From a virus, in the IMG/VR virus record IMGVR_UViG_3300035182_001904: a stretch of DNA of 64,000 bases. One strand, written 5' to 3'. A program made the translations under genes and the position numbers. Position 1 is the first letter of the stretch. Every line of letters starts with the position of its first letter. Shown here one piece after another: positions 1 through 64,000 of this stretch. The notes under the pieces are model-generated. The model was not told the DNA's origin, searched no databases, and saw nothing but the letters and a program-made list of their open reading frames with translations.

Positions 1-1
1 A

Positions 2-346
2 GTTACGGCCATCGTCGACGGTCCTGCGTACCAGGTGACCAACGAAGTCACGGCAGCCACGGACGCAAGCACGGCTACTTACGTCTTCAAAACCTCGACC
101 AAGGTGTTCAACCACTACGCCGGCGCGAGCGACATGGTGCAGTGGCCTGACAGCTACGAGAAGGCGACCTTGTCGGGGGCCGCGTTCTATCGCTTGCCCA
201 GCGTGGTTCGGACGTGGGACACCGTGGTGTTGATGAACGCGGACTTGGCGATGTCTCTTCAGAGGTTGCAGTTCCTGGCCGATGAGCTGAATGCCCAGCA
301 GGACGCCCTGGTCATCGACCGCACCATCGTGGTTCAAGGAGCCTGA
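2..346 (+). CDS. Hypothetical protein, 5'-truncated by the window edge (probably virion-associated)
   Basis: Frame is open from position 2 to TGA at 344-346. Codon usage matches neighbours, and it is followed by an AAGGAG RBS for the next gene. Confidence 0.6.
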   Translation, partial: VTAIVDGPAYQVTNEVTAATDASTATYVFKTSTKVFNHYAGASDMVQWPDSYEKATLSGAAFYRLPSVVRTWDTVVLMNADLAMSLQRLQFLADELNAQQDALVIDRTIVVQGA

Positions 347-347
347 C

Positions 348-1370
348 ATGGCGGTCTTCGAACAAGAGCGGCATGTCGAGCTGGTCCCGTACGCTGATGA
401 ATCCTTCGTGATCACCAGCCGGATGGTCTCGGCGATCATCCCCGACCAGCTCCCGCACCTGAACGTCTTCGTGTTGTCGGTTCCCAACACCCTGGACCCA
501 ACCCAAGACGTGCTTGCGCGGGTCGCCAACCTTGCGGACCTCTCCTTGATTCCGATCGGGCGAAACCCTGGGATCGCTGCACCAGGTCTCAACGGCATCG
601 AGTACCTTGCGGACTCGTCGACCAATCGCTACGACACGCTCGAGACCGCCAACGCCGCAGCGAAAGCGTTCCAAGACCGCGTCAACGCGCTCATCACCGA
701 CTGGATCTCGTTCCGCACGAACTTCAACGCGCCCGATCCGACGCCGGCGTACTACACGTTCCCGACGGTCGACCCGTCGCAGAAGACCGCGCTCATCAAC
801 GCGTACGCGGCTGCCAAACAGGCAGGTTACACGCAGCTGCAGACGAAGAACGCCGCGGACGCCGCGCTCCTCGCGGCTCAAGCTGACTACACGTACAAGT
901 CGAGCCTGGTCCTGGGCGCCGCGACGCTCGTCACCAACACAACGCTCGTCAAGAACGAGTTCACGACGACGGTCACGCAGTACGGCACGCAGCTCACAGC
1001 GTTCATGTCGCTGTACACTGCAGGTCAGACGTTCGCATCAGCGAACCCGGCAGGTGTCGGCATCGCCGCGTTCAACGCAGCGCTGGCAACGGCCAACGCT
1101 GCGATCGGAACGGCCACCGCACAGCAGAGCGCGATGCCGGGGTACTTGACCGACGCGCAGACGGCGCTCACGAATGCGACGAACTACCAGATCGCACGGC
1201 AGAACGACCTCACGACCTCGTCCACGGCGCTGGGAACTGCACAGGGCAACCAGATCACTCAAGCGCAGCTCTTGACGGCGGCCAATGCAACGACTGCCGC
1301 GGCACTCGCCGCCGTCTACGTGGTGTGTCCGGACTTCGACCCGACATCGATCCCGTACGTCCCAGGCTGA
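348..1370 (+). CDS. Ala/Thr/Gln-rich coiled-coil protein, possibly structural
   Basis: ATG at 348 preceded by AAGGAG, a better start than the ORF-track start at 291. Long helical Ala-rich C-terminal half. Confidence 0.7.
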   Translation: MAVFEQERHVELVPYADESFVITSRMVSAIIPDQLPHLNVFVLSVPNTLDPTQDVLARVANLADLSLIPIGRNPGIAAPGLNGIEYLADSSTNRYDTLETANAAAKAFQDRVNALITDWISFRTNFNAPDPTPAYYTFPTVDPSQKTALINAYAAAKQAGYTQLQTKNAADAALLAAQADYTYKSSLVLGAATLVTNTTLVKNEFTTTVTQYGTQLTAFMSLYTAGQTFASANPAGVGIAAFNAALATANAAIGTATAQQSAMPGYLTDAQTALTNATNYQIARQNDLTTSSTALGTAQGNQITQAQLLTAANATTAAALAAVYVVCPDFDPTSIPYVPG

Positions 1371-1372
1371 TC

Positions 1373-1409
1373 AAAAAAAACGCATCCCCTCTACAGCGCG
1401 CTTGAGGGG
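1373..1409 (-). terminator. Intrinsic terminator, possibly bidirectional
   Basis: CCCCTC(1386-1391)/GAGGGG(1404-1409) stem with an A8 tract at 1373-1380 (U8 on the minus strand), between convergent genes. Confidence 0.65.
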
Positions 1410-1492
1410 GTAGTGTCCGCAAAGGTCGCGCGCGGCATCCGAGCCCAGGCCTTCGTCGTCCTTGCGGACTCCAGCTTCGGGCGCGTATCGAA

Positions 1493-1915
1493 CTACGTCG
1501 ACTTCACCTTCCGCTTCGTCGGGATAGCGAAGGGGCCGACCTGCACAGAACCGTCGCTACGCTCCTCGCGAATCGCCTGACGCAGGCGAGCCTCGTAGCG
1601 ATCGCCACGCCACGAGTTTTCACCGAACGCGATACCGATCTCCGGGTTCGACAGCTCGGCGATGGCGTAGACCGCCACGTGCCCCGGCGAAGGGAACACG
1701 CTCGCCACCATCTTCCGCGCCTCCGTCTTGGGAGGGCCGTCGTGCTGGTTGTCGCATGTCATGGTGCCATCGCCACGGGTCCAACCCCATGCCGTGCCGC
1801 AGATCGCGCAGGACTGGTAGTCGATCGTGAAGATCACCGCGTGAAAGCCTTCACCGCTGACGCCGTTGCGGTGATAGGCCACCTGAACGATGGTGACGTT
1901 CTCGAGGTCCTTCAT
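1493..1915 (-). CDS. Hypothetical protein
   Basis: 140-aa ORF whose start overlaps the upstream stop (ATGA). Contains CxxC and a further Cys/His pair. Confidence 0.65.
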   Translation of the reverse strand: MKDLENVTIVQVAYHRNGVSGEGFHAVIFTIDYQSCAICGTAWGWTRGDGTMTCDNQHDGPPKTEARKMVASVFPSPGHVAVYAIAELSNPEIGIAFGENSWRGDRYEARLRQAIREERSDGSVQVGPFAIPTKRKVKST

Positions 1916-3063
1916 GCAGCGGCCTTCACCTTCGCCGGCGGCAGCAGCAACTGTCCGGCGATCTCCTCCAGCTCGAGGCGGCGCTCGGCCGTCGCCGCGC
2001 TCTTGGCGAACCAGCTCACGGCGTTCGACAGCCGTGCCTGAGTCGTGCCCCGGGGGAGCATCTCGACATCACCGTCGGTGAACAGCTCCTTGACCTTGTC
2101 GACCTCACCCTTGAGCAGACCCATCTTGGGCAGCGCGGTCCACGCCTCCTTCGGATCGATGCGCTTCTCGAGCGCCTCGCCGATGCGCGCGACGAGCGTG
2201 TTCACCTTGTCGGGCGCGAGCACCTGGTGAACCATGTCGTGGATGGCAGAGACCTGGGTCTTGGTGTCGAGCAGGTAGGTCTCCTTGCTGAACTCCATGT
2301 CGTCCGACAGGCGCTTGCCGAGGTGGACCTGCCGCATGACCTGCTCGAGCGTTGCCGTGTTCGTGCAGACCAGGCGAGTGCAGAACGCGTTGAGCCCGAG
2401 CACGCCCTTGCCGAAGTCGGAGTTGGAGAGCTGCAGCCCGAACGCCAGGACCTCCTCCATGCCACGCTTCGCGGAGGGCTGGAACACCATCGGCAGGATG
2501 GCCTTGACCGCCCAGCGCAAGTCTCCGCCGATACCCTCGACGGGCACCGCGCCGATCTTACTGCACGCCGCCGCGAACGCTTCGATGATGGGACCCGAGT
2601 CCATCCGCTTGAAGCTGTTGGACAGGACGCCACGCACCTGGTCCCCGACCGACCGGACGAGGAGCTTCTTGTTCTCCTCCTCCTTGAAGATGCGCGCCAG
2701 GTTCTCGACGATCAGCTCGCGGCCGTAGGGCCGCTCGAGCAGCCGGTTGACGTACGTCCCGGGCACGCCCGCGCGCTCGCAGACTTGGTCGAGCGCGTTC
2801 TTGTGGAGACCCTCCTCGAAGTAGTTCTTGGCCTTCTTGTTGCGCAGCCCCATCACGATGGTCTTGGTGTCGTTGCCGTTGACCATGAACTGGAGCGTCG
2901 TCGAGTCCGCGATGCGGTCGACAGGCGTCTCGCGCTGCACCTTCTCGATGACGGTCATCGCGCTCTGCTGCGTGTTGTGGATCATCTCCTCGAGCTTGGC
3001 CTTGAAGCCCGCCGTGGCCTCGCCGAGGGCGACGTCGTAGTCCTTCTCGCTGTGGTGGATCAT
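1912..3063 (-). CDS. DUF932-family protein
   Basis: Motif LQLSNSDFGKG...FCTRLVCTN is typical of DUF932. AGGA RBS present. Confidence 0.75.
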   Translation of the reverse strand: MIHHSEKDYDVALGEATAGFKAKLEEMIHNTQQSAMTVIEKVQRETPVDRIADSTTLQFMVNGNDTKTIVMGLRNKKAKNYFEEGLHKNALDQVCERAGVPGTYVNRLLERPYGRELIVENLARIFKEEENKKLLVRSVGDQVRGVLSNSFKRMDSGPIIEAFAAACSKIGAVPVEGIGGDLRWAVKAILPMVFQPSAKRGMEEVLAFGLQLSNSDFGKGVLGLNAFCTRLVCTNTATLEQVMRQVHLGKRLSDDMEFSKETYLLDTKTQVSAIHDMVHQVLAPDKVNTLVARIGEALEKRIDPKEAWTALPKMGLLKGEVDKVKELFTDGDVEMLPRGTTQARLSNAVSWFAKSAATAERRLELEEIAGQLLLPPAKVKAAA

Positions 3064-3230
3064 CTTCTTGTCCTTCTAACTCTTGGTGTTTTCTTGTGAA
3101 TTGATTGGACGCACCATAGGCACGTCACGAAACGGTGTGTCTTGCGCTTTCTTCCCACACGCGGATGGCCGTCTACACGAGCCATGCCGAGGCCGTAATG
3201 AACGATGCCGCTGTCGTCCACCCAGTTCAT
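3060..3230 (-). CDS. Small hypothetical protein (56 aa)
   Basis: ATG at 3230 lies 2 nt after the VWA gene stop. MNWVDDSGIVH...TCLWC. Its stop overlaps the DUF932 start. Confidence 0.4.
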   Translation of the reverse strand: MNWVDDSGIVHYGLGMARVDGHPRVGRKRKTHRFVTCLWCVQSIHKKTPRVRRTRR

Positions 3231-3232
3231 GG

Positions 3233-4684
3233 TCAGCTCTTGTAGCGCTCGTTGTGCGCAGGGTCGCAGACGAGAATCTCGCCATACCCCTGCTGAAAGT
3301 GCTCGCTGTGCTGAGGCGTCACGAGCCACAGCACCGGAATTTCGTGCGGCAGATGATTCGACGGGCTGACCGCAGGTGCATAGCCGTCGGTGTACACCAC
3401 GACGATGTCGGGTGCTTTGCTGTCGTCCTTGGTGTACTGCTTCATGTGGATGAAGTAGGCATCGAAGTCAGTACCTCCGCGTCCTGTTATGGTCTTGGGG
3501 ATCTCGTCTCCCGAACGCAGCAACACGTCGAGGTGCGTTGCGGAATCTCCCTGCATGTAACGAATTTCCATGTTGTCATCGACGGCCAACATGTGCTGTA
3601 GCTCGCTCTTGACGATCTCCAGGGACTCGGTGGACATCGAGCCGGATGTGTCGACATAGAGAAACACGCGCCATGCTTTGTCCCGCACACGCCCCGGCGT
3701 GGGGATGATGCAGACATCCTCCTCAGCCAACGCCAACAGCATGCGGTTGGGTTGAGCGACGCTGCGTCGGTACTTCGACGTGCGCGACATCTTCGCGCGC
3801 GTCGCGAAGATCTCCCACCACGGTACGATGGGCTCGGCCAAGTAGGCCTCGAGCCACTCCTCCACACCGCCGGGCAGCGTGCCGCGCCCGATGCCACCCA
3901 TCGAGCGAACGACGGAACGCATCGTTTGCTTGAGCTGCTCTCGGATGCGGTGAGCCTGAGACAGCAGCTCGTCGGACGTCAGGTCCTTGAACGTCGAACC
4001 GCCGAAGCTTCGGTTCTTCACGTCTTCACCGTCACCGTCGCCACCTCCTTGACCCGGTTGGTCACCCACACCGTCACCGGGGGCTGATTTTTCTTCGTTG
4101 TCTTCTTTCTCACCGTCAGTCCACATCGAGTGGTCGGTGCCGCCCAGTAAACTCGAGAGGTCGATGACCTTGACCTTGCGCATCAACGACCACTGGTAGA
4201 ACTCGAAGGACCTTTCGAGAGGCAGGTCGAACTTCTCGGGCAGGCACATGCCGTTCCGTGGGTCGTCCGGAGCGCTCGGATTGGCCGCCTTGATCCGCCC
4301 GATCACAAGGTCTTCCGTTTCCTGAAAACCCTCATGCATTCGCAGCATTGTGTTGATCGCGCAGTCCATGCTGATGTTGGCGACCGCGCCTGCCTTCTTG
4401 CGCTCCAGCTCGTCCCGGCAAAGCGCCAGCAGCTCGAGGTAGCGTGGAATGTGGTCGAGCACCAGGTGCAGCATCTCGTGCTCGAGCACGAACAGCGCCG
4501 ACTTCAACGTGAGGAGTCCGAGGAACGCCGGATCGTAGAACAGCACGGCGCGCCCCTCACGGATGCCCACCGCGATGGTGCCCATGCCCGGCCGTGCCAC
4601 CCGCTCCAGGCTTGAAGCCAGGCGTCCGTAGAAGCTCTTCTTCTGGATCAGGTAGATGAAGAACTCGTTGAGCTTCAACTTCAT
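3233..4684 (-). CDS. Metallopeptidase-like + VWA domain protein (DUF2201-like)
   Basis: HEMLH zinc motif in the N-terminal half. VWA MIDAS DTSGSM, GRGGTDF and YTDGY in the C-terminal half. Confidence 0.85.
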   Translation of the reverse strand: MKLKLNEFFIYLIQKKSFYGRLASSLERVARPGMGTIAVGIREGRAVLFYDPAFLGLLTLKSALFVLEHEMLHLVLDHIPRYLELLALCRDELERKKAGAVANISMDCAINTMLRMHEGFQETEDLVIGRIKAANPSAPDDPRNGMCLPEKFDLPLERSFEFYQWSLMRKVKVIDLSSLLGGTDHSMWTDGEKEDNEEKSAPGDGVGDQPGQGGGDGDGEDVKNRSFGGSTFKDLTSDELLSQAHRIREQLKQTMRSVVRSMGGIGRGTLPGGVEEWLEAYLAEPIVPWWEIFATRAKMSRTSKYRRSVAQPNRMLLALAEEDVCIIPTPGRVRDKAWRVFLYVDTSGSMSTESLEIVKSELQHMLAVDDNMEIRYMQGDSATHLDVLLRSGDEIPKTITGRGGTDFDAYFIHMKQYTKDDSKAPDIVVVYTDGYAPAVSPSNHLPHEIPVLWLVTPQHSEHFQQGYGEILVCDPAHNERYKS

Positions 4685-4692
4685 GTTTTTCC

Positions 4693-4700
4693 CCTATAAT
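4693..4700 (+). promoter_or_regulatory. CCTATAAT -10-like element, probably driving a leaderless mRNA
   Basis: TATAAT at 4695-4700, ATG at 4706 (5-nt gap), no SD. The same 8-mer recurs before other genes. Confidence 0.65.
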
Positions 4701-4705
4701 TCAGC

Positions 4706-5695
4706 ATGGCCGTTGTGGACCAGTTTTCCGACCCCGTGATGGCGCACCTGGTGCGCCGCGTCTCCGATCGTCCGAAGCTCGCAGCAGCGATCCAGGACTT
4801 CGACGTCGACCGCGATGAACAGGACACGCTTCCTGCGACCGCGTTCGCGTGGTCCGAGAAGCGTGCCTTTCCTGTGCACACGCGCGAGCACACGATGCTC
4901 TCGCGCGTCTACCGTGAGGGCATTCCCAACGTGCCAGCACACGTCGACCGCGCTCTCAAGGAAGCGTGCGAGGTCTACGGCATCGACGACGGGCTCTACG
5001 CACGTCCCAAGGTCGCAGCGGCTCCCGAGTCCGCTGACGCCTTCCTCCTGCCCGACATCCGCCGGATGCGTGTCACCGAGGTCGGACACGTCAAGGAGGC
5101 CGAGGAGAAGCTGCGCACCGAGGGTCGTAAGCTCTCGATCGAGCACCGTGCTCTTGCCAGCCGACGCCTCGTCGAGAAGGCAGCATTCTTCGGCACAGGC
5201 GTTCGTGACGAGATCCGCAAGATGGCAGGCCTGACGGTCACCGACCGTCAACCGCTGGTCGACTGGCTCGAGGCTCGCCGCGAAGCCGCACCCGTCGAAC
5301 ACAAGGACGGCTACCAGAAGCTCGCGAACGCAGCGAAGCGGATGCCCGCCGAGCTGCGTGACCGTCAACAGCAGATCAAGCTGGCCGAGGCGATCGGCGA
5401 GCTGGACGAGATGTCCGGCCTCGATCGTTACTACGACCGCAAGCTGCCCGACCCGCTCATGACGGTCTTCAACTCGAGCAAGATTGCAGGGCAGGGTGTC
5501 ACGCTCGCGGGACGCTTCCTGCCGATCGAGCGCGTCGCGTCCTACCCCTCGACGTTCTACTCTGACATCCTCGGTCCCGACATCGTCCGTGAAGCCTCGG
5601 ACATGTCCGGCCAGATGGACCCCCAGCGCCTCGCACAGGTGCTCGAGACCCTGCCCGTCGACATGCAGCGCATGTTGTCCGCGCAGATGCGCTAG
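4706..5695 (+). CDS. Hypothetical protein with multiple K-x-A motifs
   Basis: 329-aa ORF with phage-like codon usage. Contains KVAA, KAA, KLA (x2) and KIAG. Confidence 0.75.
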   Translation: MAVVDQFSDPVMAHLVRRVSDRPKLAAAIQDFDVDRDEQDTLPATAFAWSEKRAFPVHTREHTMLSRVYREGIPNVPAHVDRALKEACEVYGIDDGLYARPKVAAAPESADAFLLPDIRRMRVTEVGHVKEAEEKLRTEGRKLSIEHRALASRRLVEKAAFFGTGVRDEIRKMAGLTVTDRQPLVDWLEARREAAPVEHKDGYQKLANAAKRMPAELRDRQQQIKLAEAIGELDEMSGLDRYYDRKLPDPLMTVFNSSKIAGQGVTLAGRFLPIERVASYPSTFYSDILGPDIVREASDMSGQMDPQRLAQVLETLPVDMQRMLSAQMR

Positions 5696-5704
5696 AGATC
5701 TTGC

Positions 5705-6349
5705 ATGAGCAAAGACCTCCTCCAGAATCCGGACACCGCTGCCGTTGTCCTGATGCAGGCTGCGCACGCACGGCTGGGCGACTTTCTCGCGTGGGAACCC
5801 GAGTCGATCTGGCTCGAGCTGCAGCATCGAGGCATCGATCTGCCGGAGAGCAACCGCGCCAAGCTCATGGCGGCTCTGACGCTGCGCCTCATCCCTTCGT
5901 TCTACTGGGATGCGATCACGTTCGAAAAGACGGCCATCGCCTTCGACGGCGCCATGCCCAATCCCGACACCCTCGAAGAGGCGTCGCCCGGACGCCTCGC
6001 GTGGGCCGTGGTCGAAGCTGCGTGGATCCTCCGTCTCGCGAAGGACGCGACGTGGGAATTCAACAGCGAGCCCCGCGCCTACGCCGGCGTGATCCTGGCG
6101 CGTGCGGGCTTTGTGCTCGCGCCCGAACAGCTCGCCTTCGCGCAGCCTACGTTGAATCGCGAGCGCTTTCACACGCACCTCTTCGAAGAGGTCAAGGAGC
6201 GTTGGGCACGTGTCGACAAGGATCACTTGGCAGCGTTGAGCCTGCAAGAGACGCCTGTCGACGTTCAGATCGCGCGTCTTGCCGCGGTTGAACTCCACGT
6301 GCGCGAACGCCACGCACGCGCTGAGCGGGACCTGGCCCGCGTTGCATGA
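5705..6349 (+). CDS. Hypothetical protein
   Basis: 214-aa ORF directly downstream of 4706-5695 and convergent with the AAA gene. Confidence 0.75.
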   Translation: MSKDLLQNPDTAAVVLMQAAHARLGDFLAWEPESIWLELQHRGIDLPESNRAKLMAALTLRLIPSFYWDAITFEKTAIAFDGAMPNPDTLEEASPGRLAWAVVEAAWILRLAKDATWEFNSEPRAYAGVILARAGFVLAPEQLAFAQPTLNRERFHTHLFEEVKERWARVDKDHLAALSLQETPVDVQIARLAAVELHVRERHARAERDLARVA

Positions 6350-6351
6350 CG

Positions 6352-7638
6352 TCACGACGGGCTCGCAGCCTGCGCTTCCTTCTGTGCTGCGATCTTGGCC
6401 TGGTGCAGACGCTTGAGGCCGTCCATGAAGACGGGCTCCTGTCCCAGCTTCTGATTCAGGACCAGCAGGAAGTTCTTGGCCTCGGTGCCCATGCGGTTGG
6501 CTTCATCGGTGAGCTTCTGGATGAACGACACCAGGATCTCCTCGGGCAGGTCTCCGATGAAGACGGACAACTGCTTCACGATCGACTCGGGCTTCTTGGA
6601 GAGATCCGCGAAGATGCGCGTCGCCAGGCCCATCGACAGCTCGGTGACCTTGTCCAGGCGGCCCTCACCCTCCTTGGGGATGTACTTCTTGAAACGCTTG
6701 CGCGTCTCCGTGTCGGGGCCGTAGCTGTTCAGCACGTCGTCCGGCGTGACGACCATCGTGTTGTCACGCACGAAGTCGAGAAACGCAGTGGCCGATGCCG
6801 AGCCGATCGCGCCTGCGATGGCCGCTCGTCCGATGGAGCTGTTCAGCGGGACCTTGGCCTCCTCGAACTGCACGCAGATGCGCGAGACGGTCTCCCAGGT
6901 GGCCGGGCAAGCGAACGCCTTGCCGGCGAGCGCGGCCATCTCGTCGTACCCGTGGCTGGGCTGCGCGCCGAGATGTCCGATGACGTGCTCATGGAAGCTC
7001 GCGTCCATCGCGTACTTCATGAAGTCGCCGTAGTTGTAGGCGACGCCGACGGACTGCAGGCGTCGACGCATCGCCGGGTCCCGCTCGAACTCGTTGACGT
7101 TCATGCCGCCGCCCGACGGGTTCATCGTCACCACGATCTGGATGCAGTCGTGGAGCTTGATGTCGCCGATCATGCGATCGCCGATCAGCACGAAGGCCGC
7201 ACGTGTCACCGACTTGTCGACGGCACGATTCAGCTCCTCGATCGAGAGGATCGGGCACATGTCCTTGGGGACCTTGCCCTTGAACTTCTTGCCCATCTGC
7301 TCAGCCCACTCGATGATGGGCTGGAACAGACGCGGCACGCGCTGGTCGAAGTACTGCTTCGTGTCGCTCGCCGTGGTCGGGATGAAGAAGCCCTCCTGGG
7401 TCGCGGTCGGCATGTGCAACGCGACGTAGGGCACGCCCTTGCCGCCGTTCCGGCGCTTGGCAACCTGCGTCGGGATGGCCGTCTTACCGATGCCCGACGG
7501 ACCGATCGCACACACCACCGTGCGTGTGCCGGCGTTCAGATTGATCAACTCCTCGAACACGCGAGGTGTGACCATCTCGACGCCGAGCTTGGAGGCGAAG
7601 GTTTCTTCCATCGAAGCCTTGGTGTCAGCAGTACTCAT
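6352..7638 (-). CDS. MoxR-like AAA+ ATPase
   Basis: Walker A GPSGIGKT, Walker B LSIEE-LNRA, sensor TMNP, DPAMRRR, CPATWE. AGGAG RBS present. Confidence 0.85.
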   Translation of the reverse strand: MSTADTKASMEETFASKLGVEMVTPRVFEELINLNAGTRTVVCAIGPSGIGKTAIPTQVAKRRNGGKGVPYVALHMPTATQEGFFIPTTASDTKQYFDQRVPRLFQPIIEWAEQMGKKFKGKVPKDMCPILSIEELNRAVDKSVTRAAFVLIGDRMIGDIKLHDCIQIVVTMNPSGGGMNVNEFERDPAMRRRLQSVGVAYNYGDFMKYAMDASFHEHVIGHLGAQPSHGYDEMAALAGKAFACPATWETVSRICVQFEEAKVPLNSSIGRAAIAGAIGSASATAFLDFVRDNTMVVTPDDVLNSYGPDTETRKRFKKYIPKEGEGRLDKVTELSMGLATRIFADLSKKPESIVKQLSVFIGDLPEEILVSFIQKLTDEANRMGTEAKNFLLVLNQKLGQEPVFMDGLKRLHQAKIAAQKEAQAASPS

Positions 7639-7663
7639 TTCATTCTCCTAGGTTCCCGTTGAT

Positions 7664-9277
7664 ATGTCGGAAGAGGTTTATCGTTCAACCATCGCGCAGG
7701 GGATGTTCTACGTCGACGGCAAGCCTTTGTCGCTCGAGGACTACCCGATGTTTGGCGCGGTGTACGACGGCAAGTACCCGCGCCTGCTCTTGAAGACGGG
7801 ACGACAGGTCACCAAGTCGACCACGCTCGCCGCCTTCATGATCGCGGAGGCCGTCGCGACCCCGAACTTCAAGTCCTACTACGTCTCGCCGACGCAGGAA
7901 CAGACTCGTAAGTTCTCGCACACCCGCGTCGCCAAGATTCTCGCCTACAGCCCAGACCTTCGGAAGGGTTTCGTCAACGCGAACTCCATTGACAACGTGC
8001 TCCTGCGAATGTTCAGGAACGGGTCCGAGATGGCGTTCACGTATGCGCTCGATGACCCTGATCGCGCACGCGGGTACTCCGCTGATCGTTGCAATTTCGA
8101 CGAGGTGCAAGACATTCTCTACGAGTCGGTCATTCCCGTCATCGAGGAATGTATGGCCAACTCGAGCTATCAGTATTCGGCCTACGCTGGAACGCCCAAG
8201 ACGATGGAGAACACCATCGAATTCTTGTGGTCCCAGTCATCACAGACCGAATGGTGCATGCGCTGCAAAGCATGCAACAAGTGGACGTTCATCGATAGCG
8301 TGAAGGGGTTGGGCAAGCTGGGCCCTGTCTGTATTGGCTGTGGTACGTACCTCGATCCGCGTAAGGGTCAGTGGGTCGACATGTCCAAGGACAAGGCGGC
8401 CGGCATCAAAGGTTTTCACATCTCGCAGGCCATCATGCCTGTCAACGTACCTGCGTCCTGGCAGCCCGGAACGTCAGGGTACGAAGCCGCAATCGAACGC
8501 TGGAACAAGCTGCTCTACAAGATGGACTCGCCCCTCTACGGCGAGTCGCGCTTCCTGAACGAGTGCATCGGCGTCAGCACGTCGACAGGCGTGCGTCTCT
8601 TGACCAAGGAGATCCTCGAGGCGCTCTGTGATGAGAAGCACGAGATGACACGTCTGCCGCTGCCGTTGTCGAAGGAAGGCATCGTGCGCACGGTTGCCGG
8701 CGTCGACTGGTCTGGCGGTGGCGCTGAGATCAAGGGCAGCGAGGGCATGTTCAAGTCGCGCACGGTGCTCCACATCTGGGGCCAGCAAGCCGATGGACGG
8801 CTCAAGACGCTCTTCTACAAGATCTTCCCCAACGGCCACGCGATCGGGTGGGTCGAGGAGATCGTCGAGCTGTGCAACGCCTGGGCAGTCCAGATGGTGG
8901 TGGGCGACGCCGGCGAAGGCGCCATCGGCAACTCGTTCTTGCGCGCGAAGCTCGGCGACCACCGCGTCACCTCCATTCGATACATGGCGCTGTCCAAGCC
9001 CTACGAGTGGAACCCGAACGGCATGGTCTACAACGCCGACCGCACCACGATGATCGACAACTTCGCACGGCAGCTCCTGCACAAGCAGCTGATCTACCCG
9101 ATGCTGAAACAGGCCCAGCCTGCCATCAACGACATCCTCAACGTCTACGAGGAAGTCACGATGCAAGGACGCAAGGTGTGGCGCCACTCTCCGACGATGC
9201 CCGATGACTGCCTGCATGCACAGCTGTTCGGCTGGTTCGCGTGGATCATCCTGACGCAGAACTACAAGTTCTTGTGA
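7664..9277 (+). CDS. terL: Terminase large subunit
   Basis: KTGRQVTKST Walker A, FDEVQD Walker B, CxxC..CxxC Zn ribbon, and RNase-H-like nuclease residues GVDWSGG, VVGDAG and PDDCLHA. Confidence 0.85.
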   Translation: MSEEVYRSTIAQGMFYVDGKPLSLEDYPMFGAVYDGKYPRLLLKTGRQVTKSTTLAAFMIAEAVATPNFKSYYVSPTQEQTRKFSHTRVAKILAYSPDLRKGFVNANSIDNVLLRMFRNGSEMAFTYALDDPDRARGYSADRCNFDEVQDILYESVIPVIEECMANSSYQYSAYAGTPKTMENTIEFLWSQSSQTEWCMRCKACNKWTFIDSVKGLGKLGPVCIGCGTYLDPRKGQWVDMSKDKAAGIKGFHISQAIMPVNVPASWQPGTSGYEAAIERWNKLLYKMDSPLYGESRFLNECIGVSTSTGVRLLTKEILEALCDEKHEMTRLPLPLSKEGIVRTVAGVDWSGGGAEIKGSEGMFKSRTVLHIWGQQADGRLKTLFYKIFPNGHAIGWVEEIVELCNAWAVQMVVGDAGEGAIGNSFLRAKLGDHRVTSIRYMALSKPYEWNPNGMVYNADRTTMIDNFARQLLHKQLIYPMLKQAQPAINDILNVYEEVTMQGRKVWRHSPTMPDDCLHAQLFGWFAWIILTQNYKFL

Positions 9278-9280
9278 GGG

Positions 9281-9353
9281 TGGACTCGAGGGGGATCGAA
9301 CCCCTGACATCTAGCTTGCAAAGCTAGCGCTCTCCCAGCTGAGCTACGAGCCC
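9281..9353 (-). tRNA. tRNA-Ala(UGC)
   Basis: Cloverleaf: acceptor GGGCTCG/CGAGTCC with a G3:U70 pair, anticodon arm CTAGC-TT TGC AA-GCTAG, T-loop GGTTCGATCC. Confidence 0.95.
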
Positions 9354-9355
9354 GG

Positions 9356-9426
9356 TTCGCGGAGAAGGACTCGAACCTTCATAAACGGCGTCAAAGGCCG
9401 TTGTCCTGCCATTGAACGATCCGCGA
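9356..9426 (-). tRNA. tRNA-Gln(UUG)
   Basis: Acceptor TCGCGGA/TCCGCGA, anticodon arm ACGGC-CT TTG AC-GCCGT, T-loop GGTTCGAGTCC. Confidence 0.9.
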
Positions 9427-9433
9427 GAAGCCG

Positions 9434-10000
9434 TCAGTGTACGGTCGGAAACACGGAGACGTACATCTCCATCAGCTTCAGGTAGACCTCGCGACACGCG
9501 CGAGCGTCTCCCATCGCGCGGTGCGCTTCGTGCTCGATGCCGAAGTGCGCTGACAGCGTCACGAGCTTGAGGTTCGGAACGTGACCTGCCTTGAGCAGTG
9601 GCGTCGCGAGCGCGACCGTGTCGATCTTGTGGTAGTCGCCGTTCCAGCGTTGGCTGCGTTGCGCCATCGCCATCTCGAAGAAGGACCAGTCGAACGGCGT
9701 GTTGTGCGCGACGAACACCGAGTCGCGCCCCAAGCCCAACATCTTCACCATGGCGATGTCGAGGTCGATGGCCTCCGATGCCCACTTCTCGGTGGTGTAG
9801 CCGTTGATGCGTGCCGCCCCAGGGTCGACGGGCTTCTTCGGGATGACCTTGGCGGAGTACTCGTTCAGGACATGTTGTCCTGACGGGTCCGTCACGATAC
9901 AGGCCACCTCGACCATGTCAGCGACGGCGGGGTTGAGCCCTCCGGTCTCACAGTCGAAGAAGAAGAGGTTGCAGTCCTTCATGGCGGGGCGTGGCGGCAT
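9434..10000 (-). CDS. DEDDh 3'-5' exonuclease (DnaQ-like)
   Basis: ExoI FFDCETGGL, ExoII VAHNTPFD, ExoIII HRAMGDA. Confidence 0.9.
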   Translation of the reverse strand: MPPRPAMKDCNLFFFDCETGGLNPAVADMVEVACIVTDPSGQHVLNEYSAKVIPKKPVDPGAARINGYTTEKWASEAIDLDIAMVKMLGLGRDSVFVAHNTPFDWSFFEMAMAQRSQRWNGDYHKIDTVALATPLLKAGHVPNLKLVTLSAHFGIEHEAHRAMGDARACREVYLKLMEMYVSVFPTVH

Positions 10001-10039
10001 TGATGGTCCTCTGCGAAATCTTATACCAGAAAGGTAGGT

Positions 10040-10204
10040 TTATTTAGCAAGCACGACGGCGCGCGGAAGACGGTCCTGGAGATCTTTTTCGTGACCACAC
10101 GTCCAGCCGTCTCCGCCGCACGTGACCTCCAGGTCGATCGATACCTGACACACCCCAGGCGGGATCCGGAGGAGCACCACCACCAGGAATGCGATGAGCC
10201 ACAT
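10040..10204 (-). CDS. Small protein with hydrophobic N-terminus (54 aa, not in ORF track)
   Basis: MWLIAFLVVVLLRIPPGVCQ...VVLAK. Start is TGATG-coupled to the polymerase stop. Confidence 0.4.
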   Translation of the reverse strand: MWLIAFLVVVLLRIPPGVCQVSIDLEVTCGGDGWTCGHEKDLQDRLPRAVVLAK

Positions 10205-13161
10205 CACGACGCGACCTCTGCAATCTCGGCGATCGCCTCGCGCTCCTTGCGCTCCTCGTCGTCTTCACGCAGATCGTTGAGGGATTCCTCGTCCAGTTCG
10301 ACCAGGAACTCCTCGTCGGGCGTCATCACCTTCTGAGGGTTCCGGGTGATGTAGTCGGACAGGGCGATCGTTTCGCCGTAGCTCGGACCGACGCTCACGT
10401 CGTGTGCGAACGCGACGGGCAGCCAGGGGAACTTCTGACTGACACGCTCCACGCAGTAGTAGTCGAAGAATGCCTGCGCCTGGGGGAGGTACTTCTTCTT
10501 GATGGTGCCGACGATCGAGTCGTGCACCGTGATGCAGCAACGGCCGCCCAGCTGGCCGATGTTCTCGAAGATCTCGATCAGCTGCGCCACGACGATATCC
10601 GACGACGTCGACTGGATCTTCATGTTCTTGCCACGACGTTCGGCCTGCCCCCGGAAGAAGCCGTTGACCGTCTGAAGCGGGAACCGACGGCGGCGTCCGA
10701 ACAACGTCTCGACGAAGCCCTTCGAGTGGATCTGCGACACCACTTCGTCCATGTAGTCGCGCAAGGACGGGAAGCGGTTGAACAGCTTGTCGATGACGTT
10801 CTGCGCAGCCTCTTCCGAGATGCCGGCTGTTTCGGCGATCTTCTTCGCCATCGCACCATAGAGAATGCCGAACACGACACGCTTCACGGTCGTGCGTGTC
10901 TTGCCCATCTCGTCGCTAATGTCCTTCTGTGCCTCGACCTCCTCGTACGGGATGCCGAAGATCTCCTGCGTGAACCAGCTGTGGACATCGAGCCCGTCGT
11001 TCAGCGCCTTGATCAACTGCGGGTCAGGCGCGTACGCCGTGAACACGCGAATCTCCGCACCTTTCCAGTCCACGTTGAAGATCAGCTCTTCCTCGGGGTC
11101 ATCCGGGATGAAGATTTTCTTGATGTTGACGCCGGCCAGCTTCTTCGGCTGGTTCTGCATGTTGACGTTCGAGGAGGACAGTCGCCCCGTCGATGTGCCG
11201 TGCAGGTGGAAGCTGGTGTGCAGATAGCCGTCGTACTCCGACAACATCTTGATGTCGTGGACGAACCCGGTCAGCGCTTTGTGTGCCGACCGATACTCGA
11301 GCAGCGTCTTGGAGAACGGACATTTCATGCGCTCGACGAGCGCCTTGAGCATCTTCTTGTCGGTCTTGTACTTGTTCGACTTCTTGTTTCGCTCGAGCCA
11401 GTCGTTGTCGTAGGCGACACGTGTGCCGTCTGGCTGAGGCACCCCCTTGTTGTAGAGGATGTATGCGATGTCTGCCGTCGAGTTGGGATTGAACTCGGTC
11501 CCCTTTTCGGGATCCCACATCTCGGCGAGGATCTTCTTCTTCTCATCGACGATCTTGCTCAGGTCGATCTCGAGCTTCTCGATGTACGGCCGGTCGACAC
11601 GGAAGCCCGTGAACTCCATGCTCCCAAGCACACGCGACGCTGGAACACAGTGCGAGGCCATGAGCGCACGCGCGTGCTGCTGGAAGCCTTCTTGTTGCAT
11701 ACGCACGAACTGATGACGCAGAAGACGGCGCGTCAGGTCCGTGTCGACAGCGGCGTAGATGAGCAGCGTATCGAGGGCCACGCGCTCGTAGCCTTCATCG
11801 AAGACCTGCTTCTTGCGGTCCTTCTTGGTCCCGAACAAGTAGGCCTCGAGTTCCTTCTTGCTCATCTCCATCGTCAGGCCGTCTTCGATGCCCGCGATGC
11901 CCTTCTTCGGCTTGCCCTTGCGCGCCTTGACGAGAACCGTGCGCACCCCCTCCTCTTCCGGGGTGAGCTGTTCGGCCAACTCCTGCACCTTGTCAGCGTA
12001 GTTGCTGAACATCGGGAAGTAGCTGCGCCCCAACGTCTTGAGGCCATACGAGCCTGTCATGTCCTCGCGGAGCAAGTGCTCCCCAAGCATCGAGTCCCAG
12101 GCGACGTTGTTGACGCGCCAGCCGTGTCGCAGCTCGAGGAACTTGAGGTCGAACTTGGCGTTGTGGAAGACCTTGGGCTTGGGACACTCGAGCACGCGCT
12201 TGACATGTCCGATGACCTCTTCAAGCTCTTCGGGACTCCACGGAGATTCCCGATGGAACAATGGGATTGCAGTCGCGCACCCAGTGTCCCATGCGAACGA
12301 GACACACAGAACCTTCGCATCCTTGCGATGCGGGTTGACGGTGTTGGTCTCAGTATCCACCGCGATGGCACACTGCGCGGCGGTCTTGGCACCTGTGACT
12401 ACATGGTCAATAATCGTGTCACAGACCTCTTTGACCTCCGCAACCGTTTGCGGAATCCGATAGTCCTTGGTGATCTCCTCGATCGTAGCGTTGGTCCCCG
12501 CTTCATCAACACCACCCGCGATGCGGATGGCGCGTACAACGTCCGCGTAGAACAGGTTGTAAAGGCCCGTCTTGGAGACCAGGTGCTTAGTCGAAAAGGT
12601 TGGAAGGACCTTGTACGCAACGCCGTCGATTTCGATGTTGAGAAGCCGCCCGCGCGATTCCATGAACGCGTTGTCGCGATACCCGAGAGCCTTGAGAGCG
12701 GTCGCTCCGAACGCCACGACGATCTTCGGCTTGTGGTCCTTCAACTCACGGCGGAGATAGTCCGAGCAGCGTTTGATGGTCGCGGCACTCGCAGTCGCGC
12801 TCTGGTCACGCCCGTCTTCGACCTGACACTTGACGGCGTACGTGTCCCATTTGGTCAGGAACTCCATGCGCAGGTTTCCGCCCGTGCGCTTGTCCAGCTC
12901 CTTCAACTCCTTCCAGAGAGTACGGATGATGCGTCCACCGCGCCCGTAGAACACCTGCTGGTTGTTGGTGGACCAGGACGACGGGGACTCGGACACGAAC
13001 ATGATGTCCACGCTGCCACGCCAACCCTGACCCTTCACACACGCCTTGTCGAACAGGTCGCAGCCCCGGCAGGGGAACGGTTTCTGTTTCGATTCACCCT
13101 CCAGGCTCAGGGACGGATCGTCCACGGAGATCGCCGGAGGCTTGTCTTTCTTGGCAGCCAC
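10204..13161 (-). CDS. polA: Family A DNA polymerase with N-terminal UDG-like (family 4) domain and 3'-5' exonuclease
   Basis: UDG Fe-S Cys set CRGC..C..C. Exo motifs IAVDTET, FHNAKFD and YAAVD. Pol motifs GRLSSSNVNMQN, VDWKGAEIR, KRVVFGILYG and TVHDS. Confidence 0.92.
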   Translation of the reverse strand: MAAKKDKPPAISVDDPSLSLEGESKQKPFPCRGCDLFDKACVKGQGWRGSVDIMFVSESPSSWSTNNQQVFYGRGGRIIRTLWKELKELDKRTGGNLRMEFLTKWDTYAVKCQVEDGRDQSATASAATIKRCSDYLRRELKDHKPKIVVAFGATALKALGYRDNAFMESRGRLLNIEIDGVAYKVLPTFSTKHLVSKTGLYNLFYADVVRAIRIAGGVDEAGTNATIEEITKDYRIPQTVAEVKEVCDTIIDHVVTGAKTAAQCAIAVDTETNTVNPHRKDAKVLCVSFAWDTGCATAIPLFHRESPWSPEELEEVIGHVKRVLECPKPKVFHNAKFDLKFLELRHGWRVNNVAWDSMLGEHLLREDMTGSYGLKTLGRSYFPMFSNYADKVQELAEQLTPEEEGVRTVLVKARKGKPKKGIAGIEDGLTMEMSKKELEAYLFGTKKDRKKQVFDEGYERVALDTLLIYAAVDTDLTRRLLRHQFVRMQQEGFQQHARALMASHCVPASRVLGSMEFTGFRVDRPYIEKLEIDLSKIVDEKKKILAEMWDPEKGTEFNPNSTADIAYILYNKGVPQPDGTRVAYDNDWLERNKKSNKYKTDKKMLKALVERMKCPFSKTLLEYRSAHKALTGFVHDIKMLSEYDGYLHTSFHLHGTSTGRLSSSNVNMQNQPKKLAGVNIKKIFIPDDPEEELIFNVDWKGAEIRVFTAYAPDPQLIKALNDGLDVHSWFTQEIFGIPYEEVEAQKDISDEMGKTRTTVKRVVFGILYGAMAKKIAETAGISEEAAQNVIDKLFNRFPSLRDYMDEVVSQIHSKGFVETLFGRRRRFPLQTVNGFFRGQAERRGKNMKIQSTSSDIVVAQLIEIFENIGQLGGRCCITVHDSIVGTIKKKYLPQAQAFFDYYCVERVSQKFPWLPVAFAHDVSVGPSYGETIALSDYITRNPQKVMTPDEEFLVELDEESLNDLREDDEERKEREAIAEIAEVAS

Positions 13162-13196
13162 TACAAGTCCTCCGATGTTGGCGACATAAACATATC

Positions 13197-16100
13197 CTAC
13201 ACGATGATGTCGTCGTCGTCCGTTCCGCTCCCGATGATCTGCGGCTTGTCTTCGTCCACCTTGATCTCGGGATCGCCAGGGGCTGGTGCCTTAGCGTTTC
13301 CTTCGGCATAACGGGCCCGTGTCGCGTCCAGCAAGTGCTTGATCGAGAACACGGAGATCAGGTCGATGGGTTGACAGGGGCCCATCACGTCGACGAGGCG
13401 CTCGAGCACCCGCGCACGCTTCACTTCATCGTTGCCGATGTGATGCGGCGAACGCTCCGACACCTGCTTGAGGAACGTCGGCGTCTCGGTGCGGTACCGC
13501 GTCTGCGCCAAAAGCCCCTGCGAGGCCTCGACCCAGTTCACGACCAACCACTCCTGCTTGACGTCGAGGTAGACGCCCTTCTTCGTCTTGTTGATGTCGT
13601 CCAGCTTGTTCAAGTCGCCAAGCATGACGCGGATGGTCGTCATGCCGGACATCTGGTCCTGCGTTCCGACGGTTGCCGTTTGGATCGCCGAGCCCAGGAT
13701 GGTCTCGAAGATCTGCTCGTTCTCCGACGTCGTCTTGAGCCGCGCGAGTTGTTCCCGCCGGGACTCCGCGAAGTCGTACGCGAACGTCTGGTAGTTCGGG
13801 ATGGGGTTGGAACCGCCGCGCTCCTTGGCCAGTTCATCGAGCAGCTTGAGCATGGCCATCTCAGGGAACATGGCTTCACGGAAGCGCGAAGACGCATGGG
13901 CGGGCAGCTTGTTGCCTGTCACGTACTCTTGCTCGATCGCTGCCTGGTGTTGGCGCAGCCGCAGCATGTACGGAAGCAAGCCCACCACCATGTCGTGACG
14001 GGTCTTGCTGATCAGGTGGTCGCCGAACTTGCCTGCGAGCGCCAGGACGGGGTCCTTGTGGCTTGCGTCCTTGACCAGCTCGAACTGCACGAAGCGCGAC
14101 AGCGACGCGGCGTCACGCAGCGGTCGAATCGCACAGGCCACCAACGGGAAGCGTAGGTGGTAGGTCCGGCTCTCGCCGGTCGTGGTCCCGATGGACCAGT
14201 TGACGGCGGTCTCCGAGATCAAGTCACGACACAACTCGAGCACCTTGCGCACCGCGATGGACTTCGCGTCGTTGCCGCCGTAGTCCTCGAACTCCTCGAG
14301 ACACAGGGTGAGGCTCGAGTTGTTGCGTTGCTGGCGGATAGACGCGGCCGTGTAGCCCTGCATCGTGATCGCGTGCGCCACGATGTTGATGCGTGACGAG
14401 CTTCCGCCGCCTACGAAGCCCGCGGTGAACTTGCTCTTGCCGGACTCGTGTTCGGCGTTGAGGATGACCGCGGTCTGACGTGTGAAGACGTTCATCATGG
14501 CCAAGCACATCACGTAGGCCGCCAGGAACGTGCAGTCGAGTTGCTGATAGCGGAAGGCCCACCCCGTCTCGATCATGTCCTTGACCCGCACGAACAGGTC
14601 GACCAGGTCAACCGGCGTGGTCAGGTCCTTCGCGTCTACGACGGTCTCGATCCAGGCGGCTCCCGAGTTGTCGAAGATCACGCCTTCGTGACGCGGTCCG
14701 TCGAGGGGTGTCGCGGTGAAGTTCGCACCGTCGTGCGTGAGGCAGTACACGTCACGTCCGTTCACGAGGTACGAGCGCATGCGCGTCTCCGTAGACTCGA
14801 TCATGTGAATGCCCTGGCTCTTGATCGGTGCGTGGTCCATCGAAGGTAACCCCTTTGCCATCATGAGAAACGCGAAGTTCAAGTACTCACGGTACTTCTT
14901 GGACTTCATCGAGATGTTGAACTGGGACGCCTCGGGGTCGTCGCCCACGATGAACGGCGGATCTCCCACAGTGTCCTTGATGAAGTCGTAGATCGGGCCG
15001 TACTGACGCGAGACAAGCGTCTCCGCGCTGCGCTCGTCGTTCAAGACGACGGTGTCGGTTGTCCGGCTCGCCTTGTTCCAGAGTGACAAGATACGCTTAC
15101 GTCCTTCGCCGTTCTGGATGCCTACCGGATGGTAGCGGTCCAGCAATGCTGTATGCAGGCGTTTGATGAACTCTTCCTCGTTGTCGTTCTTGACCAGGAT
15201 GTCGTGTCGAAGAATGACCGCGTCTAGGTTGTGGTCTTTTGCTACCGCAACACAGAACGCATTGCAGACATGTTCGTCTTTGAGATAGAGGCCCCAGCGC
15301 TTGGCCGCTTGGCTGATGGTTGAAACGTCAGTCGTTCCGCTCTTGGCAATCTCCGCAGAGAATTGGTCGTAGCACCACACATCGGTGGACTCGTACATCT
15401 TCTCGTTGGTGATGTACCGAACCCACCGCGGATACCCGATTTCTCGGATGGCGTCGTCGGGGTCTTTGATCCAGACGTCAGGACGCGTCGGGTCACGCCA
15501 ATCGACGTACTCCTCGGGCCAGGTGAAAACGCGGAAGGCGAGGGCCTTCGTCTTCGTCTGATCCAGGAGACGTGCGACCAGCTTGTCGCCGCCGCCGTCA
15601 CGGTCAGGGACGATCCACGCACGGCTGATGCCCATCATCAGAAGGCGATCGACGCCTTGGGCACCGCTGCCGCTGAGACCGAGTGCGATGAAGTCATCCG
15701 ACTGACGCCGGATCTGTTGTGCGATCGAACAGAGCGCGTCGAACTCTCCCTCGGAGAGGTGCCCGACGAAGCCTTTGTCGGGACCGTCCATGCCGTGGTC
15801 TTCGGAGCTGAGGTACGTGCGGTAGTAGCGCAGGCCGTAGAACCCGTGGAACCCGTCCATCTCGGCTTCGTAGGAGTCCTCGACCCAGGCTTGACTGACA
15901 CAAGGCTTGGCAGGCTCGCGTAGCTTGAACCGACAGATTGACGTCGGGGTGTCATCGTACGGGAAGACAAGGTGCCCGATATACGTCTGACCCTCGGTGT
16001 ACTTGCCGAAGTAGCTGCGGAAGAACTTGTACTCCTCCGACGTCACGCCGAAGTGGTTCTCGACGTCCACGATGCGCGGGAAGATACCGATCAGTTCGCG

Positions 16101-16709
16101 TGAGCAAAGCGTCACCCAGACGCCGAACTGATCGAACGTTCCATCCGACTGGTCCTTCTCTGCAACCAGTTCGTTGGGCGCGCTCTCGCCCAGACGCCGT
16201 GCGAGTAGGTAGTCGAGCGTGGGCTTGGTCCAGTTCAGGTGATCGGTCTCGAGCGTGCCTGCGGCATACGAGCCGAGCGCCTTGAACAACAAGGTGCTGA
16301 AGAACGTCATCAGCGCGGTCTTGTTCTTCTGGTAGACCTCGTGGCTCTGAACCTTCTCGAACAGCTCCTTGGGAATCGACGCGGAGAGGCCCCAACGCTT
16401 CTTGGCGAAGACGAGTGCGTCGGAGACGGACGTGTTGTTGACCGCAGCGATGAGGTGGATCGGGTTGACGAAGTGCTTGTGGCAGCCGAAACACCGCGCG
16501 AGCCCTTTGAAGGGTGTAACGATGAACGATGCCGTCCCATCAGAATGGAACGGGCAACGGCCTTTGATGTGTGGCCCCGACGAATGAAAAGCCGCTTCGG
16601 GCTGTGCCTCCGCAAGCCAACTGAGCCAGTCGCTGTTCTGGACGTCGGTCCAGACCCGGTTGAGCCGCGTGAACGCGACCTTCGAATCACCCTTCGCTTT
16701 ACGCGCCAC
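13197..16709 (-). CDS. DnaG-type primase (CHC2 Zn finger + TOPRIM) fused to a C-terminal P-loop domain
   Basis: CPFH...CFGC, EGEFDAL and VPDRDGGG. Distal NAEHESGKS and LCLEE resemble Walker A and B. Confidence 0.8.
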   Translation of the reverse strand: MARKAKGDSKVAFTRLNRVWTDVQNSDWLSWLAEAQPEAAFHSSGPHIKGRCPFHSDGTASFIVTPFKGLARCFGCHKHFVNPIHLIAAVNNTSVSDALVFAKKRWGLSASIPKELFEKVQSHEVYQKNKTALMTFFSTLLFKALGSYAAGTLETDHLNWTKPTLDYLLARRLGESAPNELVAEKDQSDGTFDQFGVWVTLCSRELIGIFPRIVDVENHFGVTSEEYKFFRSYFGKYTEGQTYIGHLVFPYDDTPTSICRFKLREPAKPCVSQAWVEDSYEAEMDGFHGFYGLRYYRTYLSSEDHGMDGPDKGFVGHLSEGEFDALCSIAQQIRRQSDDFIALGLSGSGAQGVDRLLMMGISRAWIVPDRDGGGDKLVARLLDQTKTKALAFRVFTWPEEYVDWRDPTRPDVWIKDPDDAIREIGYPRWVRYITNEKMYESTDVWCYDQFSAEIAKSGTTDVSTISQAAKRWGLYLKDEHVCNAFCVAVAKDHNLDAVILRHDILVKNDNEEEFIKRLHTALLDRYHPVGIQNGEGRKRILSLWNKASRTTDTVVLNDERSAETLVSRQYGPIYDFIKDTVGDPPFIVGDDPEASQFNISMKSKKYREYLNFAFLMMAKGLPSMDHAPIKSQGIHMIESTETRMRSYLVNGRDVYCLTHDGANFTATPLDGPRHEGVIFDNSGAAWIETVVDAKDLTTPVDLVDLFVRVKDMIETGWAFRYQQLDCTFLAAYVMCLAMMNVFTRQTAVILNAEHESGKSKFTAGFVGGGSSSRINIVAHAITMQGYTAASIRQQRNNSSLTLCLEEFEDYGGNDAKSIAVRKVLELCRDLISETAVNWSIGTTTGESRTYHLRFPLVACAIRPLRDAASLSRFVQFELVKDASHKDPVLALAGKFGDHLISKTRHDMVVGLLPYMLRLRQHQAAIEQEYVTGNKLPAHASSRFREAMFPEMAMLKLLDELAKERGGSNPIPNYQTFAYDFAESRREQLARLKTTSENEQIFETILGSAIQTATVGTQDQMSGMTTIRVMLGDLNKLDDINKTKKGVYLDVKQEWLVVNWVEASQGLLAQTRYRTETPTFLKQVSERSPHHIGNDEVKRARVLERLVDVMGPCQPIDLISVFSIKHLLDATRARYAEGNAKAPAPGDPEIKVDEDKPQIIGSGTDDDDIIV

Positions 16710-17544
16710 CGAACTTCTCCTTGTAGGCAGGACACACGTCCGAGTACTGACACCAACCGCACGGCCAGCCGACCTTCTTGTCGCGACGACGCCCTCCTGC
16801 GGGACGCGCCTCGAACGGCTCGGTCAGGTTGTCCGCCGCAGCGTTGATGCGACCGTACAACCAGGGCGCGTACTGCAACCGCAAACGGTCTGCAGGGATG
16901 AACGGCGTCCACTGGAGCCGGAGATCTGCCGGACCTTGTAGGAAGTTGATGCCCCCACGCACGCCGGCGATATCCGGCATGTTGGGGAGCGCGAGCACGC
17001 CATAGGCCTGAAGCTGTTGTCGCTTCTTCTGGTCACGTTCGAGGGGCTTGGCGACGCCAGACTTGTGATCGATCAAGTAGAGGTCGTTGTCGCGGGTGAG
17101 CGCCCCTAGGTCGAGCTTGCCGCGGAAGAACACATTCTCGGCAAAGAAGCCTGCGGGCTCGTACGTGTCCGTGATGCCCCAGTCGGCCTCGACGAACACC
17201 TTCGTCACGCCCTGCGTTTTGCAGAAACGATCGAAGCGCGCGAGGAACTCATCCATGCACTCGTTGAGCATGTGCAGTGACTCAACTTCGGACGAGGTCA
17301 GCGGCGTCTTGTCGACGGCGACCTTCCGTGCTTCCTCTGCCGGTTTGCCCAGGACGCGGTGCTCGAGCACAGCGTGAGCGACGATCCCGACCTTGGTGTC
17401 GGAGGGCGCGGCACTCGCGGCGGTCTTGGCAATGTGCTTGTGTCCGAACTGCGCGGGGCAGGACTCGGACGTCTCCATCTTGGAGAAGGACCAGGGGGCG
17501 TACTTGCGCGCGAGTGCAGAGATCTCGTAAGCGGCCACATCCAC
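16699..17544 (-). CDS. Cas4/RecB-like PD-(D/E)XK nuclease
   Basis: SFSK..CP at the N-terminus, GKLD..IDHKSG, QLQAY, and C-terminal CGWC..C (1+3 Cys Fe-S pattern). Confidence 0.85.
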   Translation of the reverse strand: MDVAAYEISALARKYAPWSFSKMETSESCPAQFGHKHIAKTAASAAPSDTKVGIVAHAVLEHRVLGKPAEEARKVAVDKTPLTSSEVESLHMLNECMDEFLARFDRFCKTQGVTKVFVEADWGITDTYEPAGFFAENVFFRGKLDLGALTRDNDLYLIDHKSGVAKPLERDQKKRQQLQAYGVLALPNMPDIAGVRGGINFLQGPADLRLQWTPFIPADRLRLQYAPWLYGRINAAADNLTEPFEARPAGGRRRDKKVGWPCGWCQYSDVCPAYKEKFGGA

Positions 17545-17554
17545 CCCTGTTCAG

Positions 17555-17700
17555 TTGAAAAAAAGAAGTGCCGTCTTTCCGGCTGTCAGTTGTCTCTCCA
17601 ACCGTCACGAATGTTCCTGGCGGCGACCAATTGCCTTGTTCCGTACGGGTGCGACCCGCATCAACTATCCAGAGGCTCTTCGTTTCCTTGGTCTCGCTGC
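17555..17700 (-). ncRNA. Candidate structured RNA ending in a U-tract
   Basis: Nested helices GACCAA/TTGGTC, GCC/GGC and TGCGGGT/ACCCGTA, then two hairpins with GAGAGA and GAAAGA loops, then T7. Confidence 0.4.
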
Positions 17701-17701
17701 C

Positions 17702-18742
17702 CTACATGGGCTTGTTCGACGAACGCGCCGACGATCCCTTCGTCGGCTTGGCCGTCTCGACCACCGGGCTCAGATCCGGCTCGACGCCGGCGTTGTCAGC
17801 CAGGCCTGCCTCGAGCGCACCCGCGGCGAACTGGCCCTCGGCCTCGACCGCAGCCTGCGGCGCCCGCTGCGGACGCGCGTACCAGTCCGCGAGGAACAGC
17901 TTGCGACCCGCGACGTACATCCCGTAGAGCGCCTCGGCGAGACGCATGACGTGCTCCGGGTTGTCCTTGCCGGTGGGCTCGACCTTGTAGACGTAGTAGA
18001 GGCCGAGATCGCCGGTCTTCTTCTCGGTGTTGAGCATGTAGCTCTGCCGCCAGACAGCCGTCTGCTGGCCCGCGAGCGAGATCAGCGCCGAGCCCGCCTT
18101 GCGCGACGTCTTGCCGAACTGCGCCATGTAGACCGCGGGGTTCGCGAGATCGGCCGACATCACGATGGCCACGATGTTGTTCTGGCAGTCCGTCCGCTGC
18201 TGATCACCGCGACCGCTGTTCTGCTTGCCGAACGGCAGGTGCGGGCACTTCAGGCACTCGCCGAACGGGGAGCCGAGCTTCGCATCGGGCGCCTGGCACG
18301 CGGGGTTCTTCCCGTTCTGCGGGAAGTTGATGTTCTCCTCGAAGAAGTAGAGCGGGATGACCGGGCACGGGCGCTCGAGCAGCTGGCCCGCCGAGGTGTA
18401 GAGGTCGCCGTTCTTGGCGGCTTCCGGCTTGGCCTCCGACTGCGAGGTCGGCTGCACGATGCTGATGCGCGGCACCTTCCAGGCCGAGATCATCTCTTCC
18501 ATGCCCGGCTTGTTCGGCGACGCGAGCGCGGCCAGGATGCGGACCGCTTGACGCGCCACGTCGGGCAGCGTCGTGTCATCAGCCAGCGCGCTCAGTGCAT
18601 CGCGGCGCTTGATGACCATCGCTTCCAGCTCGGCGGGATCCTGCGCAGCGGCGAGTGCCCCCATCGAGGGCTTGGTGACCAAGGCCTTGGCCGGGATGAT
18701 CTGGGTGGAGTTATCAGAGGTTCCGTTGGTGGGTTCGGTCAT
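17702..18742 (-). CDS. Hypothetical replication-module protein (possibly SSB/annealing-like)
   Basis: 346-aa ORF with VPRISIVQ motif, a Cys cluster (C..CxxC..C) and an acidic/low-complexity tail. AAGGA RBS present. Function is a guess. Confidence 0.65.
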   Translation of the reverse strand: MTEPTNGTSDNSTQIIPAKALVTKPSMGALAAAQDPAELEAMVIKRRDALSALADDTTLPDVARQAVRILAALASPNKPGMEEMISAWKVPRISIVQPTSQSEAKPEAAKNGDLYTSAGQLLERPCPVIPLYFFEENINFPQNGKNPACQAPDAKLGSPFGECLKCPHLPFGKQNSGRGDQQRTDCQNNIVAIVMSADLANPAVYMAQFGKTSRKAGSALISLAGQQTAVWRQSYMLNTEKKTGDLGLYYVYKVEPTGKDNPEHVMRLAEALYGMYVAGRKLFLADWYARPQRAPQAAVEAEGQFAAGALEAGLADNAGVEPDLSPVVETAKPTKGSSARSSNKPM

Positions 18743-18966
18743 GTCATGTCCTTTTGGAATGCGAGAAAGGGGAAGTCACTCTAGTGATTTCGATGTTTGT
18801 TTGGCAAGCATCGCGAACCGAAATTCGTCGCGCTAGGGCTGGGGTGTATAGGCGAACCCCACCCAAGCGTTTCTGGTGTACGTGTCGGGATCGACACCCA
18901 ACGGGTAGCGTCCGATCGTGGAACTATTTGATCACACGTGGCGCGCTTGGTAGGTTGTTCTTCAAT

Positions 18967-19758
18967 ATGGTGATTCCTCAGGCTCGGACCGCTTCGACGT
19001 ACTACGCGGAAGTTGCGCGGATGCCGTTGGTGGACGATCCCGCGGAAGAGCGCCGCCTGTTGCAACGCTGGCAACAGCGCAAGGACGTCAAGGCGCGCAA
19101 CGCCATCGTGCAGACGCATCTCCGGTTCGTCGTCAAGCTGGCTCACAAACGCAGCAAGGATCCCGAGGCGGTCAAGGACTTCATCGCCGCCGGGAACCTC
19201 GGGCTTCTCAAGGCCACCGACAAGTTCGACTGGGCTCGCAAGCCGTACATCCGCTTCCTGACGTACGCCGGTTGGTGGGTCTACGAAGAGATGTCGAACC
19301 AGGACTACACAACGGCGACGCTCGTGCACGTCCCCGCCCACCGCCAGAAGGCGCAGCGCCGGAACGCACGCGAGTATCGCGCGGCAGTGCAAGAGCACGG
19401 ACCGGACAACGCGGACGTGCAGGCGATGAACCCGGGATTGTCCGAGAGCATCGTCATGCCGATCGAAGCGGCGCGCTACACGCCGGACATCTCCGACACG
19501 GAGCCGACCTCCACCTATGGGTCGGACCGCTTGCGTGCGCTCGTGCGTGAGGGCATCAGCCGCCTGCCCTCACGAGAGCAGACAGTGCTCAACCTCTTCT
19601 ATGGTGTCAAAGACGACCCGCGGAACCTGGTCCAGATCGCTTCCATCATGGGCATGTGCCCCGAGCGCGTCCGTCAGATCAAGCTCAGCGGGATGCAGCT
19701 CCTGCACAACGAGCTGAAGCAGCGTGTCGGCCTGTCGACTGAAGACGCGTACCTCTAG
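18967..19758 (+). CDS. Sigma70-family RNA polymerase sigma factor
   Basis: Region 1.2 YYAEVARMPL..EE, region 2 HLRFVVKLA..GNLGLLKATDKFD..FLTYAGWW, region 4 LPSREQTVL..IA..CPERVRQI. Start taken at ATG 18967 rather than 18754. Confidence 0.88.
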   Translation: MVIPQARTASTYYAEVARMPLVDDPAEERRLLQRWQQRKDVKARNAIVQTHLRFVVKLAHKRSKDPEAVKDFIAAGNLGLLKATDKFDWARKPYIRFLTYAGWWVYEEMSNQDYTTATLVHVPAHRQKAQRRNAREYRAAVQEHGPDNADVQAMNPGLSESIVMPIEAARYTPDISDTEPTSTYGSDRLRALVREGISRLPSREQTVLNLFYGVKDDPRNLVQIASIMGMCPERVRQIKLSGMQLLHNELKQRVGLSTEDAYL

Positions 19759-20222
19759 AAGCCCAGGTACTTCAGCTCGTCGTAGCCGATGGTGAACTTC
19801 TTGATGTACGCCGTGCCGTCCGGTGCGTACGCCGTGATGTCCTTCAGGTTGCGGTTGATGGCGTCGAGCTTCTCGACCTCCGCCTTCTCTGCATCGATGT
19901 AGTCCTGCTCGGTCAGCAGAAAGTTGATGACGCCGGCACCAACGGTCACCTCTTCCTGCGAACCGCCACCGCTCGAGCGAGCGTTCGACGTGTAGGACTG
20001 GGACTCGACGCCACGCTTCTGCTGCGCCCGCATCTGGTTCTGGATGTCGAGCAGGACGGCATCCGTGACCTTGTGCTCGTCACGCATCTTCTTGATACGC
20101 AGGCCGCGCTCTTCGATCTTGTTGCGGGTCTCCATCGCCTTCTTGGTGGAGGCGGTGACGATCTCGGCAGTGGTCTTCTCGAACGTGAAGTTGAACATGT
20201 GGTCGATCCTTTTTGGAATCAC
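19755..20222 (-). CDS. Hypothetical coiled-coil protein
   Basis: 155 aa with AGGAG RBS. Convergent overlap with the sigma stop. Confidence 0.7.
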   Translation of the reverse strand: MIPKRIDHMFNFTFEKTTAEIVTASTKKAMETRNKIEERGLRIKKMRDEHKVTDAVLLDIQNQMRAQQKRGVESQSYTSNARSSGGGSQEEVTVGAGVINFLLTEQDYIDAEKAEVEKLDAINRNLKDITAYAPDGTAYIKKFTIGYDELKYLGF

Positions 20223-20230
20223 GGGAACTC

Positions 20231-20719
20231 CTATGGTTTGGTCTCACGTACTGCGGCAGCGACAGTCTCGTCGCACAGTGCTTGGATGTTGTTGAGGGTG
20301 TCAGGTCCTGGCTTGACCTCGAGCGTTTTGAAGATCGTCAGCCGACCCGCCTGGTTCAATGCGAGCCCAGAAATCGACGCGCCCATGAGGTCGACATGGA
20401 GGGCGGCTGAAACCGTCTTCTTAGAGGTACGTGCAAGCACGCGCATCATCGAGAAATCGATTGGAGAGAATCTCCAACTGTCAGGAGCCATCTGCATGAG
20501 CGTGGCCATCAGGTTGATGGGGTCGATGGGGGCTTGACCCACCAGTGACATGATTGCTTCGGGCGTACAGATGCCGAGCTTCTTCAGCTTAGCGAGGTTC
20601 TTGAAGACCGACGGCGTCGGACGCTCGCTGAGCCGCATCTCGAGGTCGATGGGCAGTGGCAGGTCGAACACCTCGTCGGTGTCGAACGCCGCCAACCCTT
20701 CGAGCGTCAGCTTGCTCAC
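20231..20719 (-). CDS. Hypothetical protein
   Basis: 162-aa ORF coupled (GTGA) to the upstream small ORF. Confidence 0.65.
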   Translation of the reverse strand: MSKLTLEGLAAFDTDEVFDLPLPIDLEMRLSERPTPSVFKNLAKLKKLGICTPEAIMSLVGQAPIDPINLMATLMQMAPDSWRFSPIDFSMMRVLARTSKKTVSAALHVDLMGASISGLALNQAGRLTIFKTLEVKPGPDTLNNIQALCDETVAAAVRETKP

Positions 20720-20868
20720 AAGGCACGGGCCTTCTTGATCAGCCCCAAGACGGACGCTCGCAGTGCGGGGTCTTTCCCGAATCGGTCAACGACCAACAAG
20801 GCCACCGCGGCCACTTCGAGCAATAGGAATCCGACGGCACGCATGCGTGCCGACGTTACAATGCGCAT
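20716..20868 (-). CDS. Small single-TM protein (50 aa)
   Basis: MRIVTSARMRAVGFLLLEVAAVALLVVDRF. GAGGAG lies upstream of ATG 20868. Confidence 0.45.
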   Translation of the reverse strand: MRIVTSARMRAVGFLLLEVAAVALLVVDRFGKDPALRASVLGLIKKARAL

Positions 20869-20872
20869 GGAG

Positions 20873-21115
20873 TTACTCCTCAGCGTGCGCGATGACGCGC
20901 GCGCGATCGATGTTGCGCAGCGATAGCGAGCGGAGGGTCCGCCCCTCCAAGATCTCGCCCACGGCGTAGTAGAACTCCGCGGCGACGTCCGCCACGGTCT
21001 TGTTGGGGTCGTTCTGCACAGCGAACCAGACGGCGCGGATGTCGCGCAGGCGTCCAGCCACGTCGTTGGCGACGCGGACGCTAACTCCGCTCCGACCTCC
21101 ACGACGACGACTCAC
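20873..21115 (-). CDS. Hypothetical protein (80 aa)
   Basis: GTG at 21115 with AAGGA RBS, overlapping the HNH stop. Confidence 0.6.
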   Translation of the reverse strand: MSRRRGGRSGVSVRVANDVAGRLRDIRAVWFAVQNDPNKTVADVAAEFYYAVGEILEGRTLRSLSLRNIDRARVIAHAEE

Positions 21116-21618
21116 GTTTTTTCCTTGTGAGTTCGTTTGTTTCTGTGAGGACAGCACCCATAGCGGAATGTTGCGTAGTTACAGTTGAAACACAACACTT
21201 GAAATCCCGGAGGAAACCCCTGGTCACGAAGCCAACGATACATTTTGTCTCCAGTACCAACTTCCTTTCGGTGAGCACTCCCTCCGCCGCCGATGTGATC
21301 GAGTGTTAAAAACTCAAGTTGAGTTTCTAAACAGCACACACAAACAGGACCTCCATACACGTTAAGAACTTCTGCACGTAAACGTTCACGATACGCCTTC
21401 CCGTTCCTACGGGTACGTTCCAAACACTCTTGGCAAACCACAGACGTGCTTAGATGTTCTCGGCGTCCGCACTGGGCACATAGCCCTGCCGCACGGTATC
21501 GTGCCTGTGCCGTTGCATTTCTCAAACGTGAATCACGCCCGTATCGGGCTCTGTATTCAGGCGTGCGACTAGGCCTAGCTTTCCTCACACGGATTCGTTT
21601 CCCAAGGTTTGGTACCAC
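21112..21618 (-). CDS. HNH endonuclease (free-standing); start uncertain
   Basis: CVCC..FLTLDH..GG..HR..FQVLCFNCN plus N-terminal CxxC..CxxC. Locally lower GC. Confidence 0.8.
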   Translation of the reverse strand: MVPNLGKRIRVRKARPSRTPEYRARYGRDSRLRNATAQARYRAAGLCAQCGRREHLSTSVVCQECLERTRRNGKAYRERLRAEVLNVYGGPVCVCCLETQLEFLTLDHIGGGGSAHRKEVGTGDKMYRWLRDQGFPPGFQVLCFNCNYATFRYGCCPHRNKRTHKEKT

Positions 21619-21745
21619 ACCGTGGACACATCGGTACGTTGGTTGATGGCACCAACGCGCTACTGCACAACGGACACCTAGGGTCCTCTTTCAATGCGGC
21701 TGTCTTCACAGCTTCAGGGTCAACATCAACGCCAAGTTTCTCCAT
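21575..21745 (-). CDS. Small Zn-ribbon protein (56 aa, not in ORF track)
   Basis: MEKLGVDVDPEAVKTAALKEDPRCPLCSSALVPSTNVPMCPRCGTKPWETNPCEES. Two CPxC knuckles. Confidence 0.65.
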   Translation of the reverse strand: MEKLGVDVDPEAVKTAALKEDPRCPLCSSALVPSTNVPMCPRCGTKPWETNPCEES

Positions 21746-21754
21746 GTCGCTACT

Positions 21755-22156
21755 CTAGCGCAGGGAGACCTTCTTGCTGGTACCGATTCGGTTGCCGCGA
21801 AGCACCGAGTACTCGGCCGGGGCTCCGTCGGCGTTCAGGAACTTCTCGGCCTTGTTGACCGAGTCGAACTCGTGGACTTGGCCGACGACCACGTAGACCT
21901 TGCGTGAGACGCGCGACTTCTTGTCGTCAGCGTCGTCGTCCTTCTCGCCATCCGGCTTGGCGTCCGGCTTGGCGTCCGGCTTGGCGTCCGCGGCCTTGGC
22001 GTCCGCGGCCTTGGCGTCCGCGGCCTTGGCGTCCGCGGCCTTGGCGTCCGCGGCCTTCTTGTCGTCCGGCTTCGCAGCGTTGGAGGTGGTGGCGGCGGCC
22101 GCAGCCTGAACGCCGAGCGGCTTGTTCTGATTCGTGTGTGCTTGCGTCATAAACAT
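21755..22156 (-). CDS. Lys/Ala/Asp-repeat protein with small globular C-terminal domain
   Basis: (AADAK)x5 and (PDAK)x2-3 repeats followed by a folded-looking ~50-aa tail. Confidence 0.75.
   Translation of the reverse strand: MFMTQAHTNQNKPLGVQAAAAATTSNAAKPDDKKAADAKAADAKAADAKAADAKAADAKPDAKPDAKPDGEKDDDADDKKSRVSRKVYVVVGQVHEFDSVNKAEKFLNADGAPAEYSVLRGNRIGTSKKVSLR
21952..22057. repeat. In-frame tandem repeats: 3 x 12 bp and 4.7 x 15 bp
   Basis: ccggcttggcgt x3 (21952-21987), then ccgcggccttggcgt x4 plus a partial copy. Confidence 0.95.
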
Positions 22157-22186
22157 GACGTAGCACGCACGCGAATCGCGCGTCTA

Positions 22187-23113
22187 CTATTTGCCGCGAC
22201 AATGGCGCCACATGGAGCACCACTTCTTGTCGCACCACCAGTTCGAGGGATCGGTCATCTGGAAGTGCCCCGTGGACACGCCGTAGGCGATCCCGTGTGC
22301 AACGCCCATGACGACCGCTTCGGCGTGCTTGACCATCTTGTCCGAGATGACGCCGGTGAGCTTCTCGTAGCGAGGACGTGGCACCTTCGCCCGTCCCTTG
22401 ACGACCATGTCGACCTGAACATCGGGAACATGCTCGACGCCGGCGTAGACTGCGAACTGCAGGTCGTTGGCGAGGTCGCTCTCGGACCACTTGTCCGTGA
22501 CGACCTTGAGGTCATGTACACGCTTGGGCTTGACGGGCTGCTTGGACCCGAGTGCCTCGCGGATGTCCTGGTACTCCTGCTCGGTGTGCGACTGCACCTG
22601 GATGCTGTCGATACGGCCGAGCACCGGAAGCTTGACCTTGCCATCCGCGGAACGGAACACGGCGTGGAAGGTCTTCTCGACCTCGATCGGCGTCGCATCG
22701 ACCGCCGCCTCGTCATAGTAGGCGTTCGTGCACTTCACGCCGGTGTCCTTGACCGAGCCCTCGTCCTCACCCTCCCAGTCCTCGATCAGCTTCTTCGTCT
22801 CGTTGAACGAGTCCGAGTAGGCGTCCATCGCCATCTCCCGCGTGGGCAGGGTGCCGGTCTCGAGCCGCCCCTTGAGCACCTTCTCGACCGCGTTGTGCAC
22901 CTGAATCCCCTGGAACATGCGCGCGACGGTGCGTCGCGGCTTGTGCTCGAGATAAGCGAGCTGCCACGACTTGGGACACTTGAGGAACATGCCGACCTGT
23001 GACGGCGACAGATAGCCGCGAGGCAAGATGTCGACCAGCTCGGGTTCGACGTCAGCGGGCACTTCGATCGCGGGGTCGAGAAACGCTTCGACCTCTTCCA
23101 TTCCTGTGGTCAT
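22187..23113 (-). CDS. Second Cas4/RecB-like PD-(D/E)XK nuclease
   Basis: YLSPSQ..CP, GRID..HDLK, QFAVY, and C-terminal WWC..WC..C. Confidence 0.8.
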   Translation of the reverse strand: MTTGMEEVEAFLDPAIEVPADVEPELVDILPRGYLSPSQVGMFLKCPKSWQLAYLEHKPRRTVARMFQGIQVHNAVEKVLKGRLETGTLPTREMAMDAYSDSFNETKKLIEDWEGEDEGSVKDTGVKCTNAYYDEAAVDATPIEVEKTFHAVFRSADGKVKLPVLGRIDSIQVQSHTEQEYQDIREALGSKQPVKPKRVHDLKVVTDKWSESDLANDLQFAVYAGVEHVPDVQVDMVVKGRAKVPRPRYEKLTGVISDKMVKHAEAVVMGVAHGIAYGVSTGHFQMTDPSNWWCDKKWCSMWRHCRGK

Positions 23114-23502
23114 CGCTTTCCTCCTGGGAAGTCAAGGGACTCCCCTTCCATGAGTTGACGTTCGGGTGTCGGAAACTTGCCTGGGTTGGTCGCGGCTGCT
23201 TTGGCGGAGGCCCGCAGGATTGCATCCATGTCGACAGGCGCCTGGCCTCCATCAACAACAGCGAGTGCGGGCGGTGCCGCCGCCGACTCTTGTCGCGCGT
23301 ACTCGTCGAGGGTGGTTACACCGCTCGAGGTGATCACCGGCGATGACGACGGCACATCATCGCGCGTCACCTCGACCGACACGACCGCCTTGTTCTTGGA
23401 GAACTTGATGTCGTCCTCCGAGGCTGAAATGCCTTGTTGGGCCAAGTCCTGTTTGATCAGGCGCGTGATGTCGGACGCCTCGTACGTGACTACAATCTTC
23501 AT
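23110..23502 (-). CDS. Hypothetical protein
   Basis: 130 aa, ATGA-coupled on both sides. Confidence 0.7.
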   Translation of the reverse strand: MKIVVTYEASDITRLIKQDLAQQGISASEDDIKFSKNKAVVSVEVTRDDVPSSSPVITSSGVTTLDEYARQESAAAPPALAVVDGGQAPVDMDAILRASAKAAATNPGKFPTPERQLMEGESLDFPGGKR

Positions 23503-25484
23503 TTGGCCCTCTCAGGTAGCATGGGCAAGGCATACGCCTTGATGACGGGGCGGTCCACCTTCTTGGGGTGGATGCACCCTAGCTGAAAGGGTTCAATCCC
23601 CTTCGCAAGACATATGATGTTTTTCGGACATAGCGCGCATTCAATCTTGTTCGTGAGCATCGAATCGACATCGATTTTGTGATCGAGCAAATGGGCTACC
23701 GCCAGCTCAAGCGTTCCCTGCCCGATCATCCTGTACACGGTAACCTTGTCGTTCTGTCCAATCCGATAGTTTCGGTCCAAGCATTGCGAGTACGAATTCA
23801 GCGAATACGGCAACGAGCTGTAGATCATGTACGTCGCCGAATTCAACGTGATGCCGAGGCCTGTGGTGACTTGGCCGATGTAGACGCGGACGGCAGGGGC
23901 GTCGTTGAACGCGTCGACGGAGGCCATCGGGTCTCGTGAACCGCCATCGACCCGTACGTACCCAATCTCTTCGGCGTTCAACCGCTCCTCGATCAGGTCC
24001 ATCTCAATGTGAAACGCGCACCAGATGATCACCTTGTGGTGCGGCGTTTCAAGAATCCCGTCGAGCAGCTCCATGATCGATTCGAGCTTGGGGTGCTCGT
24101 CAAACGTGATGGTCGTGGAGGGCCATGGCGTCGCGTCAACCAGGCACCGTGGGGTGCGTGGTTGAATCTGCCGCGCGACACAGGCGTCACGGTGTTCACA
24201 CGGCAAGCCTCCCCGGGCCGAGTCGCAGTAGAAGGGATCCTTCTCGCTCTTGATGAGGAAGCCTGACGTGATCTGCAAAAGCTTCATCAAGGCCGCCGCT
24301 CGGTGCGGCATCTCGATGGCAGAAAGTTGGTGCGGGAGAATGGGCTTCGCACCAATCTCCCCGGACCGAATCTGGATCCCTAGCTTACCCAGCACCTCGG
24401 GGTCGATGCCCATGTCGATGACGATCTTGTCGTACGCAACGGTCTGAGCGCGTGTAAGGGTATACTCTACGTCCACAAAGGAGCGTGTTGGCAGGTCCAA
24501 GCACTGCTCTTTGGTACGACGGATCGACAAGAAGGTCGTACGTGCATTGATGACGTCGAGATTCTTGTAACCAACCACGATAGGAGAGTTGGCGCCTCGC
24601 GTGACAACGAACGTTTTTTTGTACTTCCAGTACGTCTCGGGCATGAAGCAGTCGCCCAGGATTTTGTAGGGGCCGTACAGGTCGAGAGGATTCCCCTCGG
24701 TGGGGGACCCCGTCATGAGGATGCGGCGCATCGCCTTCTGTGCGATCTCATGCGTCGTCTTGGTGCGCTCGGACTGCCAGGTCTTCACGCCATGGCTTTC
24801 ATCGCAGACCAGAACGCCGTAAGGCAGCCGTTCTACGAGGAAATCCACTAAACTTCTCGCAGTGTCGTACGTCGAAAGAACCATGTCGGTGCCCTCGGCG
24901 GCAGCGCGTTCGATGATCTCGCGCTTCTGCTTGGGCGTTCCGACCAGCGCGGCCCACGTGAGCTGGCGGCCCGAGTGAAGGTCGATCTGCCGACCCCAGT
25001 TCCGCACGGTGACGCGCGGCCCGAGCACCAGGGCCGTGGCGCGGTTGCCGGTGTGGCGCAACAAACGCAGGAGATCGATCGCGATCTTCGACTTGCCGAG
25101 ACCAGGATCGTAGAACAACGCCGCCCGCATGTTGTAGAACACGTGGCAGAGTCCTTCAACCTGATGCTGGTATGGCGCCGTGACGTATTCAAATCCCGTG
25201 GGCAAGGTCAGCGCTTCCAAGCGTCGGCGCACATCCTCGAGCGCCTCGATGTGGCGTTGGGCCACGTCCGAGATCACCACGTCAACGTCGGAAGCCACTG
25301 CTTGAAGGTCCGCGATGACCTTGCTGGATGCAGGGAAGAACGCGGGGTACATCCACAAGGCCCGCGAAGCGTCCCATGTAGCGCCAAACACGCGACTGTA
25401 CGTAGCATTCTGTCCGTGAACCAGAAACACGGGCGTGCCGTTGCCCGCGCGTCCGACGCGGATCTCCATTCGGGGTCGACCCAT
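23499..25484 (-). CDS. SNF2-family helicase/ATPase
   Basis: YQHQ, DPGLGKS, CDESH, LMTGSP, RRTK and QCLDRNYRIGQ. Confidence 0.9.
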   Translation of the reverse strand: MGRPRMEIRVGRAGNGTPVFLVHGQNATYSRVFGATWDASRALWMYPAFFPASSKVIADLQAVASDVDVVISDVAQRHIEALEDVRRRLEALTLPTGFEYVTAPYQHQVEGLCHVFYNMRAALFYDPGLGKSKIAIDLLRLLRHTGNRATALVLGPRVTVRNWGRQIDLHSGRQLTWAALVGTPKQKREIIERAAAEGTDMVLSTYDTARSLVDFLVERLPYGVLVCDESHGVKTWQSERTKTTHEIAQKAMRRILMTGSPTEGNPLDLYGPYKILGDCFMPETYWKYKKTFVVTRGANSPIVVGYKNLDVINARTTFLSIRRTKEQCLDLPTRSFVDVEYTLTRAQTVAYDKIVIDMGIDPEVLGKLGIQIRSGEIGAKPILPHQLSAIEMPHRAAALMKLLQITSGFLIKSEKDPFYCDSARGGLPCEHRDACVARQIQPRTPRCLVDATPWPSTTITFDEHPKLESIMELLDGILETPHHKVIIWCAFHIEMDLIEERLNAEEIGYVRVDGGSRDPMASVDAFNDAPAVRVYIGQVTTGLGITLNSATYMIYSSLPYSLNSYSQCLDRNYRIGQNDKVTVYRMIGQGTLELAVAHLLDHKIDVDSMLTNKIECALCPKNIICLAKGIEPFQLGCIHPKKVDRPVIKAYALPMLPERAK

Positions 25485-25498
25485 AGGGCGTCCGCCTT

Positions 25499-25506
25499 TC
25501 TATCAT
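25499..25506 (+). promoter_or_regulatory. -10-like TCTATCAT upstream of portal
   Basis: TATCAT at 25501-25506, ATG at 25528, in a 43-nt divergent intergenic gap. Confidence 0.45.
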
Positions 25507-25527
25507 GTGATGATTGCGGGGTAAACC

Positions 25528-27318
25528 ATGGCCACTGATGGAATGTTCGACCCGGGTATCTCCGACCTGTCGACGCAAAACACGTCGTCGCACGGAAGTC
25601 CGCTCTTCGATTTCCTCACGGCGTTCGCGCCACGGAAGCTCAAGGACCTCTTCCGACTGTGCGAGTACCTCTACTTCAACAGCGCGCAGATCTACGCCGC
25701 GCTCCAGAAGTTCTGCACGTACCCCGTCACCGACATCATCTACGAGACGCAGAACGAGGCGCTCAAGAACTACTACGAGGACCTCCACGACAAGACGCTG
25801 AAGACGAAGCGCGTCTTGATCCGCGCGGCCGTCGACAAGTTCGTTTACGGCAACGCGTTCTTCTCGATGTACGCGCCGTTCGTGCGCTTCCTGAAGTGTC
25901 CGCGCTGCCAGTCGCTGACGAACATCCACCAGGTCACCTACAAGTTCAACCTGAAGAAGCTCGCCTTCAACTACGCATGCAAAGGCTGCAACGTGAAGGT
26001 GGACATCGGTGAGAAGGACGTCATCGACCGCAAGATCACACGCAAGGACCGCATCTCGGTGATCCGTTGGGACCCGAAGTTGATGGACATCGACTACAAC
26101 CCCATCACCGGGCACAGCGAGTACTACTACACGATCCCCAAGGAGATTAAGGAACGCTGCGCCAAGGGGAACAAGCACCTCATCGACACGATGCCGATGG
26201 AGTTTTTGAAGACGATTCGCTCGGACAAGATCTTCAAGTTCGCGGAAGGTCAAGTCTTCCACATGCGCATGGACGCGCCCGCGGGCATCGAGGCTCAATG
26301 GGGCTTCCCGCCGCTCGCATCGACGATCAAGCTGTTCTTCTACGCGGCGGTGCTGCGCAAGGCGAACGAAGCGATCGCGCTCGACTACATCGTCCCGCTG
26401 CGCATCATCTCGCCGAAGCAGTCGTCGGCGAACGCCGATCCGATGACCACCATCTCGTTGGCCAAGTGGTCCGACGAGATGAAGACCAGCGTCAAGAAGT
26501 GGCGGCGAGATCCCCTCCACATCATGTGGTCACCGATCCCCGCGGAGGTCACGCACCTTGGTGGCCAAGCCCGTGCGCTCATGACGCTCGGCGAGGTCCA
26601 GGCTGCCGAAGACAACATCATCGCTGCAATGGGCCTGCCCAAGGAGTTCATCTACGGCGGCTTCTCTGCGATGGGCTCGGGCATCCAGCTTCGCGTGCTC
26701 GAGAACCAGCTCGTTCACCAAACGGGTGACCTCAACGACCTCCTGCAGTGGGTCACAGACAAGTCGGCCAAGCAGCTGGGGCGTGGCACGGTGACGTGTT
26801 CGCTCGCACCCTTCCGCTTCATCGATGACGTTCAGCAGAAGGCGCTGCTCCTGCAGCTCAACGGCGCCGACCCTTCGACGGGCCCGTGGATCTCCAAGCG
26901 GACCATGGGCGAGGCGTTCGACATCGACCCGTCCGACGAGCGCAAGTGGCGCATGCAGGAAGCAATCGACGACGCGCGAACTGCACAGGAGCTGCAGGTC
27001 GAGATGCAGAAGCGTCAGAACAATCTGGGCTCACAGGCACGAGCCCAAGCGCAGATGGGTCAGCAGGGTCTCTCCTACGACCAGCAGGCGGTGATCGCGC
27101 AGGCAGATCAGGTGATCCAGCAGCTGATGGGCCTGGACCCCGGGAGCCGGCAATCGCAGATGCACGCGCTGCAGACCGAGGACATGGTGATGTACGCGGT
27201 CGTCAAGGAACGCATGCATGACCAGACCACTCAGCAGAACCAACAGGCGATCGCGGCAGCCCGTCAAGGCGGCGATCCTTCCGGCGGTGGCGCACCACCC
27301 GCAGCGCCAGGTATGTAA
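25528..27318 (+). CDS. Probable portal protein
   Basis: 596 aa, first gene of the virion block. Portal-like segments (RWDPKLMDI, WGFPP, IIAAMGLPKEFIYG, QLRVLEN) and a Q-rich tail. Assignment rests on position and resemblance. Confidence 0.65.
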   Translation: MATDGMFDPGISDLSTQNTSSHGSPLFDFLTAFAPRKLKDLFRLCEYLYFNSAQIYAALQKFCTYPVTDIIYETQNEALKNYYEDLHDKTLKTKRVLIRAAVDKFVYGNAFFSMYAPFVRFLKCPRCQSLTNIHQVTYKFNLKKLAFNYACKGCNVKVDIGEKDVIDRKITRKDRISVIRWDPKLMDIDYNPITGHSEYYYTIPKEIKERCAKGNKHLIDTMPMEFLKTIRSDKIFKFAEGQVFHMRMDAPAGIEAQWGFPPLASTIKLFFYAAVLRKANEAIALDYIVPLRIISPKQSSANADPMTTISLAKWSDEMKTSVKKWRRDPLHIMWSPIPAEVTHLGGQARALMTLGEVQAAEDNIIAAMGLPKEFIYGGFSAMGSGIQLRVLENQLVHQTGDLNDLLQWVTDKSAKQLGRGTVTCSLAPFRFIDDVQQKALLLQLNGADPSTGPWISKRTMGEAFDIDPSDERKWRMQEAIDDARTAQELQVEMQKRQNNLGSQARAQAQMGQQGLSYDQQAVIAQADQVIQQLMGLDPGSRQSQMHALQTEDMVMYAVVKERMHDQTTQQNQQAIAAARQGGDPSGGGAPPAAPGM

Positions 27319-27326
27319 GATAACCC

Positions 27327-27710
27327 ATGCCGCAAGACTCAGAAGACTTCGCCGACGTCATCGAAAAGGCCCAGAAGGTCAGCAACGACCTGGGCAGCTT
27401 GTTCGGTGCGCAGAACGGACCGGGGCGTGTTGCGTTCGAACAGCGCGGCAACCGCGGCGGCCCCGAGCTGGACTACGAAGCCCACTCCGAGGTCTTCGCG
27501 CTGCCCGCGGATCGCGACAGCTACGAAGACGTCATGAACCAGGTGCTGCGTGGCGAAGCCATCATGCGCTACGAGGACCGGACCTTCTCGAAAGAGGGCG
27601 ACTTCCTGGTGGCCTTGGTCTACCTGACGCCCCGTGCACGTCCAGCTCCCGTGAACAACCAAGACGCAGGCGACGCCGAACCTGCTGAACGACCGCGACG
27701 GCTGCCCTAA
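27327..27710 (+). CDS. Hypothetical protein
   Basis: 127-aa ORF between the portal and RNAP genes. Confidence 0.7.
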   Translation: MPQDSEDFADVIEKAQKVSNDLGSLFGAQNGPGRVAFEQRGNRGGPELDYEAHSEVFALPADRDSYEDVMNQVLRGEAIMRYEDRTFSKEGDFLVALVYLTPRARPAPVNNQDAGDAEPAERPRRLP

Positions 27711-27727
27711 CGGAGCCTTGTACCAAA

Positions 27728-30700
27728 ATGCTGCCAAATCTACGACCGATACTCGAGGACGCGGCAACGCGGCGCGAGATGATCCGCAAGAAGGTCGTCG
27801 AAGGCCTCGAGCAGTCGTTCCCGCTCAAGGCCGGCAAGCACACGGTCGAGGTATCGAACGTGCGCGTCGACCCGCAGGACTACTCGTCCCGGGACCAGAA
27901 GCGTGCCGTGCTCGAAGGCAAGACCTTGTCGGAACGTGTGCGCGGTGACGTCACCGTCAAGGACGCGGCGGGCGGCGTAGTCAACCACGCCAAGGACTTC
28001 ACGCTGCTGCAACTGCCGTACTTCACGCCACGGCACACCTTCATCCTCGATGGCACGGAGTACTCCGTCTCGAACCAGCTGAGGACGAAGCCAGGCGCGT
28101 ACGTACGTCGCCGTGGCAACGACGAGCTGGAGGCGACGTTCAACCTGTCGAAGGGCGCGAACTTCCGCGTGTCGATGGAGCCCGAGAAGGGTCTCCTCTA
28201 CATGCAGCCATCGCACACGACCACGAAGATCCCGCTGCATCCAATCCTCCGCGCGCTTGGGATGCCTCACCAGGACATCGCGGCGAGCTGGGGCCCTGAG
28301 ATCGCGGGCATGAATCGCGACGCTTGGAAGAACCCGGACAAGCACGTCAGCAAGCTCTACGAGACGCTCGTGCATCCGGCCAAGCAGACCGCGACCACGA
28401 CGGAAGAGAAATCCCGCGTGCTGCGCGAGTACTTCGACCAGACCTCGATGGACCCCGAGGTCACGACCCACACGCTCGGCTACCCGTACGACAAGGCGTC
28501 GGCGTCTGCAATCCTGGCGGCGTCCAAGAAGCTGCTCGACGTACACAAGGCAGCCGCCGACGTTGACGATCGGGACTCGCTGGCGTTCAAGACGTTCCAC
28601 TCGGCGGACGACTTCATCAAGGAACGCGTGCAGCTCGAGGCTCGGGCGATGCGTGCGAAGCTTGGCTGGAAGCTCGACGCGAGCCACGGGGACCTGAAGA
28701 AGGCGTTGCCGGCAGGCCCGTTCACGCGATCGATGCACGGGCTCCTGGTGGGGTCATCGCTCTCGGCAGTCCCGATGCAGATCAACCCGATGGAGTTGCT
28801 CGACGAAGCGTCACGCGTCACGATGCTCGGCGAGGGTGCGATCGCGTCCGAGCGCGCCATCCCGCTCGAGGCTCGCGACGTCCATCCGACGCACTTCGGA
28901 ATCCTTGACCCTGCAAGGACCCCAGAGTGCTACGACGCCATGACCGAGGTCTTCACGTCACGCGGGTGGAAGCGGTGGCCGGATGTCACTGCGAACGACT
29001 GGCTCGCATGTCGTGTCGATGAACGTCTCGAATTCCACCGCGCGACCAACCTCACGGCACAGCCGTATGAGGGCCTCATGTATGGCCTAGAGACGGGCAA
29101 AATCAATTACCTGGTAACGCCCAACCACCGCGTCTTGTGTAAGCCGCTCGAAACGCGCGGACTCCAACACTGGCGCATCAACCGAGCGGACGAGGTACAC
29201 GGCAAACCGCGTACATTCGACACGGGACACCTGCCGTACGTTGGGGAGAGTGTTGATACGTTTCAGCTCCCCCGGGCCGCCGGCGGCAACGCGGTAAAGA
29301 ATGTTGGCCCGATTGCCATGACGGACTGGGCGTCCTTTATGGGATGGTATCTGTCCGAAGGGTGTTTCAACTTCACCGAAAAAACATTCACGTATCACGT
29401 CCTGATCTCACAGGACGTGAAAAAGAATCCACAAAACTGCGAGATTATCGAAGCACTGCTCCGGCGTATGCCGTTTGCATGGTCACAACGCGGGGGTGAC
29501 ACGTATGTCATCGGCGTTAAGCAGCTAGCGGCATATGTGCAGCAGTTCGGGCACGCGGGGGATAAATACATCCCGGAATACTTTTTTCAGGCGTCGTACG
29601 AAGTACGAGAGAATCTATTCGAAGCTCTCCTGTTGGGAGACGGTCGAAGGTGTAAGGTTCCGTTGCCAGGTGCAACACACGACCGAAATGTACTCTGTAC
29701 TACCAGCGCACGCTTGGCCGTCGATTTTGACCGCCTCGCGATTTCCCTGGGACGCCCAACACGCACCGCGCGCTACGTCGACAAGCGTGAAGAGCGGTAT
29801 CTGGACACGTACGAAGTACGTCCGTTGAAACAACGTTTTCGACAATCGCGGACACGTGAGGAGCAGCGGGGCTACTACACCGAGCACTATCGCGGCAACG
29901 TGTACTGCGCTGAAGTCCCCGGGGGACTGTTGTACGTGCGGCGGAACGGCAGCGTCCCGATTTGGTCGGGCAACTCGTTCAAGGTCGGCGTCGACCTTCG
30001 TGCCACGATCGGTGCGCGGCGCGACGACAAGGGCAACCTCTACGCGCCGGTCTACGACGTCGCTGCGAAGAAGTCGACGTACCTCAAGGCCGGTGACATG
30101 GCGAAGTCGATCATCGCGTTCCCTGGTGAACACCTGGGACCGGGGAAGATCGTCGATGCGATGGCGCATGGCGTCGTATCGCGCGTGTCGTCGGATCGCG
30201 TGACCCACCAACTGGAGCATGTCGCAGACCAGTATGGGCCCACGTCGAACCTCCTGCCGCTGCTCTACGGCATCCAGGCGAACCGCGTGCTCATGGCGAG
30301 CAAGCACCAGGGCCAAGCACTGCCGTTGACGCATCGTGAGGCGCCGCTCGTCCAGGTTGCATCGTGGAAGCCAGGGACGTCGGTCGAACGGGAGATGGTC
30401 AAGCTGATCGTCCCGACCGCACGACAGGCCGGCACGATCACGAAGATCGATGACGACTGGATCCACATCGAGCCGGACGCGAAGACGGCCGCGCTCACGA
30501 CGAAGCTCCACTACGACACCAACCTTCCGCTCGCCGCCAAGACGATGCTGCACAACACGCTGACCGTGAAGGTCGGCGACCGTGTCGAGAAGGACCAGCT
30601 CCTCGCTGACTCGAACTTCACCAAGGACGGCACGCTCGCGTTGGGCACGAACCTGCGGGTGGCATACATGCCGTACCGCGGCCTCAACACCAACGACGGC

Positions 30701-33136
30701 ATCGTCGTCTCGCAGGGCGCAGCGGACAAGCTGACGAGCGAACACATGTACCAGCACGCGCTTTCGCGTGAAGGGGACGTGCAGCTCGGACGTGAGAAGC
30801 ACCGGACCTACTTCGGCAGCCGCTACACCAAGGACCAGTACGACAAGCTCGACGAAGACGGCGTTGTCAAGCCGGGGGTCACTCTTCACAAGGGCGACCT
30901 GATCGCTGCGGGCATCCGCGAGAACAAGGTGACGGGTGACGCACTCCTGCTGGGTAAGCTGTCCAAGTCGCTGGTCAAGCCCTACGAAGAAGTGGTCGAG
31001 ACTTGGACGCACGATCGACCCGGCATTGTCGTAGACGTGGCGAAGACCGCCCGACAGGCAGCTGCGTCGATCCGCACCCAGGAGACACTGCAGATCGGCG
31101 ACAAGCTGTGCAACCGCTTTGGCAACAAAGGCGTGATCGCGAAGATCATCCCTGACCACCAGATGATCCAGGATGCGCAGGGGCGCCCTGTCGATCTTCT
31201 CTTCACGTCGGCGGGTATCGTCTCGCGCATCAACCCAGCGCAGGTCATCGAGACGGTGCTTGGAAAGGTTGCCGAAAAGACGGGTAAGCCGATCGTCATC
31301 CCGCAATACATGCCAGGCCGTGACAACGTCGCCTTCGCAAAGAAGTTGCTCGAGGAACACGGTCTCTCGGACAAAGAGACGGTCCTTGACCCTATCACGG
31401 GCAAGAAGGTTCCCGACGTGTTGGTCGGCAAGAGCTACATCCTGAAGCTCTTCAAGACCACAGATTCCAACTGGGCAGCGCACGGCGCCGAGAAGTACGA
31501 CTACAACCAACAACCGGCGCGTGGTGGTGACGAAGGTGCCAAGGGCATCGGCAAGATGGAATTCGATGGACTCGTCGCGCACAACGCACGCAACGTGCTG
31601 CGTGAAGCGGCGTCCATCAAGAGCCAGCGCAACGACGAGTTCTGGCGCGCGATCCAACTCGGGCTGCCGACGCCTTCGCCCAAGACGCCATTCGCCTACG
31701 ACAAGCTGCAGAGCATGCTCACGGGCGCCGGCGTCAAGGTGACGAAGACCGGCTCACGCTTGGCGCTTGGTCCGCTCACCGACGCGGACGTCAAGTCGAT
31801 GTCCTCAGGAGCGCTCAAGGACCCGAGCAAGTTGATCCGCGCGAAGGACCTACGCCCCGAGACCGATGGCCTCTTCGACCCAGGGATCACCGGCGGCATG
31901 TCGGGCACGAAGTGGTCGCACGTCGACCTGCACGAGCCGATCGTCAACCCCGTGTTTGAGGAACCCGTGCGACGCCTTCTCGGACTGACACAGAAGGAGT
32001 TCACGGAGCGTGTGGGCAAGGGCGGGAGCTGGTTCAAGACGGCGCTCGGCGAGATCAACATCGATGACAAGTTGAAGGATCTGCTGGCGCAATCGAAGAA
32101 GGCGCGTGGACCCGCACTCGACGGCGTGGTGAAGCAGATCAAGTACCTCGAGGCGTTAAAGGACCGCGACCTCAAGCCTGCGGACGCCTACGTCATCTCG
32201 AAGGTGCCGGTGACGCCGCCGGTGATTCGTCCGATCCTGCCGCTCAAGGACGGGCGTCTGCAGGTCAGCGACGCGAACCTGCTCTACAAGGACGCGTTCC
32301 TCGCGAACGATCAGCTCAAGTCATCCGCCAAGTCGTTGCCGTCATCCGAGTTGCCCGGTCCACGGCAACACCTGTACGACGCGGTGAGCGCGCTCTACGG
32401 CGTCGGCGACCCTGTGAGCCCTGGCGCCGAGAAGCGCGGTGCGAAGGGGTACCTCGCGGCCATCACGGGCACGCGACCAGGCAGCGGCTTCTTCCAGTCG
32501 CGCCTCATGAAGCGGCAGCAAGACGTGAGCGGTCGCGCGACCATCGCACCTGACCCAACATTGTCGATGGACGAGATCGGCGTGCCCGAAGGGATGCTCT
32601 GGGGCATGTACAGTAAGTTCGTGATCGGACGCTTGGTCCGACGCGGCTATACAGCGACCGATGCGCAGAAGATGGTGGATGACCGCACGCCCGTCGCGCG
32701 GGAAGAGCTGGTCAACGAATCACGTGAACGTCCGGTCATGGTGAATCGTGCACCGTCACTTCACCGCTTCAACATCGTGGGTGCATACCCCAAGATTGTT
32801 GAGGGCAAGACGCTCAAGCTCAATCCGTTCGCCGAGAAGGGCATGAATGCGGACTACGACGGCGACGCCCTTCAAATCCATGCCCCGGTGACACCGGGCG
32901 GTGTCGAGGACGTCAAGAAGATGACGCTCTCGCACATGATCTTCGCCGACAAGCGCCCAGGCGTTCTGAACATCGCGCCCGACATGGAGGCTGTGCTGGG
33001 CTTGCACCGTGCGACGCAGGCGGCCAGCGGCAAGAAGACGCGGCACTACGACTCCCAGGAGGAGGCGATGGCGGCCTACCACCGGGGCGACATCGCGCTC
33101 AACGATCCCATCGAAATCAGGGCCAAGCGCCTATAA
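27728..33136 (+). CDS. rpoB: Multisubunit-type RNA polymerase: beta fused to the N-terminal half of beta', containing an intein
   Basis: beta motifs HPTHFG..TPE, NRVLMASKHQGQA, GDKLCNRFGNKG and PVDLL..SRIN. beta' motifs PETDGLF, RPILPL, KRQQDVSGRATI, NRAPSLHR and NADYDGD (32846-32866). Confidence 0.93.
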   Translation: MLPNLRPILEDAATRREMIRKKVVEGLEQSFPLKAGKHTVEVSNVRVDPQDYSSRDQKRAVLEGKTLSERVRGDVTVKDAAGGVVNHAKDFTLLQLPYFTPRHTFILDGTEYSVSNQLRTKPGAYVRRRGNDELEATFNLSKGANFRVSMEPEKGLLYMQPSHTTTKIPLHPILRALGMPHQDIAASWGPEIAGMNRDAWKNPDKHVSKLYETLVHPAKQTATTTEEKSRVLREYFDQTSMDPEVTTHTLGYPYDKASASAILAASKKLLDVHKAAADVDDRDSLAFKTFHSADDFIKERVQLEARAMRAKLGWKLDASHGDLKKALPAGPFTRSMHGLLVGSSLSAVPMQINPMELLDEASRVTMLGEGAIASERAIPLEARDVHPTHFGILDPARTPECYDAMTEVFTSRGWKRWPDVTANDWLACRVDERLEFHRATNLTAQPYEGLMYGLETGKINYLVTPNHRVLCKPLETRGLQHWRINRADEVHGKPRTFDTGHLPYVGESVDTFQLPRAAGGNAVKNVGPIAMTDWASFMGWYLSEGCFNFTEKTFTYHVLISQDVKKNPQNCEIIEALLRRMPFAWSQRGGDTYVIGVKQLAAYVQQFGHAGDKYIPEYFFQASYEVRENLFEALLLGDGRRCKVPLPGATHDRNVLCTTSARLAVDFDRLAISLGRPTRTARYVDKREERYLDTYEVRPLKQRFRQSRTREEQRGYYTEHYRGNVYCAEVPGGLLYVRRNGSVPIWSGNSFKVGVDLRATIGARRDDKGNLYAPVYDVAAKKSTYLKAGDMAKSIIAFPGEHLGPGKIVDAMAHGVVSRVSSDRVTHQLEHVADQYGPTSNLLPLLYGIQANRVLMASKHQGQALPLTHREAPLVQVASWKPGTSVEREMVKLIVPTARQAGTITKIDDDWIHIEPDAKTAALTTKLHYDTNLPLAAKTMLHNTLTVKVGDRVEKDQLLADSNFTKDGTLALGTNLRVAYMPYRGLNTNDGIVVSQGAADKLTSEHMYQHALSREGDVQLGREKHRTYFGSRYTKDQYDKLDEDGVVKPGVTLHKGDLIAAGIRENKVTGDALLLGKLSKSLVKPYEEVVETWTHDRPGIVVDVAKTARQAAASIRTQETLQIGDKLCNRFGNKGVIAKIIPDHQMIQDAQGRPVDLLFTSAGIVSRINPAQVIETVLGKVAEKTGKPIVIPQYMPGRDNVAFAKKLLEEHGLSDKETVLDPITGKKVPDVLVGKSYILKLFKTTDSNWAAHGAEKYDYNQQPARGGDEGAKGIGKMEFDGLVAHNARNVLREAASIKSQRNDEFWRAIQLGLPTPSPKTPFAYDKLQSMLTGAGVKVTKTGSRLALGPLTDADVKSMSSGALKDPSKLIRAKDLRPETDGLFDPGITGGMSGTKWSHVDLHEPIVNPVFEEPVRRLLGLTQKEFTERVGKGGSWFKTALGEINIDDKLKDLLAQSKKARGPALDGVVKQIKYLEALKDRDLKPADAYVISKVPVTPPVIRPILPLKDGRLQVSDANLLYKDAFLANDQLKSSAKSLPSSELPGPRQHLYDAVSALYGVGDPVSPGAEKRGAKGYLAAITGTRPGSGFFQSRLMKRQQDVSGRATIAPDPTLSMDEIGVPEGMLWGMYSKFVIGRLVRRGYTATDAQKMVDDRTPVAREELVNESRERPVMVNRAPSLHRFNIVGAYPKIVEGKTLKLNPFAEKGMNADYDGDALQIHAPVTPGGVEDVKKMTLSHMIFADKRPGVLNIAPDMEAVLGLHRATQAASGKKTRHYDSQEEAMAAYHRGDIALNDPIEIRAKRL
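28928..29974 (+). mobile_element. Intein with LAGLIDADG homing endonuclease in RNAP beta (349 aa)
   Basis: TPE|CYDAMTEV ... LLYVRRNG..WSGN|S. LAGLIDADG blocks FMGWYLSEG and LLLGDG. Lower GC than the flanks. Confidence 0.92.
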
Positions 33137-33137
33137 T
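33130..33137 (+). promoter_or_regulatory. CCTATAAT -10-like element overlapping the RNAP stop codon
   Basis: TATAAT at 33132-33137, GTG at 33143 (5-nt gap, no SD). Confidence 0.6.
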
Positions 33138-33142
33138 AAAGC

Positions 33143-33691
33143 GTGCCCTTCGAGTCCCCGGCCGCCGCAGCCCACTACCTTGCCGCGATGATCGACGGTG
33201 AAGGAACGGTTGCGGTGCTCACCTCTCGATCGCGCAATCGCGTGGTCAAGGTTTGCAACACCGACTGGGACATCATCACGGCTACCGTCGAAAGCTGCGA
33301 GACTCTCGGCATTCGATGTTGCGTTGTCGAACGGCCACGTACAGGCCGTCCAAAACACTGGAAACAAGTTTGGGACGTCGCCATCCAAGATCGCGAAGCC
33401 CTCATGCGACTATTGACGCAAGTTCCGCTGCGGTCTCTTCGAAAACAGCAGCGACTCAAAACTTTGATTCAATCCTACCGAACGTCCAAACGGCCTCCGT
33501 TCGAGGATCTCCAACGAATGTACGTCGACGAAAAAATGTCGTACACGGACATCATGCGAACGACAGGCGCTCGATCAACGGCAACGGTAGCGTACTGGCC
33601 CCGGACGTCAGGGATCGTCGCGCGCACCCGTTCAGTTGCGGGCCACTTGACGTGGCAGACGAAGCGAGGAGTTCTCCATGCCGTTCCGTAG
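33143..33691 (+). CDS. Free-standing LAGLIDADG homing endonuclease with C-terminal HTH-like region
   Basis: YLAAMIDGEG motif at the N-terminus. Lower GC. Confidence 0.8.
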   Translation: MPFESPAAAAHYLAAMIDGEGTVAVLTSRSRNRVVKVCNTDWDIITATVESCETLGIRCCVVERPRTGRPKHWKQVWDVAIQDREALMRLLTQVPLRSLRKQQRLKTLIQSYRTSKRPPFEDLQRMYVDEKMSYTDIMRTTGARSTATVAYWPRTSGIVARTRSVAGHLTWQTKRGVLHAVP

Positions 33692-34139
33692 CGAGGCTCA
33701 ACGTCGCTACCTGTTCTCGCAACACCCGGATGTCGCCCGCGAGTTTGCGAACGCGACGCCCAAGGGCAAGAAGCTGCCCGAGCATGTCAAGAAGTCGCAC
33801 GTGCGCGGCATCGCAGACGCGCTCGAGCAGTTCGGTTTCAAGCAAGCAGCAGAGGAGCTGCGCTTGAAGATCCCAAGCCGCACGTTCCACGGCTACGATG
33901 CAGCTCACAAGACGGAAGCGAACCGCGGCTCGAAGAAGGCGGATGTGGACGGCACCGCAGACAACCTCGCCGACGTGCTCAAGCAGATCGACGTGAACGT
34001 GTCGCCTGATGTACAGCTTGCAGCCCGCGATCCACTCGACCGTACTACTGCGTGGGGATCTCCCTCGAACCTTGCGGGCGGCGACTCGGCGAGCCGGCTC
34101 AGTGACATGGGACAGAACACTGCTTTTGGAGGCGTCTGA
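33678..34139 (+). CDS. Hypothetical virion-module protein (MPFRSEAQRR N-terminal domain + shared motif)
   Basis: GAGGAG RBS. Contains HVRGIADALEQFGFKQAA. Confidence 0.75.
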   Translation: MPFRSEAQRRYLFSQHPDVAREFANATPKGKKLPEHVKKSHVRGIADALEQFGFKQAAEELRLKIPSRTFHGYDAAHKTEANRGSKKADVDGTADNLADVLKQIDVNVSPDVQLAARDPLDRTTAWGSPSNLAGGDSASRLSDMGQNTAFGGV

Positions 34140-34864
34140 TGTCACTCATGCCCCGTGAAGAGACGAGAACCTCTGAAAACTCGATCGGCCACATCATCGA
34201 TCGAGCCACAGGTAAAGCCCCCAAACCTACAGCGGGTTCCCTCATCGACTCTTTGTTGAGCGGGGGAAAAATGGCGATGCCGATGCAAGGGCAACTGACG
34301 CCAGACCAGTTAGCAGTGAACGAAGAACTGAAGGGGCTCGGGGGACGCCCCAACATGCACGGAGGGATGGACATGCCTGAGTCTTTCCACGGAGACCTCA
34401 TGTCGACATTCGAACGCCACAACATGCACCGTGCCCCCCTCGGGAATCCCAAGATGGCCGGGGTTTATCGTGTGGGTGTTGCCGACGCACTCGTGCGTTT
34501 CAAGATCGCAGCCCCTGCTCCCCTGCCTGCCCCTGCTGCGGGTCCTAGCTTCGCGTCCAAGGTCAAGGACTTCGGAGCCGGTCAGTGGGGCGCCGCGAAA
34601 GACTTCGCCGCGAATGTACGCGGTGGCATGGGTGGAAAGGCGAACCCGAACTTCATCACAGGCGCCGTACCCGAGCACAGCATGGACATGGCGCGTGCAT
34701 CACAACGCGGTGCTGCAGTCGGCAACCTCAAGACCCTTGCACCGACGCTGCTCGCGGGCGGAGGTCTCTACATGTTGCACCAGCACAACCAGGCCGAGAA
34801 AGAGGAAGAGGCCCGGCAGCACGCGATGATGGGCGGCGGCATGTCGATGGGTGGAGGATACTGA
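34139..34864 (+). CDS. Gly/Met-rich hypothetical protein with shared motif
   Basis: Contains YRVGVADALVRFKIAA. TGATG-coupled. Confidence 0.7.
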   Translation: MSLMPREETRTSENSIGHIIDRATGKAPKPTAGSLIDSLLSGGKMAMPMQGQLTPDQLAVNEELKGLGGRPNMHGGMDMPESFHGDLMSTFERHNMHRAPLGNPKMAGVYRVGVADALVRFKIAAPAPLPAPAAGPSFASKVKDFGAGQWGAAKDFAANVRGGMGGKANPNFITGAVPEHSMDMARASQRGAAVGNLKTLAPTLLAGGGLYMLHQHNQAEKEEEARQHAMMGGGMSMGGGY

Positions 34865-34871
34865 CGTGCCG

Positions 34872-35645
34872 ATGAACCCTCTACTAGCGCGCAGCCTCAT
34901 GGGCGCGGCGATCGGCACAGCCGGCGGAGCCTTGACCGCTGAAAAAGGTCATCGTGAAGAAGGTGCGCTGCAAGGCGCAGCGATCGGAGGCGCCGGCGGT
35001 GCCCTTTACCACCTTGGTAAGCAGGCACCCACCGCAGGACCGCGTCCTCCGGGGCCAAGTGCTCCTGGTCCAAGCGCAGGTCCGCGTCCAGCAGGTCCAA
35101 GTGCTCCTGGTCCAAGCGCAGGTCCGCGTCCAGCAGGTCCGTCCTGGGAAGACAGAATGCGACAACAGTGGCGGGCGCAAGATGAGGCCCGTGCGTCCGC
35201 ATCACGGCAGGCACGACAGAGCGCCAAAGAAGAGGCGTACAAACACACGCAACAAAGCCAGTCCGCACAAGACGGTTTCAAATACCGTCAACAAGCGGAG
35301 GACAAGCACTGGGGTGCGCAGAACGAAGATGTTTTCAACAACTGGCGTAAGGCGCGACAGGGCGCTGGTGCGGGTCCAAGTGCTGTTATAGGACAATCAG
35401 CTCCACGCGGAGCGCCAAGTGGCGGACTTCCGTCGTGGATGAGCGGAGCGCAAACACAGGCGGAGGCGAAGAGTCGCTTCAGAGAACAAGCAATGAATAT
35501 GCATCCAGACCGTGGCGGAAACACGGCCGACATGCAGTCATTGAATGCACAGTGGGCCGCTGCACGGAAACACCCTGACTTCTCGAGCATGAAAGAAGCG
35601 TGGTGGATGGGCAAAGCGGCTGCGTTACAACATTTCGGTCTCTAA
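34872..35645 (+). CDS. Glycine-zipper / Pro-rich / J-domain-like protein
   Basis: N-terminal GAAIG hairpin and GPSAPGPSAGPRPA repeats. AKSRFREQAMNMHPDRGG..MQSLNAQW is a compact J-domain with HPD. C-terminus is WWMGKAAALQHFGL. Confidence 0.7.
   Translation: MNPLLARSLMGAAIGTAGGALTAEKGHREEGALQGAAIGGAGGALYHLGKQAPTAGPRPPGPSAPGPSAGPRPAGPSAPGPSAGPRPAGPSWEDRMRQQWRAQDEARASASRQARQSAKEEAYKHTQQSQSAQDGFKYRQQAEDKHWGAQNEDVFNNWRKARQGAGAGPSAVIGQSAPRGAPSGGLPSWMSGAQTQAEAKSRFREQAMNMHPDRGGNTADMQSLNAQWAAARKHPDFSSMKEAWWMGKAAALQHFGL
35055..35140. repeat. Perfect 42-bp tandem duplication (in frame)
   Basis: ccaagtgctcctggtccaagcgcaggtccgcgtccagcaggt at 35055 and 35097. Confidence 0.95.
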
Positions 35646-35650
35646 CCAAC

Positions 35651-37432
35651 ATGGCGACAACGCTCGGACAGCACCTCGTCGACTCCATCCTCCCATCGAA
35701 GTGGCGAGGACAGGGGGCGCTCACCAAGGGGAACCTGAACAAGGTCCTCCTCGGTGTCGCAAAAGAGGACCCGAGCAAGTACCCCGACGTCGTGACCAAG
35801 CTCAAGCGTCTCGGTGACGAGGTCGCAACGCTCGACGGCATCTCCGTCGGCCTCGACGACATCGCGCCCCGTGTTGCTGAACGCGACGCTGCCTTGAAGC
35901 CGCACGTCGAAGCCTTTCGAAAGGCGACGACCAACGCGGACAAGGTCAAGACGCTCGTGGGCGGACAGAATGCGATGCTCATGCTGGCACGCAACCACCC
36001 AGGCACGATGGGCGAGATGGTTCGCGCCGGCGGTCGCGGCAATGCTGCACAACTCATGCGCACCGTGGGCGCACCCGTCTTCGCCGAAGACTCCAAGGGC
36101 AAGGTCATTCCGTGGCTCGTCGACAAGAGCTTCTCCGAAGGGCTCAAGCCTGCGGATGCGTGGATCATGGGCGGTCAGGCGCGTGTCAACGCGGTGGTCT
36201 CGAACATCTCGGTTGTCGAGCCCGGTGACCTTGCGAAGATCCTCGTCAACAACATGGGCGACCAGCTCGTGACGACGGTGGACTGCGGCACCAAGAACGG
36301 CATCGCGATGTTGCCGACCGACGCACACCTCATCGACCGCTACCAGGCGGGCACGAACAAGCTGATCACGCCGCAGTACGCGTCTCACCTTGCCAAAGAA
36401 GGCAAGGAGGTCATCGTCCGTTCTCCGATGACCTGCGAAGCTGCGCACGGCGTCTGTCAGCGCTGCCAAGGCCTGTCGTCTTCGGGTGGCATGCATTCGA
36501 TCGGAACGAACGTTGGCGTTCGCGCGGCTCAAGCGCTCGCCGAGCCGCTCACGCAGTTCGCCCTCAACGCGAAGCACGGCGGGCGCGTCGTCGGTGTTGA
36601 CGACGAGAAGCGGCTCGAGGGCATCAAAGGCGTGCGAGCCTTGCTCGAGATTCCGACATCGTTCGCACACAAGGCGGTACTTGCTGACCGCGACGGTTCC
36701 ATCACGAAGATCGACAAGGCTCCGCAGGGCGGTCACTACGTCTTCGTCGGCGACGGTAGCCACTACGTGCCTCCCGCACACAAGGTCGTCGTGGGCATCG
36801 GGCAATCGATGTATGCAGGGGACTTGCTCTCCGATGGCGTACCCAAGCCTGACGAGATCGTTCAACACAAAGGCCTCGGTGAAGGTCGACGCTACCTCGT
36901 CGACGCGCTCTCCGATGTCTACAAGCGCGCAGGCTCCGAGGTCGACAAGCGCCACCTCGAGACGCTCGCCAAGTCCGTGCTCAACCACGTCCAGATCATT
37001 GATCCCGGTCCCGACGACGCATTCATCAAGGGTGACGTCGTCGACTACAATCGGTTCCATGCGTCCCTGGCCGCATCCAAGAAACGCCTCCCGACGACAG
37101 ACGCGATCGGCGAGACGCTCGCGGACGGCATCCTCCACCACACGGCGGGTACTGTCGTGACGCAGCCAATCGCAGACCAGCTCGTACGCCACGGCGTGAC
37201 GTCGGTGATGACGTCCAGCCAGGGGCCGCGTGCACTGCCGTTCATGCGCCCGGCGTCGCGCACACCTCTTCTCAATCCGGATTGGATGGCACGCCTCGCA
37301 CACCGCTACCTCAAGGAGTCATTGCTAACAGGCATCCACCGCGGCGATGTCTCCAACCTACACGGGGCGTCCCCTGTTCCAGCGTACGCTGCAGGCACAG
37401 AGTTTGGCCTTGGTGAAGAGGGGCAATACTGA
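35651..37432 (+). CDS. rpoC: RNA polymerase beta' C-terminal half (RpoC2-like)
   Basis: KLKRLG..ATLDGISVGLDDI, bridge helix EPGDLAKILV, Zn site C..RSPMTC..GVCQRC, trigger loop AAQALAEPLTQFALNAKHGG, and KRHLETL. ATG at 35651. Confidence 0.92.
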   Translation: MATTLGQHLVDSILPSKWRGQGALTKGNLNKVLLGVAKEDPSKYPDVVTKLKRLGDEVATLDGISVGLDDIAPRVAERDAALKPHVEAFRKATTNADKVKTLVGGQNAMLMLARNHPGTMGEMVRAGGRGNAAQLMRTVGAPVFAEDSKGKVIPWLVDKSFSEGLKPADAWIMGGQARVNAVVSNISVVEPGDLAKILVNNMGDQLVTTVDCGTKNGIAMLPTDAHLIDRYQAGTNKLITPQYASHLAKEGKEVIVRSPMTCEAAHGVCQRCQGLSSSGGMHSIGTNVGVRAAQALAEPLTQFALNAKHGGRVVGVDDEKRLEGIKGVRALLEIPTSFAHKAVLADRDGSITKIDKAPQGGHYVFVGDGSHYVPPAHKVVVGIGQSMYAGDLLSDGVPKPDEIVQHKGLGEGRRYLVDALSDVYKRAGSEVDKRHLETLAKSVLNHVQIIDPGPDDAFIKGDVVDYNRFHASLAASKKRLPTTDAIGETLADGILHHTAGTVVTQPIADQLVRHGVTSVMTSSQGPRALPFMRPASRTPLLNPDWMARLAHRYLKESLLTGIHRGDVSNLHGASPVPAYAAGTEFGLGEEGQY

Positions 37433-37878
37433 TGATCGCTCGAGCACATGCAAAGGGTATCGAAGATGCCCTTGCGCGCTTCCAAGTCAAAGACGCGGGC
37501 ATCATGGAAGGCATCAAGCAGACCTTCATCGGACAGCCTGGGCGTGCTTTCGTGGAAGGACCGCGTACGTTCTCTCCGGGTGGAATGCTTTCCACCAAGA
37601 ACGTATGGTGGCCCAGCGTCAAGGGCCAGCCGTTGAACTGGATTGGACGTGCTGGCACGATCGCAGCACCGCTCATGGCACTCTCTGCCATGCGGTCAAA
37701 CCCGCAAGAGGGCCACCTATCAAACGCGCTCGGTGCGCTTGGTGGAATCGCTGGGAGCGCATATGGTTTCCCGGCGCTTGGCATGCTTGGCGGACCTCTT
37801 CTCGCACAAGCGGGCGCACGAGCTGGACGTGGCCTCGGACATCTACTCGGCAGTAAACCGAAGGACCTCTATCAATGA
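37432..37878 (+). CDS. Shared-motif protein with glycine-zipper C-terminus
   Basis: MIARAHAKGIEDALARFQVKDA... Confidence 0.75.
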   Translation: MIARAHAKGIEDALARFQVKDAGIMEGIKQTFIGQPGRAFVEGPRTFSPGGMLSTKNVWWPSVKGQPLNWIGRAGTIAAPLMALSAMRSNPQEGHLSNALGALGGIAGSAYGFPALGMLGGPLLAQAGARAGRGLGHLLGSKPKDLYQ

Positions 37879-38111
37879 TCAACGACGCCTATAATAAAGG
37901 CCGTACCGATGCACTCACCCGCTTCAAGCTCGCTCAAGGCATGGGCATGGGTGCTGGTGGTATGAATGTCGGTGGTGGCGTCGGCGGTGGCACGTCGGGC
38001 AGTCCTGGCGCAGCGGGAATGGCAGCACCACTGCCTCCCGCGATGGCCGCTCCAACATCCGCGGCGCCGCCCATGGCAGCGGGGGCTCAAAAGGCTCGCG
38101 CGCTCGGTTAG
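37875..38111 (+). CDS. Small shared-motif protein, Gly/Ala/Pro-rich
   Basis: MINDAYNKGRTDALTRFKLAQ... Confidence 0.7.
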   Translation: MINDAYNKGRTDALTRFKLAQGMGMGAGGMNVGGGVGGGTSGSPGAAGMAAPLPPAMAAPTSAAPPMAAGAQKARALG

Positions 38112-38119
38112 CGCAACTG

Positions 38120-38148
38120 TTGGATATTTGAGAGTCTCGTCCTATCAT
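38120..38148 (+). promoter_or_regulatory. Sigma70-like promoter TTGGAT-17-TATCAT
   Basis: TTGGAT at 38120-38125, 17-nt spacer, TATCAT at 38143-38148, ATG at 38184. Confidence 0.5.
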
Positions 38149-38183
38149 TTCGTCAATCTCTGCACAGCTTCCCCGAGGCAAAA

Positions 38184-39503
38184 ATGTTCAAGCATGCGTA
38201 CGTCCGTGGCATCCAGACCGCGTTGGTCAACAGCGGCGCAGCCGCGTTCCCCGACGAGACCACCGCGGCGAAGGTCGCGGACTACATCGCTGACCGTGTC
38301 GACATCGACCCTCTGAAGGGTGTGTCGCGCGAGGCGACCCACAAGATCGGGACGGACCTGGTCGCAGCCTCCGACTGGATCAAGCAGCAGCCCGGCTTCA
38401 AGGCGGCGAGCTTCAACAAGCTCGCGACGTGGGAAGACGTCGCGCAGCTCGCGGATCGCAACGCGACCCAGCTGATGACGAAGGCCGCCGAGGGCTCGAC
38501 CATCGAGGGTGGCGACAAGGGGAACACCCAAGCCGAGGCGCCCGCGGGCGAGACCAAGATGGACGCCTCGCAGCGTCCTCCCGGCTATGCCGAGGACAGC
38601 CGCGGCAAGACCGAGATCGACACCCGGCCGGGCACGGTCGGCAAGGAAGAGGAGCAGCCGAACAAGCCCAAGGAGACCGACTCCAAGGACAACTCGGTGC
38701 AGGAGCACTCGCGCACCGCGTCGCTCGCTGACCTCTTCCGCAAGTCGGCCGAGGGCTCGACGATCATGGGTGGCGACAAGGGCAACACCGCCATGTCGTC
38801 GGCCGAGGCCAAGATGGACGCGGCACAACGTCCCGCAGGCTACGCCGTCCTGCCCACGCAGGGTGCACTCGGCGCGATGATGAACCTCGTCGGCGGCCCC
38901 GCGGTCGTCGGCAAGGAGACCGCGCAGCCGAACAAGCCCGGCGAGTCGCCGAGCGGTTCGAACTCGGTGACCCAGCAGTCCGCCAAGGCGGCTGCCGAGG
39001 ACCCGTACATCGCGCTCTTCAAGAAGGTCGCTGCCGAGGTGCACGAGTACCTCCCGGGCGGTCTCCACGAGAACGCCAAGATCGCCGCGGTCCGCGCCTG
39101 CATGGGCATGACGACCGAGGAGAAGGCGTACTACCTCCGCGGCCTGCAGAAGGAGGCGGCGGATGCGTCGACGGGTTCTTCCAGCCTGCCGCCGGGCTCG
39201 CGCGGTGATCGCTACCGTGAGCACAACCCGGACGCGACGCACTCGCGGCCCGGCGCCTACGATGGCCGCTCTGGCAACCAGGGCACCAAGCAGGCCGACG
39301 ACCTCCCGCCCTTCATGAAGAAGGACGAGAAGGACGAGAAGAAGGACGACGACAAGGAGAAGGACAAGGGCGGCATGCCCGACTTCATCCGCGAGAAGAT
39401 CGAGGGCAAGAAGCACGAGGAAGGCGAGTCGAAGAAGGAAGAGCACAAGGAGGCCTCGCTTCGCGACTTCTTCCGTCGCATCGACGCGGCACAGCGCGCG
39501 TGA
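38184..39503 (+). CDS. Head/core-type protein with shared motif and internal 87-aa duplication
   Basis: MFKHAYVRGIQTAL. Two KxAEGSTIxGGDKGNT..KMDA.QRP.GYA..VGKE..QPNKP repeats and many K-x-A sites. Confidence 0.8.
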   Translation: MFKHAYVRGIQTALVNSGAAAFPDETTAAKVADYIADRVDIDPLKGVSREATHKIGTDLVAASDWIKQQPGFKAASFNKLATWEDVAQLADRNATQLMTKAAEGSTIEGGDKGNTQAEAPAGETKMDASQRPPGYAEDSRGKTEIDTRPGTVGKEEEQPNKPKETDSKDNSVQEHSRTASLADLFRKSAEGSTIMGGDKGNTAMSSAEAKMDAAQRPAGYAVLPTQGALGAMMNLVGGPAVVGKETAQPNKPGESPSGSNSVTQQSAKAAAEDPYIALFKKVAAEVHEYLPGGLHENAKIAAVRACMGMTTEEKAYYLRGLQKEAADASTGSSSLPPGSRGDRYREHNPDATHSRPGAYDGRSGNQGTKQADDLPPFMKKDEKDEKKDDDKEKDKGGMPDFIREKIEGKKHEEGESKKEEHKEASLRDFFRRIDAAQRA

Positions 39504-39667
39504 GCCTTCCGCGCCACATCCGCGAAATGGGGCGTCTCGTCGTCGAAGAGAAGCTTGCTGAGATCCTGAACCCGACCCTCGGCTCGCTCAAGGCGCAGAA
39601 GACGAAGCAGCTGGGCGGTCTTCCTGACGCGAATCTCTCCAAAGTCGTCAGCTTCCCCAGTTCGTAG
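39500..39667 (+). CDS. Small protein (55 aa, not in ORF track)
   Basis: GTGA-coupled. MSLPRHIREMGRLVVEEKLAEIL...FPSS fills the gap exactly. Confidence 0.5.
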   Translation: MSLPRHIREMGRLVVEEKLAEILNPTLGSLKAQKTKQLGGLPDANLSKVVSFPSS

Positions 39668-39679
39668 ACGAGGTCCCAT

Positions 39680-42600
39680 ATGCCGGCAATGTCGCCCCGC
39701 ACTCAACAGCTCCAGGCCGGCATGAACGCGGGTCCCGACCAAGAGACAGCCCTGTTCGAACAGGGCATGTCGGAGATGGCGTACAACCTGCTGTCGACGC
39801 GTATGCCTGACCTGATGCAAGACGTCGTCACCTTCAAGGTGCTCGATGTCGACATCGACAAAGGGTCAGGTGTGGGGTCGTTCGTGGTCTTGCGCCACAA
39901 CCAACCGATCTACGTTCCGGTGGTGATGGTCGACAACGCCATCAAGCCGCTCGAGGTCTTCTATCACAAGGCCCTGAACGTCTTCCTGCCGCTCTCCAAG
40001 GGTTGGCTCGACGAGATCGACAAGACCGGACTCGCGTCCTTGGGCGCGGGTGTCAAGACGCCCGAGACGCTCTACACAGACGTCGACATCCGCAACGTCG
40101 TCGTGCCGCCGATCACCGGCCGATTCTCGTATGCCTCGTGGGTGCCCAAGGCGCTCATCGACGTCGCACGGGTGATGACGGTGGAGACGCTCGAGAAGGT
40201 CGCGAGCGAAGCAGACCTCATGCTCCCGTCGTTGCTCTCGGCCGCGCCGAACACGATGAAGGCTGCCTACGTCCGACTTCTCGAACGGAACCCGACGCTG
40301 TTCAAGCAGGCGGCGTCGACGTACGGCATGAAGACGCTCGCGGCCGCACTTCAGCCCCGCCTCGAGAAGGTCGCGGCCAGGCAGCAACATGGCGGTGCGC
40401 TGTGGATCGCCGACGCCGACAACACACCGACCGACTTCAAGCGCATCTTCGGTGACAAGGCCGGGGAGGCGTACACGGGTGTGCGCAAGAAGGGCTTCGC
40501 CGCCAAGGACGAGCGCCTGAACCGCAACATGGCGGTGCAAGAGCAGCCCTACGAGCACTGGGTCGAGCCCAAGCAGCCCGGCATCTACACGCTCTACGCA
40601 TCGGACGGGAAGGAGCGCACCGCGTTCGTGATGCCCTTCCCGATCGATCTGTTCGATGAGGGCACGCGTTACGGCCGACGTCCGGCCGTTCCCGCACACA
40701 ACCCACTCGTCGACAACTCGTACACCGATCCCGAGACGCACGGCAGCTCGAACAAGGTCTACCCGCACGGGCGGCCAGACGAGGGCAGCTACGCCACGCG
40801 CCGTGGGTATGACGCCAAGCCGTTCCTCGCGGTGTTCGACAACGGTGACTACATCGAGCCGAACAGGCTCGTGGGCCGTGATTCGATCGCGGACGGTGTC
40901 GGCGGTTCGTTGCATGCCCGCATGTTCACGGACGTCAGTGGTGAGCCCAAGGCGGGCAAGGGCTTCTTCGTCCGCCAGCGCGGCACCACGTTCCAAGCGA
41001 CGGGTCCCGTCACGATCAAGTCGATCTCGACGGGGTCGGATGGCGTCCGTCGCATCAAGGCGACGCCTGGAGACTTCGGTCCCGAGAAGACGCTCTCGAC
41101 CGACGCAGCGTATCCGTACAACACGATCTGGATGCCCAAGGGCGCCGATGTCGTCTACCTTCCGACGGACTTCATCTGGGTGCCGCTTAAGGTGCGCCTC
41201 AACGAGCGCGGCTGGTTCCAGTCAGCGCTCGACCTACAGGCATGTGTCTCGAACATGCTCTCCGCGGTCGGCGCGAAGAAGGTCTCGATCAAGGACGCAG
41301 GCGCCAAGCAGTTCTCCATCAACGGGATGGCACCGCTGAGCTTCGTGCCCGCGCTCAAGAAGCTCGCATTCGCGTGCAACATCTCGGTCGTCGATGCCGA
41401 GGCGTTGCTCGTCAAGACGGCAGCAGACCACAAGGCGACTGCGTGGATTGCGACGAGCCAACAGCTCGCGCGGGTGCAGATGCGCCTCGACAAGCTTGCG
41501 GATCAAACACCCGGTTGGTGGCGTCAGTACGCGCCGCACGCCGAACATGCAACCGTGATGCATGACGCGCACGCCGACATGCGCCTGCCGGACGGTCACG
41601 TCATTCAGAAGGGTGAGAGCATCGCGATCCTGCCCTACGACCATGATCGTGGTTGCGTTCCAATCGTGACATCCACCGGACATCACTTCTCGATCGGTCA
41701 CGAAAAGTCGGCAGCGTTGAAGTCGTACTTCAAAGGCGCGGCGGACGACGACAAGAAGAAGTCCGACTCCGACAAGCCGAAGAAGAAGGCGCCCCCGAGC
41801 GACGGACCTCCGGGCGGCGATCCCGGCATGGACCCGAGCATGGGCGGCGACCCGAACCTCGGCCAGGACGCGGCGATGGCCGCCATGGGCCAGGCTCCTC
41901 CGGCCCCGCCTCCGCCCGCTCCACTCGACCTCGCGGCGATGGAGATGGACCAGCACATCCAGCAGGAGATGCAGAAGCTGGTCGAGAAGCAGCAGACCAT
42001 CCAGATGCTGCTCCAGCGCTCGTCCGAGATCGCGGGTGGCGCGCCTCCTGCGCCGAGCGTGCAGACGCAGGCGATGGGCGCTCCTCCGTCTTCGATGAAT
42101 CTCGCGACGGGGCAACCCGGCATGCCGCCTGGCATGACGGCAGGCATGGGTGCACCGCCCCAAGACCCGTCGATGGGTGCCGCTGTTCCGCCGGGCATGC
42201 CGCCGGGCGGCGCGTTCCCGCCGGCTGCAGGTGACCCGTCGATGATGGGTGGCCAGGCGCAACAGGACCCGTCGATGAGCATGGGCGGACAGCCCGGCAT
42301 GGATCCGTCGATGAGCATGGGCGGACAGCTCGGCATGGATCCGTCGATGGGCATGGGCGGACAGCCCGGCATGGGACAAGACCCATCGATGATGAGTGGC
42401 ATGGGCGGACAGCCCGGCATGGATCCGTCGATGGGTCAGCAGCAACAGCCGCCCAACGCGACGATGCCGCCAGACGGCCCGAACGCGCAGACGCTTCCGC
42501 AGGAGGTCAATCCGCACTTCCTCGATCAAGCCGCGCAGTTGCATTCGGCAGACATGTTCGACGCAGCTGCTGTGGCAACGCTCGCGCAGTCGCCGGCACT

Positions 42601-42835
42601 TCATAGCGTGGTGGGCCAGTACCTGCCGAACCTCGAGAAGGCGGTCGACAACCTCGCGCGCGTCATGTTGACGCTGTGGATGCAGGAGTCCGCCCTCAAG
42701 CCGCAGATCGGTGAGCAGACCTTCTCGGGACTCGAGGACAACCTCCAGTCGACGTTCAAGGGGCTTGGTGACCTGGTCCTGCGCTTGAGCCGCGGGGTGC
42801 AGGCCGTCAAGGAGCCGGACGACCATGCGTCGTGA
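39680..42835 (+). CDS. Large virion-module protein (1051 aa) with Pro/Gly/Met-rich region
   Basis: GAGG RBS, multiple K-x-A sites and MGGQPGMDPS repeats. Confidence 0.8.
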   Translation: MPAMSPRTQQLQAGMNAGPDQETALFEQGMSEMAYNLLSTRMPDLMQDVVTFKVLDVDIDKGSGVGSFVVLRHNQPIYVPVVMVDNAIKPLEVFYHKALNVFLPLSKGWLDEIDKTGLASLGAGVKTPETLYTDVDIRNVVVPPITGRFSYASWVPKALIDVARVMTVETLEKVASEADLMLPSLLSAAPNTMKAAYVRLLERNPTLFKQAASTYGMKTLAAALQPRLEKVAARQQHGGALWIADADNTPTDFKRIFGDKAGEAYTGVRKKGFAAKDERLNRNMAVQEQPYEHWVEPKQPGIYTLYASDGKERTAFVMPFPIDLFDEGTRYGRRPAVPAHNPLVDNSYTDPETHGSSNKVYPHGRPDEGSYATRRGYDAKPFLAVFDNGDYIEPNRLVGRDSIADGVGGSLHARMFTDVSGEPKAGKGFFVRQRGTTFQATGPVTIKSISTGSDGVRRIKATPGDFGPEKTLSTDAAYPYNTIWMPKGADVVYLPTDFIWVPLKVRLNERGWFQSALDLQACVSNMLSAVGAKKVSIKDAGAKQFSINGMAPLSFVPALKKLAFACNISVVDAEALLVKTAADHKATAWIATSQQLARVQMRLDKLADQTPGWWRQYAPHAEHATVMHDAHADMRLPDGHVIQKGESIAILPYDHDRGCVPIVTSTGHHFSIGHEKSAALKSYFKGAADDDKKKSDSDKPKKKAPPSDGPPGGDPGMDPSMGGDPNLGQDAAMAAMGQAPPAPPPPAPLDLAAMEMDQHIQQEMQKLVEKQQTIQMLLQRSSEIAGGAPPAPSVQTQAMGAPPSSMNLATGQPGMPPGMTAGMGAPPQDPSMGAAVPPGMPPGGAFPPAAGDPSMMGGQAQQDPSMSMGGQPGMDPSMSMGGQLGMDPSMGMGGQPGMGQDPSMMSGMGGQPGMDPSMGQQQQPPNATMPPDGPNAQTLPQEVNPHFLDQAAQLHSADMFDAAAVATLAQSPALHSVVGQYLPNLEKAVDNLARVMLTLWMQESALKPQIGEQTFSGLEDNLQSTFKGLGDLVLRLSRGVQAVKEPDDHAS
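42266..42434. repeat. In-frame ~36-bp tandem repeats (DPSMxMGGQPGM) x4
   Basis: gayccgtcgatgrgcatgggcggacagcycggcatg x3 plus one expanded copy. Confidence 0.9.
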
Positions 42836-43496
42836 ACGCAGCCCCGACGACCGCTACCAAGCGGTGATGCGGTCGCCGCACGCGCCTGCACACGCGTACG
42901 AAGCTGCCCTTTGGAACTTCAAGACCCAAGGCGTTGCGGACGACGTGATCGAACGCGTGGTCGACGTGTACGAAGACGCGTTCGAACGCGAGCTGCTTCA
43001 AGCGTGGATCATCGCCGGTGCGTCTGACGAGGACATCAGCACACGGGGCGGCGTGCCTCCTGAACTTCTCTCGCCCTATCGCCATCTCTGCTGCAACGTT
43101 GCCGCGTTCCGCGATCGACTTGAGATGATGCGCTGGGTCAACATGTACAAGGGCTCGCGAACGGGCAAAGTCATGCTCGAGCGCGCGCTGCACTTCGACG
43201 GCATCGAGGCGATCGCACACCTCAGCGGTCGCAAGACTGTGCTTTCACCAGACCACGTCAACGAACAAGCCATGCGCGAGTCATACTTCCGCAGCATCAG
43301 CACGCTGCGTGCTTCGAGCATCGCAGGCCCGGATGCGCTCGCGGCTCACCAGCTGATGAAGACGGCGATGACGGCTGCGCAAGCGGCGGCAAACCGCGGC
43401 GAGCCGAACATGGCGGAGACGCTGCTCAAGCTCAAGCACCGCGAGGTGACGTGGCATGTCGAGGACATCGTGCCTCACGGGGAGATCCTTCACTGA
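42825..43496 (+). CDS. Hypothetical protein (possible HTH)
   Basis: 223 aa. IIAGASDEDISTRGGVPPELL resembles an HTH. Confidence 0.7.
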   Translation: MRRERSPDDRYQAVMRSPHAPAHAYEAALWNFKTQGVADDVIERVVDVYEDAFERELLQAWIIAGASDEDISTRGGVPPELLSPYRHLCCNVAAFRDRLEMMRWVNMYKGSRTGKVMLERALHFDGIEAIAHLSGRKTVLSPDHVNEQAMRESYFRSISTLRASSIAGPDALAAHQLMKTAMTAAQAAANRGEPNMAETLLKLKHREVTWHVEDIVPHGEILH

Positions 43497-44425
43497 TGCG
43501 TGCATTTCGCGAACAAGACTTCGATCAGATGGCCGAGCGGGTCGTCGATCGGTTCATGAACGGTGACAAGCTTGCCGATGCTGCGACCGCTGAGGCCGCA
43601 CAAGGTTCGCTGAACCCTGACCAGATCGCGCGCATGGTCCAGGCCGCGAACACGCAGGCGTTCCTGCGTCTCATGGACCAGCAGAAGGCCCAAGGACAGC
43701 CGGACATGACGAACGAGTTCGATCCGATCGACGCTCGTCAGATCGTTCAACAGCTCATCGGGCAGGTCGACGTTCCGCACATGGCTCCTGGTGGCGACGC
43801 TGGGGGCATGCCCCACGCGGAGCCCGACGGCGACGAAGGGCCGCTGCCCAACGAGATGCAGCGCCACGATCTCGCGGGCGACGAACCTGCGGTGCCTGCT
43901 GACGACGACGACGGCGCTGACGACAACGACGGTCCGTTCCCCAAAGGACCGAAGCAGAAGGCCAAGGACGACGAGGACAAGCCGAAGAAGAAGGCGCCGC
44001 CGTTCCCGCCCAAGAAGGACGAAGCCAAAGAGGCGGCGTTCCGCGATCGCCGCATCATGAAGCTGGCAGCGGTCCTCGAGGACCAGTACAAGCAGGCCGA
44101 GTGGGCGTTCGAAGACGCGTTCACCAACCTCGGAACGTTGCTCAAGCGCGCATCGGGGGCGCCCACCGCGGCTGCGTTCGAGAAGGACGCGCTCGCGCTG
44201 CACAACCACGAGATCGGTCTCGTGGTGTTGAACATGGTCAAGGAGAGCCAGGGCCTCGCGCCGATCTCCTTCGACGACGCGCACGCGAAGGTCGCGGCAC
44301 TCGCAGATCGTCATCTCGTCGACGAGACCGACGCCAACCGAACGTTCGCCACGCTGGTCAAGATCGCCGTCGAGGCCAACCGGCTCCGTCTCGGTGCCGC
44401 ACACGCGAGGTCCCAGTGCAGCTAG
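43496..44425 (+). CDS. Hypothetical head-module protein
   Basis: TGATG-coupled start MRAFREQDF. Acidic linker and KEAA/KLAA/KVAA/KIA sites. Confidence 0.75.
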   Translation: MRAFREQDFDQMAERVVDRFMNGDKLADAATAEAAQGSLNPDQIARMVQAANTQAFLRLMDQQKAQGQPDMTNEFDPIDARQIVQQLIGQVDVPHMAPGGDAGGMPHAEPDGDEGPLPNEMQRHDLAGDEPAVPADDDDGADDNDGPFPKGPKQKAKDDEDKPKKKAPPFPPKKDEAKEAAFRDRRIMKLAAVLEDQYKQAEWAFEDAFTNLGTLLKRASGAPTAAAFEKDALALHNHEIGLVVLNMVKESQGLAPISFDDAHAKVAALADRHLVDETDANRTFATLVKIAVEANRLRLGAAHARSQCS

Positions 44426-45696
44426 CGGACGTGCTCGAACTGGCCGTGCGTCACGGCGTTGGTCGCTTCGTCGAGAAGCGCGCAGGCGTCATGCTGCCTC
44501 TTGCAGTGGGTGCGATGATCCCGGGCATCGTGCACAAGGCGATCGATCGTGCACACTCGACGGAGCAACAGCTCAACCGCGCCGAGTACAACCCGATGAA
44601 GACGGCCGCGGCGAACCCGTGGTCAGCGATCCTCGGACACATGCTCGGTCAGGGCGCGAGTGCGACAGGACAAGCCATCGGAGGCAACATCGCGCACGCA
44701 GGTCGCGAGATGTCAGGCCAGGGCGCCGAGTTCGGAGCTGGCGGTGCGAGCGGCCTCAAGGGCAGCTTCGGACAGCTCGGGGCATCGCCCGTAACGGGCG
44801 TCGCACAAGGCATCTCGGGCGGCATCGGCGACCTCATCAAACGCAAGATCACCGGACGCGAATTCGGTGAGAAGAAGGATCCGTTCTCCATGGGAGCGGG
44901 CGCGGCCATCCAGACGTTCGGCAAGGAGATGGGCACCACCGGCGCCAACCTCCTGCGCGACATGGCCAACAAGGCGATGGAGACCGCAAGCCATGCCGGA
45001 GACGAGGCCGCACGTCAAGCCATCTTGGGTGAGCTGAAGAAGACCGACTCGGTCCTCGCCAACGCGGACGACAAGACGCTCATGGAGGCCTACCACACGA
45101 TGTCTCGCTTCGCGCCGGTGCTCTCGACCGACAAGAATGCAGTACGGTCGTTCCTGCGTCAGGCTGTGATGTCGGGCTCGGGTCCGGACTACATGTCGAT
45201 CAAGCTGCTCGCGGATTCGGAACGCGCGGTGACCGGCGGCAACGACAAGCGCGCCATGGTGCTGCCGCCCGCGCTCGCCGAACTGCTTCCCTCGCTCGGC
45301 CGAGGAGCGTTGATGGGCGGCGGTGTCGGCGCAATCAGCGGTGCGCTTGCTGACAAGGACGACCGAGCCGGCGGCGCGATGCGCGGCGCTCTCGGCGGTG
45401 CAGCCGCGGGCGGGCTCGGCGGCGCATTGCACACGCACATGAACAAGGCGCCTGAAGCGTCGACACATCAAGGCTACGCTCGCGGCGTGGTTCCCAACCG
45501 ACAACCGCGCGAGGAGTGGCCCCTTACTGCGCTCCGCGATCTGCACCCCTATCCAGCAGGCAACACCGGCGGTGACCTCAAGAACCTGAAGTACGACGGA
45601 CAGGTCCACTCCGACAACCATCGCTGGGTGACGCCTCCCGTCCAGGATCTCGCGCGCGACCTCGAAAAACTGCAACTGCCTGGAGGCAACTCGTGA
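44416..45696 (+). CDS. Gly-rich modular protein with K-x-A-delimited segments
   Basis: GTG at 44416 overlaps the previous stop. EKRA|G, MKTAA|AN and DKRA|M boundaries, plus a glycine-zipper hairpin. Confidence 0.72.
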   Translation: MQLADVLELAVRHGVGRFVEKRAGVMLPLAVGAMIPGIVHKAIDRAHSTEQQLNRAEYNPMKTAAANPWSAILGHMLGQGASATGQAIGGNIAHAGREMSGQGAEFGAGGASGLKGSFGQLGASPVTGVAQGISGGIGDLIKRKITGREFGEKKDPFSMGAGAAIQTFGKEMGTTGANLLRDMANKAMETASHAGDEAARQAILGELKKTDSVLANADDKTLMEAYHTMSRFAPVLSTDKNAVRSFLRQAVMSGSGPDYMSIKLLADSERAVTGGNDKRAMVLPPALAELLPSLGRGALMGGGVGAISGALADKDDRAGGAMRGALGGAAAGGLGGALHTHMNKAPEASTHQGYARGVVPNRQPREEWPLTALRDLHPYPAGNTGGDLKNLKYDGQVHSDNHRWVTPPVQDLARDLEKLQLPGGNS

Positions 45697-46139
45697 CCCT
45701 CGATGACCTCATCCCTCCGCACGTCACCTCCGCCGTCCGTGACCTCGGCCTCCACAAGGTCGCCGGCGCGATGCTCGGCGTTCCCGAGCTGACGATCAAG
45801 GAAGCCGTCGCGACGATCGGCATGAAGGCCTTCGTGCGTCGCAAGGAAGCGCGCGCAATCGCAGATGGCATCGCCGCGTACGCCACGCTCACCAACGAGA
45901 AGATCGCCGAGAGCCCCGCGCTCATGGCGCTGCTTCGCCGTGCCGCGATGCCGGCTGCTGCCGGTGCAGGCATCGGCATGGCACCGCACTTCCTGTCGAG
46001 CGATCCGTACGAGCAGCAGAAGAGCGCGGTCCCCGCGGGCGCTCTCGGCGCTCTGCTCGGCGGCCTGACCGGCATCGCTTCTGGGATGCACGGCCTCCCG
46101 CCGGAACTCAGCCAGGGAGTCGCGCAAGCGCTTCGCTGA
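45693..46139 (+). CDS. Small glycine-zipper protein
   Basis: KVAG and KIAE followed by a hydrophobic GxxxG hairpin. Confidence 0.72.
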   Translation: MTLDDLIPPHVTSAVRDLGLHKVAGAMLGVPELTIKEAVATIGMKAFVRRKEARAIADGIAAYATLTNEKIAESPALMALLRRAAMPAAAGAGIGMAPHFLSSDPYEQQKSAVPAGALGALLGGLTGIASGMHGLPPELSQGVAQALR

Positions 46140-46141
46140 TC

Positions 46142-46711
46142 ATGACACCCTTCACACAAGCCCTCGAGACGTCGGTCTTCCTCGCCGAGAAGATCGCGTC
46201 CGCGCGTCCTGCAAGCGCCACGCTGCGTGAGAAGCTCGCGATGGCGGACTTCGCCGCGTTCGGGTTGTTCAAGCGTGCAGCGTTCGACCCCGCGGCGCTC
46301 TCTGCGTTGCAGAAGGGGTTGGGATGGGGTGTCGGTCTCGGCGTGCCTGCGCTTGGCGTCGGACACATGATGCTCGGCGATGCAAAGCGCCACAGCGCCG
46401 ACGTTCTACGTGACGCACGCAACCAGGCGCTTCTGACAGCCGCCGGTGTCGGAAGCATGCAGGCCCTCGGTGACATCTTTCGTGGAGGCCCCAAGCCGTC
46501 GCAATCGAGCGGCCTGGGGTCGATGGTAGACACGGGAATGTCGCCAGCCACGACGACGGCGCAGAAGCTCGCGGCTGCGATCATGGTCGATGACGTGCTT
46601 GAAGACGGCTGCTATCTGCTCGACGACCCAAGCCTCAAGCACGCGATGCTCGTCCAGCTCGTTCGCCATCGCAGCGATGCGACCAGCCTACTGCGGAGCC
46701 TTCTGCCGTGA
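46142..46711 (+). CDS. Hypothetical protein with hydrophobic Gly-rich segment
   Basis: KIAS, KLA, KRAA and KLAA flank GLGWGVGLGVPALG. Confidence 0.72.
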   Translation: MTPFTQALETSVFLAEKIASARPASATLREKLAMADFAAFGLFKRAAFDPAALSALQKGLGWGVGLGVPALGVGHMMLGDAKRHSADVLRDARNQALLTAAGVGSMQALGDIFRGGPKPSQSSGLGSMVDTGMSPATTTAQKLAAAIMVDDVLEDGCYLLDDPSLKHAMLVQLVRHRSDATSLLRSLLP

Positions 46712-49545
46712 AGAAGATCATCGAGCTGGACGACTACTTCCCGACGGGAGAGCCGACAGTGCAGACCGTGCTCACCTGGAACAACGGGCGCAGCGTCGAC
46801 ACCAGCCGCATCACGAAGTACGCGTCCGAGGCGCTCGACTACATCAAGGCGGTCGCGCCCGAACCGGGCAAGACGTCGCTCCTTCTCAACGCTCTCGGCG
46901 CCGAAGAGACCTACGGCCCGAACCGCAACGGTGACGGGTTCCCCGAGTTCCCTGTTCCCGCGCGTGGCAAGATCGCGTCTGTCGATCGCCGCTGGTTCGT
47001 GCCGCCCGGTGAAGAGCTGACCGAGCACTACGCGTCGTTCGAGAAGAACCCTGCCCACGCTTTCAAGCACCACGTGAACCGAGATCCGTCCAAAGCGTCC
47101 GGCGTGGTCAAGAAGGCGTTCTGGAACCCGCGCATGCACCGCGTGGAGCTGCTCGTCTCGGTCGACAACGACAAGGACCCCGAGTGGGTCAAGCGCGCCA
47201 GCGACGGTGAGTTCGTGCCTGTATCCATGGGCTGTTTCCTCGCGGGGGCCAAGGTCACGATGGCCGACGGCACCCAGAAGTGCATCGAAGACGTGCTGGT
47301 CGGTGACGAGGTAGTCACGCACCGGGGACGTGTGCGTCGCGTACTCGAGACACACAAGCGTCCGTATCGCGGGAACGTCTACACGATCCGTGCGGAAGCG
47401 CATCCGGAGATTAACGCAACCGAAGAACATCCGTTCTTCGCGACGCCGCTCGAGAGCGTCAAGCGTTTTCAGCCTGGGGGCGCGAAGTGGAAGTGGCGGG
47501 ACGATGCCAAGGTGCAGGGTGATTGGACGCACGCGAACTGTCTCGATGACCAGCTCCTGCTTGCACCCATCGATCGGACAGAGACGTCGCCCGAGTACCT
47601 GACCCGCGCGTTCGCACGCCTGTTCGGCTACTACCTTGCCGAAGGTCACATCATCTGGCGCGACGGCGCGCCCTACGCCATCGAGCTGACAACGCACAAG
47701 GACGACGCGGTCCACGGCGAGATTGCTGCGCTGTGCGCCGAGTTCGGAACACGAAACGCGCCCTGGACGTTCGAACGCAAGAACACGTCCGAGGCGCGCG
47801 GCATTCTGGTCTGTGACGATCGTCTTGCGGCCCTGTGTTACACGCACGGCAGCGCCTTGGCGAAGACCAAGCAGTTGTCACCGGCGGCAATGCAGTGGAA
47901 CACGGCGATGCAGCGCGAGATGTTCGGCGCGTACGCCAACGGCGACGGGTGCGGACGTGACGGGTGGCTCAAGATTTCAACGGCGTCGGACGCGCTCGCC
48001 GCGCAGTGGACGCGCATGTTGCCGCGTTTGGGCATCCTCGCCTCGTGCAATCAACTCACCCACAAAGCGGGCAGCGGCTTCAGCGCGACAGACACGTACG
48101 AATGGGTCGTCCACATCGGCGCACAATGGGCCCATCGACTGCGAGGGGTCTGCGCCAAGGTGGTGGCGCACGAAGTCCTGGCCAAGAAGGAAAGCCGGAA
48201 AATCGTCGACGAGTACGTTTGCACCCCCATCCGCGAGATCGACGCGCGTTACATGGAGACGGACGTCTACAATCTAGAGGTCGAGGAAGACGAGAGCTAC
48301 CTCATCGAGGGGCTAGCGGTTCACAACTGTCGCATCAAGCGCGATGTCTGCGCCCGTTGTGGCAACGAAGCGCCCACGCGCGCGGACTACTGCGATCACG
48401 TGAAGTTCGCGATGAACCAGGTCGACGAGAACGGGTTCAAGGACTACGTCCACAACCCCTCGCCCGACTTCTTCGACATCTCGCGCGTGTTCCGTCCCGC
48501 CGATCGCACCGGCTACACGCTCAAGAAGGTCGCCTACGTTCACGAGGTACGGCTCTCCGCAGAGCTTGGAGCGATCGCGGAGCGTCTCGCGCTCAAGAGT
48601 GGTGCATCGCAAAAACTCTCCGACATCGACAAGGTGATCCGCGCCGAGCCTCTCGCCTCGAGCACGCTCACGCCTGACGAGCGGTCGTTCATCGTGAAGT
48701 TCCGTGATCACGCAGGCCCCAAGCTCGCGTCGTCCGAGAACATCAACACAAACCAGCTGCTCATGTACCCACTTGGTGAAGTGCTCAGCGCTGCAGCGAC
48801 CAACGGCGTTGTCTTCAAGGACGCCGAGTTCATTGCGCTTGCATCTACCAAGCTTGCCGGTCAGATATTGCAGCTGTCTCCGTACACGCTTGCCAAGGTG
48901 GCTGCAGCCGCGCGTTGGTCGCTCAACATATTCGCTGACCGTCCAGAGATTCTGGACGAGCTGATCGAGAGTAGCGCGCTCGAGTCGTCGAAGATCGCGA
49001 ACACCTTGATGCCGTTCTTCGCGAACGTTCGCGAGAAGCGCGCGTACGCTGGCGAGATGCTCTACCGACGGCTCGTGCCCGAGGGCATCGGTCTTCGTCC
49101 TGATGCGGCGCCGACGACGGACGTGCTACACACGCCGTACGGTGACACCACACGCGGTGCTGCGATCGATGCACAAGACGCGGTCACGCGTGCGCATGTC
49201 GGCAAGGTTCTCGGTGGAACGGGTTTGCTGTTGGGCGGCTACAAGGCGCTCACCGCGTTCCCGTGGATGCGCAAGTTCAAGGTGCCGCTTGCCGTCGGTA
49301 CGACGGCTCTCGGTGCAGCAACGCTGGGCAAGCGCCCAGGTGGAACGATGCGCACTGACGAAGGCTACGACATCCCCGACATCACCGAGCTGTCAGCAAA
49401 GACTGCGTCGCAAGCAGCGATCGTCCATCTCATCGAATGCGCGCAACCGAAGGCGCGCGGGTTCGATTTCTCGAGTATCAAGATCTCGTCCCTGGCAACT
49501 TTGGATCAGGTGGCGGAAGCTCTCGGTTCCATCGTCTTGACTTGA
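46708..49545 (+). CDS. Probable prohead (capsid maturation) protease with Zn finger, containing an intein
   Basis: FKHHVNRDP..VSMG|C..CARCGN..CDH pattern, located upstream of scaffold-like genes and the capsid gene. Confidence 0.7.
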   Translation: MKKIIELDDYFPTGEPTVQTVLTWNNGRSVDTSRITKYASEALDYIKAVAPEPGKTSLLLNALGAEETYGPNRNGDGFPEFPVPARGKIASVDRRWFVPPGEELTEHYASFEKNPAHAFKHHVNRDPSKASGVVKKAFWNPRMHRVELLVSVDNDKDPEWVKRASDGEFVPVSMGCFLAGAKVTMADGTQKCIEDVLVGDEVVTHRGRVRRVLETHKRPYRGNVYTIRAEAHPEINATEEHPFFATPLESVKRFQPGGAKWKWRDDAKVQGDWTHANCLDDQLLLAPIDRTETSPEYLTRAFARLFGYYLAEGHIIWRDGAPYAIELTTHKDDAVHGEIAALCAEFGTRNAPWTFERKNTSEARGILVCDDRLAALCYTHGSALAKTKQLSPAAMQWNTAMQREMFGAYANGDGCGRDGWLKISTASDALAAQWTRMLPRLGILASCNQLTHKAGSGFSATDTYEWVVHIGAQWAHRLRGVCAKVVAHEVLAKKESRKIVDEYVCTPIREIDARYMETDVYNLEVEEDESYLIEGLAVHNCRIKRDVCARCGNEAPTRADYCDHVKFAMNQVDENGFKDYVHNPSPDFFDISRVFRPADRTGYTLKKVAYVHEVRLSAELGAIAERLALKSGASQKLSDIDKVIRAEPLASSTLTPDERSFIVKFRDHAGPKLASSENINTNQLLMYPLGEVLSAAATNGVVFKDAEFIALASTKLAGQILQLSPYTLAKVAAAARWSLNIFADRPEILDELIESSALESSKIANTLMPFFANVREKRAYAGEMLYRRLVPEGIGLRPDAAPTTDVLHTPYGDTTRGAAIDAQDAVTRAHVGKVLGGTGLLLGGYKALTAFPWMRKFKVPLAVGTTALGAATLGKRPGGTMRTDEGYDIPDITELSAKTASQAAIVHLIECAQPKARGFDFSSIKISSLATLDQVAEALGSIVLT
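47233..48327 (+). mobile_element. Intein with LAGLIDADG homing endonuclease (365 aa)
   Basis: VSMG|CFLAGAKVTMADG ... TEEHPFF ... VYNLEVEEDESY..VHN|C. LAGLIDADG blocks LFGYYLAEG and AYANGDG. Confidence 0.95.
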
Positions 49546-49547
49546 AT

Positions 49548-49576
49548 TTGTTTTTCCGCGCACGGCCCACTATCAT
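49548..49576 (+). promoter_or_regulatory. Promoter candidate TTGTTT-17-TATCAT for the scaffold/capsid operon
   Basis: TTGTTT at 49548-49553, TATCAT at 49571-49576, GGAGA SD, ATG at 49603. Confidence 0.5.
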
Positions 49577-49602
49577 TTTCACCGTAACGGAGACGGCAAT
49601 CC

Positions 49603-50175
49603 ATGAAGCTCTCAAACGCACTCGGGATGATCAAAGGCGGCGAGAAGACCGCGAGCGCGTCTGCGCCCACCGGATCTGCGTCTCCAACCACAGACGCCGG
49701 CGAGCGTCTGAAGCAAGCGCTCAAGGAAGCGACCGCTCCGGCGGTGCAGTCCAAGACCGCGAGCCAGACTTCGCCGATCGAAGACCTCACCAAGATCGCG
49801 GCTGACCTGAGCAAGGCCGAGCACGAGGCCCTCGCCAAGGAGGCGCAGCTCTATGGCGCCGCCATGTGCGACGGCTTCATGGCTCGCGCGTCTCAGTACA
49901 AGGAGGCGGCCGACAAGGCCGCGCCCCTCGCGAAGACCGCCGCAGTCGCAGGAGGGTCATCGGACTTCGAGAAGTTCGCTGCCGAGAACCCGGACCTCGT
50001 GAAGGAAGCGGCCACCCTCGGCTACACGTCCACGATGGGTCAGCTCGAAAAGCTGGCCGAGTCGGCGTACGCCAAGGGCTGGAACGACACGGTCGAGCAG
50101 ATCCACAAGGTGGCGAGCGAGTCCTTCGTCGCCGGCTTCCGTGACACTCTTCAGCTGATCGAGGGCGCTCGCTGA
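49603..50175 (+). CDS. Scaffold-like helical protein, K-x-A rich
   Basis: KTAS x2, KIAA, KTAA, KFAA, KEAA, KLAE and KVAS. Sits between the protease and capsid genes. Confidence 0.75.
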   Translation: MKLSNALGMIKGGEKTASASAPTGSASPTTDAGERLKQALKEATAPAVQSKTASQTSPIEDLTKIAADLSKAEHEALAKEAQLYGAAMCDGFMARASQYKEAADKAAPLAKTAAVAGGSSDFEKFAAENPDLVKEAATLGYTSTMGQLEKLAESAYAKGWNDTVEQIHKVASESFVAGFRDTLQLIEGAR

Positions 50176-50178
50176 GCC

Positions 50179-50451
50179 ATGGCTGACGTGGTTCACATCG
50201 ACGCGCTCGCTCGCCTCAAGCAGGCAGCGGAAGCGAAGACGGCCGCGGATCCCGCGCTCGTCAAGGCGTTGCTTGGTGGTGGTGCGTTGCTTGGCGGCGG
50301 TGCCCTTGGCGCCGGCCTCATGCATGCCCATGACGAAGCCGCGCGCGAACGCGCCAAGAACACAGGCTTCGGCGCAGGGATTGCGACTGGCATGGCCGGG
50401 CCGCAGATCATCGACGCGCTGCACGCCGTGATGCATCGAGGCGCGCCGTGA
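50179..50451 (+). CDS. Small glycine-zipper protein
   Basis: KQAA..KTAA|DPALVKALLGGGALLGGGALG. Confidence 0.72.
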   Translation: MADVVHIDALARLKQAAEAKTAADPALVKALLGGGALLGGGALGAGLMHAHDEAARERAKNTGFGAGIATGMAGPQIIDALHAVMHRGAP

Positions 50452-50663
50452 ACCGCACGCATCAACACCTATCGCTCGTCGTGGACGAGGTGCTCGCGGA
50501 AGCGAACGCCGCGTCCCATCGCAAGACGGCCGAGACGCATGCGATCAAAGTCGCAGCGGCACAACCCAAGACCGAGACGGCGCGCGGTCTGCGCGCCCTC
50601 GCCGACGAAGTTCGTACCGCATCGAGCGACGTGTCGTACGATGATCTCATGGGGGCCCTGTGA
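50448..50663 (+). CDS. Small helical protein
   Basis: GTGA-coupled, contains KTAE and KVAA. Confidence 0.65.
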   Translation: MNRTHQHLSLVVDEVLAEANAASHRKTAETHAIKVAAAQPKTETARGLRALADEVRTASSDVSYDDLMGAL

Positions 50664-50815
50664 AGGAATCCGAGATGCTTCGTACGATCGCAAGTGACCT
50701 GCGTGCGCAGGGCTTGAAGCAAGCCGAAGACCGCAAGATCAAGGCGGCCAGCGTGCTCGTCGCAGCGACGGGTTTCGGCATGCTGCGTTCCAAGCTCGGA
50801 GGCGCTCGTGGTTGA
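50660..50815 (+). CDS. Small protein (51 aa, not in ORF track)
   Basis: GTGA-coupled. MKESEMLRTIASDLRAQGLKQAEDRKIKAASVLVAATGFGMLRSKLGGARG. Confidence 0.55.
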   Translation: MKESEMLRTIASDLRAQGLKQAEDRKIKAASVLVAATGFGMLRSKLGGARG

Positions 50816-51164
50816 TCACACCAAGCTCGCGGCGGTCTTCGATGCCATGGCCGACTATGTCGACCAGGTCGAGACTGAGAAGACCTCATCGGTCGCAGCC
50901 GCACGTCAGGTGCGTCTCGACAAGATCGCCACGGCACACGCCGTGGCACACGGAGAAGAGCTGCCGGACATCGCCCGGCAGAAGCTCGCGAAGGCCGACG
51001 ACGCGACTCTCGATGTGGTCGAGGACTTGCTCTCCAAGCAAGCCGGCGTCGTCACTCCCCTCGGCGGCGGCGTTTCGGCCGACGACGATCTCCAACCCAA
51101 GACCCCCAAGCAAGCAGCTGATGCGGCGGACGAACGATTCGTCAGCTGGATCGTTTCCTCGTAG
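50808..51164 (+). CDS. Scaffold-like helical protein
   Basis: 118 aa, ending DAADERFVSWIVSS, immediately before the decoration and capsid genes. Confidence 0.7.
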   Translation: MVDHTKLAAVFDAMADYVDQVETEKTSSVAAARQVRLDKIATAHAVAHGEELPDIARQKLAKADDATLDVVEDLLSKQAGVVTPLGGGVSADDDLQPKTPKQAADAADERFVSWIVSS

Positions 51165-51187
51165 CGCATTCCCGGAGGCAGACTCAG

Positions 51188-51652
51188 ATGATCCTGAACA
51201 GCAAGTTCGACGTTCTGCGCGGTTGGCCCCGTGAAGGTGCAATCGACGAATCCTTCACCATCAAGCAGACGGTGCCCGGCACCGACGACGCCCTGCCTCT
51301 GGGCACGGTCGTGTTCGTCGATACCGACGGCACAGCCAAGGCTGCATCCACCCCGAACCGCGCGGCCGCCAACGCCGTCGCGACCTGGGTCGTGGTCGCC
51401 GGCAACGACGACTTCTCGTCGCAGTTCGTCCACAAGGTCGTCGGTCTCCGCTCGAACGCAGAGTTCAAGCTCGACCCGGCGAACTTCAACGCGGGCACGT
51501 ACACCCCGGGCGTCAAGCTGACGTTCGTCTCCGGCAAGTGGCAGCCCGCTGTCGCCGGCAACCAGATCATCGGCGAGGTTCTCCAGGACCTCACCGCGAC
51601 GGACGGCACGATCGTCGTCTTCTACACCGGCGGCGACGCCAACTCGTTCTAG
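51188..51652 (+). CDS. Probable capsid decoration/cement protein
   Basis: 154-aa beta-rich protein directly upstream of the capsid gene. GGAGG RBS. Confidence 0.55.
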   Translation: MILNSKFDVLRGWPREGAIDESFTIKQTVPGTDDALPLGTVVFVDTDGTAKAASTPNRAAANAVATWVVVAGNDDFSSQFVHKVVGLRSNAEFKLDPANFNAGTYTPGVKLTFVSGKWQPAVAGNQIIGEVLQDLTATDGTIVVFYTGGDANSF

Positions 51653-51679
51653 TCCACCTGGGTCAAGGAGAACCACACA

Positions 51680-52618
51680 ATGTCGGCAGCGTACAAGACA
51701 CAGACCCAGCAGGTTTCTAATCAGTTCATCAACTCGAACTTCGTCCGCAAGGTCGAAGACGGGCGGACGAAGGAGGCAGCGGCCGAGGGTACGGCGTTCA
51801 TTCGCCAGAAGCTCCGTCAGGAGTCCTTCGCACGCGAGATCATCGAGCCCGTCATGCTGGCGGACGACGAGATCGACCGTGACGAGAACACCGACCAGCC
51901 CAAGAAGATCGTCGAGAAGGAGCCCGACTCCGTCGCCACGTTCGTGCCGTTCAACGGCACGGCGCAGCGTACGTGGTTCCGTGGCAAGCGCTTCTCGGTC
52001 TACTTCGGCAAGACCGAGTCGCAGCGGTACACCAAGAACAAGTTCGAGCTGATGACGTATCAGAACGACATCCGCAAGATCCTGTCGGACAACTCCGTCA
52101 AGGACATGGCGGACCAGGAAGACCAGAAGTTCCTGGACACCATCAACGCGATCATCGCGCTGAACCTCGCGACGCAACGCACCCTCGCGGGCGCGTTCAA
52201 CTCGAGCGCGTTCAAGCTCGGCTTCCAGGGCCTCGTCAACCGGCGCCAGCCGATCGGCAAGCTCCTGATGTCGAAGTCGACGTACTACGAGGCCCTCGAC
52301 CTGCCGGCGACCTCCGTCGGCAACGACGTGGCGTCGCGGCACTACGACATGGGCATCGAGGCCGAGGAGAAGCTGTGGGGCATCCCCGTGGTTTCGACCA
52401 TCAAGCGCGAGATCGTCGACGACGTCGCCGGTTCGACTCGCCGCTCGGTCTACGTGTTCGCGCCGCAGAACTACCTCGGCGTGTTCTTCCTCCTGCAGGA
52501 TGCGACCCTGTACATCAAGCAGGAAGCCGACATCATCGAGTTCTGGAGCTACGCAGCGCCGGGCATCGGCATCGGCAACACGCTGGCGACCCAGCGCATC
52601 GACCTGCCGTTCGCCTGA
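51680..52618 (+). CDS. Major capsid protein (probable HK97 fold)
   Basis: 312 aa, strong AAGGAG RBS, very biased codon usage, followed by a hairpin and neck genes. Segments IRQKLRQESFAREII..KIVEKEPDS and EFWSY..GIGIGN. Confidence 0.75.
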   Translation: MSAAYKTQTQQVSNQFINSNFVRKVEDGRTKEAAAEGTAFIRQKLRQESFAREIIEPVMLADDEIDRDENTDQPKKIVEKEPDSVATFVPFNGTAQRTWFRGKRFSVYFGKTESQRYTKNKFELMTYQNDIRKILSDNSVKDMADQEDQKFLDTINAIIALNLATQRTLAGAFNSSAFKLGFQGLVNRRQPIGKLLMSKSTYYEALDLPATSVGNDVASRHYDMGIEAEEKLWGIPVVSTIKREIVDDVAGSTRRSVYVFAPQNYLGVFFLLQDATLYIKQEADIIEFWSYAAPGIGIGNTLATQRIDLPFA

Positions 52619-52647
52619 ACAACATCCCTGCCCCAGGGTAGGCTGAG

Positions 52648-52690
52648 GCCTTCTTCCTCCCTTGTTCGGGGATTCAGGAAGAAGGCTTTC
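52648..52690 (+). terminator. Long hairpin after the capsid gene (terminator or processing/stability element)
   Basis: GCCTTCTTCCT(52648-52658)/AGGAAGAAGGC(52676-52686) perfect 11-bp stem followed by TTTC. Confidence 0.55.
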
Positions 52691-52712
52691 GTCGTTTCAC
52701 CCTTGGAGAACC

Positions 52713-53138
52713 ATGTCGAATCTGATCATCAAGAACACGCAAGCGAGCACCCTCGATCTGACGCCGATGCGCGACGTGTTCGACGTCATCGTCGTGCTTC
52801 GGCCTGCGGGAACGAAGGGAGACTCGCGTGAGATCTCCGAGGAGACCGCAAGCCACGAGATCGTCGAGCGTGTGATGAAGGCGCGCTGGGTCTCGCTGGA
52901 AGCGGTTGACACGGGCGCACCGTCTGCGCCGACCGAGGTCCCCCGTACGCCTGTCGAGAACGTGGCCGTCGCGGCGACCGTGGAGTCTGCGCCCACCCCC
53001 GCCCCCGAACCTGTCGAGGACGAGCCTGAGCCTGAGATCGAAGCCGAACCCGCGCCCGAGCCTGTGCCCGAGCCCATGCCCGTGCCTGCACCGACGGAGA
53101 CGTCCGCGTCCTCCAAGCCCCGCCAGTCCCGCAAGTAG
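52713..53138 (+). CDS. Hypothetical protein with Pro/Glu-rich tail
   Basis: GGAGA RBS, ATG at 52713 (MSNLIIKN). Confidence 0.7.
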   Translation: MSNLIIKNTQASTLDLTPMRDVFDVIVVLRPAGTKGDSREISEETASHEIVERVMKARWVSLEAVDTGAPSAPTEVPRTPVENVAVAATVESAPTPAPEPVEDEPEPEIEAEPAPEPVPEPMPVPAPTETSASSKPRQSRK

Positions 53139-53167
53139 TCCTCGAGCCGCTACAATAGAGGCACCCC

Positions 53168-53674
53168 ATGGCTTCCCCTTCGATCACCGTTGTCACGTCG
53201 CGCACCGCGCAGTCCATCTCGACGGCGATCCAACAACAGGTCGCCACCGGGAAGAAGTTCACGGGGGTACTGCCGCAAGCAGGTGCTGTGCGCGCGGACA
53301 GCCCCGTGCAGCCCGGCAACAGCTGCTACAAGTACGCGTCGCTCGCAGCAGACGGCGGGGGGCTGTTCTTCTGGAACAACGTCGAGTCCCTGGTCTGCAG
53401 CCAGATCCATGTGGACCTGGGTGCTGCGGGGGACATCACCGTGTCGCTCGTGAACCTCGATCCGACGAAAATCAACGATGACCAGCCCGCTATCCTGGCG
53501 GGCGAGTCGATCATCATCGAGCAATCGACGGGCGTGCGCTTCATCGCGCTCGACGAAGCGCGCTTCAAGACGATCCTCCTGCCGTACCAAGCAATCCAGA
53601 TCGTGACGACGGCGACTGCGGGCGCACAAATCGCGCAGGTCGTGGCCAGCCTCGAGAAGACGTACGTGCGCTGA
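53168..53674 (+). CDS. Virion structural protein (unassigned)
   Basis: 168 aa, beta-rich. GCTACAAT (53149-53156) and AGAGG lie upstream. Confidence 0.72.
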   Translation: MASPSITVVTSRTAQSISTAIQQQVATGKKFTGVLPQAGAVRADSPVQPGNSCYKYASLAADGGGLFFWNNVESLVCSQIHVDLGAAGDITVSLVNLDPTKINDDQPAILAGESIIIEQSTGVRFIALDEARFKTILLPYQAIQIVTTATAGAQIAQVVASLEKTYVR

Positions 53675-54153
53675 TGCCGATCGTCGGCACACCCACAACG
53701 CCGACAGTGGTCTCCAAAGACCAAGTCCGCATGTTTATGCGCGACTACGCGAACAACAACATCTTGTTGGATGACGTACAGTTCACGGATGCAGAACTGA
53801 ACCTGGCGCTCGAGATGACGGTGAGTTCGTTCAATACGGTGACGCCGCAGACGAACTTCACGCCGTCGTCGTTCCCTACACATCTACGGTATCTGCTGCT
53901 TGTGGGCACGACCCGCTTTCTGCTCATGAGCGAGTCGTTCATGCAGGTCAGAAACCAGGCGACCGTGCAAGATGGCGACATCTCGCCGATCGGCATTTCT
54001 GACAAGGCTGCGCTCTACGCGCAACTCGCACAACAACTCAAGGGCGAGTGGGATGAACTGACGCGCGGCGTGAAGACACAGAACAACATGGAGAGCGCGT
54101 ATGCGACCCTGGGTTCTGGGTATCGCAACGTGAGCCGGTTCAACAAGTCATGA
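53674..54153 (+). CDS. Probable head-tail adaptor
   Basis: VSKDQVRMFMRD..FTDAELNLAL pattern and post-capsid position. Confidence 0.55.
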   Translation: MPIVGTPTTPTVVSKDQVRMFMRDYANNNILLDDVQFTDAELNLALEMTVSSFNTVTPQTNFTPSSFPTHLRYLLLVGTTRFLLMSESFMQVRNQATVQDGDISPIGISDKAALYAQLAQQLKGEWDELTRGVKTQNNMESAYATLGSGYRNVSRFNKS

Positions 54154-54443
54154 CGCTCGTTGCTGCATATACACAAGGCAAGAACGCAGCGCTTGCGCAT
54201 TTCAAGCTCGCTAACTCGATGGGCGCGAATGCAGGCGTGCAGCCGCGGGGCGATGAGTTCAGCCATGGCACCGAGCGCATCCCGTACGCACACCGCGAAA
54301 CACCCGGAGACGGGGCTCACACGGAAGCCGCAAGTAACGCCCGCGCGAACATGCCCGCCTGGCTGTGGGACCACTTCACGACCTACGACAACATTGCGCC
54401 GGGACGTGCGGATGGGTCGTTCGGACAAGAGGTCATCGGGTGA
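54150..54443 (+). CDS. Small shared-motif protein
   Basis: MTLVAAYTQGKNAALAHFKLAN... Confidence 0.72.
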   Translation: MTLVAAYTQGKNAALAHFKLANSMGANAGVQPRGDEFSHGTERIPYAHRETPGDGAHTEAASNARANMPAWLWDHFTTYDNIAPGRADGSFGQEVIG

Positions 54444-54450
54444 AATTCGC

Positions 54451-54458
54451 CCTATAAT
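54451..54458 (+). promoter_or_regulatory. CCTATAAT -10-like element, leaderless-type
   Basis: TATAAT at 54453-54458, ATG at 54465 (6-nt gap). Confidence 0.62.
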
Positions 54459-54464
54459 TCAACC

Positions 54465-54644
54465 ATGTCGAACAACCACCTGAAGACCGCGCACGAGTAC
54501 GGCATCCAGAAGGCTCTCGAAGCTGTCGGCTACAAGAGCGCGGAGGAAGTCCGTCGCGATGCCGAGGCGCTCGGCCTGATCGAGGCACCCAAGACGGCCG
54601 CCGCGAACCCGCTCGCAGACCTGTTCCGCGCGATCCAGAAGTAG
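54465..54644 (+). CDS. Small shared-motif protein (59 aa, not in ORF track)
   Basis: MSNNHLKTAHEYGIQKALEAVGYKSAEEVRRDAEALGLIEAPKTAAANPLADLFRAIQK. Confidence 0.75.
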   Translation: MSNNHLKTAHEYGIQKALEAVGYKSAEEVRRDAEALGLIEAPKTAAANPLADLFRAIQK

Positions 54645-54653
54645 TTCCCCGCC

Positions 54654-55031
54654 ATGTCGCTGCTGCGCCAAAAGTCGGCTGAGGGCGGGCGCGCAGCGCT
54701 CGCGGCCTTCGGCTTGCCTGCGCCGCAGCAGCCAGGTCTCAAGTCTGTTGGGATCAAGACGCCACACGCGTCGGATCTTCCACACCTGCCACGGCCCGGA
54801 TCGACCAACGCACCATCGGTTGGAGACTCGATGGGCGTTGACGCTGCGAAGATCGCGTTCAACGTCGGCATGGGTGCGTCGACATCGAGCGACGGTGCAG
54901 GTGCTCAGGCGGGTGAGCCGACGGACACCGGACGTCGTCAACGCAGCGTCATCGATCGCGCACTCCAGCGCAACGACGACGACTACGCAACCAGCAGCAT
55001 GCCGTTGCCAGGAGACGTCGTTTCGCCATGA
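54654..55031 (+). CDS. Shared-motif protein, low complexity
   Basis: KSAEGGRAALAAFGL, KIAF. Confidence 0.68.
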   Translation: MSLLRQKSAEGGRAALAAFGLPAPQQPGLKSVGIKTPHASDLPHLPRPGSTNAPSVGDSMGVDAAKIAFNVGMGASTSSDGAGAQAGEPTDTGRRQRSVIDRALQRNDDDYATSSMPLPGDVVSP

Positions 55032-55891
55032 CCCTCGAGCTGGCATACGCGAACGGGCAACACGCGGCGCTCGAGCGCTACAAGCTGGGCTGGCCTGCGC
55101 CAACGAACCCGACCGTGGCAGGGAGCGCCGTGCTCCGTGCCAAGGACGGTCCGTCGTCGTTGTCACCGCAGGCGCAGCAAGCGATGGCACCTCCGGCGAC
55201 ACCTGCATCCGTCGCGCAGATCTTCAGCGCGCACGAGCAGGGCGAGACCCGTGGCGAACCTCGTCGCAAGCTCTCTGCGGACATCTGCACGTCGTGTCGC
55301 AAGGCCAAGCACTACGGCACGTGCAGCCAGCCCCGGCCGATTCCAATGAAGGCTGCGGACTTCAATCCGGGCATGCTCGGTGGTGACCCCAAGCAGGGCG
55401 ACAATCCGTCGACCAGCCCTCACTACCACTCGGCGACGAGCAGCATCAGCGCGCTTGGGCGCTCAAGCGACGGACGTCCTGCGGACGAGCAGGCAGGTTC
55501 GGGTTTCGCTGACCTGTTTCGACACCAAGGCATCCGCAACAGCGCGGATGAGCCGGGACGGATGACGGGCGGCCTGAACAAGGTCGCGATCGACGCAGAC
55601 CGTGAACGTACTCGCCGTCACGCGATTCTGTACCGCATGTACGGCGTCAAGCTCAGCGACTTCTTCACCAACATGCCAGGCGCGGCGACGCACTCGATGC
55701 ACGAGCAGCGTGGCACGCCGATCAATCCCTACGAAGAACGTCTGACCCGCAAGTCCCCGCCCGTCGGCTGGGGTGACGAAGGTGACCAGCGCATCAACCG
55801 CGCATTCGGTCAGATCGACAACGCGGCCGACACATCCAGCATCGGGGGCGGCGCCGGTTCACCTGATACCGGGCCGGCGGTCCTTGGCTGA
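55028..55891 (+). CDS. Shared-motif protein with CxxC..H..C segment
   Basis: MTLELAYANGQHAALERYKLG, CTSCRKAKHYGTC and several K-x-A/S sites. Confidence 0.7.
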   Translation: MTLELAYANGQHAALERYKLGWPAPTNPTVAGSAVLRAKDGPSSLSPQAQQAMAPPATPASVAQIFSAHEQGETRGEPRRKLSADICTSCRKAKHYGTCSQPRPIPMKAADFNPGMLGGDPKQGDNPSTSPHYHSATSSISALGRSSDGRPADEQAGSGFADLFRHQGIRNSADEPGRMTGGLNKVAIDADRERTRRHAILYRMYGVKLSDFFTNMPGAATHSMHEQRGTPINPYEERLTRKSPPVGWGDEGDQRINRAFGQIDNAADTSSIGGGAGSPDTGPAVLG

Positions 55892-56726
55892 AGTTCGCAT
55901 CACCCGCACCACGGCGTTGTTCCCAACGGCGGTGTTCGTTCAGTGGGATGTTGAATCGGACGAGAGCGGCGCGTTCTTCGTCGACATCGCACGTTCGGAA
56001 AGTCCCAGCGGCCCCTGGGAGTCCGTCGCAACGGGCTTGCGCGACGCGTACAACTTCATCGACGACAAGTTCAACCTCCCGCCTGCAGACCCGAAGAACG
56101 CAGGGCGCGAAGGCGTGAACCTGTTCTCGCTCGCGCGCGTCCTGTACTACCAGCTCACGGTCACGCCTCCGTCGGGATCCGCGAACATGTTCACGAGCGA
56201 GCCGACGCCAGTCGAGCCGGGTCTCGATCGGCGAACCCGGTTGTTCAAACGCAAGATCCTCCACGATCAAGCGGTGGGCTATCGCCGTCTCAACGGCATC
56301 CCACTCATCGTGCTCAAGCGGAAGCGTTGGGGCGACCGCTGTCCTCAGTGTTACGACCCGGTGACCAAAGAGTCTACGCTCGAGCATTGCCTCATCTGCT
56401 ATGGCACGACGTTCGTGGGCGGGTACTGGGCCCCGACATTGATCCGCGGACGGCGCGAAGCTGCAACGGTCGCTACGAACATCACGTCGCATGGCGACAG
56501 TGACGTCAAGTTCAACGACTTTAATATCCTCGACTACCCGCTCGTCGAATACAAAGACATCCTTGTCGACCTCGTGCGCAACGAACGCTACCAGGTTCAG
56601 CGTACACACCACACGGAACTCAAGAGTGTCACGGTTCACCAGAAGGTGACGACGTCGCTACTGGGACACAACTCGGTCGAATACAAGCTACTCGTTGACC
56701 CAACAGCTGTTCCACCGCTGTACTAA
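55884..56726 (+). CDS. Probable neck/head-closure protein
   Basis: Likely TTG start at 55884 (MAEVRITR). FN3-like N-terminus, CPQCYD..CLICYGTTFVGGY, and position before the tail terminator and sheath. Confidence 0.55.
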   Translation: MAEVRITRTTALFPTAVFVQWDVESDESGAFFVDIARSESPSGPWESVATGLRDAYNFIDDKFNLPPADPKNAGREGVNLFSLARVLYYQLTVTPPSGSANMFTSEPTPVEPGLDRRTRLFKRKILHDQAVGYRRLNGIPLIVLKRKRWGDRCPQCYDPVTKESTLEHCLICYGTTFVGGYWAPTLIRGRREAATVATNITSHGDSDVKFNDFNILDYPLVEYKDILVDLVRNERYQVQRTHHTELKSVTVHQKVTTSLLGHNSVEYKLLVDPTAVPPLY

Positions 56727-56729
56727 TTC

Positions 56730-57437
56730 ATGAGCGACAACTACCCCAACTACGTACCGGACCCGAAGAATCAACCTTCGCCGGAAGAAACGCAGCAAGT
56801 CAGCATCCGTCCAGGGTCAAAGCTTGCGGTGTTGGGCGTGTTTGTTGAAATCATCCGGAAGCGGTTTGCACGCGAAGTCGTTGGGGACGAATTCCAGTGG
56901 CGGTGGGATCCGGACATCAAAGTCACGCGACTCGCCGTCGAAAGTGCGTTCAACGAAGACAAGACACACCGGAACTTTCGGCCTGCAGTCTATGTCGACT
57001 GTGATGACCAGACGATGGGGCGTGTCGTACTGGGTGACCGTGTTGGCGTGAACCTCAAGACGGGCCTCGAAGGGTTCTGGAACCTTCAATCCGTGCCGAT
57101 TCTGATCGAGTGCGTGACCGGAAAACGTGCCGAGAGCGCGGTGCTTGGCGACATTGTTGGGATCTTCCTGCAGGCATCGAGCGACCTCATCCAGGGGAAA
57201 TTCGGGCTGCACGACATGACGCCAATCACGGTTGGACGCACGCAACCCGCGCAGCGCGACAAAGATCAGTGGGTGACGTCCGTGACCTTCGTGGCGCAGT
57301 ACCCACAACGCTGGACGAATGCGCCAACCGCGCCCCTGCTGCGAAGCGTAGAATTGGACGTCGTCCGTTCGGGTGCAGATTCTGCCACCGCGTATTTCGA
57401 AACCATCGCCCTCTCTGGGTCCGCTCCGTCCAAGTAG
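56730..57437 (+). CDS. Probable tail terminator/completion protein
   Basis: 235 aa, directly before the sheath gene. RPAVYV motif. Confidence 0.5.
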   Translation: MSDNYPNYVPDPKNQPSPEETQQVSIRPGSKLAVLGVFVEIIRKRFAREVVGDEFQWRWDPDIKVTRLAVESAFNEDKTHRNFRPAVYVDCDDQTMGRVVLGDRVGVNLKTGLEGFWNLQSVPILIECVTGKRAESAVLGDIVGIFLQASSDLIQGKFGLHDMTPITVGRTQPAQRDKDQWVTSVTFVAQYPQRWTNAPTAPLLRSVELDVVRSGADSATAYFETIALSGSAPSK

Positions 57438-57467
57438 TCGCCAACATCGCGATCCGACCGTCAACAC

Positions 57468-57475
57468 CCTATAAT
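57468..57475 (+). promoter_or_regulatory. CCTATAAT -10-like element upstream of sheath gene
   Basis: TATAAT at 57470-57475 in the intergenic gap, GGAG SD, ATG at 57509. Confidence 0.6.
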
Positions 57476-57508
57476 TTCCGCAACCCTATGGACTCGGAGC
57501 ACTGACCC

Positions 57509-59914
57509 ATGGCCATTCGACCAGTCGTACTCGTTTACCAGGACCTGGCCACGCCGACGGTCACGCCGACGTCTCCAGACCTGAACTGCCTTGTCGTGGG
57601 GCCCGCGTTCCACATCCAGGACTACTTCAAGCCCGGCACCACGGACTACGCCGACAAGACCGACATCCAGGTCACGCCGGCGTATGGCACGTTGGAAGCA
57701 TCCCCTGACGGGACGCTGCCGACGGGCCCTGCCGTGATCACGGTTGCCGAGCCGCCGAACAACGCTGTCGGGGCCATCCTGGATGGCTCGAGCGTCGCGA
57801 TCTACTTCGACCAAGCGCGCGTCCGTATCGCGGGCAAGGGCGTCGACGCGGGTGGTGGCATCAAGGGCACGACCACGGTCCTGACGCCCAACCAGTTCGA
57901 CACCGCCGAGACCCTCCCAGGGCCGACCACGTTCGCCACGGCAGGGCCGGGCAAGGTGTTGCCGGGCGACCGTCTCGTCATCGTCGATGCGGGCACGGTC
58001 GTCATCGCGCGCACGGTGCTCTCGGTTGTCTCGGACACCCAGCTGCTGCTCACAGCAGACGTCACCGGCGGAACGTTCGTGCCGGCAGCCAACCAGCACT
58101 GGTACATCGAGCGGCAGATCAACGACGTCCAGATCGCTTCGTCGTTCGTCTCGCACACCAACAACGCCGTGAAGATCGCCGGCAGCGTGACGCTGGCAGT
58201 GACCGGGCAGGGTAGCAAGCCCGTGTCGTACGCCGTCGTGTACGAGGCGTACCGCTCGCTTCGTCAAGACATCGTCGACCTCGACACCATCGAGTCCGAG
58301 GCCGACATCCTGTCGAAGATCGGCCGTCTCGACGTGCGCAACCCGCTCGCGGCAGGTGCGTTCGTCGCGCTCGAGAACACGACCTCGGTCGTTCAGTTCA
58401 TCGGCGTGCTGTCCGACGACCTCGCGGGACACGTCACCGTGCGAGACCACATCTCGGCACGCCCCGATGTCTACGCCATCATCCCGATGACGACCGACGT
58501 GTCGATCTTCGCGATGTGGAACTCGGACTGCGTCGGACTCGCGCTGCCCGACAACGTTCACGGTCGTCCGCAGCGCTTCCGCGTCGTCATCGGCAACGGC
58601 ACGCTGCCGGTGACCAAGACGATCGTGGGTGCGTCGGCCACGGGCGCACCACTGCAGCTCAGCGGAAGCGCGCCCAGTGCGATCACGAAGATCGTGCTGA
58701 CGGGCGTGGCGACCCTGCTCACCACGGGCGGCGGCGTCATCCCGGGCGACATCCTCCGCGTGACAATCTCGTCTGTCCTCGGCGATGTCGCACTCGGCGA
58801 CTATCCGATCGCGTCCGTCGAGAGCGCGACCACGATCGAGGTCGACGTCGCGACACCGTTCGCGGGCGCGGGCACGTGCAACATCACCTGCGCGATCGTC
58901 TATGCGGACGGGACCACGGTTCGCGTGCCTTCGGCCGCGCTCATTGGTGTCATCACGTCGGCCGGCGATGACCTGTTCCTGATCCTCAAGGACCCGAGCG
59001 GCACGTTCATCGCGAGCGGCGTCGCTGCGGGTGACCTCATCAAGATCCCGGTCGACCCGAACGCAGCGATCACCTCGGCCACCGTCTTCACGACGCTCGT
59101 CGTCAACAACGTCATCAGCGATCAACGTCTGCAGATCGTCAACAACGGGCAGGACAGCTCGACGGTCCAGAACGAGCTGCCACACGGCGTGAAGCGGATC
59201 GGCGGCGCCCTCGTCGGCCTGACAACGGTCAACTTCGAGATCGTTCGTACGCTCTCGAAGAGCCAGCAAGTCACCGAGCTGGTGGCGGTCGCGCAGTCAT
59301 TCAACTCCAAGCGCACGGTCCTCGTGTGGCCGGACAAGTGCGACGTCGCAGGTGTCACGGGCGGCACCAAGCAGCCGGGCTACTACCTGGCATGCGCGGT
59401 CGGCGGCATGACCGCGGGTCTGCCGTCGCAGCAGGGGTTCACCAACCTCGGCATCGCGGGCGTGTCCCAGATCTACGACTCGAACACGTACTTCACGGAC
59501 AGCCAGCTCACCGACATCTCGAACGGTGGGTGGTACGTGTTCGCGCAGCAGACGACCACGTCGCTGCCGTACACCATCCACCAGCTGACCACGGACCCGG
59601 CGACGCTCGAGTCGGGCGAGTTCTCCGTCGTCAAGAACTTCGACTTCGTGTCGTTGTTCTTCGTCGACATCCTCGAGGACTTCCTCGGTCAGTACAACGT
59701 CACGCTCGACACGCTGACGCAGCTGCACGGTGCGCTGATCACCGGCTCGCAGCTCCTGTTGCTGCGCACGGCAGCGAAGATCGGTGCGCCGCTGACCTCG
59801 TTCGCCATCACGGCGCTCGAGGTCTCGCCGACGTCGGCGGACCGCGTGCTGATGTACTGCGCGATCGGCTTGCCCAAGCCGCTCAACGTCATCGAACTCC
59901 ACCTGGTGGCGTAA
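57509..59914 (+). CDS. Contractile tail sheath protein
   Basis: 801 aa. C-terminal sheath-like domain YLACAVGG..GFTNLGIAG..HQLTTD..EFSVVKNFDFVS with beta-rich insertion domains. Confidence 0.8.
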   Translation: MAIRPVVLVYQDLATPTVTPTSPDLNCLVVGPAFHIQDYFKPGTTDYADKTDIQVTPAYGTLEASPDGTLPTGPAVITVAEPPNNAVGAILDGSSVAIYFDQARVRIAGKGVDAGGGIKGTTTVLTPNQFDTAETLPGPTTFATAGPGKVLPGDRLVIVDAGTVVIARTVLSVVSDTQLLLTADVTGGTFVPAANQHWYIERQINDVQIASSFVSHTNNAVKIAGSVTLAVTGQGSKPVSYAVVYEAYRSLRQDIVDLDTIESEADILSKIGRLDVRNPLAAGAFVALENTTSVVQFIGVLSDDLAGHVTVRDHISARPDVYAIIPMTTDVSIFAMWNSDCVGLALPDNVHGRPQRFRVVIGNGTLPVTKTIVGASATGAPLQLSGSAPSAITKIVLTGVATLLTTGGGVIPGDILRVTISSVLGDVALGDYPIASVESATTIEVDVATPFAGAGTCNITCAIVYADGTTVRVPSAALIGVITSAGDDLFLILKDPSGTFIASGVAAGDLIKIPVDPNAAITSATVFTTLVVNNVISDQRLQIVNNGQDSSTVQNELPHGVKRIGGALVGLTTVNFEIVRTLSKSQQVTELVAVAQSFNSKRTVLVWPDKCDVAGVTGGTKQPGYYLACAVGGMTAGLPSQQGFTNLGIAGVSQIYDSNTYFTDSQLTDISNGGWYVFAQQTTTSLPYTIHQLTTDPATLESGEFSVVKNFDFVSLFFVDILEDFLGQYNVTLDTLTQLHGALITGSQLLLLRTAAKIGAPLTSFAITALEVSPTSADRVLMYCAIGLPKPLNVIELHLVA

Positions 59915-59923
59915 GGCGCCTTC

Positions 59924-60565
59924 ATGTCCGACAACTTCTTCGACAAGTTCATCGCGGACCTCGTCAAGGGCGCGGAAGCCTCGCAAGGCTTCATGCCCGG
60001 GTCGAAGGTCAACGTCGAGATCTCGCGCGAGCATCGTGGTCGCGAGGAGAAGCTCGCGTCATTCGGTGGCGCCCTCGGCGGCGGTCTTCTCGGTGGTGGT
60101 GCTGGTGCACTTGGTGGCGGCCTCGCCGGCGCTGGCACGGGTGCACTGCTCGGCAAGCTGCTCCATCTCGACCCCGCGGTCGCCCAAGACATGGGTGCGC
60201 TGCTTGGCGTGGGAGGTGCTGCCGCAGGAGGTCTCGGCGGTGCGGCCGCAGGCACGGCGGCTGGCATGGAACCGCACCGTCCTTCGTTGATGGAGCGCAT
60301 GAAGGGCGGGGCCCTCGAGTCCCGCTACACCGACGGCATCAAGGCCGCCGCCGCAGCGTTCGGCATCAAGGAGGCCTTCCTCCCTGCGCTGCTTGGCGCG
60401 GCTGCCCCGATGCTCGGTCGCTCTCTGCTTGGCAAGGCTGCGCCTGCCATCGCGGGGCGTGTGGGCAGCGGGCTAGCAGGCGCTGCATTCGACACCGCAG
60501 CCCAAGCCGGTGGCCAGGCGATTGGCAACAAGCTGATGCCGCCGAAGCCCCCGATGCCAAACTGA
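59924..60565 (+). CDS. Glycine-zipper protein with internal shared motif
   Basis: EEKLAS|FGGALGGGLLGGG, RYTDGIKAAAAAFGIKEA|FLPALLG. Confidence 0.75.
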   Translation: MSDNFFDKFIADLVKGAEASQGFMPGSKVNVEISREHRGREEKLASFGGALGGGLLGGGAGALGGGLAGAGTGALLGKLLHLDPAVAQDMGALLGVGGAAAGGLGGAAAGTAAGMEPHRPSLMERMKGGALESRYTDGIKAAAAAFGIKEAFLPALLGAAAPMLGRSLLGKAAPAIAGRVGSGLAGAAFDTAAQAGGQAIGNKLMPPKPPMPN

Positions 60566-60569
60566 CCAA

Positions 60570-60881
60570 ATGATCAAGCGCGCCTACCACAGCGGAGTCG
60601 AAGCGGCGTCGAAGCGATTCGGCGTTCGCGAGGGCTCGATCATGGGCATGATCCAGGACACGCTTCCGTTGCTTGCGATGGGCGCTGCCAAAAGCACCGC
60701 GAAGGCGCTTGTGCCGGGCGCCTTCGCACACATCGATCGCTTGCAGGAAGCGCCCGGCAAGTTCCTGCGTCGCAACCTACTGCCCGCGCACATGCAAGTG
60801 TCACCTGCTGACGCGCTTGCACGACACCTCGAGACCGCGTCACTACCCCCAACAGGTCCTCACATGATGGGGATTCGATGA
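60570..60881 (+). CDS. Shared-motif protein
   Basis: MIKRAYHSGVEAASKRFGVRE... Confidence 0.7.
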   Translation: MIKRAYHSGVEAASKRFGVREGSIMGMIQDTLPLLAMGAAKSTAKALVPGAFAHIDRLQEAPGKFLRRNLLPAHMQVSPADALARHLETASLPPTGPHMMGIR

Positions 60882-61810
60882 GCGTCGAGCAGTTCAAGAT
60901 CGCAGCCCTTCCGGTGGACGTCAGCAAGTTGCTGACGAATACACCTCTGGGCGGTGCGCTCGCCGGCGCCGGCATCGGTGGCCTCACGAGCTTGCTCAGC
61001 AGCGACGAGCACCCTCTGCGCGACATGGCGGTGGGTGCGGGTGCCGGCGGTCTTCATGGCCGCCTCGGGCAGCAGGCGAACGTTCTCGGGCAGCAGGCGG
61101 GACAGCTCGAGTCCCGCATGGGTGACGTCGAGCGCACGCTGGCAGCACGCCGCGCAGTTCCCGCATCCTCCGCAACGCCTGCGGCAGGCGGCTTCATGCG
61201 CATGTTGGGCGACCTTCTGGGTGGTCGAAAGAACGCAAGTTTCGCGTCGATTTTCCCGGCGGTCGCAGCTCCTGCGCTGGGTAGCTTTGCGGGCCGTGCG
61301 ATCGGCGCGAAGTTCAAGCAGCCGGACCTGGGCATGTTGCTCGGTGGCATCACCGGCGGCACCACCGGCCAGCTCCTCAAGGAGAAGGTCGAAGAGGCGG
61401 AAGACGCCACCGTGCCGCCCGGTGCACCGTACAACCTCGACGCGACGTCTCAGGATATCCCGTCGTGGGCGCTGCAGGGCGCACACCTCCTGCAGCCACG
61501 CATGAAGCAATCGGCACACGCGCATGGGCGTGAGCCCATTGGGGACGTACTGAAGGGTGAGATCCCGGGCTACCCCGTTGCGGAAGCCTTGGTCAAACAC
61601 GGCCCTGAAGCAGGGGCACGTACGTTCGGCGGCATGGCAGGCGGCGGCTTGGTGGGTGGCGGTCTCGGCGCGCTCGGAGCCTACGGCATCGAAAAGCTTC
61701 TCGGTCACCAGGTCAACGTGCCCGGCATCGGCATGTCACTTCCTGATCTACTCGCATCCGTTGGTGGCACAATTGGAGCCACCAAGGGCCTGCGCTACAT
61801 GAAAGCCTGA
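60878..61810 (+). CDS. Protein with three glycine-zipper modules
   Basis: FKIAA|LP, RKNAS|FA and MKQSA|HA each precede a GxxxG hairpin. Confidence 0.75.
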   Translation: MSVEQFKIAALPVDVSKLLTNTPLGGALAGAGIGGLTSLLSSDEHPLRDMAVGAGAGGLHGRLGQQANVLGQQAGQLESRMGDVERTLAARRAVPASSATPAAGGFMRMLGDLLGGRKNASFASIFPAVAAPALGSFAGRAIGAKFKQPDLGMLLGGITGGTTGQLLKEKVEEAEDATVPPGAPYNLDATSQDIPSWALQGAHLLQPRMKQSAHAHGREPIGDVLKGEIPGYPVAEALVKHGPEAGARTFGGMAGGGLVGGGLGALGAYGIEKLLGHQVNVPGIGMSLPDLLASVGGTIGATKGLRYMKA

Positions 61811-61821
61811 AGGAGAACGTT

Positions 61822-62577
61822 ATGGCACTCGGCGTAGTTCAAGGATTCGATACCTGGGCGTTCCAGCAGAGCTACGTCGAGCGTGTGATGGACAACGCTG
61901 CATACACCGCAGCGCATCCTGACGACACGCTCGTGCTGGCAGGCCCCGCCCGTCGGCAGAATGTGGGGTCACAAAACCTGCTCGCCATCGGCATGCTGCA
62001 AGCCGTCAACTTCACGCAGACCAAGCCGACGCAGCCGATGATGGCGATCGGCTCGGGGCGTTCGTTCTACGTCAGCGGCAAGGCCCAGACCCAGTGGACG
62101 ATGGGCCGTCTGTTCGTGAACGGGCGCAACCTGCTTCGCGTGCTGTCGCACAACGCGGTCGCCGGTGGCATCAATCCGTCGCTGTTCGATGACCAGGCAT
62201 CCGACGCGGATCCGAACAGCAAGAAGTACTTCATCAACCTCGACTCCGAGCTGTTCCTGATCCCGTTCGGCATGGGCGCGGTGTTCCGCGACAAGACGCA
62301 CGGCTTCTGCGGCGGCTTCTACGCCGAGCTGTCGATGATCACCAGCTACGCCATCGGCTGGAACGCCGGCCAGAACCTCGTGCTCGAGAACGTCTCGGGC
62401 ATGTCGGATCGCCTTCTGCCATTCGGCAGCCTGACCAAGCCGGGCACGCGTCCGAACGCGGGCGGTGGCTCGGGCATCACGGCGACGTCGATCGATGCCG
62501 TGCTCGGGTTCATCGACAACACTACCACCGGCGAGAACCAGACGAACGCGCCTGGCGATACGGTTCCGCTCGAGTGA
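61822..62577 (+). CDS. Probable tail tube protein
   Basis: AAGGAG RBS. Tube-like segments AIGMLQAVNFTQ..MAIGSGRSFYVSG. Downstream of the sheath gene. Confidence 0.6.
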   Translation: MALGVVQGFDTWAFQQSYVERVMDNAAYTAAHPDDTLVLAGPARRQNVGSQNLLAIGMLQAVNFTQTKPTQPMMAIGSGRSFYVSGKAQTQWTMGRLFVNGRNLLRVLSHNAVAGGINPSLFDDQASDADPNSKKYFINLDSELFLIPFGMGAVFRDKTHGFCGGFYAELSMITSYAIGWNAGQNLVLENVSGMSDRLLPFGSLTKPGTRPNAGGGSGITATSIDAVLGFIDNTTTGENQTNAPGDTVPLE

Positions 62578-62855
62578 CCATGCGCACGGTACGTGAATGG
62601 TCGGTGCTGGTTGTCATCGTCGCCCTGTGCATGGGTGCTGATGGTGGCGGCAATGGCACTGCGGATGCAGCCGCGTTGCTGCGTGAGTTCGGGTTCCCCA
62701 TCTTCGTCAGCCTCTGGTTCATGTGGCGCGTCGAAAAGCGCATGGACCGCTTCACGGACAGCATCCAGAACCTCCTCACTGCCGTCACGGTCATGGCGAA
62801 GACCGTCGACGGACTGCCGGCCGCGCGCCCGCCGACACACCCACCTCACGCCTGA
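62574..62855 (+). CDS. YvrJ/holin-like small membrane protein
   Basis: FGFPIFVSLWFMWRVEKRMDRFTDSI resembles the YvrJ-like GFPI..YL..RIE..LD pattern. Has an additional N-terminal hydrophobic segment. Confidence 0.55.
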   Translation: MTMRTVREWSVLVVIVALCMGADGGGNGTADAAALLREFGFPIFVSLWFMWRVEKRMDRFTDSIQNLLTAVTVMAKTVDGLPAARPPTHPPHA

Positions 62856-62864
62856 AGGAGCCCC

Positions 62865-63098
62865 GTGTCCTGGATCGTAACGGGTGTTTTGGCGATGATT
62901 GTCGGGTTGATCGTGTGGACCGAAGTCCGTTGCGGACGTCGCAACAAGGTCTTCCACGCGCAGCTCGACCCTGAGGTCAACGCCCTCAAGAACAGCGTCA
63001 TGACGAAGTACCGTGAACGCTTCGGCAAGGACCCCACCGAGCAATTCACGACGGTCAGCGAGCCCAAGACGCACGGCCGGTTCGCGAAGAAGGCATGA
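62865..63098 (+). CDS. Single-TM protein
   Basis: AAGGAG + GTG start. N-terminal TM and a basic C-terminus. Confidence 0.65.
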   Translation: MSWIVTGVLAMIVGLIVWTEVRCGRRNKVFHAQLDPEVNALKNSVMTKYRERFGKDPTEQFTTVSEPKTHGRFAKKA

Positions 63099-63442
63099 AG
63101 CTCGCGCTCGCAGGTTTGTCGGTGGCCCTCGCGGTCGCATGGCTTCCGCTTGCCTGGCGCTTCTTGCGCGGGTGGCGCAATCGGAAGAACCCGGTGAGCC
63201 TCGCGATCTGCGCGGCCTTGTGCTTGTTCGCGTACACGAACATCATGTTGGCGCTGGAGCTGGTGGATGGTGAGTCGTGGGAATTCTTCACCATCGCAAC
63301 ACGCATCTTTGATCTCGTTGTGATCGTGAACTTCTACGTCGCGTTCCGATGGTCGGCGAAACGGTTTCCAGATGCACGCAGCCACCCGGTCGAGTACACC
63401 GTGCCGCCCATGAACTCGTCGAACACGCCGCGCGGGTCGTGA
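63095..63442 (+). CDS. Three-TM membrane protein
   Basis: Three hydrophobic segments. ATGA-coupled. Confidence 0.65.
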   Translation: MKLALAGLSVALAVAWLPLAWRFLRGWRNRKNPVSLAICAALCLFAYTNIMLALELVDGESWEFFTIATRIFDLVVIVNFYVAFRWSAKRFPDARSHPVEYTVPPMNSSNTPRGS

Positions 63443-63454
63443 TACGGTCGGGAC

Positions 63455-64000
63455 GTGAAGGACCCTCTACGCGCACGACGCGGTGCTGCCAATCTCGGCG
63501 CCGCAGGTCTCGGGCGCACGGGTAAGGGGAATTGGGAGCTGGGCGTCGTCGTCGCATACAACTCCGCAACGCACACGTCGATCGTGCGGACGCACAGCGG
63601 ACGCCCGCTTCAAGACGTCCCTCAGATCAAGTCGACTGCCACGGGCTTCGACCACATCCCGACGGGCACGACCGTCGTGATCTCCTACGACTTGGGCATT
63701 CCCGCGATCGTTGGCTGCATGGACTTTCCAAGTCCGTCGCAACCGTCGGTTCAGGCACCGACGTTGACGGGCGTCGAAGGCGTGGGTGATGCCGATCCCA
63801 CGCAGCTGACACAGGGCACCAACAACTTCAAGCCGCCCAACGCGCCCACCGACATGGGAGCCGGTGATTGGGCCCAGGTGGGCACCCTGGGGAACCACGT
63901 CGCCGTGCTCGAGGGCGGGGTTACCTTGATGGGTAGCCCGAGCGCTCACGTGCAGTCGATTGGACCTTCTGGAACGCTGCGAACGATCGCACGCCGCATC
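63455..64000 (+). CDS. Probable baseplate hub/spike-type protein, 3'-truncated (not in ORF track)
   Basis: GTG at 63455 opens a stop-free frame to the window end: MKDPLRARRG..WELGVVVAYNSATHTSIVRT..IPTGTTVVISYDLGIPAIVGCM, resembling a gp5/GpV N-terminal OB-fold. Confidence 0.6.
   Translation, partial: MKDPLRARRGAANLGAAGLGRTGKGNWELGVVVAYNSATHTSIVRTHSGRPLQDVPQIKSTATGFDHIPTGTTVVISYDLGIPAIVGCMDFPSPSQPSVQAPTLTGVEGVGDADPTQLTQGTNNFKPPNAPTDMGAGDWAQVGTLGNHVAVLEGGVTLMGSPSAHVQSIGPSGTLRTIARRI

Follow-up and report, generated by a model that had tools for sequence, protein, structure and literature searches.

In Helicobacter and Wolbachia, the C-terminus of the RNA polymerase (RNAP) subunit β is joined in frame to the N-terminus of β′. 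These RpoBC fusions (~2840–2890 aa, model length) hold the whole of β′ in the same chain and operate with α2 and ω. In cyanobacteria and plastids, β′ is encoded by two genes, as RpoC1 (γ) and RpoC2, with the cut in the region behind the catalytic loop; in cyanobacteria, β is unfused, the enzyme includes α and ω, and a huge SI3 sits in RpoC2. The phages phiKZ and AR9 encode β/β′-like RNAPs without α or ω, and one set is packaged in the virion (PMC7824862, PMC13282480). These RNAPs consist of four to five chains in which both β and β′ are split, occur as two paralogous sets per genome, and lack a σ70-family factor. N4 and crAss (gp66) offer further examples of RNAPs packaged in virions. The mReC lineage of uncultured tailed phages possesses compact, cellular-like β and β′ that branch apart from those of cells (Weinheimer and Aylward, 2020; PMC7481178). 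In the table of that study, β (~1000–1400 aa) and β′ (~900–1010 aa) are always separate whole genes, and the paper makes no mention of a fusion or split in those phages (PMC7481178). Finally, two chains of Salmonella phage Arash (OQ632216) were published merely as 'beta' and 'beta-prime', with fusion and split unmentioned (PMC10585845).

We analyzed a stretch of 64,000 nucleotides (hereafter, the window) from the 137.5-kb record of an uncultured phage. It probably specifies a multisubunit RNAP of bacterial type, peculiar to phages, whose catalytic core consists of two polypeptides, uses σ, is packaged in the virion and acquired its two-chain form by fission. The sequence-only reading had proposed a β-β′N chain and a separate β′C chain, and domain matches, motifs and alignment of both open reading frames bore out this layout. 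The precursor of chain 1 (27728–33136, + strand) is an uninterrupted frame of 1802 aa in which RpoB runs without a stop into the N-terminal 40% of RpoC. Pfam matches followed the order Rpb2 domains 2, 3 and 6, then Rpb1 domains 1 and 2. Among NCBIfam models, the Helicobacter-type β/β′ fusion (PRK09603) ranked top, and rpoB, rpoC and rpoC1_cyan also matched. The β part contained the domains of a bacterial-type core (PF00562, E = 2e-45; PF04565; rpoB models) and ended in GAGVKV (aa 1338), followed by the linker TKTGS (31742–31756, +) and the β′ start RLALGPLTDADV at nt 31757, within the interval 31735–31770 proposed earlier. When aligned by MAFFT with RpoB and RpoC of E. coli, this junction led from β 1337 to β′ 14–19. 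In the β′-N part (31757–33133, +), NADYDGD (aa 1707, nt 32846–32866) aligned to the catalytic loop NADFDGD (E. coli 458–464), and the chain ended 95 aa later, at E. coli β′ 555, close behind the loop as had been noted. In β, the second double-psi barrel likewise retained its lysines (GDK...GNKG), in the motif GDKLCNRFGNKGV, which aligned to E. coli 1063–1075. At E813 (E. coli numbering), the window has Asn, and Glu is kept in Arash and Vibrio phage D69. SI1 and SI2 of β were missing, and in β′-N the zinc-binding domain (E. coli 68–99) was deleted, with the lid, clamp helices and rudder present.

The β part is interrupted by a predicted intein of 349 aa with LAGLIDADG-type motifs (28928–29974, +), which lies within ETPE|G, between E565 and G566 of E. 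coli β. Its boundaries, TPE|C...GN|S, provide the N-terminal Cys, C-terminal Asn and +1 Ser typical of a candidate intein, and the insert is exactly in frame. Deletion of aa 401–749 left 1453 aa, precisely the spliced length estimated from sequence, and the excised chain was colinear without gaps with an intein-free homologue (P0123; 97.9% identity). The element resembled inteins of mycobacteriophage methylase genes and also phrog_85; Pfam intein models gave no match at E 0.01 when run on the whole chain 1 protein. After splicing, chain 1 would comprise all of β, the 5-residue linker and β′ residues ~14–555, and chain 2 would continue from β′ ~570 to the end.

Chain 2 (35651–37432, +) matched Rpb1 domain 5 and aligned with bacterial β′ from E. 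coli T572 through the C-terminus; SI3 was absent. A GTG at 35600 was chosen by the program as the start, giving 610 aa. The ATG at 35651 (MATTLG) matched the starts in more than 100 homologue clusters of 591–601 aa, in agreement with the 593 aa assigned previously. The bridge helix (~nt 36149–36256) and trigger loop (~nt 36512–36649) were located on this chain by alignment, as expected, and the trigger-loop motif 'EPLTQ..KH' and four invariant Cys of the second Zn site (C212/C262/C269/C272) were kept. An AlphaFold model (pLDDT 85.5) matched bacterial β′ C-halves in Foldseek (E = 2e-31, TM 0.7), and chain 2 is thus predicted to fold as a bacterial β′ C-half. Besides the bridge helix, trigger loop and second Zn site, it would supply parts of the secondary channel and jaw. 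The two chains total 2046 aa compared with 2749 aa for E. coli β plus β′, which agrees with the compactness noted at first sight. Although the β-β′ joint resembles that of the Helicobacter and Wolbachia fusions, the phage enzyme is 30% smaller and its β′ is cut again, at 555.

The split had been placed at the rpoC1/rpoC2 position; it proved to be near this position but not the same. The phage break lies at E. coli β′ 555|572 (538|548 on the common rpoC_TIGR profile), ~20–35 residues upstream of the cyanobacterial break. The rpoC2_cyan profile begins at ~E. coli 590 (E. coli 592 is its position 3), γ reaches at least E. coli 574, and chain 2 aligned to Synechocystis RpoC2 starting at RpoC2 residue 14. 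Because the break positions differ, 'TTxGxxL..LP' lies on the C-terminal chain in the phage and on γ in cyanobacteria. The phage split and the cyanobacterial and plastid split are of independent origin.

The same layout was found in more than 100 protein clusters at 90% identity, on contigs of 185–204 kb. Fused chains formed at least 120 clusters (typically 1448–1475 aa), chain 2 also formed at least 120 (591–601 aa), and 1117 clusters at 50% identity were obtained at E < 1e-30; genomes of the relatives were ~190 kb. Cultured phages share the layout and gene order. Salmonella phage Arash (gp206 and gp216) and Vibrio phages D69, D148 and D181 possess β joined to β′ (1–~555) in a chain of ~1525 aa and a separate downstream β′ (~570–end) of ~606 aa, within a portal-capsid block and at 31–37% identity to the window proteins. 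Their chain 1 lacks an intein at the window's site. The lineage is therefore already in databases, with its chains annotated just 'beta' and 'beta-prime'; we found no description of the architecture in the searchable literature. Further, 21 of the 150 best representatives of the 50%-identity clusters were single β-β′ chains of ~2010–2090 aa (longer with inteins), and these relatives alone hold whole β and whole β′ in one chain. In such single chains of related uncultured phages (e.g., P0275, contig L006; 30–34% identity in β′C), the same three parts occur in the same order, colinear across the break: an uninterrupted '..VRVAGKNTSAGRAL..' takes the place of the window's '..IEIRAKRL*' and 'MATTLGQHL..'. 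The phiKZ and AR9 RNAPs were far more divergent, with only partial tblastn matches (E 1e-7 to 1e-13). The mReC capsid protein matches PF07068, in contrast to the window's record, which has no PF07068 match.

The RNAP genes lie inside the head-gene block, as recognized from the sequence. The gene order in Arash and the Vibrio phages is that of the window: σ, then the SNF2 helicase and the portal, a small ORF ahead of chain 1, and cargo genes between chain 1 and chain 2. The SNF2-family helicase (23499–25484, −; PF00176, PF00271), a divergent neighbour of the portal-RNAP block, occupied the same position in Arash, D69 and the related contigs L007, L091, L093 and L094. The portal protein (25528–27318, +; 596 aa) showed full-length identity of 29–31% to Arash gp204, annotated as portal, and D69_0259; its ten best Pfam-bearing matches in a protein atlas all belonged to one family or clan of portal families (top score 0.93). 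The block extends to the major capsid protein (51680–52618, +), whose Arash counterpart, gp226 (41% identity), has the same annotation. The RNAP genes had been described as lying between portal and protease; the portal was upheld, and the protease was not, as protease families had no match in the scanned downstream ORFs (37432–37878, 38184–46711, 49603–50175 and 51188–51652). Between portal and chain 1 lies a small ORF (27327–27710, +; 127 aa), and this slot held a gene of 92–141 aa in every relative examined (94% identity in L091, 53% in L007). Its Arash counterpart, gp205, is absent from the published virion detections.

The four genes that had been counted between the chains were all found; their kind and number differ among relatives (nine in Arash, two in D69). 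The first (33143–33691, +), 7 nt past the chain 1 stop, is a free-standing LAGLIDADG/HNH-like homing endonuclease with weak matches to PF05204, PF14528 and phrog_5046. The second (33678–34139, +; 153 aa) is conserved (87% identity in L091, 64% in L007) and contains the shared motif 'H.RGI.DAL..F'. In the third (34139–34864, +; 241 aa), the C-terminal part is homologous to a gene of 97–125 aa in relatives. The fourth (34851–35645, +; 264 aa) is specific to the window, being missing in L091 and L007, and has a glycine zipper with weak Gly-zipper Pfam matches and a Pro-rich repeat, together with an 'HPD' segment like that of J domains. A short motif, 'A[HY]..G...AL..F', was seen in neighbouring small proteins and in neither RNAP chain.

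The enzyme probably lacks the α2 and ω of a bacterial-type RNAP core. The sequence-only reading had found no α or ω gene, and PF01000 (α) and PF01192 (ω) indeed had no match in the whole record of the window or in the complete genomes of Arash and D69, in a profile search that could miss very divergent analogues and whose controls matched in 14 of 14 genomes. As the record is 74% complete, the absence of α and ω rests partly on these relatives. The covalent β-β′ link would stand in for the α2 assembly scaffold. Two σ70-type genes were detected. One, in the window (18967–19758, +; 263 aa, regions 2 and 4), matched PF04542 (37 bits) and PF04545 (32 bits), each above the cut-off; its start was set from an alignment with 261-aa orthologues in L093 and L094. 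It is the syntenic orthologue of Arash gp196 and lies ~8–9 kb upstream of chain 1, a position common to relatives. The other is gp10-like and lies in another part of the genome (G000:C1:26772-27446). Promoter specificity would come from these factors of the phage's own.

Alternatively, the phage core might work without σ70, with a non-σ specificity subunit as in phiKZ and AR9, perhaps encoded by one of the adjoining conserved small genes, and the σ factors might only hijack host RNAP. The known multisubunit phage RNAPs have no σ70 homologue (PMC7824862, PMC13282480), conserved small genes adjoin both chains, and the Zn finger deleted from β′ contacts σ and promoter DNA in bacteria. However, the phage core has kept the two main σ-docking sites, the clamp helices and flap tip, which align well with E. 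coli. Further, synteny of the σ genes and the RNAP block extends throughout the lineage, and in Arash, virion preparations contain σ gp10 along with the RNAP chains. We thus consider σ-independent specificity rather unlikely and favor a σ-using core.

In mass spectrometry of Arash virions, gp206 was the top protein (128 peptides, 3516 spectra) and gp216 was represented by 40 peptides and 1210 spectra, compared with 1333 spectra for the capsid protein and 877 for the portal (PMC10585845). Both chains ranked in the top five by abundance, and σ gp10 was also detected (PMC10585845). Homology with Arash and gene position suggest that the window enzyme is likewise packaged. The injected enzyme would begin transcription independently of the host polymerase and, because there is only one set of RNAP genes per genome, newly synthesized copies of it would take over later in infection. 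If the enzyme is instead a non-virion, middle or late polymerase made after infection, host RNAP with phage σ factors would read the early genes, and the head-operon position would reflect just late co-expression. Phage σ factors classically work on host core, and neither chain has the motif of the neighbouring small proteins. Further, the Arash 'virion' proteome comprised 116 proteins, with ribonucleotide reductases, helicases and RNA ligases among them; carry-over of abundant infection proteins is allowed for by the authors themselves (PMC10585845). On the other hand, the spectra of gp206 exceeded those of capsid and portal proteins, and the portal-capsid placement is conserved among members that are only 31–37% identical. 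Moreover, a single RNAP set in the head/late block would have to be packaged if early transcription is host-independent. A polymerase confined to the infected cell therefore appears improbable.

The chances are about even that these phages carry in the capsid a self-contained, σ70-dependent holoenzyme free of α and ω, the core of which is one chain of ~2050 aa in basal members and two chains here. If so, it would be the smallest natural β/β′-type core and a natural experiment in which covalent β-β′ linkage substitutes for α2. It would also indicate that β′ tolerates re-splitting at a loop near the cyanobacterial and plastid site, independently and driven by insertion of a homing endonuclease or cargo.

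The phage β′ sequences formed a monophyletic clade (support 100) apart from eight bacterial outgroup sequences of four phyla, rather than nesting among cellular RpoB/RpoC, and the lineage is thus distinct from the sampled cellular enzymes, as had been proposed; identity to any solved bacterial β′ was about 20–30%. The layout is real and common to hundreds of phages. The notion that it is artefactual, through an error of assembly or frame or as a pseudogene, or that host rpoBC was captured recently, is favored by nothing further than the single-contig origin of the window and is refuted by the recurrence of the layout in hundreds of independent assemblies and sequenced isolates, by the 100% peptide coverage of Arash gp206, and by ~20–30% identity to bacterial β/β′, shared lineage-specific deletions and the monophyly of the phage clade.

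When the tree was rooted with bacteria, the split forms constituted one clade (SH-aLRT 98) that included the window, and the one-chain forms fell outside, basal to it. Because this supported clade of split forms nests within the one-chain forms, the two-chain form is likely derived, by fission, from an ancestor with one β-β′ chain of ~2050 aa, although the root and the fusion-to-split direction are not secure: the basal nodes are weak (80–82), a full fusion (P0391) falls in the group sister to the all-split core, and the outgroups are few. The ancestor would have broken at a surface loop, possibly because a cassette with a homing endonuclease or cargo was inserted. Homing endonucleases directly follow chain 1 in the window, and other HNH/LAGLIDADG endonucleases do so in L007 and L093; in L091, a relative with 96–97% identity, chain 1 is not followed by one.

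The window derives from a 137.5-kb IMG/VR virus record with a completeness estimate of 74%. The sequence-only reading had proposed an RNA polymerase (RNAP) in which beta is fused to the N-terminal part of beta' and the C-terminal part of beta' is separate, and this layout was confirmed by the open reading frame, Pfam, NCBIfam and the alignment to E. coli. Chain 1 (27728-33136, + strand) runs for 1802 codons without a stop, and Pfam detected Rpb2 domains 2, 3 and 6 at residues 137-1264 and, C-terminal to them, Rpb1 domains 1 and 2 at residues 1460-1732. The top NCBIfam model was the Helicobacter-type beta/beta' fusion (E 1e-101), and the next were rpoB, rpoC and cyanobacterial gamma. When chain 1 and its relatives were aligned with the E. 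coli subunits using MAFFT, beta continued through E. coli residue 1337 (..GAGVKV) and was joined by five residues, TKTGS, to beta' at approximately residues 14-19 (RLALGPLTDADV).

Chain 2 lies in a frame of 610 aa (35600-37432, + strand) with Rpb1 domain 5 (Pfam), which matched solved bacterial beta' from approximately 570-660 through 1100-1390 (best E 1e-36). More than 100 clusters of chain 2 homologues (591-601 aa) start at the ATG matching nt 35651 (MATTLG), indicating that the real product comprises 593 aa, the length that had been read from the sequence. Further, an AlphaFold model of chain 2 (pLDDT 85.5) matched the C-terminal halves of bacterial beta' over nearly all of its length (Foldseek E 2e-31, TM 0.7).

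The two chains sum to 2046 aa, compared with 2749 aa for E. coli beta plus beta'. The beta segments corresponding to E. coli residues 229-254, 321-377, 390-417 (SI1 region), 938-1049 (SI2) and 1127-1180 are missing, as are beta' residues 68-99, the four-Cys zinc-binding domain of which no Cys is left, and beta' residues 144-176. Chain 2 does not have SI3, the entire insert of the trigger loop being missing. Beta keeps the flap-tip helix and the lysines of GDK...GNKG, and beta' keeps the lid, clamp helices, rudder, NADYDGD (on the chain 1 side), bridge helix, second Zn site and trigger-loop helices; the trigger-loop His is retained, and the second Zn site has four Cys that were invariant across 40 sequences. 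In the rifampicin pocket, E. coli D516, H526 and S531 were aligned with Q, A and M of the window's beta, which, judged from the alignment, predicts that this polymerase would be insensitive to rifampicin. Infection by phages of this lineage is predicted to proceed without host RNAP and not to be blocked by the drug. The beta motif NFEDS is NTNDG here, so that Asn occupies the position of E. coli E813 (window 32846-32866 and chain 1 residues ~985-995); Salmonella phage Arash and Vibrio phage D69, cultured relatives with the same layout, retain ED at this position.

Chain 1 is interrupted by an intein at residues 401-749 (28928-29974, + strand), inserted in ETPE|G, a beta motif that is conserved universally, between the equivalents of E. 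coli E565 and G566. Its first residue is Cys, its last two are Gly-Asn and the following residue is Ser; a TPNH block-B-like motif and two LAGLIDADG-like motifs were recognized by reading the sequence. When the intein was excised in silico, the resulting 1453 aa were 97.9% identical, with no gaps, to the nearest homologue of chain 1 (P0123), which has 1453 aa and no insert. Two further clusters possess an intein at the same site, and other clusters carry inserts of approximately 350 aa at another place, near the GDK barrel motif. Among the chain 2 homologues, P0039 (976 aa) bears a LAGLIDADG domain. A second intein with Hint and LAGLIDADG domains (PF05203, PF14890, PF14528) was found at residues ~176-540 of a 945-aa protein of the structural block, a homologue of Arash gp222 (46708-49545, + strand).

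The break in beta' had been read as rpoC1/rpoC2-like in position; it is near that position but not identical to it. The last residue of chain 1 corresponds to E. coli beta' 555, and residue 3 of chain 2 corresponds to T572 ('TTLGQHLV..LP' versus 'TTVGRAIL..VP'); in coordinates of the rpoC_TIGR profile, the break falls between ~538, the end of chain 1, and 548, the first position of chain 2. The cyanobacterial break was placed using NCBIfam profile coordinates and one PDB match: the RpoC2 profile starts at E. coli 590-592, the gamma profile extends to at least E. coli 574, and residue 14 of Synechocystis RpoC2 is aligned with position 41 of the chain 2 frame of 610 aa. These positions place the phage break approximately 20-35 residues upstream of the cyanobacterial/plastid one. 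Thus, rpoC1/rpoC2 of cyanobacteria and plastids are divided in the same region of beta' but at a different site, and the phage break is, as judged from the sequences, of independent origin.

Among the 150 best representatives, 21 were single proteins of approximately 2010-2090 aa (those with inteins reaching as many as 2876 aa) containing beta, beta'-N and beta'-C in that order, one of which is encoded on a phage-like contig. The one-chain forms are continuous across the break (e.g., '..VRVAGKNTSAGRAL..'), at which chain 1 of the window ends with '..IEIRAKRL(stop)' and chain 2 begins with '(M)ATTLGQHL..'; relative to the one-chain forms, no residues were lost at the fission point in the window. 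Trees of beta'-C were constructed using FastTree (155 rows) and IQ-TREE (LG+C20 PMSF, 78 rows). In both, all phage sequences were separated with support of 100 from the outgroup of eight bacterial beta' of four phyla, a narrow sampling because a search with a two-sequence alignment brought mostly Proteobacteria; nesting among cellular RpoC was not observed with these eight. Further, in both trees the split forms grouped as a single clade (98-99), whose all-split core included the window, Arash and D69, and the one-chain forms lay outside the split clade when the trees were rooted on the bacteria. Basal nodes had support of 80-82, and one full fusion (P0391) fell in the sister group of the all-split core. 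The better-supported, if unproven, direction is that a one-chain ancestor underwent fission. Homing endonucleases are encoded right after chain 1, which suggests that the chain may have been split by the 'genes in pieces' mechanism known for other phage genes. The lineage would document gene fission beside homing endonucleases in an essential enzyme.

Four ORFs occupy the gap between the chains: a LAGLIDADG/HNH-like homing endonuclease gene (33143-33691, + strand), a conserved 153-aa gene, a 241-aa gene and a gene for a 264-aa protein (34851-35645, + strand). The intein, the endonuclease and the 264-aa gene are all missing from the contig L091, which is 96-97% identical and has only two gap genes. 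The number is 2-4 in other relatives, nine in Arash and two in D69, and an HNH or LAGLIDADG endonuclease is the first gap gene of the contigs L007 and L093. These differences indicate that the gap is a variable cargo site. The 264-aa protein, which is missing from the closest relatives L091 and L007, has a glycine zipper at its N-terminus and also contains a Pro-rich repeat in duplicate (GPRPxGPSAPGPSA) and an HPD segment resembling a J-domain (..FREQAMNMHPDRGG..); the match to the Pfam DnaJ model was above E 0.01.

The fused chain had 1159 matches in at least 120 clusters at 90% identity, mostly of 1448-1475 aa and larger where inteins, or a GNAT acetyltransferase domain at approximately E. 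coli beta 736-745, were inserted (the latter in P0127, P0145, P0172, P0200, P0205 and P0208). Chain 2 had 627 matches in at least 120 clusters, and the contigs that carry it reach 185-204 kb. When the representatives at 50% identity were searched exhaustively, 1117 clusters matched at E<1e-30. Candidates for a stand-alone beta'-N (252-804 aa) were mainly fragments on short contigs; longer contigs carry a few, such as P0415 (533 aa, contig of 45 kb). Both chains are present in the isolates Arash (gp206, 1525 aa; gp216, 606 aa) and Vibrio phages D69, D148 and D181, with 31-37% identity; INPHARED phages gave no nucleotide match to the region with megablast, and the relatives there were detected at the protein level only. 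Two short contigs with chain 2 homologues came from MAGs labelled Pseudomonadota (JBPOIP010000077.1, 63% identity by tblastn) and Pseudolabrys sp. (P0017, 80% identity); together with the G+C content of 62%, these labels weakly hint at proteobacterial hosts.

In all relatives examined, sigma, an SNF2 helicase (opposite strand), portal, a small ORF and chain 1 occur in this order, followed by a few small genes, chain 2 and conserved genes up to the capsid protein, which in the window (51680-52618, + strand) lies on the far side of the RNAP-bearing block. The sequence-only reading had located the RNAP between portal and protease. The portal assignment was supported, but a protease was not found, the ORFs at 37432, 38184 and 42825-46711 being blank in PHROGs, Pfam and the protein atlas.

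Profiles of alpha and omega had no match in the window's record (74% complete) or in the complete genomes of Arash and D69; all 14 controls matched. Each genome had one RNAP gene set. The window encodes a sigma-70-family protein with regions 2 and 4 (18967-19758), which is syntenic in the relatives, and an orthologue of Arash gp10, a sigma-like protein present in virion preparations, is encoded outside the window (G000:C1:26772-27446 of the virus record; 34% identity, E 3e-34). A complex of the window's sigma (3-sequence alignment) with beta'-N residues 1344-1802 (25-sequence alignment), predicted without controls, scored 0.00, a value that speaks neither for nor against their interaction, and a scan of 25-40 kb for sigma-70 promoters and terminators performed no better than shuffles. 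This lineage probably uses its own sigma beside one or two core polypeptides.

In virion preparations of Arash, gp206 was the most abundant protein (128 unique peptides, 3516 spectra, 100% sequence coverage), and gp216 (40 unique peptides, 1210 spectra), the portal gp204 (32, 877) and the sigma gp10 (24, 467) were also detected; the small gp205 and the sigma gp196 are missing from the list (PMC10585845). The authors noted that carry-over of abundant proteins was possible, as 116 proteins were detected (PMC10585845). Given this caveat, we infer, with good reason, that the RNAP may be packaged in the virion of the window's phage as well. One chain 2 homologue (P0278, 1016 aa) has a C-terminal 2',5'-RNA-ligase/Acb1-like phosphodiesterase domain, which suggests that counter-defence or modifying enzymes may ride on the packaged polymerase. 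In P0245, a GNAT acetyltransferase domain is fused to the C-terminus of chain 2.

Detailed knowledge of phage multisubunit RNAPs is limited to the phiKZ and AR9 enzymes, which are highly divergent, consist of 4-5 chains and are without sigma; in contrast, the present lineage is much nearer to the bacterial enzyme and has one or two polypeptides. Reviews of jumbo phages cover these two types alone, both without sigma (PMC7824862, PMC13282480). The Arash paper labels the chains beta and beta' and does not remark on the fusion and split (PMC10585845), and the mReC paper describes solely separate, whole beta and beta' genes, with no mention of fusion or split for those phages (PMC7481178). The T4-type capsid protein known from mReC phages (PF07068) had no match in the window's record or in any control genome. 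A literature search, with most subscription journals outside its scope, found no earlier description of the fused and split architecture. Among phage multisubunit RNAPs, the two-chain layout represents a new variant in architecture. The proposal of a distinct minimal lineage was likewise supported, but cultured members (Arash and Vibrio D69) were already known, and the window's own value is lessened because isolates with the same architecture are public. The lineage is large (more than 1000 clusters at 50% identity) and of real interest for transcription biologists as a tractable minimal model of a cellular-type polymerase, suited to studies of structure and assembly and to synthetic biology, where one or two genes could, for example, provide orthogonal sigma-dependent transcription. 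Further, it allows the dispensability of alpha and omega to be tested given tethered beta and beta'.

Finally, a motif of approximately [AS][HYW]..G(I/K)..AL..F, present in neither RNAP chain, recurs at window positions 33795, 35598, 37444, 37887 and 54165 (+ strand) in otherwise unrelated small ORFs, namely the 153-aa inter-chain gene, the C-terminus of the 264-aa gene and the N-termini of the ORFs at 37432, 37875 and 54150. The motif might serve as a tag for docking or for targeting to the capsid.

Follow-up and report, generated by a model that had tools for sequence, protein, structure and literature searches.

An uncultured 137-kb phage carries a helical tag of about 20 residues that is common to 14 otherwise unrelated small proteins, whose genes are interspersed with those for head, neck and tail. 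The tag is a portable module that is kept at the protein level and is statistically distinct. Our preferred but still tentative reading, to which we give slightly less than an even chance, is that the tag serves as an address into the assembling virion. Tagged proteins would dock by one helix face on a common partner and be loaded in the manner of the capsid-targeting sequence (CTS) of phage T4, and a K-x-A clip would act in about half of them. Positions below are those of the window, i.e., the whole stretch of 64,000 nucleotides that was analysed; all features lie on its plus strand, and proteins are named after the start of their gene.

Detection and copies of the tag

Twelve copies had been listed in the preliminary description, and each is present in the gene assigned to it. 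A hidden Markov model (HMM) was built from these copies and run against all six translated frames of the complete 137.5-kb genome. The 12 seed copies score 23.6-30.8 bits and the top background match 6.8 bits, with minus-strand matches nowhere close. Two extra copies lie beyond the window, at window-equivalent positions 69000 (15.2 bits) and 69473 (10.8 bits). Every one of the 14 tags is read in a plus-strand coding frame within the late (virion) gene block, and their scores are clearly separated from the background. When each copy was left out of the model in turn, 10 of the 12 still outranked all background (7.6-18.9 versus 5.8-7.6 bits), so the motif family proposed earlier is real. The two that fell below, 38184 (4.0 bits) and 54465 (4.3 bits), are weak members; their orthologues retain the N-terminal A-[YH]-x-x-G-x-x-x-A-L. 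The tag consensus reads L-[KER]-x-A-[YH]-x-x-G-x-x-A-A-L-x-R-F-[GK]-[LV].

Outside the tag, the 14 proteins show no similarity to each other (best E 0.027 in a tag-masked all-against-all BLASTP). Between tag copies, mean nucleotide identity is 48% over 14 codons, and the same codon is used for only 46% of identical residues. Since the masked bodies are dissimilar and the codons differ, the tag is kept at the protein level, in good agreement with the earlier remark that the DNA itself is not repeated. The accompanying claim that the rest of each protein is unrelated holds between paralogous genes but not between orthologues, because body and tag show about equal conservation inside an orthologue family. 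The expectation of a tag much better conserved than its surroundings in these families was thereby rejected, which counts against the preferred reading.

The first group of tagged genes comprises three members. Gene 33678-34139 (153 aa) has an internal tag at 33789..33854 (29.1 bits; 17.6 when left out), and its orthologue in relative G005 begins directly with the tag. Upstream of the tag the protein has a DUF3008-like N-terminus, and phrog_1375 matches residues 3-32. The internal tag of gene 34139-34864 (241 aa) at 34457..34522 (24.7 and 15.1 bits) is flanked by P-K-M-A before and F-K-I-A after; in protein P0006, a 34139-type module is fused in frame behind a 33678-like module. In gene 34872-35645, which starts at the ATG of an ORF whose open frame begins at 34851, the tag forms the extreme C-terminus (35592..35642; 23.6 and 8.4 bits). 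This protein also shows a Gly-zipper (Pfam matches below cut-off), PGPS repeats and a J-domain-like HPD segment, and phrog_13942/9210 match its residues 197-241.

The second group has N-terminal tags throughout. Gene 37432-37878 (148 aa; tag 37438..37503, 29.0 and 18.1 bits) begins with a start codon that shares 1 nt with the stop of the RNA polymerase beta'-C gene. Gene 37875-38111 (78 aa; tag 37881..37946, 30.8 and 17.5 bits) encodes a Gly/Met/Ala/Pro-rich tail beyond the tag. The weak tag of gene 38184-39503 (439 aa) at 38190..38255 scores 23.9 bits when seeded, and orthologues in G005 and G002 retain MFKHAYVRG / MSLFKRAYVRG.

Four further N-terminal tags follow a head-tail adaptor-like gene, 53674-54153, whose stop is overlapped by 4 nt by gene 54150-54443 (97 aa; tag 54159..54224, 29.7 and 18.9 bits). 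Gene 54465-54644 (59 aa) carries the other weak tag (54483..54548; 27.8 bits seeded); here A9, G13, A17 and L18 are invariant across 14 orthologues, and AF2 places a helix at residues 9-20 with a pLDDT of about 83. Genes 54654-55031 (125 aa; tag 54666..54731, 23.7 and 7.6 bits) and 55028-55891 (287 aa; tag 55037..55102, 27.3 and 7.7 bits) come next, the latter with a Cys-rich segment. Finally, gene 59924-60565 (213 aa) has an internal tag at 60317..60382 (25.4 and 11.1 bits), and gene 60570-60881 (103 aa) an N-terminal one at 60576..60641 (27.8 and 10.1 bits). The 59924 protein is Gly-zipper-rich, and its gene lies between those for sheath (assigned via phrog_279) and tube.

No Pfam or PHROG family reaches threshold over the tag in scans of all tagged proteins, as the assignment to no named family had implied; the nearest match, of residues 42-70 of 33678 to DUF6471 (E 0.019), is below cut-off. 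In a profile search of 1.84 billion proteins, the top matches proved not to be relatives: P0001 and P0002 consist of tandem repeats, and in P0004 a psq-like helix-turn-helix (HTH) recurs. The core G-I-x-A-A-A-x-x-F-G-V of some tags does resemble the helix 2 plus turn of the psq/CENP-B HTH that is repeated in P0004. However, at a position for which the HTH requires a small residue most tags carry Leu, and at least five run, without a recognition helix, into Pro/Gly-rich sequence (34139, 37875, 54150, 55028) or a stop codon (34872). Pfam HTH families gave no match to ten tag proteins at E <= 10. With recognition helix and family matches both missing, the tag was rejected as an HTH DNA-binding domain.

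Placement, helix face and distribution

The tag begins 3-8 residues past the first Met in 10 of the 14 proteins and likewise in most orthologues. The same placement was found in 18 of 20 non-repeat representatives (E <= 0.001) from the 1.84 billion proteins. Two proteins, P0003 and P0006, carry two tags. The bodies next to the tags vary and include DUF3008-like, J-domain-like and GNAT-like (L036) domains as well as a Cys-rich segment. AF2 predicts a helix across the tag, one face of which holds the conserved L-7, A-4, Y-3, G0, A+3/+4 and F+8 (numbered from the invariant Gly), which bears out the amphipathic helix of about 20 residues suggested before. Tagged genes abut or overlap those for RNA polymerase beta'-C, adaptor, sheath and tube. 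Two clusters of them belong to the tail and baseplate region, so that, judged by gene position, a function in the tail or envelope would fit just as well as one in the head.

An amphipathic helix might also bind a membrane or a host factor, so that tagged proteins would work at the cell envelope or on a host hub, in entry, exclusion or lysis, and the tag would not be what packages them. The many Gly-zipper or Pro/Gly/Met-rich bodies and the location of some clusters near a gp5-like spike and a papain-like peptidase are in line with such a role. Yet membrane-binding helices rarely keep an invariant G and A and a near-invariant Y, L and F over 14 paralogues and many phages. In addition, no signal-peptide-like hydrophobic core was seen on reading the tagged sequences, and the tagged genes are all late and run in the same direction as structural genes. 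We therefore hold this explanation to be quite improbable.

With increasing distance from the phage, the number of tags drops from 14 over 11, 10, 7 and 5 to 1-3 and finally 0; Salmonella phage Arash and Vibrio phage D69 have none. Since Arash is the cultured relative for which virion mass spectrometry exists, its lack of the tag counts against the preferred reading. The tag is expanded in the lineage of the 137-kb phage. Among the relatives, 44 matches of at least 10 bits fall on the coding strand and 1 on the other, and in genome and relatives alike the HMM matches are confined to the late virion gene block. In Arash, the adaptor adjoins the neck gene and the sheath adjoins the tube with no gene between, as in some IMG/VR relatives; judged by this gene order, the tagged gene clusters are insertions. 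In metagenomes the clade is represented by over 1,000 capsid-protein clusters, and of its members only the distant relatives Arash and the Vibrio phages are cultured. When close relatives in culture with proteomics were sought, only environmental proteins came up.

Such a stepwise rise in copy number within the clade would also be expected if the tag were the conserved remnant of one old duplicated gene family, with no common addressing role. Some neighbours even share residues past the tag, e.g., FKLAxxMG in 37875 and 54150. Against this stand the N-terminal, internal and C-terminal positions beside different domains, the lack of similarity between masked bodies, and a selection that kept the same face in all copies, and we regard a mere remnant as very improbable.

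A further possibility is a helix-helix association module with a small-residue G-x-x-x-A face, by which tagged proteins bind each other, with no separate receptor, in one heteromeric assembly, e.g., an ejection-protein complex, an inner body or a membrane conduit. One helix face shows an invariant G at i and an invariant A at i+4, with Y, L and F on their flanks; moreover, several tagged proteins have Gly-zipper hydrophobic segments, and two-tag proteins occur. The tagged set, however, shifts fast among close relatives (14, 11, 10, 7), a poor fit to a complex of fixed stoichiometry, and the adjacent K-x-A described below is left unexplained. Mutual association is thus unlikely in our opinion, though worth serious consideration.

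K-x-A sites and a candidate prohead protease

The preliminary description had noted K-x-A adjoining the motif, and the counts agree: of 60 distinct tag instances, 30 have a K-x-A that starts between G+8 and G+13, where 3.4 are expected. The other half or so have no K-x-A there, and one protein ends with the tag at its C-terminus, so that a cut downstream of the tag cannot be how it is removed in every case; both points count against the preferred reading.

K-x-A is also characteristic of the head-core proteins (82 versus 34 expected, z = 9.4; K-x-A-[ASG], z = 10.7). Other late proteins have 34 versus 39.7 expected, and control patterns are flat; the over-representation, 2.4-3.6 times, is restricted to scaffold and head-core proteins. 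The Arash proteins gp220, gp222, gp223 and gp225 are likewise enriched. An extension of this enrichment to the bodies of tagged proteins was rejected after tag masking: outside the tag region and with 38184 excluded, they have 10 K-x-A versus 9.9 expected. The body of 38184 itself is K-x-A-rich (12 versus 5.7 expected). This speaks against part of the preferred reading; tagged proteins are tied to the protease only via the K-x-A that adjoins the tag.

The candidate K-x-A enzyme is encoded at 46708..49545, directly upstream of a scaffold-like gene, and is interrupted after residue 175 by a Hint/LAGLIDADG intein (intein Pfam matches; extein mapping). An intein-free orthologue, L005:3986-4975, was modelled with a pLDDT of 73.7. 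Its best PDB match is 5jbl, T4 gp21 (Foldseek rank 1), with a VIA Z of 10.2 and an rmsd of 3.0 A over 138/164 residues, the runner-up reaching 6.2. Based on this model, the product is predicted to be a prohead protease of the gp21 fold. It was recognised by fold comparison alone, as neither the protease region against Pfam nor the Arash gp222 homologue against PDB sequences gave a sequence match. Taken together, the tag-adjacent K-x-A, the head-core enrichment and the gp21 fold next door lend indirect support to a logic of tag followed by protease site.

The scaffold-like protein (49603..50175) was assigned by position and composition. It contains 13 K-x-A versus 3.5 expected (z = 6.0), all 41 of its 41 homologues are enriched (ratio 3.6), and its most conserved columns are K/A pairs and G159. 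Its C-terminal segment, K-L-A-E-S-A-Y-A-K-G-W-N-D-T-V-E-Q-I-H-K-V-A, is tag-like. Of the two weaker copies proposed earlier, this one is marginal when AYAKGWNDTV is compared with the tag profile (hhalign P = 0.035), and no match was found at 39500. A complex prediction with the major capsid protein, the scaffold-like protein and tagged 54465 scored 0.00, which counts neither for nor against binding.

From this segment, it can be imagined that the tag copies the conserved C-terminal element of the scaffold, K-L-A-E-S-A-Y-x-x-G-[WY]-x-D-T-V-x-x-I-H-K-V-A. Accessory proteins would then mimic the scaffold, occupy its site on capsid or core, enter the prohead and be freed by cuts on both sides of the helix, made by a gp21-fold protease with herpesvirus-like Ala-P1 specificity (K-x-A, then A or S). 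The full combination of these parts appears improbable to us. If true, it would represent natural programmable cargo loading in a very large uncultured clade that packages its own multisubunit RNA polymerase.

The same observations might indicate that the tag, instead of loading its proteins, lets the prohead protease recognise them as substrates or acts as some other handle for their processing or turnover: docked on the helix, the protease would cut flanking K-x-A, thereby freeing bodies or short peptides. The K-x-A after the tag would fit, as would a K-x-A directly before the aromatic residue in 23 of 78 tag instances and the K-L-A and K-V-A around the segment of the scaffold-like protein. 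But scaffold and core proteins have many K-x-A without a tag, so that the tag is unnecessary for marking a site, and K at the upstream position is merely a plurality (25 of 78). A pure recognition role is, in our estimate, improbable as well.

Comparison with known loading systems

In the preferred reading of an address, the tag would reside on fast-changing small accessory proteins expressed with the virion genes. With its one helix face, each tag would bind a partner shared by all of them in the particle under assembly, and its protein would thereby be loaded into the virion, as happens through the CTS of T4 internal proteins. Inside the prohead, the gp21-fold protease would clip the tag at the adjoining K-x-A in about half of the cases. 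Virion location, binding partner and cleavage of the tagged proteins are inferences.

In T4, the CTS of IPI, IPII, IPIII and Alt is removed by the gp21 prohead protease. It is the sole conserved part of diverse internal proteins and is able to carry foreign proteins into the head (PMC3012670). The tag is similarly a short, usually N-terminal peptide that is the only common part of diverse, fast-changing small proteins. In both phages a short recurrent protease-type motif stands directly behind the peptide, and the gene of a gp21-fold protease lies beside scaffold and core genes. Differences are that by eye the tag consensus (L-K-x-A-Y-x-x-G-x-x-A-A-L-x-R-F) bears no resemblance to the CTS, that the helix has about 20 residues instead of about 10, and that internal and C-terminal tags occur too. 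Next to the tag stands K-x-A(+A/S) and not (L/I)-x-E, the tagged genes are scattered through neck, tail and RNA polymerase regions, and packaging and cleavage are predicted here.

Among the phiKZ-like giant phages, head proteins of SPN3US (gp45 and gp225) have N-terminal propeptides of 20 and 24 residues, removed at A-x-E (PMC10052503). As here, 20-24 N-terminal residues precede a three-residue protease motif, and the phage also packages RNA polymerase (PMC10052503); a virion RNA polymerase is likewise present in Arash. In contrast to the tag, no single sequence common to many proteins has been reported there, and the presumed P1 residue is Ala here and Glu in SPN3US, where gp245/gp175 cuts A-x-E.

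The cargo-loading peptides of encapsulins and the encapsulation peptides of bacterial microcompartments are short portable peptides or amphipathic helices at either end of unrelated cargo. They dock cargo inside a protein shell, which in encapsulins has the HK97 fold of phage capsids. They have no sequence relation to the tag and are not removed by a protease, and a shell-binding pocket for the tag is hypothetical.

If the tag is a virion address, sequence alone marks the proteins which this clade delivers into cells with its DNA. With its rapid turnover and its J-domain-like and GNAT-like fusions, the tagged set would be an obvious source in which to seek functions in host takeover and counter-defence. 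The tag would then be a second, sequence-unrelated example of the CTS principle, in the form of a longer helix usable at either protein end that could serve the packaging of foreign proteins. From the K-x-A rule would come a cleavage specificity, amenable to testing, for a divergent group of proteases with the gp21/assemblin fold. Even without an addressing role, the tag is a hitherto undescribed module of protein-protein interaction.

A helical motif on otherwise unrelated proteins

We find that the 12 tag copies listed in the preliminary description as common to about 12 unrelated proteins line up on an invariant Gly with no gaps. Run against the six-frame translation of the whole genome, the HMM made from these copies recovers all of them with 23.6-30.8 bits. 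The top background match reaches 6.8 bits, and neither the minus strand nor any non-coding frame gives a match of comparable score. Two extra copies appear past the window end, in proteins of 157 and 104 aa (window-equivalent 69000 and 69473; 15.2 and 10.8 bits). Since the seeds match their own model, the test was repeated with each copy left out in turn. 10 out of 12 copies still outrank all background; 38184 and 54465 drop below its top match and should be called weak members. In 81 related loci, the coding strand has 44 matches of at least 10 bits, against 1 for the opposite strand.

The remaining parts of the 14 proteins are indeed unrelated: with the tag masked, no significant mutual similarity is left (best E 0.027). 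At the DNA level the copies share 48% of their nucleotides, and identical residues use the same codon in just 46% of cases. Such low sharing argues, as had been proposed, for a tag conserved at the protein level, and rules out a recent DNA repeat. Within orthologue families, the bodies are approximately as conserved as the tag; they are real proteins rather than junk trailing a motif. That the tag is a mere remnant of a family seems highly improbable.

The consensus, pooled from 78 distinct instances, reads L-[KER]-x-A-[YH]-x-x-G-x-x-A-A-L-x-R-F-[GK]-[LV]-[AK], where G and the second A are invariant. With positions numbered from the Gly, conservation across the instances is 65-90% for L(-7), A(-4) and L(+5), 82% for Y/H(-3) and 73% for F/Y(+8). 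Plotted on a helical wheel, the conserved positions cluster in a single arc that has the small G and A at its centre. The AlphaFold2 model of 54465 (59 aa, with 14 orthologues) shows a helix over the tag (residues 9-20, pLDDT ~83), followed by a loop and two further helices. A role of the tag in mutual association is unlikely, though worth keeping in mind, and binding to a membrane or to the host is very unlikely. A helix-turn-helix reading was rejected: ten tag proteins gave no Pfam HTH match at E <= 10, and several tags are followed by Pro/Gly-rich sequence or a stop.

Counted from the initiator Met, the tag starts 3-8 residues in, both for 10 of the 14 proteins and for nearly every orthologue. 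Searching 1.84 billion representative proteins with the profile gave 23 matches at E <= 0.001. Of these, 20 have lengths of 62-426 residues, mostly below 130; 18 of the 20 start with M-[LI]-[KR]-x-A-Y or something close to it, and two have their best match further in. The remaining three are not relatives: they are artefacts of repeats or a psq-like HTH repeat.

Internal copies resemble fusions. The orthologue of 33678 in the related genome G005 has its tag at the start and does without the DUF3008-like extension. In a relative with a 90% identical capsid protein (L036:17336-18697), a domain of ~155 aa lies upstream of a tag and a 54150-like body; the domain shows a GNAT-like R-G-x-G-x-G motif and matches PF13508 at E 0.008, short of the cut-off. 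Two metagenomic representatives, P0003 and P0006, each carry two tag-plus-body modules in a single reading frame, so tagged modules can be chained like a small polyprotein. In 34872-35645, the tag forms the last 17 residues, behind a J-domain-like segment. Besides the J-domain-like HPD segment (phrog_13942/9210) and the tag, this protein has a glycine zipper at its N-terminus, PGPS repeats and a stretch rich in Gln; its role may be to recruit host DnaK as a protein of the virion module.

Genome setting and distribution of tagged genes

The window represents bases 42464-106463 of one 137.5-kb virus contig with 62% G+C. Salmonella phage Arash, a cultured distant relative, has a capsid protein 41% identical to the one encoded here (51680-52618); for three Vibrio phages the identity is 38%. 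Many IMG/VR contigs (130-198 kb) encode capsid proteins with 70-99% identity to that of this phage, and metagenomes hold more than 1,000 clusters of related ones. The late virion module is a plus-strand block from ~25.5 kb to ~72 kb on the window scale. It comprises, in this order, a portal candidate (based on synteny with Arash gp204), a multisubunit RNA polymerase of two chains (Pfam RNA_pol_Rpb1_5 on 35600-37432), the head-core gene set, protease, scaffold-like protein and capsid protein, the adaptor and neck genes, sheath (phrog_279) and tube, and a T4 gp5-like spike. In Arash virions, mass spectrometry found the RNA polymerase beta subunit to be the most abundant protein (PMC10585845). 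The spike (PF22178, PF06715; 63455-64000) runs past the window end; beyond it, and still inside the module, lies a papain-family C1 peptidase (genome 110236-111069), and two further tagged genes are found at genome 111463-112250.

The late module contains all tag copies of this genome, grouped into five clusters. One separates the two RNA polymerase genes, one directly follows the second of them, one lies between the adaptor and the neck genes, one between sheath and tube, and one past the spike region. The tagged genes overlap their neighbours or sit a few bases away. In Arash and in the related loci L079 and L050, the neck gene directly follows the adaptor gene, and in Arash the tube gene directly follows the sheath gene; judged by gene order, the tagged clusters are insertions. 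The first tagged gene is preceded by an ORF with a LAGLIDADG-like LAAMIDGEG motif (33143-33691), probably a free-standing homing endonuclease, which separates it from the RNA polymerase beta/beta'-N gene.

Copy number drops with distance from this phage, measured as capsid protein identity: from 14 copies here to 11 in G005 (96%), 10 in G006 and 7 in G007 (both 90%), 5 in the 59% complete G008 (80%), 1-3 in G001-G004 (~72%) and 0 in the whole genomes of Arash and Vibrio phage D69 (~40%). N-terminal tags are still recognisable in distant relatives, e.g., MYYEYGQRAALQKLGM and MSLFKRAYVRGVNDELV.

A gp21-fold protease and the K-x-A pattern

Upstream of the scaffold-like gene lies 46708-49545, interrupted by a Hint/LAGLIDADG intein of ~365 aa that sits right behind an invariant S-M-G, between residues 175 and 176. 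The intein is absent in most relatives and occurs at the identical site in L007, L008, L042 and L077. The predicted structure of an intein-free orthologue (pLDDT 73.7) matches the T4 gp21 capsid-assembly protease best and shares its fold, with Z 10.2 and an rmsd of 3.0 A for 138 of 164 residues; the runner-up reaches Z 6.2, and herpesvirus assemblins 4.5-5.8. This modelled fold, together with the K-x-A enrichment, indicates that the phage has T4-style head-maturation machinery.

In the head-core proteins (38184-51164), K-x-A was observed 82 times, with 34 expected (z 9.4), and K-x-A followed by A, S or G yields z = 10.7. Tagged proteins contain 28 (14 expected, z 4.2), and all other late proteins, i.e., portal candidate, RNA polymerase, capsid, sheath, tube and tail, 34 (39.7 expected, z -1.0). 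Control patterns (KA, K..A, A.K, R.A, E.A and others) are flat in the late module. The scaffold-like protein (49603-50175) has 13 K-x-A versus 3.5 expected, its most conserved columns are K/A pairs, and all 41 of its homologues are enriched; 42 capsid proteins are not. Arash gp220, gp222, gp223 and gp225 are enriched as well. Clade-wide, only scaffold and head-core proteins have the pattern in 2.4-3.6-fold excess (38184-51164; Arash L001:25213-30170); A or S usually comes next in them, and L often stands two residues ahead of K. K-x-A is thus our best candidate for the cleavage motif of the gp21-fold protease, and probably is that motif, with Ala at P1. In T4, Glu takes this position, whereas Ala is shared with herpesvirus assemblins.

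A weaker tag copy had been suspected in the scaffold-like protein. Its conserved C-terminal segment, K-L-A-E-S-A-Y-A-K-G-W-N-D-T-V-E-Q-I-H-K-V-A, has Y, G, a small, a hydrophobic and another hydrophobic residue, and K-x-A at the spacing of the tag. The hhalign comparison places the tag profile exactly on this segment, but P is only 0.035, and the copy is marginal. It offers a lead to what the tag may bind.

Beside the tag itself, the adjoining site noted earlier is present in 30 out of 60 distinct instances: a K-x-A starts 8-13 residues past the invariant Gly, right after the aromatic position. With the downstream sequence shuffled, the count is 3.4 (maximum 8). Several more instances carry K-x-G or R-x-[AG] variants. 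With the tag region masked and 38184 left out, tagged proteins show no K-x-A excess (10 versus 9.9 expected), which leaves the tag-adjacent site as their sole link to the protease. A lone site fits, if thinly, with clipping the tag and sparing the body.

Our preferred reading, which we hold tentatively and at slightly less than even chances, is a capsid- or virion-targeting signal coupled to a candidate protease site in about half of the cases. The tag would send its carriers to the capsid or virion in the manner of the T4 capsid-targeting sequence, and where the site is present the tag would be clipped and the body spared. That the tag instead serves as a docking element for the protease is quite unlikely. 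The proposed targeting signal resembles the T4 sequence (PMC3012670) and the short propeptides of SPN3US head proteins (PMC10052503) in its mode of working; unlike these, it is unrelated in sequence, longer, helical, and usable at either protein end. What this case contributes is a defined helix, together with candidates for the protease and for its cleavage rule.

Among the head-core proteins, the 1051-aa product of 39680-42835 is homologous to the Arash structural protein gp218 and has a very long low-complexity insert rich in Gly, Met, Pro, Ser and Gln. It contains K-x-A in excess as well (12 versus 6.1 expected).

Follow-up and report, generated by a model that had tools for sequence, protein, structure and literature searches.

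Prohead proteases determine which head proteins stay, leave or get activated. The herpesvirus protease assemblin (pUL26 family; MEROPS S21) cuts V/L/I-x-A in front of Ser at its R and M sites, cleavage after Lys is reported for HK97-type proteases, and HK97-type capsids use lysine isopeptide bonds. T4 gp21, a protein of 212 aa whose structure is known (PDB 5jbl), is encoded in the head module beside the scaffold and capsid genes, and its L/I-x-E sites are found in gp22, gp67, gp68, gp23, gp24 and the internal proteins. In phiKZ and SPN3US, large phages with an RNA polymerase of their own, a three-residue motif marks the cuts in many head proteins, S/A/G-x-E for phiKZ gp175 and A-x-E for SPN3US gp245; both prohead proteases autocleave on the C-terminal side, and propeptides carry extra sites (PMC5694885). 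For T4-type enzymes, the codes worked out comprise only cuts after glutamate.

Here we describe an uncultured 137-kb phage (IMG/VR virus record IMGVR_UViG_3300035182_001904), with positions given for a window of 64,000 nucleotides. In this phage and its relatives, the head-assembly proteins hold Lys-x-Ala triplets at about 2.5 times the level expected by chance. The closest cultured relatives are Salmonella phage Arash (OQ632216) and Vibrio phages D69, D181 and D148, with capsid proteins 38-41% identical and the same order of portal, RNA polymerase and protease. These phages are available in culture. Their publications and annotations make no mention of a protease or of processing, and a literature search found no paper on a Lys-x-Ala head-protease code.

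An earlier note on this DNA had proposed that K-x-A motifs throughout 33678-61810 are prohead-protease sites, an idea that depends on their being enriched beyond what the Ala and Lys content predicts. Against a null model based on each protein's own composition, the plus-strand genes of this range contain 123 K-x-A where 61.4 are expected (z 7.9), and in a blind scan of all 400 residue pairs at gaps 0-3 (1,600 gapped pairs) K-x-A was the top outlier. The rest of the genome has no excess (163 versus 169 expected). As a point against a cleavage code, other proteins with K-x-A, such as the RNA polymerase with 12 motifs for 11.4 expected, do not avoid it. While the excess over the range as a whole thus holds, sub-range tests with 2000 shuffles show that it does not extend to the edges. 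Genes 38184-51164 have 86 motifs versus 35.2 expected (z 9.5, reached by 0 of 2000 shuffles) and 51188-57437 have 16 versus 9.0 (z 2.6), but the flanks 33678-38111 (z 0.5-1.4) and 57509-61810 (z 0.9) are not significant. The sites that had been quoted from the latter flank are present, KLA (43) and KEA (149) in 59924 and KIA (7), KNA (118) and one KQS in 60878, and given its z score these examples are not individually above chance. In the core set of head-internal proteins, by comparison, 96 of 268 lysines sit in K-x-A (z 9.5-10.5). The enrichment is therefore strong after correction, and it is limited to head-internal proteins.

The signal is also specific. In the composition-corrected pair scan there was no excess of KA, AxK, RxA or the helical-spaced KxxA and KxxxA, and likewise none of KxS, KxG or AxA. 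The cleavage codes of other systems do not stand out in the core set ([LI]xE z 1.3, [SAG]xE z -0.8, [VLI]xA z -1.1, versus 10.5 for K-x-A). At the nucleotide level, AAR-NNN-GC occurs 96 times in frame versus 7 and 4 times in the other two frames, all four Ala codons are used, and x is any of 17 different residues. Thus, K-x-A is a motif at the protein level. The genes that carry it, together with the portal and capsid genes, are as follows:

4706..5695, plus strand: predicted further substrate outside the head block, 329 aa; 10 K-x-A (1.8 expected, z 6.6)
25528..27318, plus strand: portal protein, 29% identical to Arash gp204 'portal protein' (E 7e-93)
38184..39503, plus strand: head-internal protein, 439 aa, with a tandem internal duplication; 12 K-x-A (5.7 expected)
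39680..42835, plus strand: virion protein, 1051 aa, Arash gp218 homolog; 12 K-x-A, all within residues 1-704
43451..44425, plus strand: head-internal protein, 324 aa; 9 K-x-A (3.3 expected)
44416-45696, 45693-46139 and 46142-46711, plus strand: three glycine-zipper-rich proteins; 4, 5 and 5 K-x-A
46708..49545, plus strand: predicted prohead (capsid maturation) protease, 945 aa, gp21/assemblin-fold N-terminal domain; 13 K-x-A (6.4 expected)
49603..50175, plus strand: putative scaffold/core-like protein, 190 aa; 13 of 17 Lys in K-x-A (3.5 expected)
50179..51164, plus strand: four small ORFs of 90, 71, 51 and 118 aa; 2, 2, 2 and 5 K-x-A
51680..52618, plus strand: major capsid protein, 312 aa, matching Arash gp226 (annotated 'major capsid protein') at 41% identity

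The earlier note had counted about eight motifs in 49603 and about nine in 38184, which is too low (13 and 12), and had rightly reported others in 4706 and in the protease. The portal protein is not enriched (3 versus 3.9 expected). Position and site density suggest a scaffold/core-like role for 49603. In 38184, both repeats start right after K-x-A at EGST, as had been described, each copy opening with L-x-x-K-x-A followed by EGSTI-x-GGDKGNT. The motif often immediately precedes hydrophobic Gly-rich segments in the glycine-zipper proteins, and the sites quoted from 44416 are there: KRA before GV (21-23), KTA before AAN (62-64) and KRA before MV (278-280). The C-terminal part of the 39680 protein is a low-complexity tail rich in Pro, Gly, Met and Gln. 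Placement at composition boundaries was judged by eye only, and the proposal of polyprotein-like precursors stays anecdotal, its examples being the tail-bearing protease, the repeats of 38184 and internal leader-like modules in 33678, 34139 and 59924.

Selection appears to act on the two outer residues of the motif. Across 22 ortholog families, the motif K is conserved at 0.61 versus 0.37 for other K (p 1e-6) and the motif A at 0.67 versus 0.43 for other A (p 2e-9), while x, at 0.45 versus a background of 0.47, shows no extra conservation. In a hypervariable linker of 12-44 aa, we found 77 motifs where 22.6 are expected, spread over 11 alignment columns; as judged from the alignment, K-x-A is re-created at shifted positions within this linker. 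Motifs are likewise retained or re-created in 56 orthologs of the 49603 protein (31-84% identity), and orthologs of 4706 at 35-42% identity retain 9-11 motifs, some at shifted positions.

The residues around the motif are biased as well. A, S, G, E or D follows K-x-A at 65 of 96 sites (background 0.41), and A, S or E at 53 of them. Hydrophobic residues are enriched at position -2 (39% versus 24%) and also at +1, so that the fuller motif may read hydrophobic-x-K-x-A, then A, S or E. As the hydrophobic positions match helical i/i+3 spacing, part of this context could be structural. Indeed, K-x-A could arise as a side effect of scaffold proteins rich in Ala and Lys forming amphipathic or coiled-coil helices, with no enzyme recognizing it: hydrophobics three apart would lie on one helix face, and many carriers are predicted to be helical, as in the model of the protease tail. 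We consider this explanation very unlikely, because selection falls on K and A only, with neither the substituted nor the helical-spaced pairs enriched, because the middle residue evolves freely, and because the motif persists at shifting positions in a length-variable linker and in a segment modelled with pLDDT<50.

To which enzyme might such a motif belong? ORF 46708 lies in the head module, in the order portal (25528), protease (46708), scaffold-like (49603), capsid (51680), which is identical in Arash and recalls the position of gp21 beside scaffold and capsid genes in T4. Pfam gave no protease family match for it at E<=1, while PHROG 18299, 'head maturation protease', matches three orthologs (E 1.5e-9 to 1.9e-7), and tblastn with the protease found Arash gp222, phage G gp19 and Stormageddon gp13. 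Its fold was compared through an AlphaFold model of an intein-free ortholog (L018:6120-7862, domain pLDDT ~80). The top three Foldseek matches in the PDB were all T4 gp21, 5jbl (probability 0.90-0.99, TM 0.55-0.59), and VIA-align to 5jbl gave Z 10.6 with an rmsd of 2.9 over 136 aa, the next fold scoring 6.7; herpesvirus proteases scored Z 4.5-5.9 (4.9-5.9 for those of pseudorabies virus, HCMV and HSV-2), values that unrelated structures reach as well. On this model, the catalytic domain has the T4 gp21 fold. Profile similarity to gp21 is marginal, and in an hhalign alignment of only 2% probability the nearly invariant Ser173 (V-S-M-G) pairs with gp21 Ser140 and A-N-x-D-P is common to both. The nearly invariant H121/H122 sit close to where gp21 has His85, 3-4 residues away. 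Compared with gp21, ORF 46708 is much longer, with 580 aa (945 with its intein) and a 340-aa C-terminal tail that AlphaFold predicts to be helical, and it differs further by a Cys-rich C-x2-C...C-x-H insert behind the predicted catalytic Ser. Two features lie within the gene:

47233..48327, plus strand: intein of 365 aa that spans residues 176-540, lies directly after S-M-G and contains a LAGLIDADG homing-endonuclease domain
48526..48534, plus strand: K-V-A, residues 607-609 (242-244 intein-free), candidate autocleavage site between protease domain and tail

By its sequence, the first is an intein with a Hint domain and a LAGLIDADG endonuclease: it matches Hom_end_hint, Intein_splicing and LAGLIDADG_3 in Pfam, and it begins with Cys1 directly after SMG and ends in a terminal His-Asn before a +1 Cys. 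The insertion lies two residues beyond the predicted catalytic Ser173. Most orthologs (580-680 aa) are without the intein and read continuously as SMGCRIK, and the Arash and Vibrio proteases, unlike ORF 46708, also lack it.

The K, V and A of the second feature are all invariant in 29 orthologs, in a linker (232-254, pLDDT<50) directly behind the fold domain, and Gordonia phage Stormageddon gp13 has K-Q-A at the equivalent place. This is consistent with autoprocessing of the protease. As a point against cleavage, some K-x-A inside its folded domain are probably not cut. The arrangement resembles that of assemblin, where the protease likewise continues into a long scaffold-like tail at its C-terminus and is released at a site just behind the catalytic domain; if the cut here falls as presumed, it too would have Ala immediately before it and Ser or Ala after it. 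It differs in that P3 is aliphatic in assemblin and predicted to be Lys here, and in that assemblin has two sites in one precursor while this phage has dozens of candidate sites in many proteins.

Because the motifs of the superfamily take the form P3-x-P1 (T4, phiKZ, herpesvirus), we infer that the bond broken would be the one following Ala, which puts Lys at P3. Motif statistics do not tell one bond from another, and cleavage directly after Lys, by the phage protease or a trypsin-like host enzyme, would have a precedent in HK97-type proteases. This seems quite unlikely to us, since the fold is of the gp21/assemblin and not the HK97 S78 type, the known phage codes of the superfamily (PMC5694885), like the herpesvirus one, are P3-x-P1, and A, S and E are strongly favoured right after Ala, as expected for P1'. 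A different proposal, that K-x-A marks lysines for covalent modification or cross-linking during head maturation (acylation, methylation or an isopeptide bond), draws on the cross-links of HK97-type capsids and on a formal likeness, an invariant Lys and then, at the second position after it, a small residue, to eukaryotic lysine-modification consensus motifs. We regard it as highly improbable: we saw no transferase or ligase candidate in the module, the capsid shell protein has one site only, and a motif in the protease linker and at the ends of repeats and leaders fits cutting better.

The single site of the capsid protein, K-E-A at residues 31-33 (nt 51770-51778), is invariant among IMG/VR orthologs and also occurs in Arash and D69. 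Since the entire N-terminus is conserved, this is weak evidence taken alone, and the site is a candidate for a propeptide cut. A second kind of N-terminal element is a leader shared by small proteins, A-[YH]-x-[KR]-G-x-x-D-A-L-x-R-F-(x)-K-x-A:

37432..38111, plus strand: two small ORFs starting with the leader (HMM E 1e-9 and 2.5e-9)
54150..55891, plus strand: four small ORFs (54150, 54465, 54654, 55028) with a leader-like N-terminus (HMM E 2e-8 for 54150, 0.3-1.5 for the others)

The HMM matches only in the plus-strand structural block. Seven of its matches are strong (E<=2.4e-7), and three of these seven lie at residues 3-25; among roughly eight weak ones, five end in G-L, K-L-G or V-R-E and not in K-x-A. 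A leader search did not detect it in Arash, D69 or more distant clades. Those short N-terminal leaders that do end in the motif are reminiscent of the capsid-targeting sequences of T4.

The pattern extends well beyond this phage. In 19 of 19 related IMG/VR loci, head-internal proteins have K-x-A z scores of 4.3-10, and shell and tail proteins are near 0. K-x-A is the top enriched pattern in Arash (49 versus 25.9 expected) and in the head module of Vibrio D69 (50 versus 20.7), the other D69 proteins having 26 versus 27.3. As a control, the identical scan of T4 gp68, gp21 and gp22 ranked IxE and LxE as the top two patterns. A known cleavage code thus gives the same statistical signature, which supports K-x-A as a cleavage code.

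Any selected short motif, however, would give the same enrichment, conservation and head-internal confinement, and K-x-A could instead be a docking or assembly motif that is bound by capsid protein, portal or protease and left uncut. The high coverage reported for Arash gp220-gp225 in virions, 80-100% (PMC10585845), suits proteins that stay; either simple degradation and loss is not their fate, or the preparation was impure. The same paper holds LC-MS/MS data on Arash virions, without peptide lists, and processing was outside its aims. We nevertheless consider docking unlikely, because at least 10 copies per 190-330 aa are unusual for a docking signal, because the motif also occurs in the protease, in a disordered linker right behind the catalytic domain, and because its specific-any-specific form is that of the superfamily cleavage codes, with a signature shared by the T4 code.

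Taken together, conservation, turnover, the 19 relatives, the T4 control and the gp21 fold support the proposed Lys-x-Ala protease specificity, and by comparison with these systems cleavage appears well supported. We therefore think it likely that the phage's prohead serine protease, which we take to be ORF 46708, recognizes K-x-A. Splicing of the intein would restore the active site around Ser173, and, inside the assembled prohead, the enzyme would undergo autocleavage at the invariant K-V-A that follows its catalytic domain. The internal and scaffold/core-like proteins rich in sites (38184-51164 and 4706) would then be cut to short peptides that leave the head or stay inside; the release of many small peptides is suggested by analogy with T4 gp22. 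A 33-residue N-terminal piece would probably be taken off the capsid protein, and the shared leader of about 20 residues off the family of small proteins. As in T4, a specific-any-specific motif is densely repeated in core and scaffold proteins, with K-x-A predicted in place of L/I-x-E. The likeness to phiKZ and SPN3US lies in the size of the phages, the RNA polymerase, the number of head proteins predicted to be cut at a three-residue motif and the candidate autocleavage site on the C-terminal side of the protease, and the difference in their cutting after Glu and in substrates without detectable sequence relation to those described here.

A broader reading, which we offer tentatively and find somewhat less probable than not, joins two proposals. 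The Lys-x-Ala code would be common to a widespread clade of gp21/assemblin-fold proteases, comprising RNA-polymerase-encoding 140-200-kb phages, Arash, Vibrio D69, D181 and D148 and perhaps Bacillus phage G and Stormageddon, and the leader, A-Y-x-x-G-x-x-x-A-L-x-x-F-x-K-x-A, would be a capsid-targeting tag that loads small glycine-zipper proteins into the head and is then clipped. If the Lys-x-Ala code itself is true, mature virion proteins would become predictable in a large, mostly uncultured group of phages with unannotated head genes, and leader plus site would offer a handle to load foreign proteins into these capsids. It would also mean that, within this superfamily, the P1 and P3 preferences can change from acidic/aliphatic to small/basic, which would link the enzymes of phages with those of herpesviruses.

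The window lies within a single 137.5-kb contig (bases 42464-106463) from an uncultured phage of ~62% GC, whose nearest relatives in culture are Salmonella phage Arash and Vibrio phages D69, D181 and D148; at least 119 related contigs are present in IMG/VR. Genes were called with a codon-usage model and then inspected by eye. A long structural block on the + strand starts at 25528 and includes the following genes.

Landmark genes of the structural block
25528, + strand: portal protein (29% identity to Arash gp204, E 7e-93)
27728 and 35600, + strand: bacterial-type RNA polymerase, in two parts (PHROGs)
51680, + strand: major capsid protein (41% identity to Arash gp226)
57509, + strand: tail sheath, weak match (PHROGs)

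Between the RNA polymerase genes and the capsid gene is a series of genes for which no annotation was possible. A megablast search of 33678-55000 against GenBank phages gave no DNA match, PHROGs searches with 40 ORFs of the block returned little besides RNA polymerase, HNH, and weak sheath and holin matches, and Pfam searches with 20 ORFs yielded just an intein, glycine zippers and one sub-threshold DnaJ match. Selfish elements cluster in essential virion genes: apart from the protease intein described below, the RNA polymerase beta gene (27728-33136) has an apparent insert, matching a PHROG 'thymidylate synthase' family at residues 398-477, and a free-standing HNH endonuclease gene (33143-33691) sits between the polymerase genes.

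An earlier note proposed that Lys-x-Ala (K-x-A) triplets throughout 33678-61810 reflect the specificity of the phage's prohead protease. To correct for composition, we scanned 400 ordered residue pairs at gaps of 0-3, comparing observed counts with those expected given the composition of the individual proteins. K-x-A was the sole top outlier among the + strand genes of this range (123 vs 61.4 expected, z 7.9), while K-A, K-xx-A, K-xxx-A, A-x-K and R-x-A were at expectation; the genome's other 112 proteins contain 163 K-x-A vs 169 expected. The signal was then located using 2000 within-protein shuffles.

Location of the K-x-A excess
38184-51164: 86 vs 35.2, z 9.5 (reached in 0 of 2000 shuffles)
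ORF 4706: 10 vs 1.8, z 6.6
51188-57437: 16 vs 9.0, z 2.6
33678-38111: not significant, z 0.5-1.4
57509-61810: not significant, z 0.9

The proposed range therefore stands for 38184-51164 and was too wide at both ends, where neither flank is significant. All of the individual examples quoted earlier are present in the sequence, though those in ORFs 59924 and 60878 are individually within chance, and the counts had been too low: in the scaffold-like protein 49603, 13 of 17 lysines are part of a K-x-A, and 38184 contains 12 such triplets. In the core set of head-internal proteins (38184-51164 plus 4706), K-x-A reaches z 10.5, and 96 of 268 lysines sit in the motif. The 1051-residue homolog of Arash gp218 (39680-42835) carries 12 K-x-A in its first 704 residues and none in its C-terminal third, where residues ~705-930 are of low complexity (Pro/Gly/Met/Gln), with repeated G-G-Q-P-G-M-D-P-S-M units. 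A second strong pattern across 33678-61810 is G-xxx-G (145 vs 96, z 5.0); several small proteins (for example 34851, 37432, 44416, 45693, 46142, 59924 and 60878) are rich in glycine zippers, contain hydrophobic segments and weakly match Pfam Gly-zipper entries, and could be membrane-active ejection proteins.

K-x-A is a protein-level motif rather than a DNA motif. The corresponding AAR-NNN-GC occurs 96 times in frame vs 7 and 4 in the other two frames; its Ala is encoded by each of the four codons, and x can be any of 17 residues. A DNA-level cause (for example, a promoter or a motif for methylation) was ruled out because the pattern is confined to one frame and uses every Ala codon. In its extended form the motif reads hydrophobic-x-K-x-A and then A, S or E: [LIVMF] occupies position -2 in 39% of cases vs a background of 24% (p 0.0013), [LIVMF]-x-K-x-A occurs 37 times vs 8.7 expected (z 9.9), and A, S, G, E or D directly follows 65 of 96 sites (background 0.41). 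Neither the -2 nor the +1 context was found at K-x-A triplets elsewhere in the genome. Signal-peptidase-type A-x-A sites were also considered and set aside, as A-x-A is not enriched in the core set (z 0.8).

Since the capsid protein is conserved (68-99% identity among relatives) while its neighbors have diverged (down to 30-40%), conservation provides a sharp test of the motif. We compared 22 ortholog families, using orthologs at ≤70% identity.

Conservation of motif positions
K: 0.61 in the motif, 0.37 elsewhere (p 1e-6)
A: 0.67 in the motif, 0.43 elsewhere (p 2e-9)
x: 0.45 in the motif, overall mean 0.47

Across 56 aligned orthologs of 49603, K-T-A-S, K-I-A, K-E-A, F-x-K-F-A, L-V-K-E-A and L-E-K-x-A stay while the background changes. 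An unalignable linker of 12-44 residues keeps at least one K-x-A in 46 of the 56; it holds 77 K-x-A vs 22.6 expected from its own composition, over 11 alignment columns. This scatter suggests that the motif is re-created, not merely inherited. Orthologs of 4706 (35-42% identity) retain 9-11 sites, with register shifts. Head-internal orthologs show the excess in 19 of 19 relatives with full flanks (z 4.3-10), and the capsid, connector and tail orthologs of the same 19 in none. K-x-A is again the top pattern in Arash gp217-225 (49 vs 25.9); in Vibrio phage D69 it occurs 50 times vs 20.7, compared with 26 vs 27.3 in its other proteins, and K-xx-S is also high. The K-E-A at the capsid N-terminus is weak as independent evidence because this entire N-terminus is conserved. 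K-x-A is thus a genuine feature, under strong selection throughout the lineage. A by-product of helical composition does not explain it: selection of K and A alone would be left unaccounted for, helical spacings are flat, and the motif is kept in disordered, length-variable segments.

As the earlier note had it, 38184 contains an internal duplication, each copy of which starts immediately after a K-x-A. In addition, a profile built from seven instances defines a leader, A-[YH]-x-[KR]-G-x-x-[DA]-A-L-x-x-F-(x)-K-x-A, found only in the + strand structural block.

Leader instances (profile matches)
37432, 37875, 54150 and 69000, + strand: N-terminal (69000-69787, in window-equivalent coordinates, lies beyond the window)
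60570, 55028, 54654, 54465 and 38184, + strand: N-terminal, weaker
33678, 34139 and 59924, + strand: internal

The internal copies would be the best case for the 'polyprotein-like' products suggested earlier. The leader, whose role we infer, resembles T4 capsid-targeting sequences, yet only the close clade has it: it was not found in Arash, D69, phage G or distant IMG/VR clades. Small ORFs bearing this ~20-residue leader form a family at 37432-38111, 54150-55891 and 60570-60881. Separately, a 264-residue ORF overlooked by the codon-usage caller (34851-35645) combines a glycine zipper at its N-terminus with a Pro/Ala/Gly/Ser repeat and, in its C-terminal part, a stretch containing H-P-D-R-G-G (Pfam DnaJ, below threshold at E 0.014); its final residues look like the leader motif, and a virion protein of J-domain-like type is one possibility.

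ORF 46708, the predicted prohead protease, encodes 945 residues, including a 365-residue intein at residues 176-540 (nt 47233-48327) with a LAGLIDADG domain, Cys1, a terminal His-Asn and a +1 Cys; most orthologs are intein-free (580-680 residues). A profile of 29 orthologs retrieved only designed coiled coils from PDB sequences (E>0.03). An AlphaFold model of one intein-free ortholog, with 29 sequences as input, has a confident N-terminal domain that, among PDB structures, matches T4 gp21 best (Foldseek probability 0.99; VIA-align Z 10.6 with an rmsd of 2.9 Å over 136 residues), compared with Z 6.7 for the next fold and 4.5-5.9 for herpesvirus proteases. Orthologs also match PHROG 18299 'head maturation protease' (best E 1.5e-9), and tblastn with the N-extein led to Arash gp222, to phage G gp19 and, in Gordonia phage Stormageddon, to gp13, whose annotation reads capsid maturation protease. 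A nearly invariant Ser173 aligns, weakly, to gp21 Ser140 in the profile alignment, so the intein is inserted two residues past the predicted nucleophile. Just after S-M-G comes a C-x6-C-x2-C ... C-x-H cluster (residues 176-199 of an intein-free ortholog), invariant across the family and probably a zinc site, which T4 gp21 lacks at the aligned position.

Directly behind the protease fold, in a linker modelled at pLDDT<50, is a K-V-A that is invariant in 29 of 29 orthologs; Stormageddon gp13 has K-Q-A at the equivalent position. Proteases of the phiKZ type self-cleave at the matching position behind the fold (PMC5694885). Less probably, K-x-A could instead be a docking motif or a signal for lysine modification; its copy number and its site in the protease linker fit these readings less well.

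As a positive control, the identical blind scan of T4 gp68, gp21 and gp22 gave I-x-E and L-x-E as its top two patterns, which is the experimentally known gp21 code (PMC5694885). Known codes are flat in the core set ([LI]xE, z 1.3; [SAG]xE, z -0.8), as is the herpesvirus-like [VLI]xA (z -1.1). We found no description of a K-x-A capsid-protease code in the literature searched. The Arash virion proteome lists 116 proteins as coverage figures, with gp220-225 at 80-100%, and neither the paper nor its supplements provide peptide lists or mention a protease or cleavage (PMC10585845); a multi-omics study of phage G calls gp19 a head maturation protease and gives no cleavage sites (PMC12484599). In phage G (9000-32000), K-x-A occurs 8 times vs 2.4 in gp19, the distant protease homolog, and 7 vs 2.8 in gp21; in Stormageddon (7000-32000), gp13 has 11 vs 5.7. 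These small numbers hint that the code could reach well beyond the Arash-like group. Stormageddon gp12-14, tried as a further case, was not significant (13 vs 8.1).

Taken together, enrichment, conservation, the T4 control and the protease fold support the Lys-x-Ala specificity proposed earlier, with cleavage itself a prediction, and K-x-A is probably the cleavage code of the gp21-fold prohead protease. By analogy, cleavage would more probably follow Ala than Lys, because the superfamily pattern P3-x-P1 points to Ala and the next residue is biased toward A, S or E. If this is true, the K-x-A code would be a variant of a known prohead-protease system, within reach of testing in cultured relatives.
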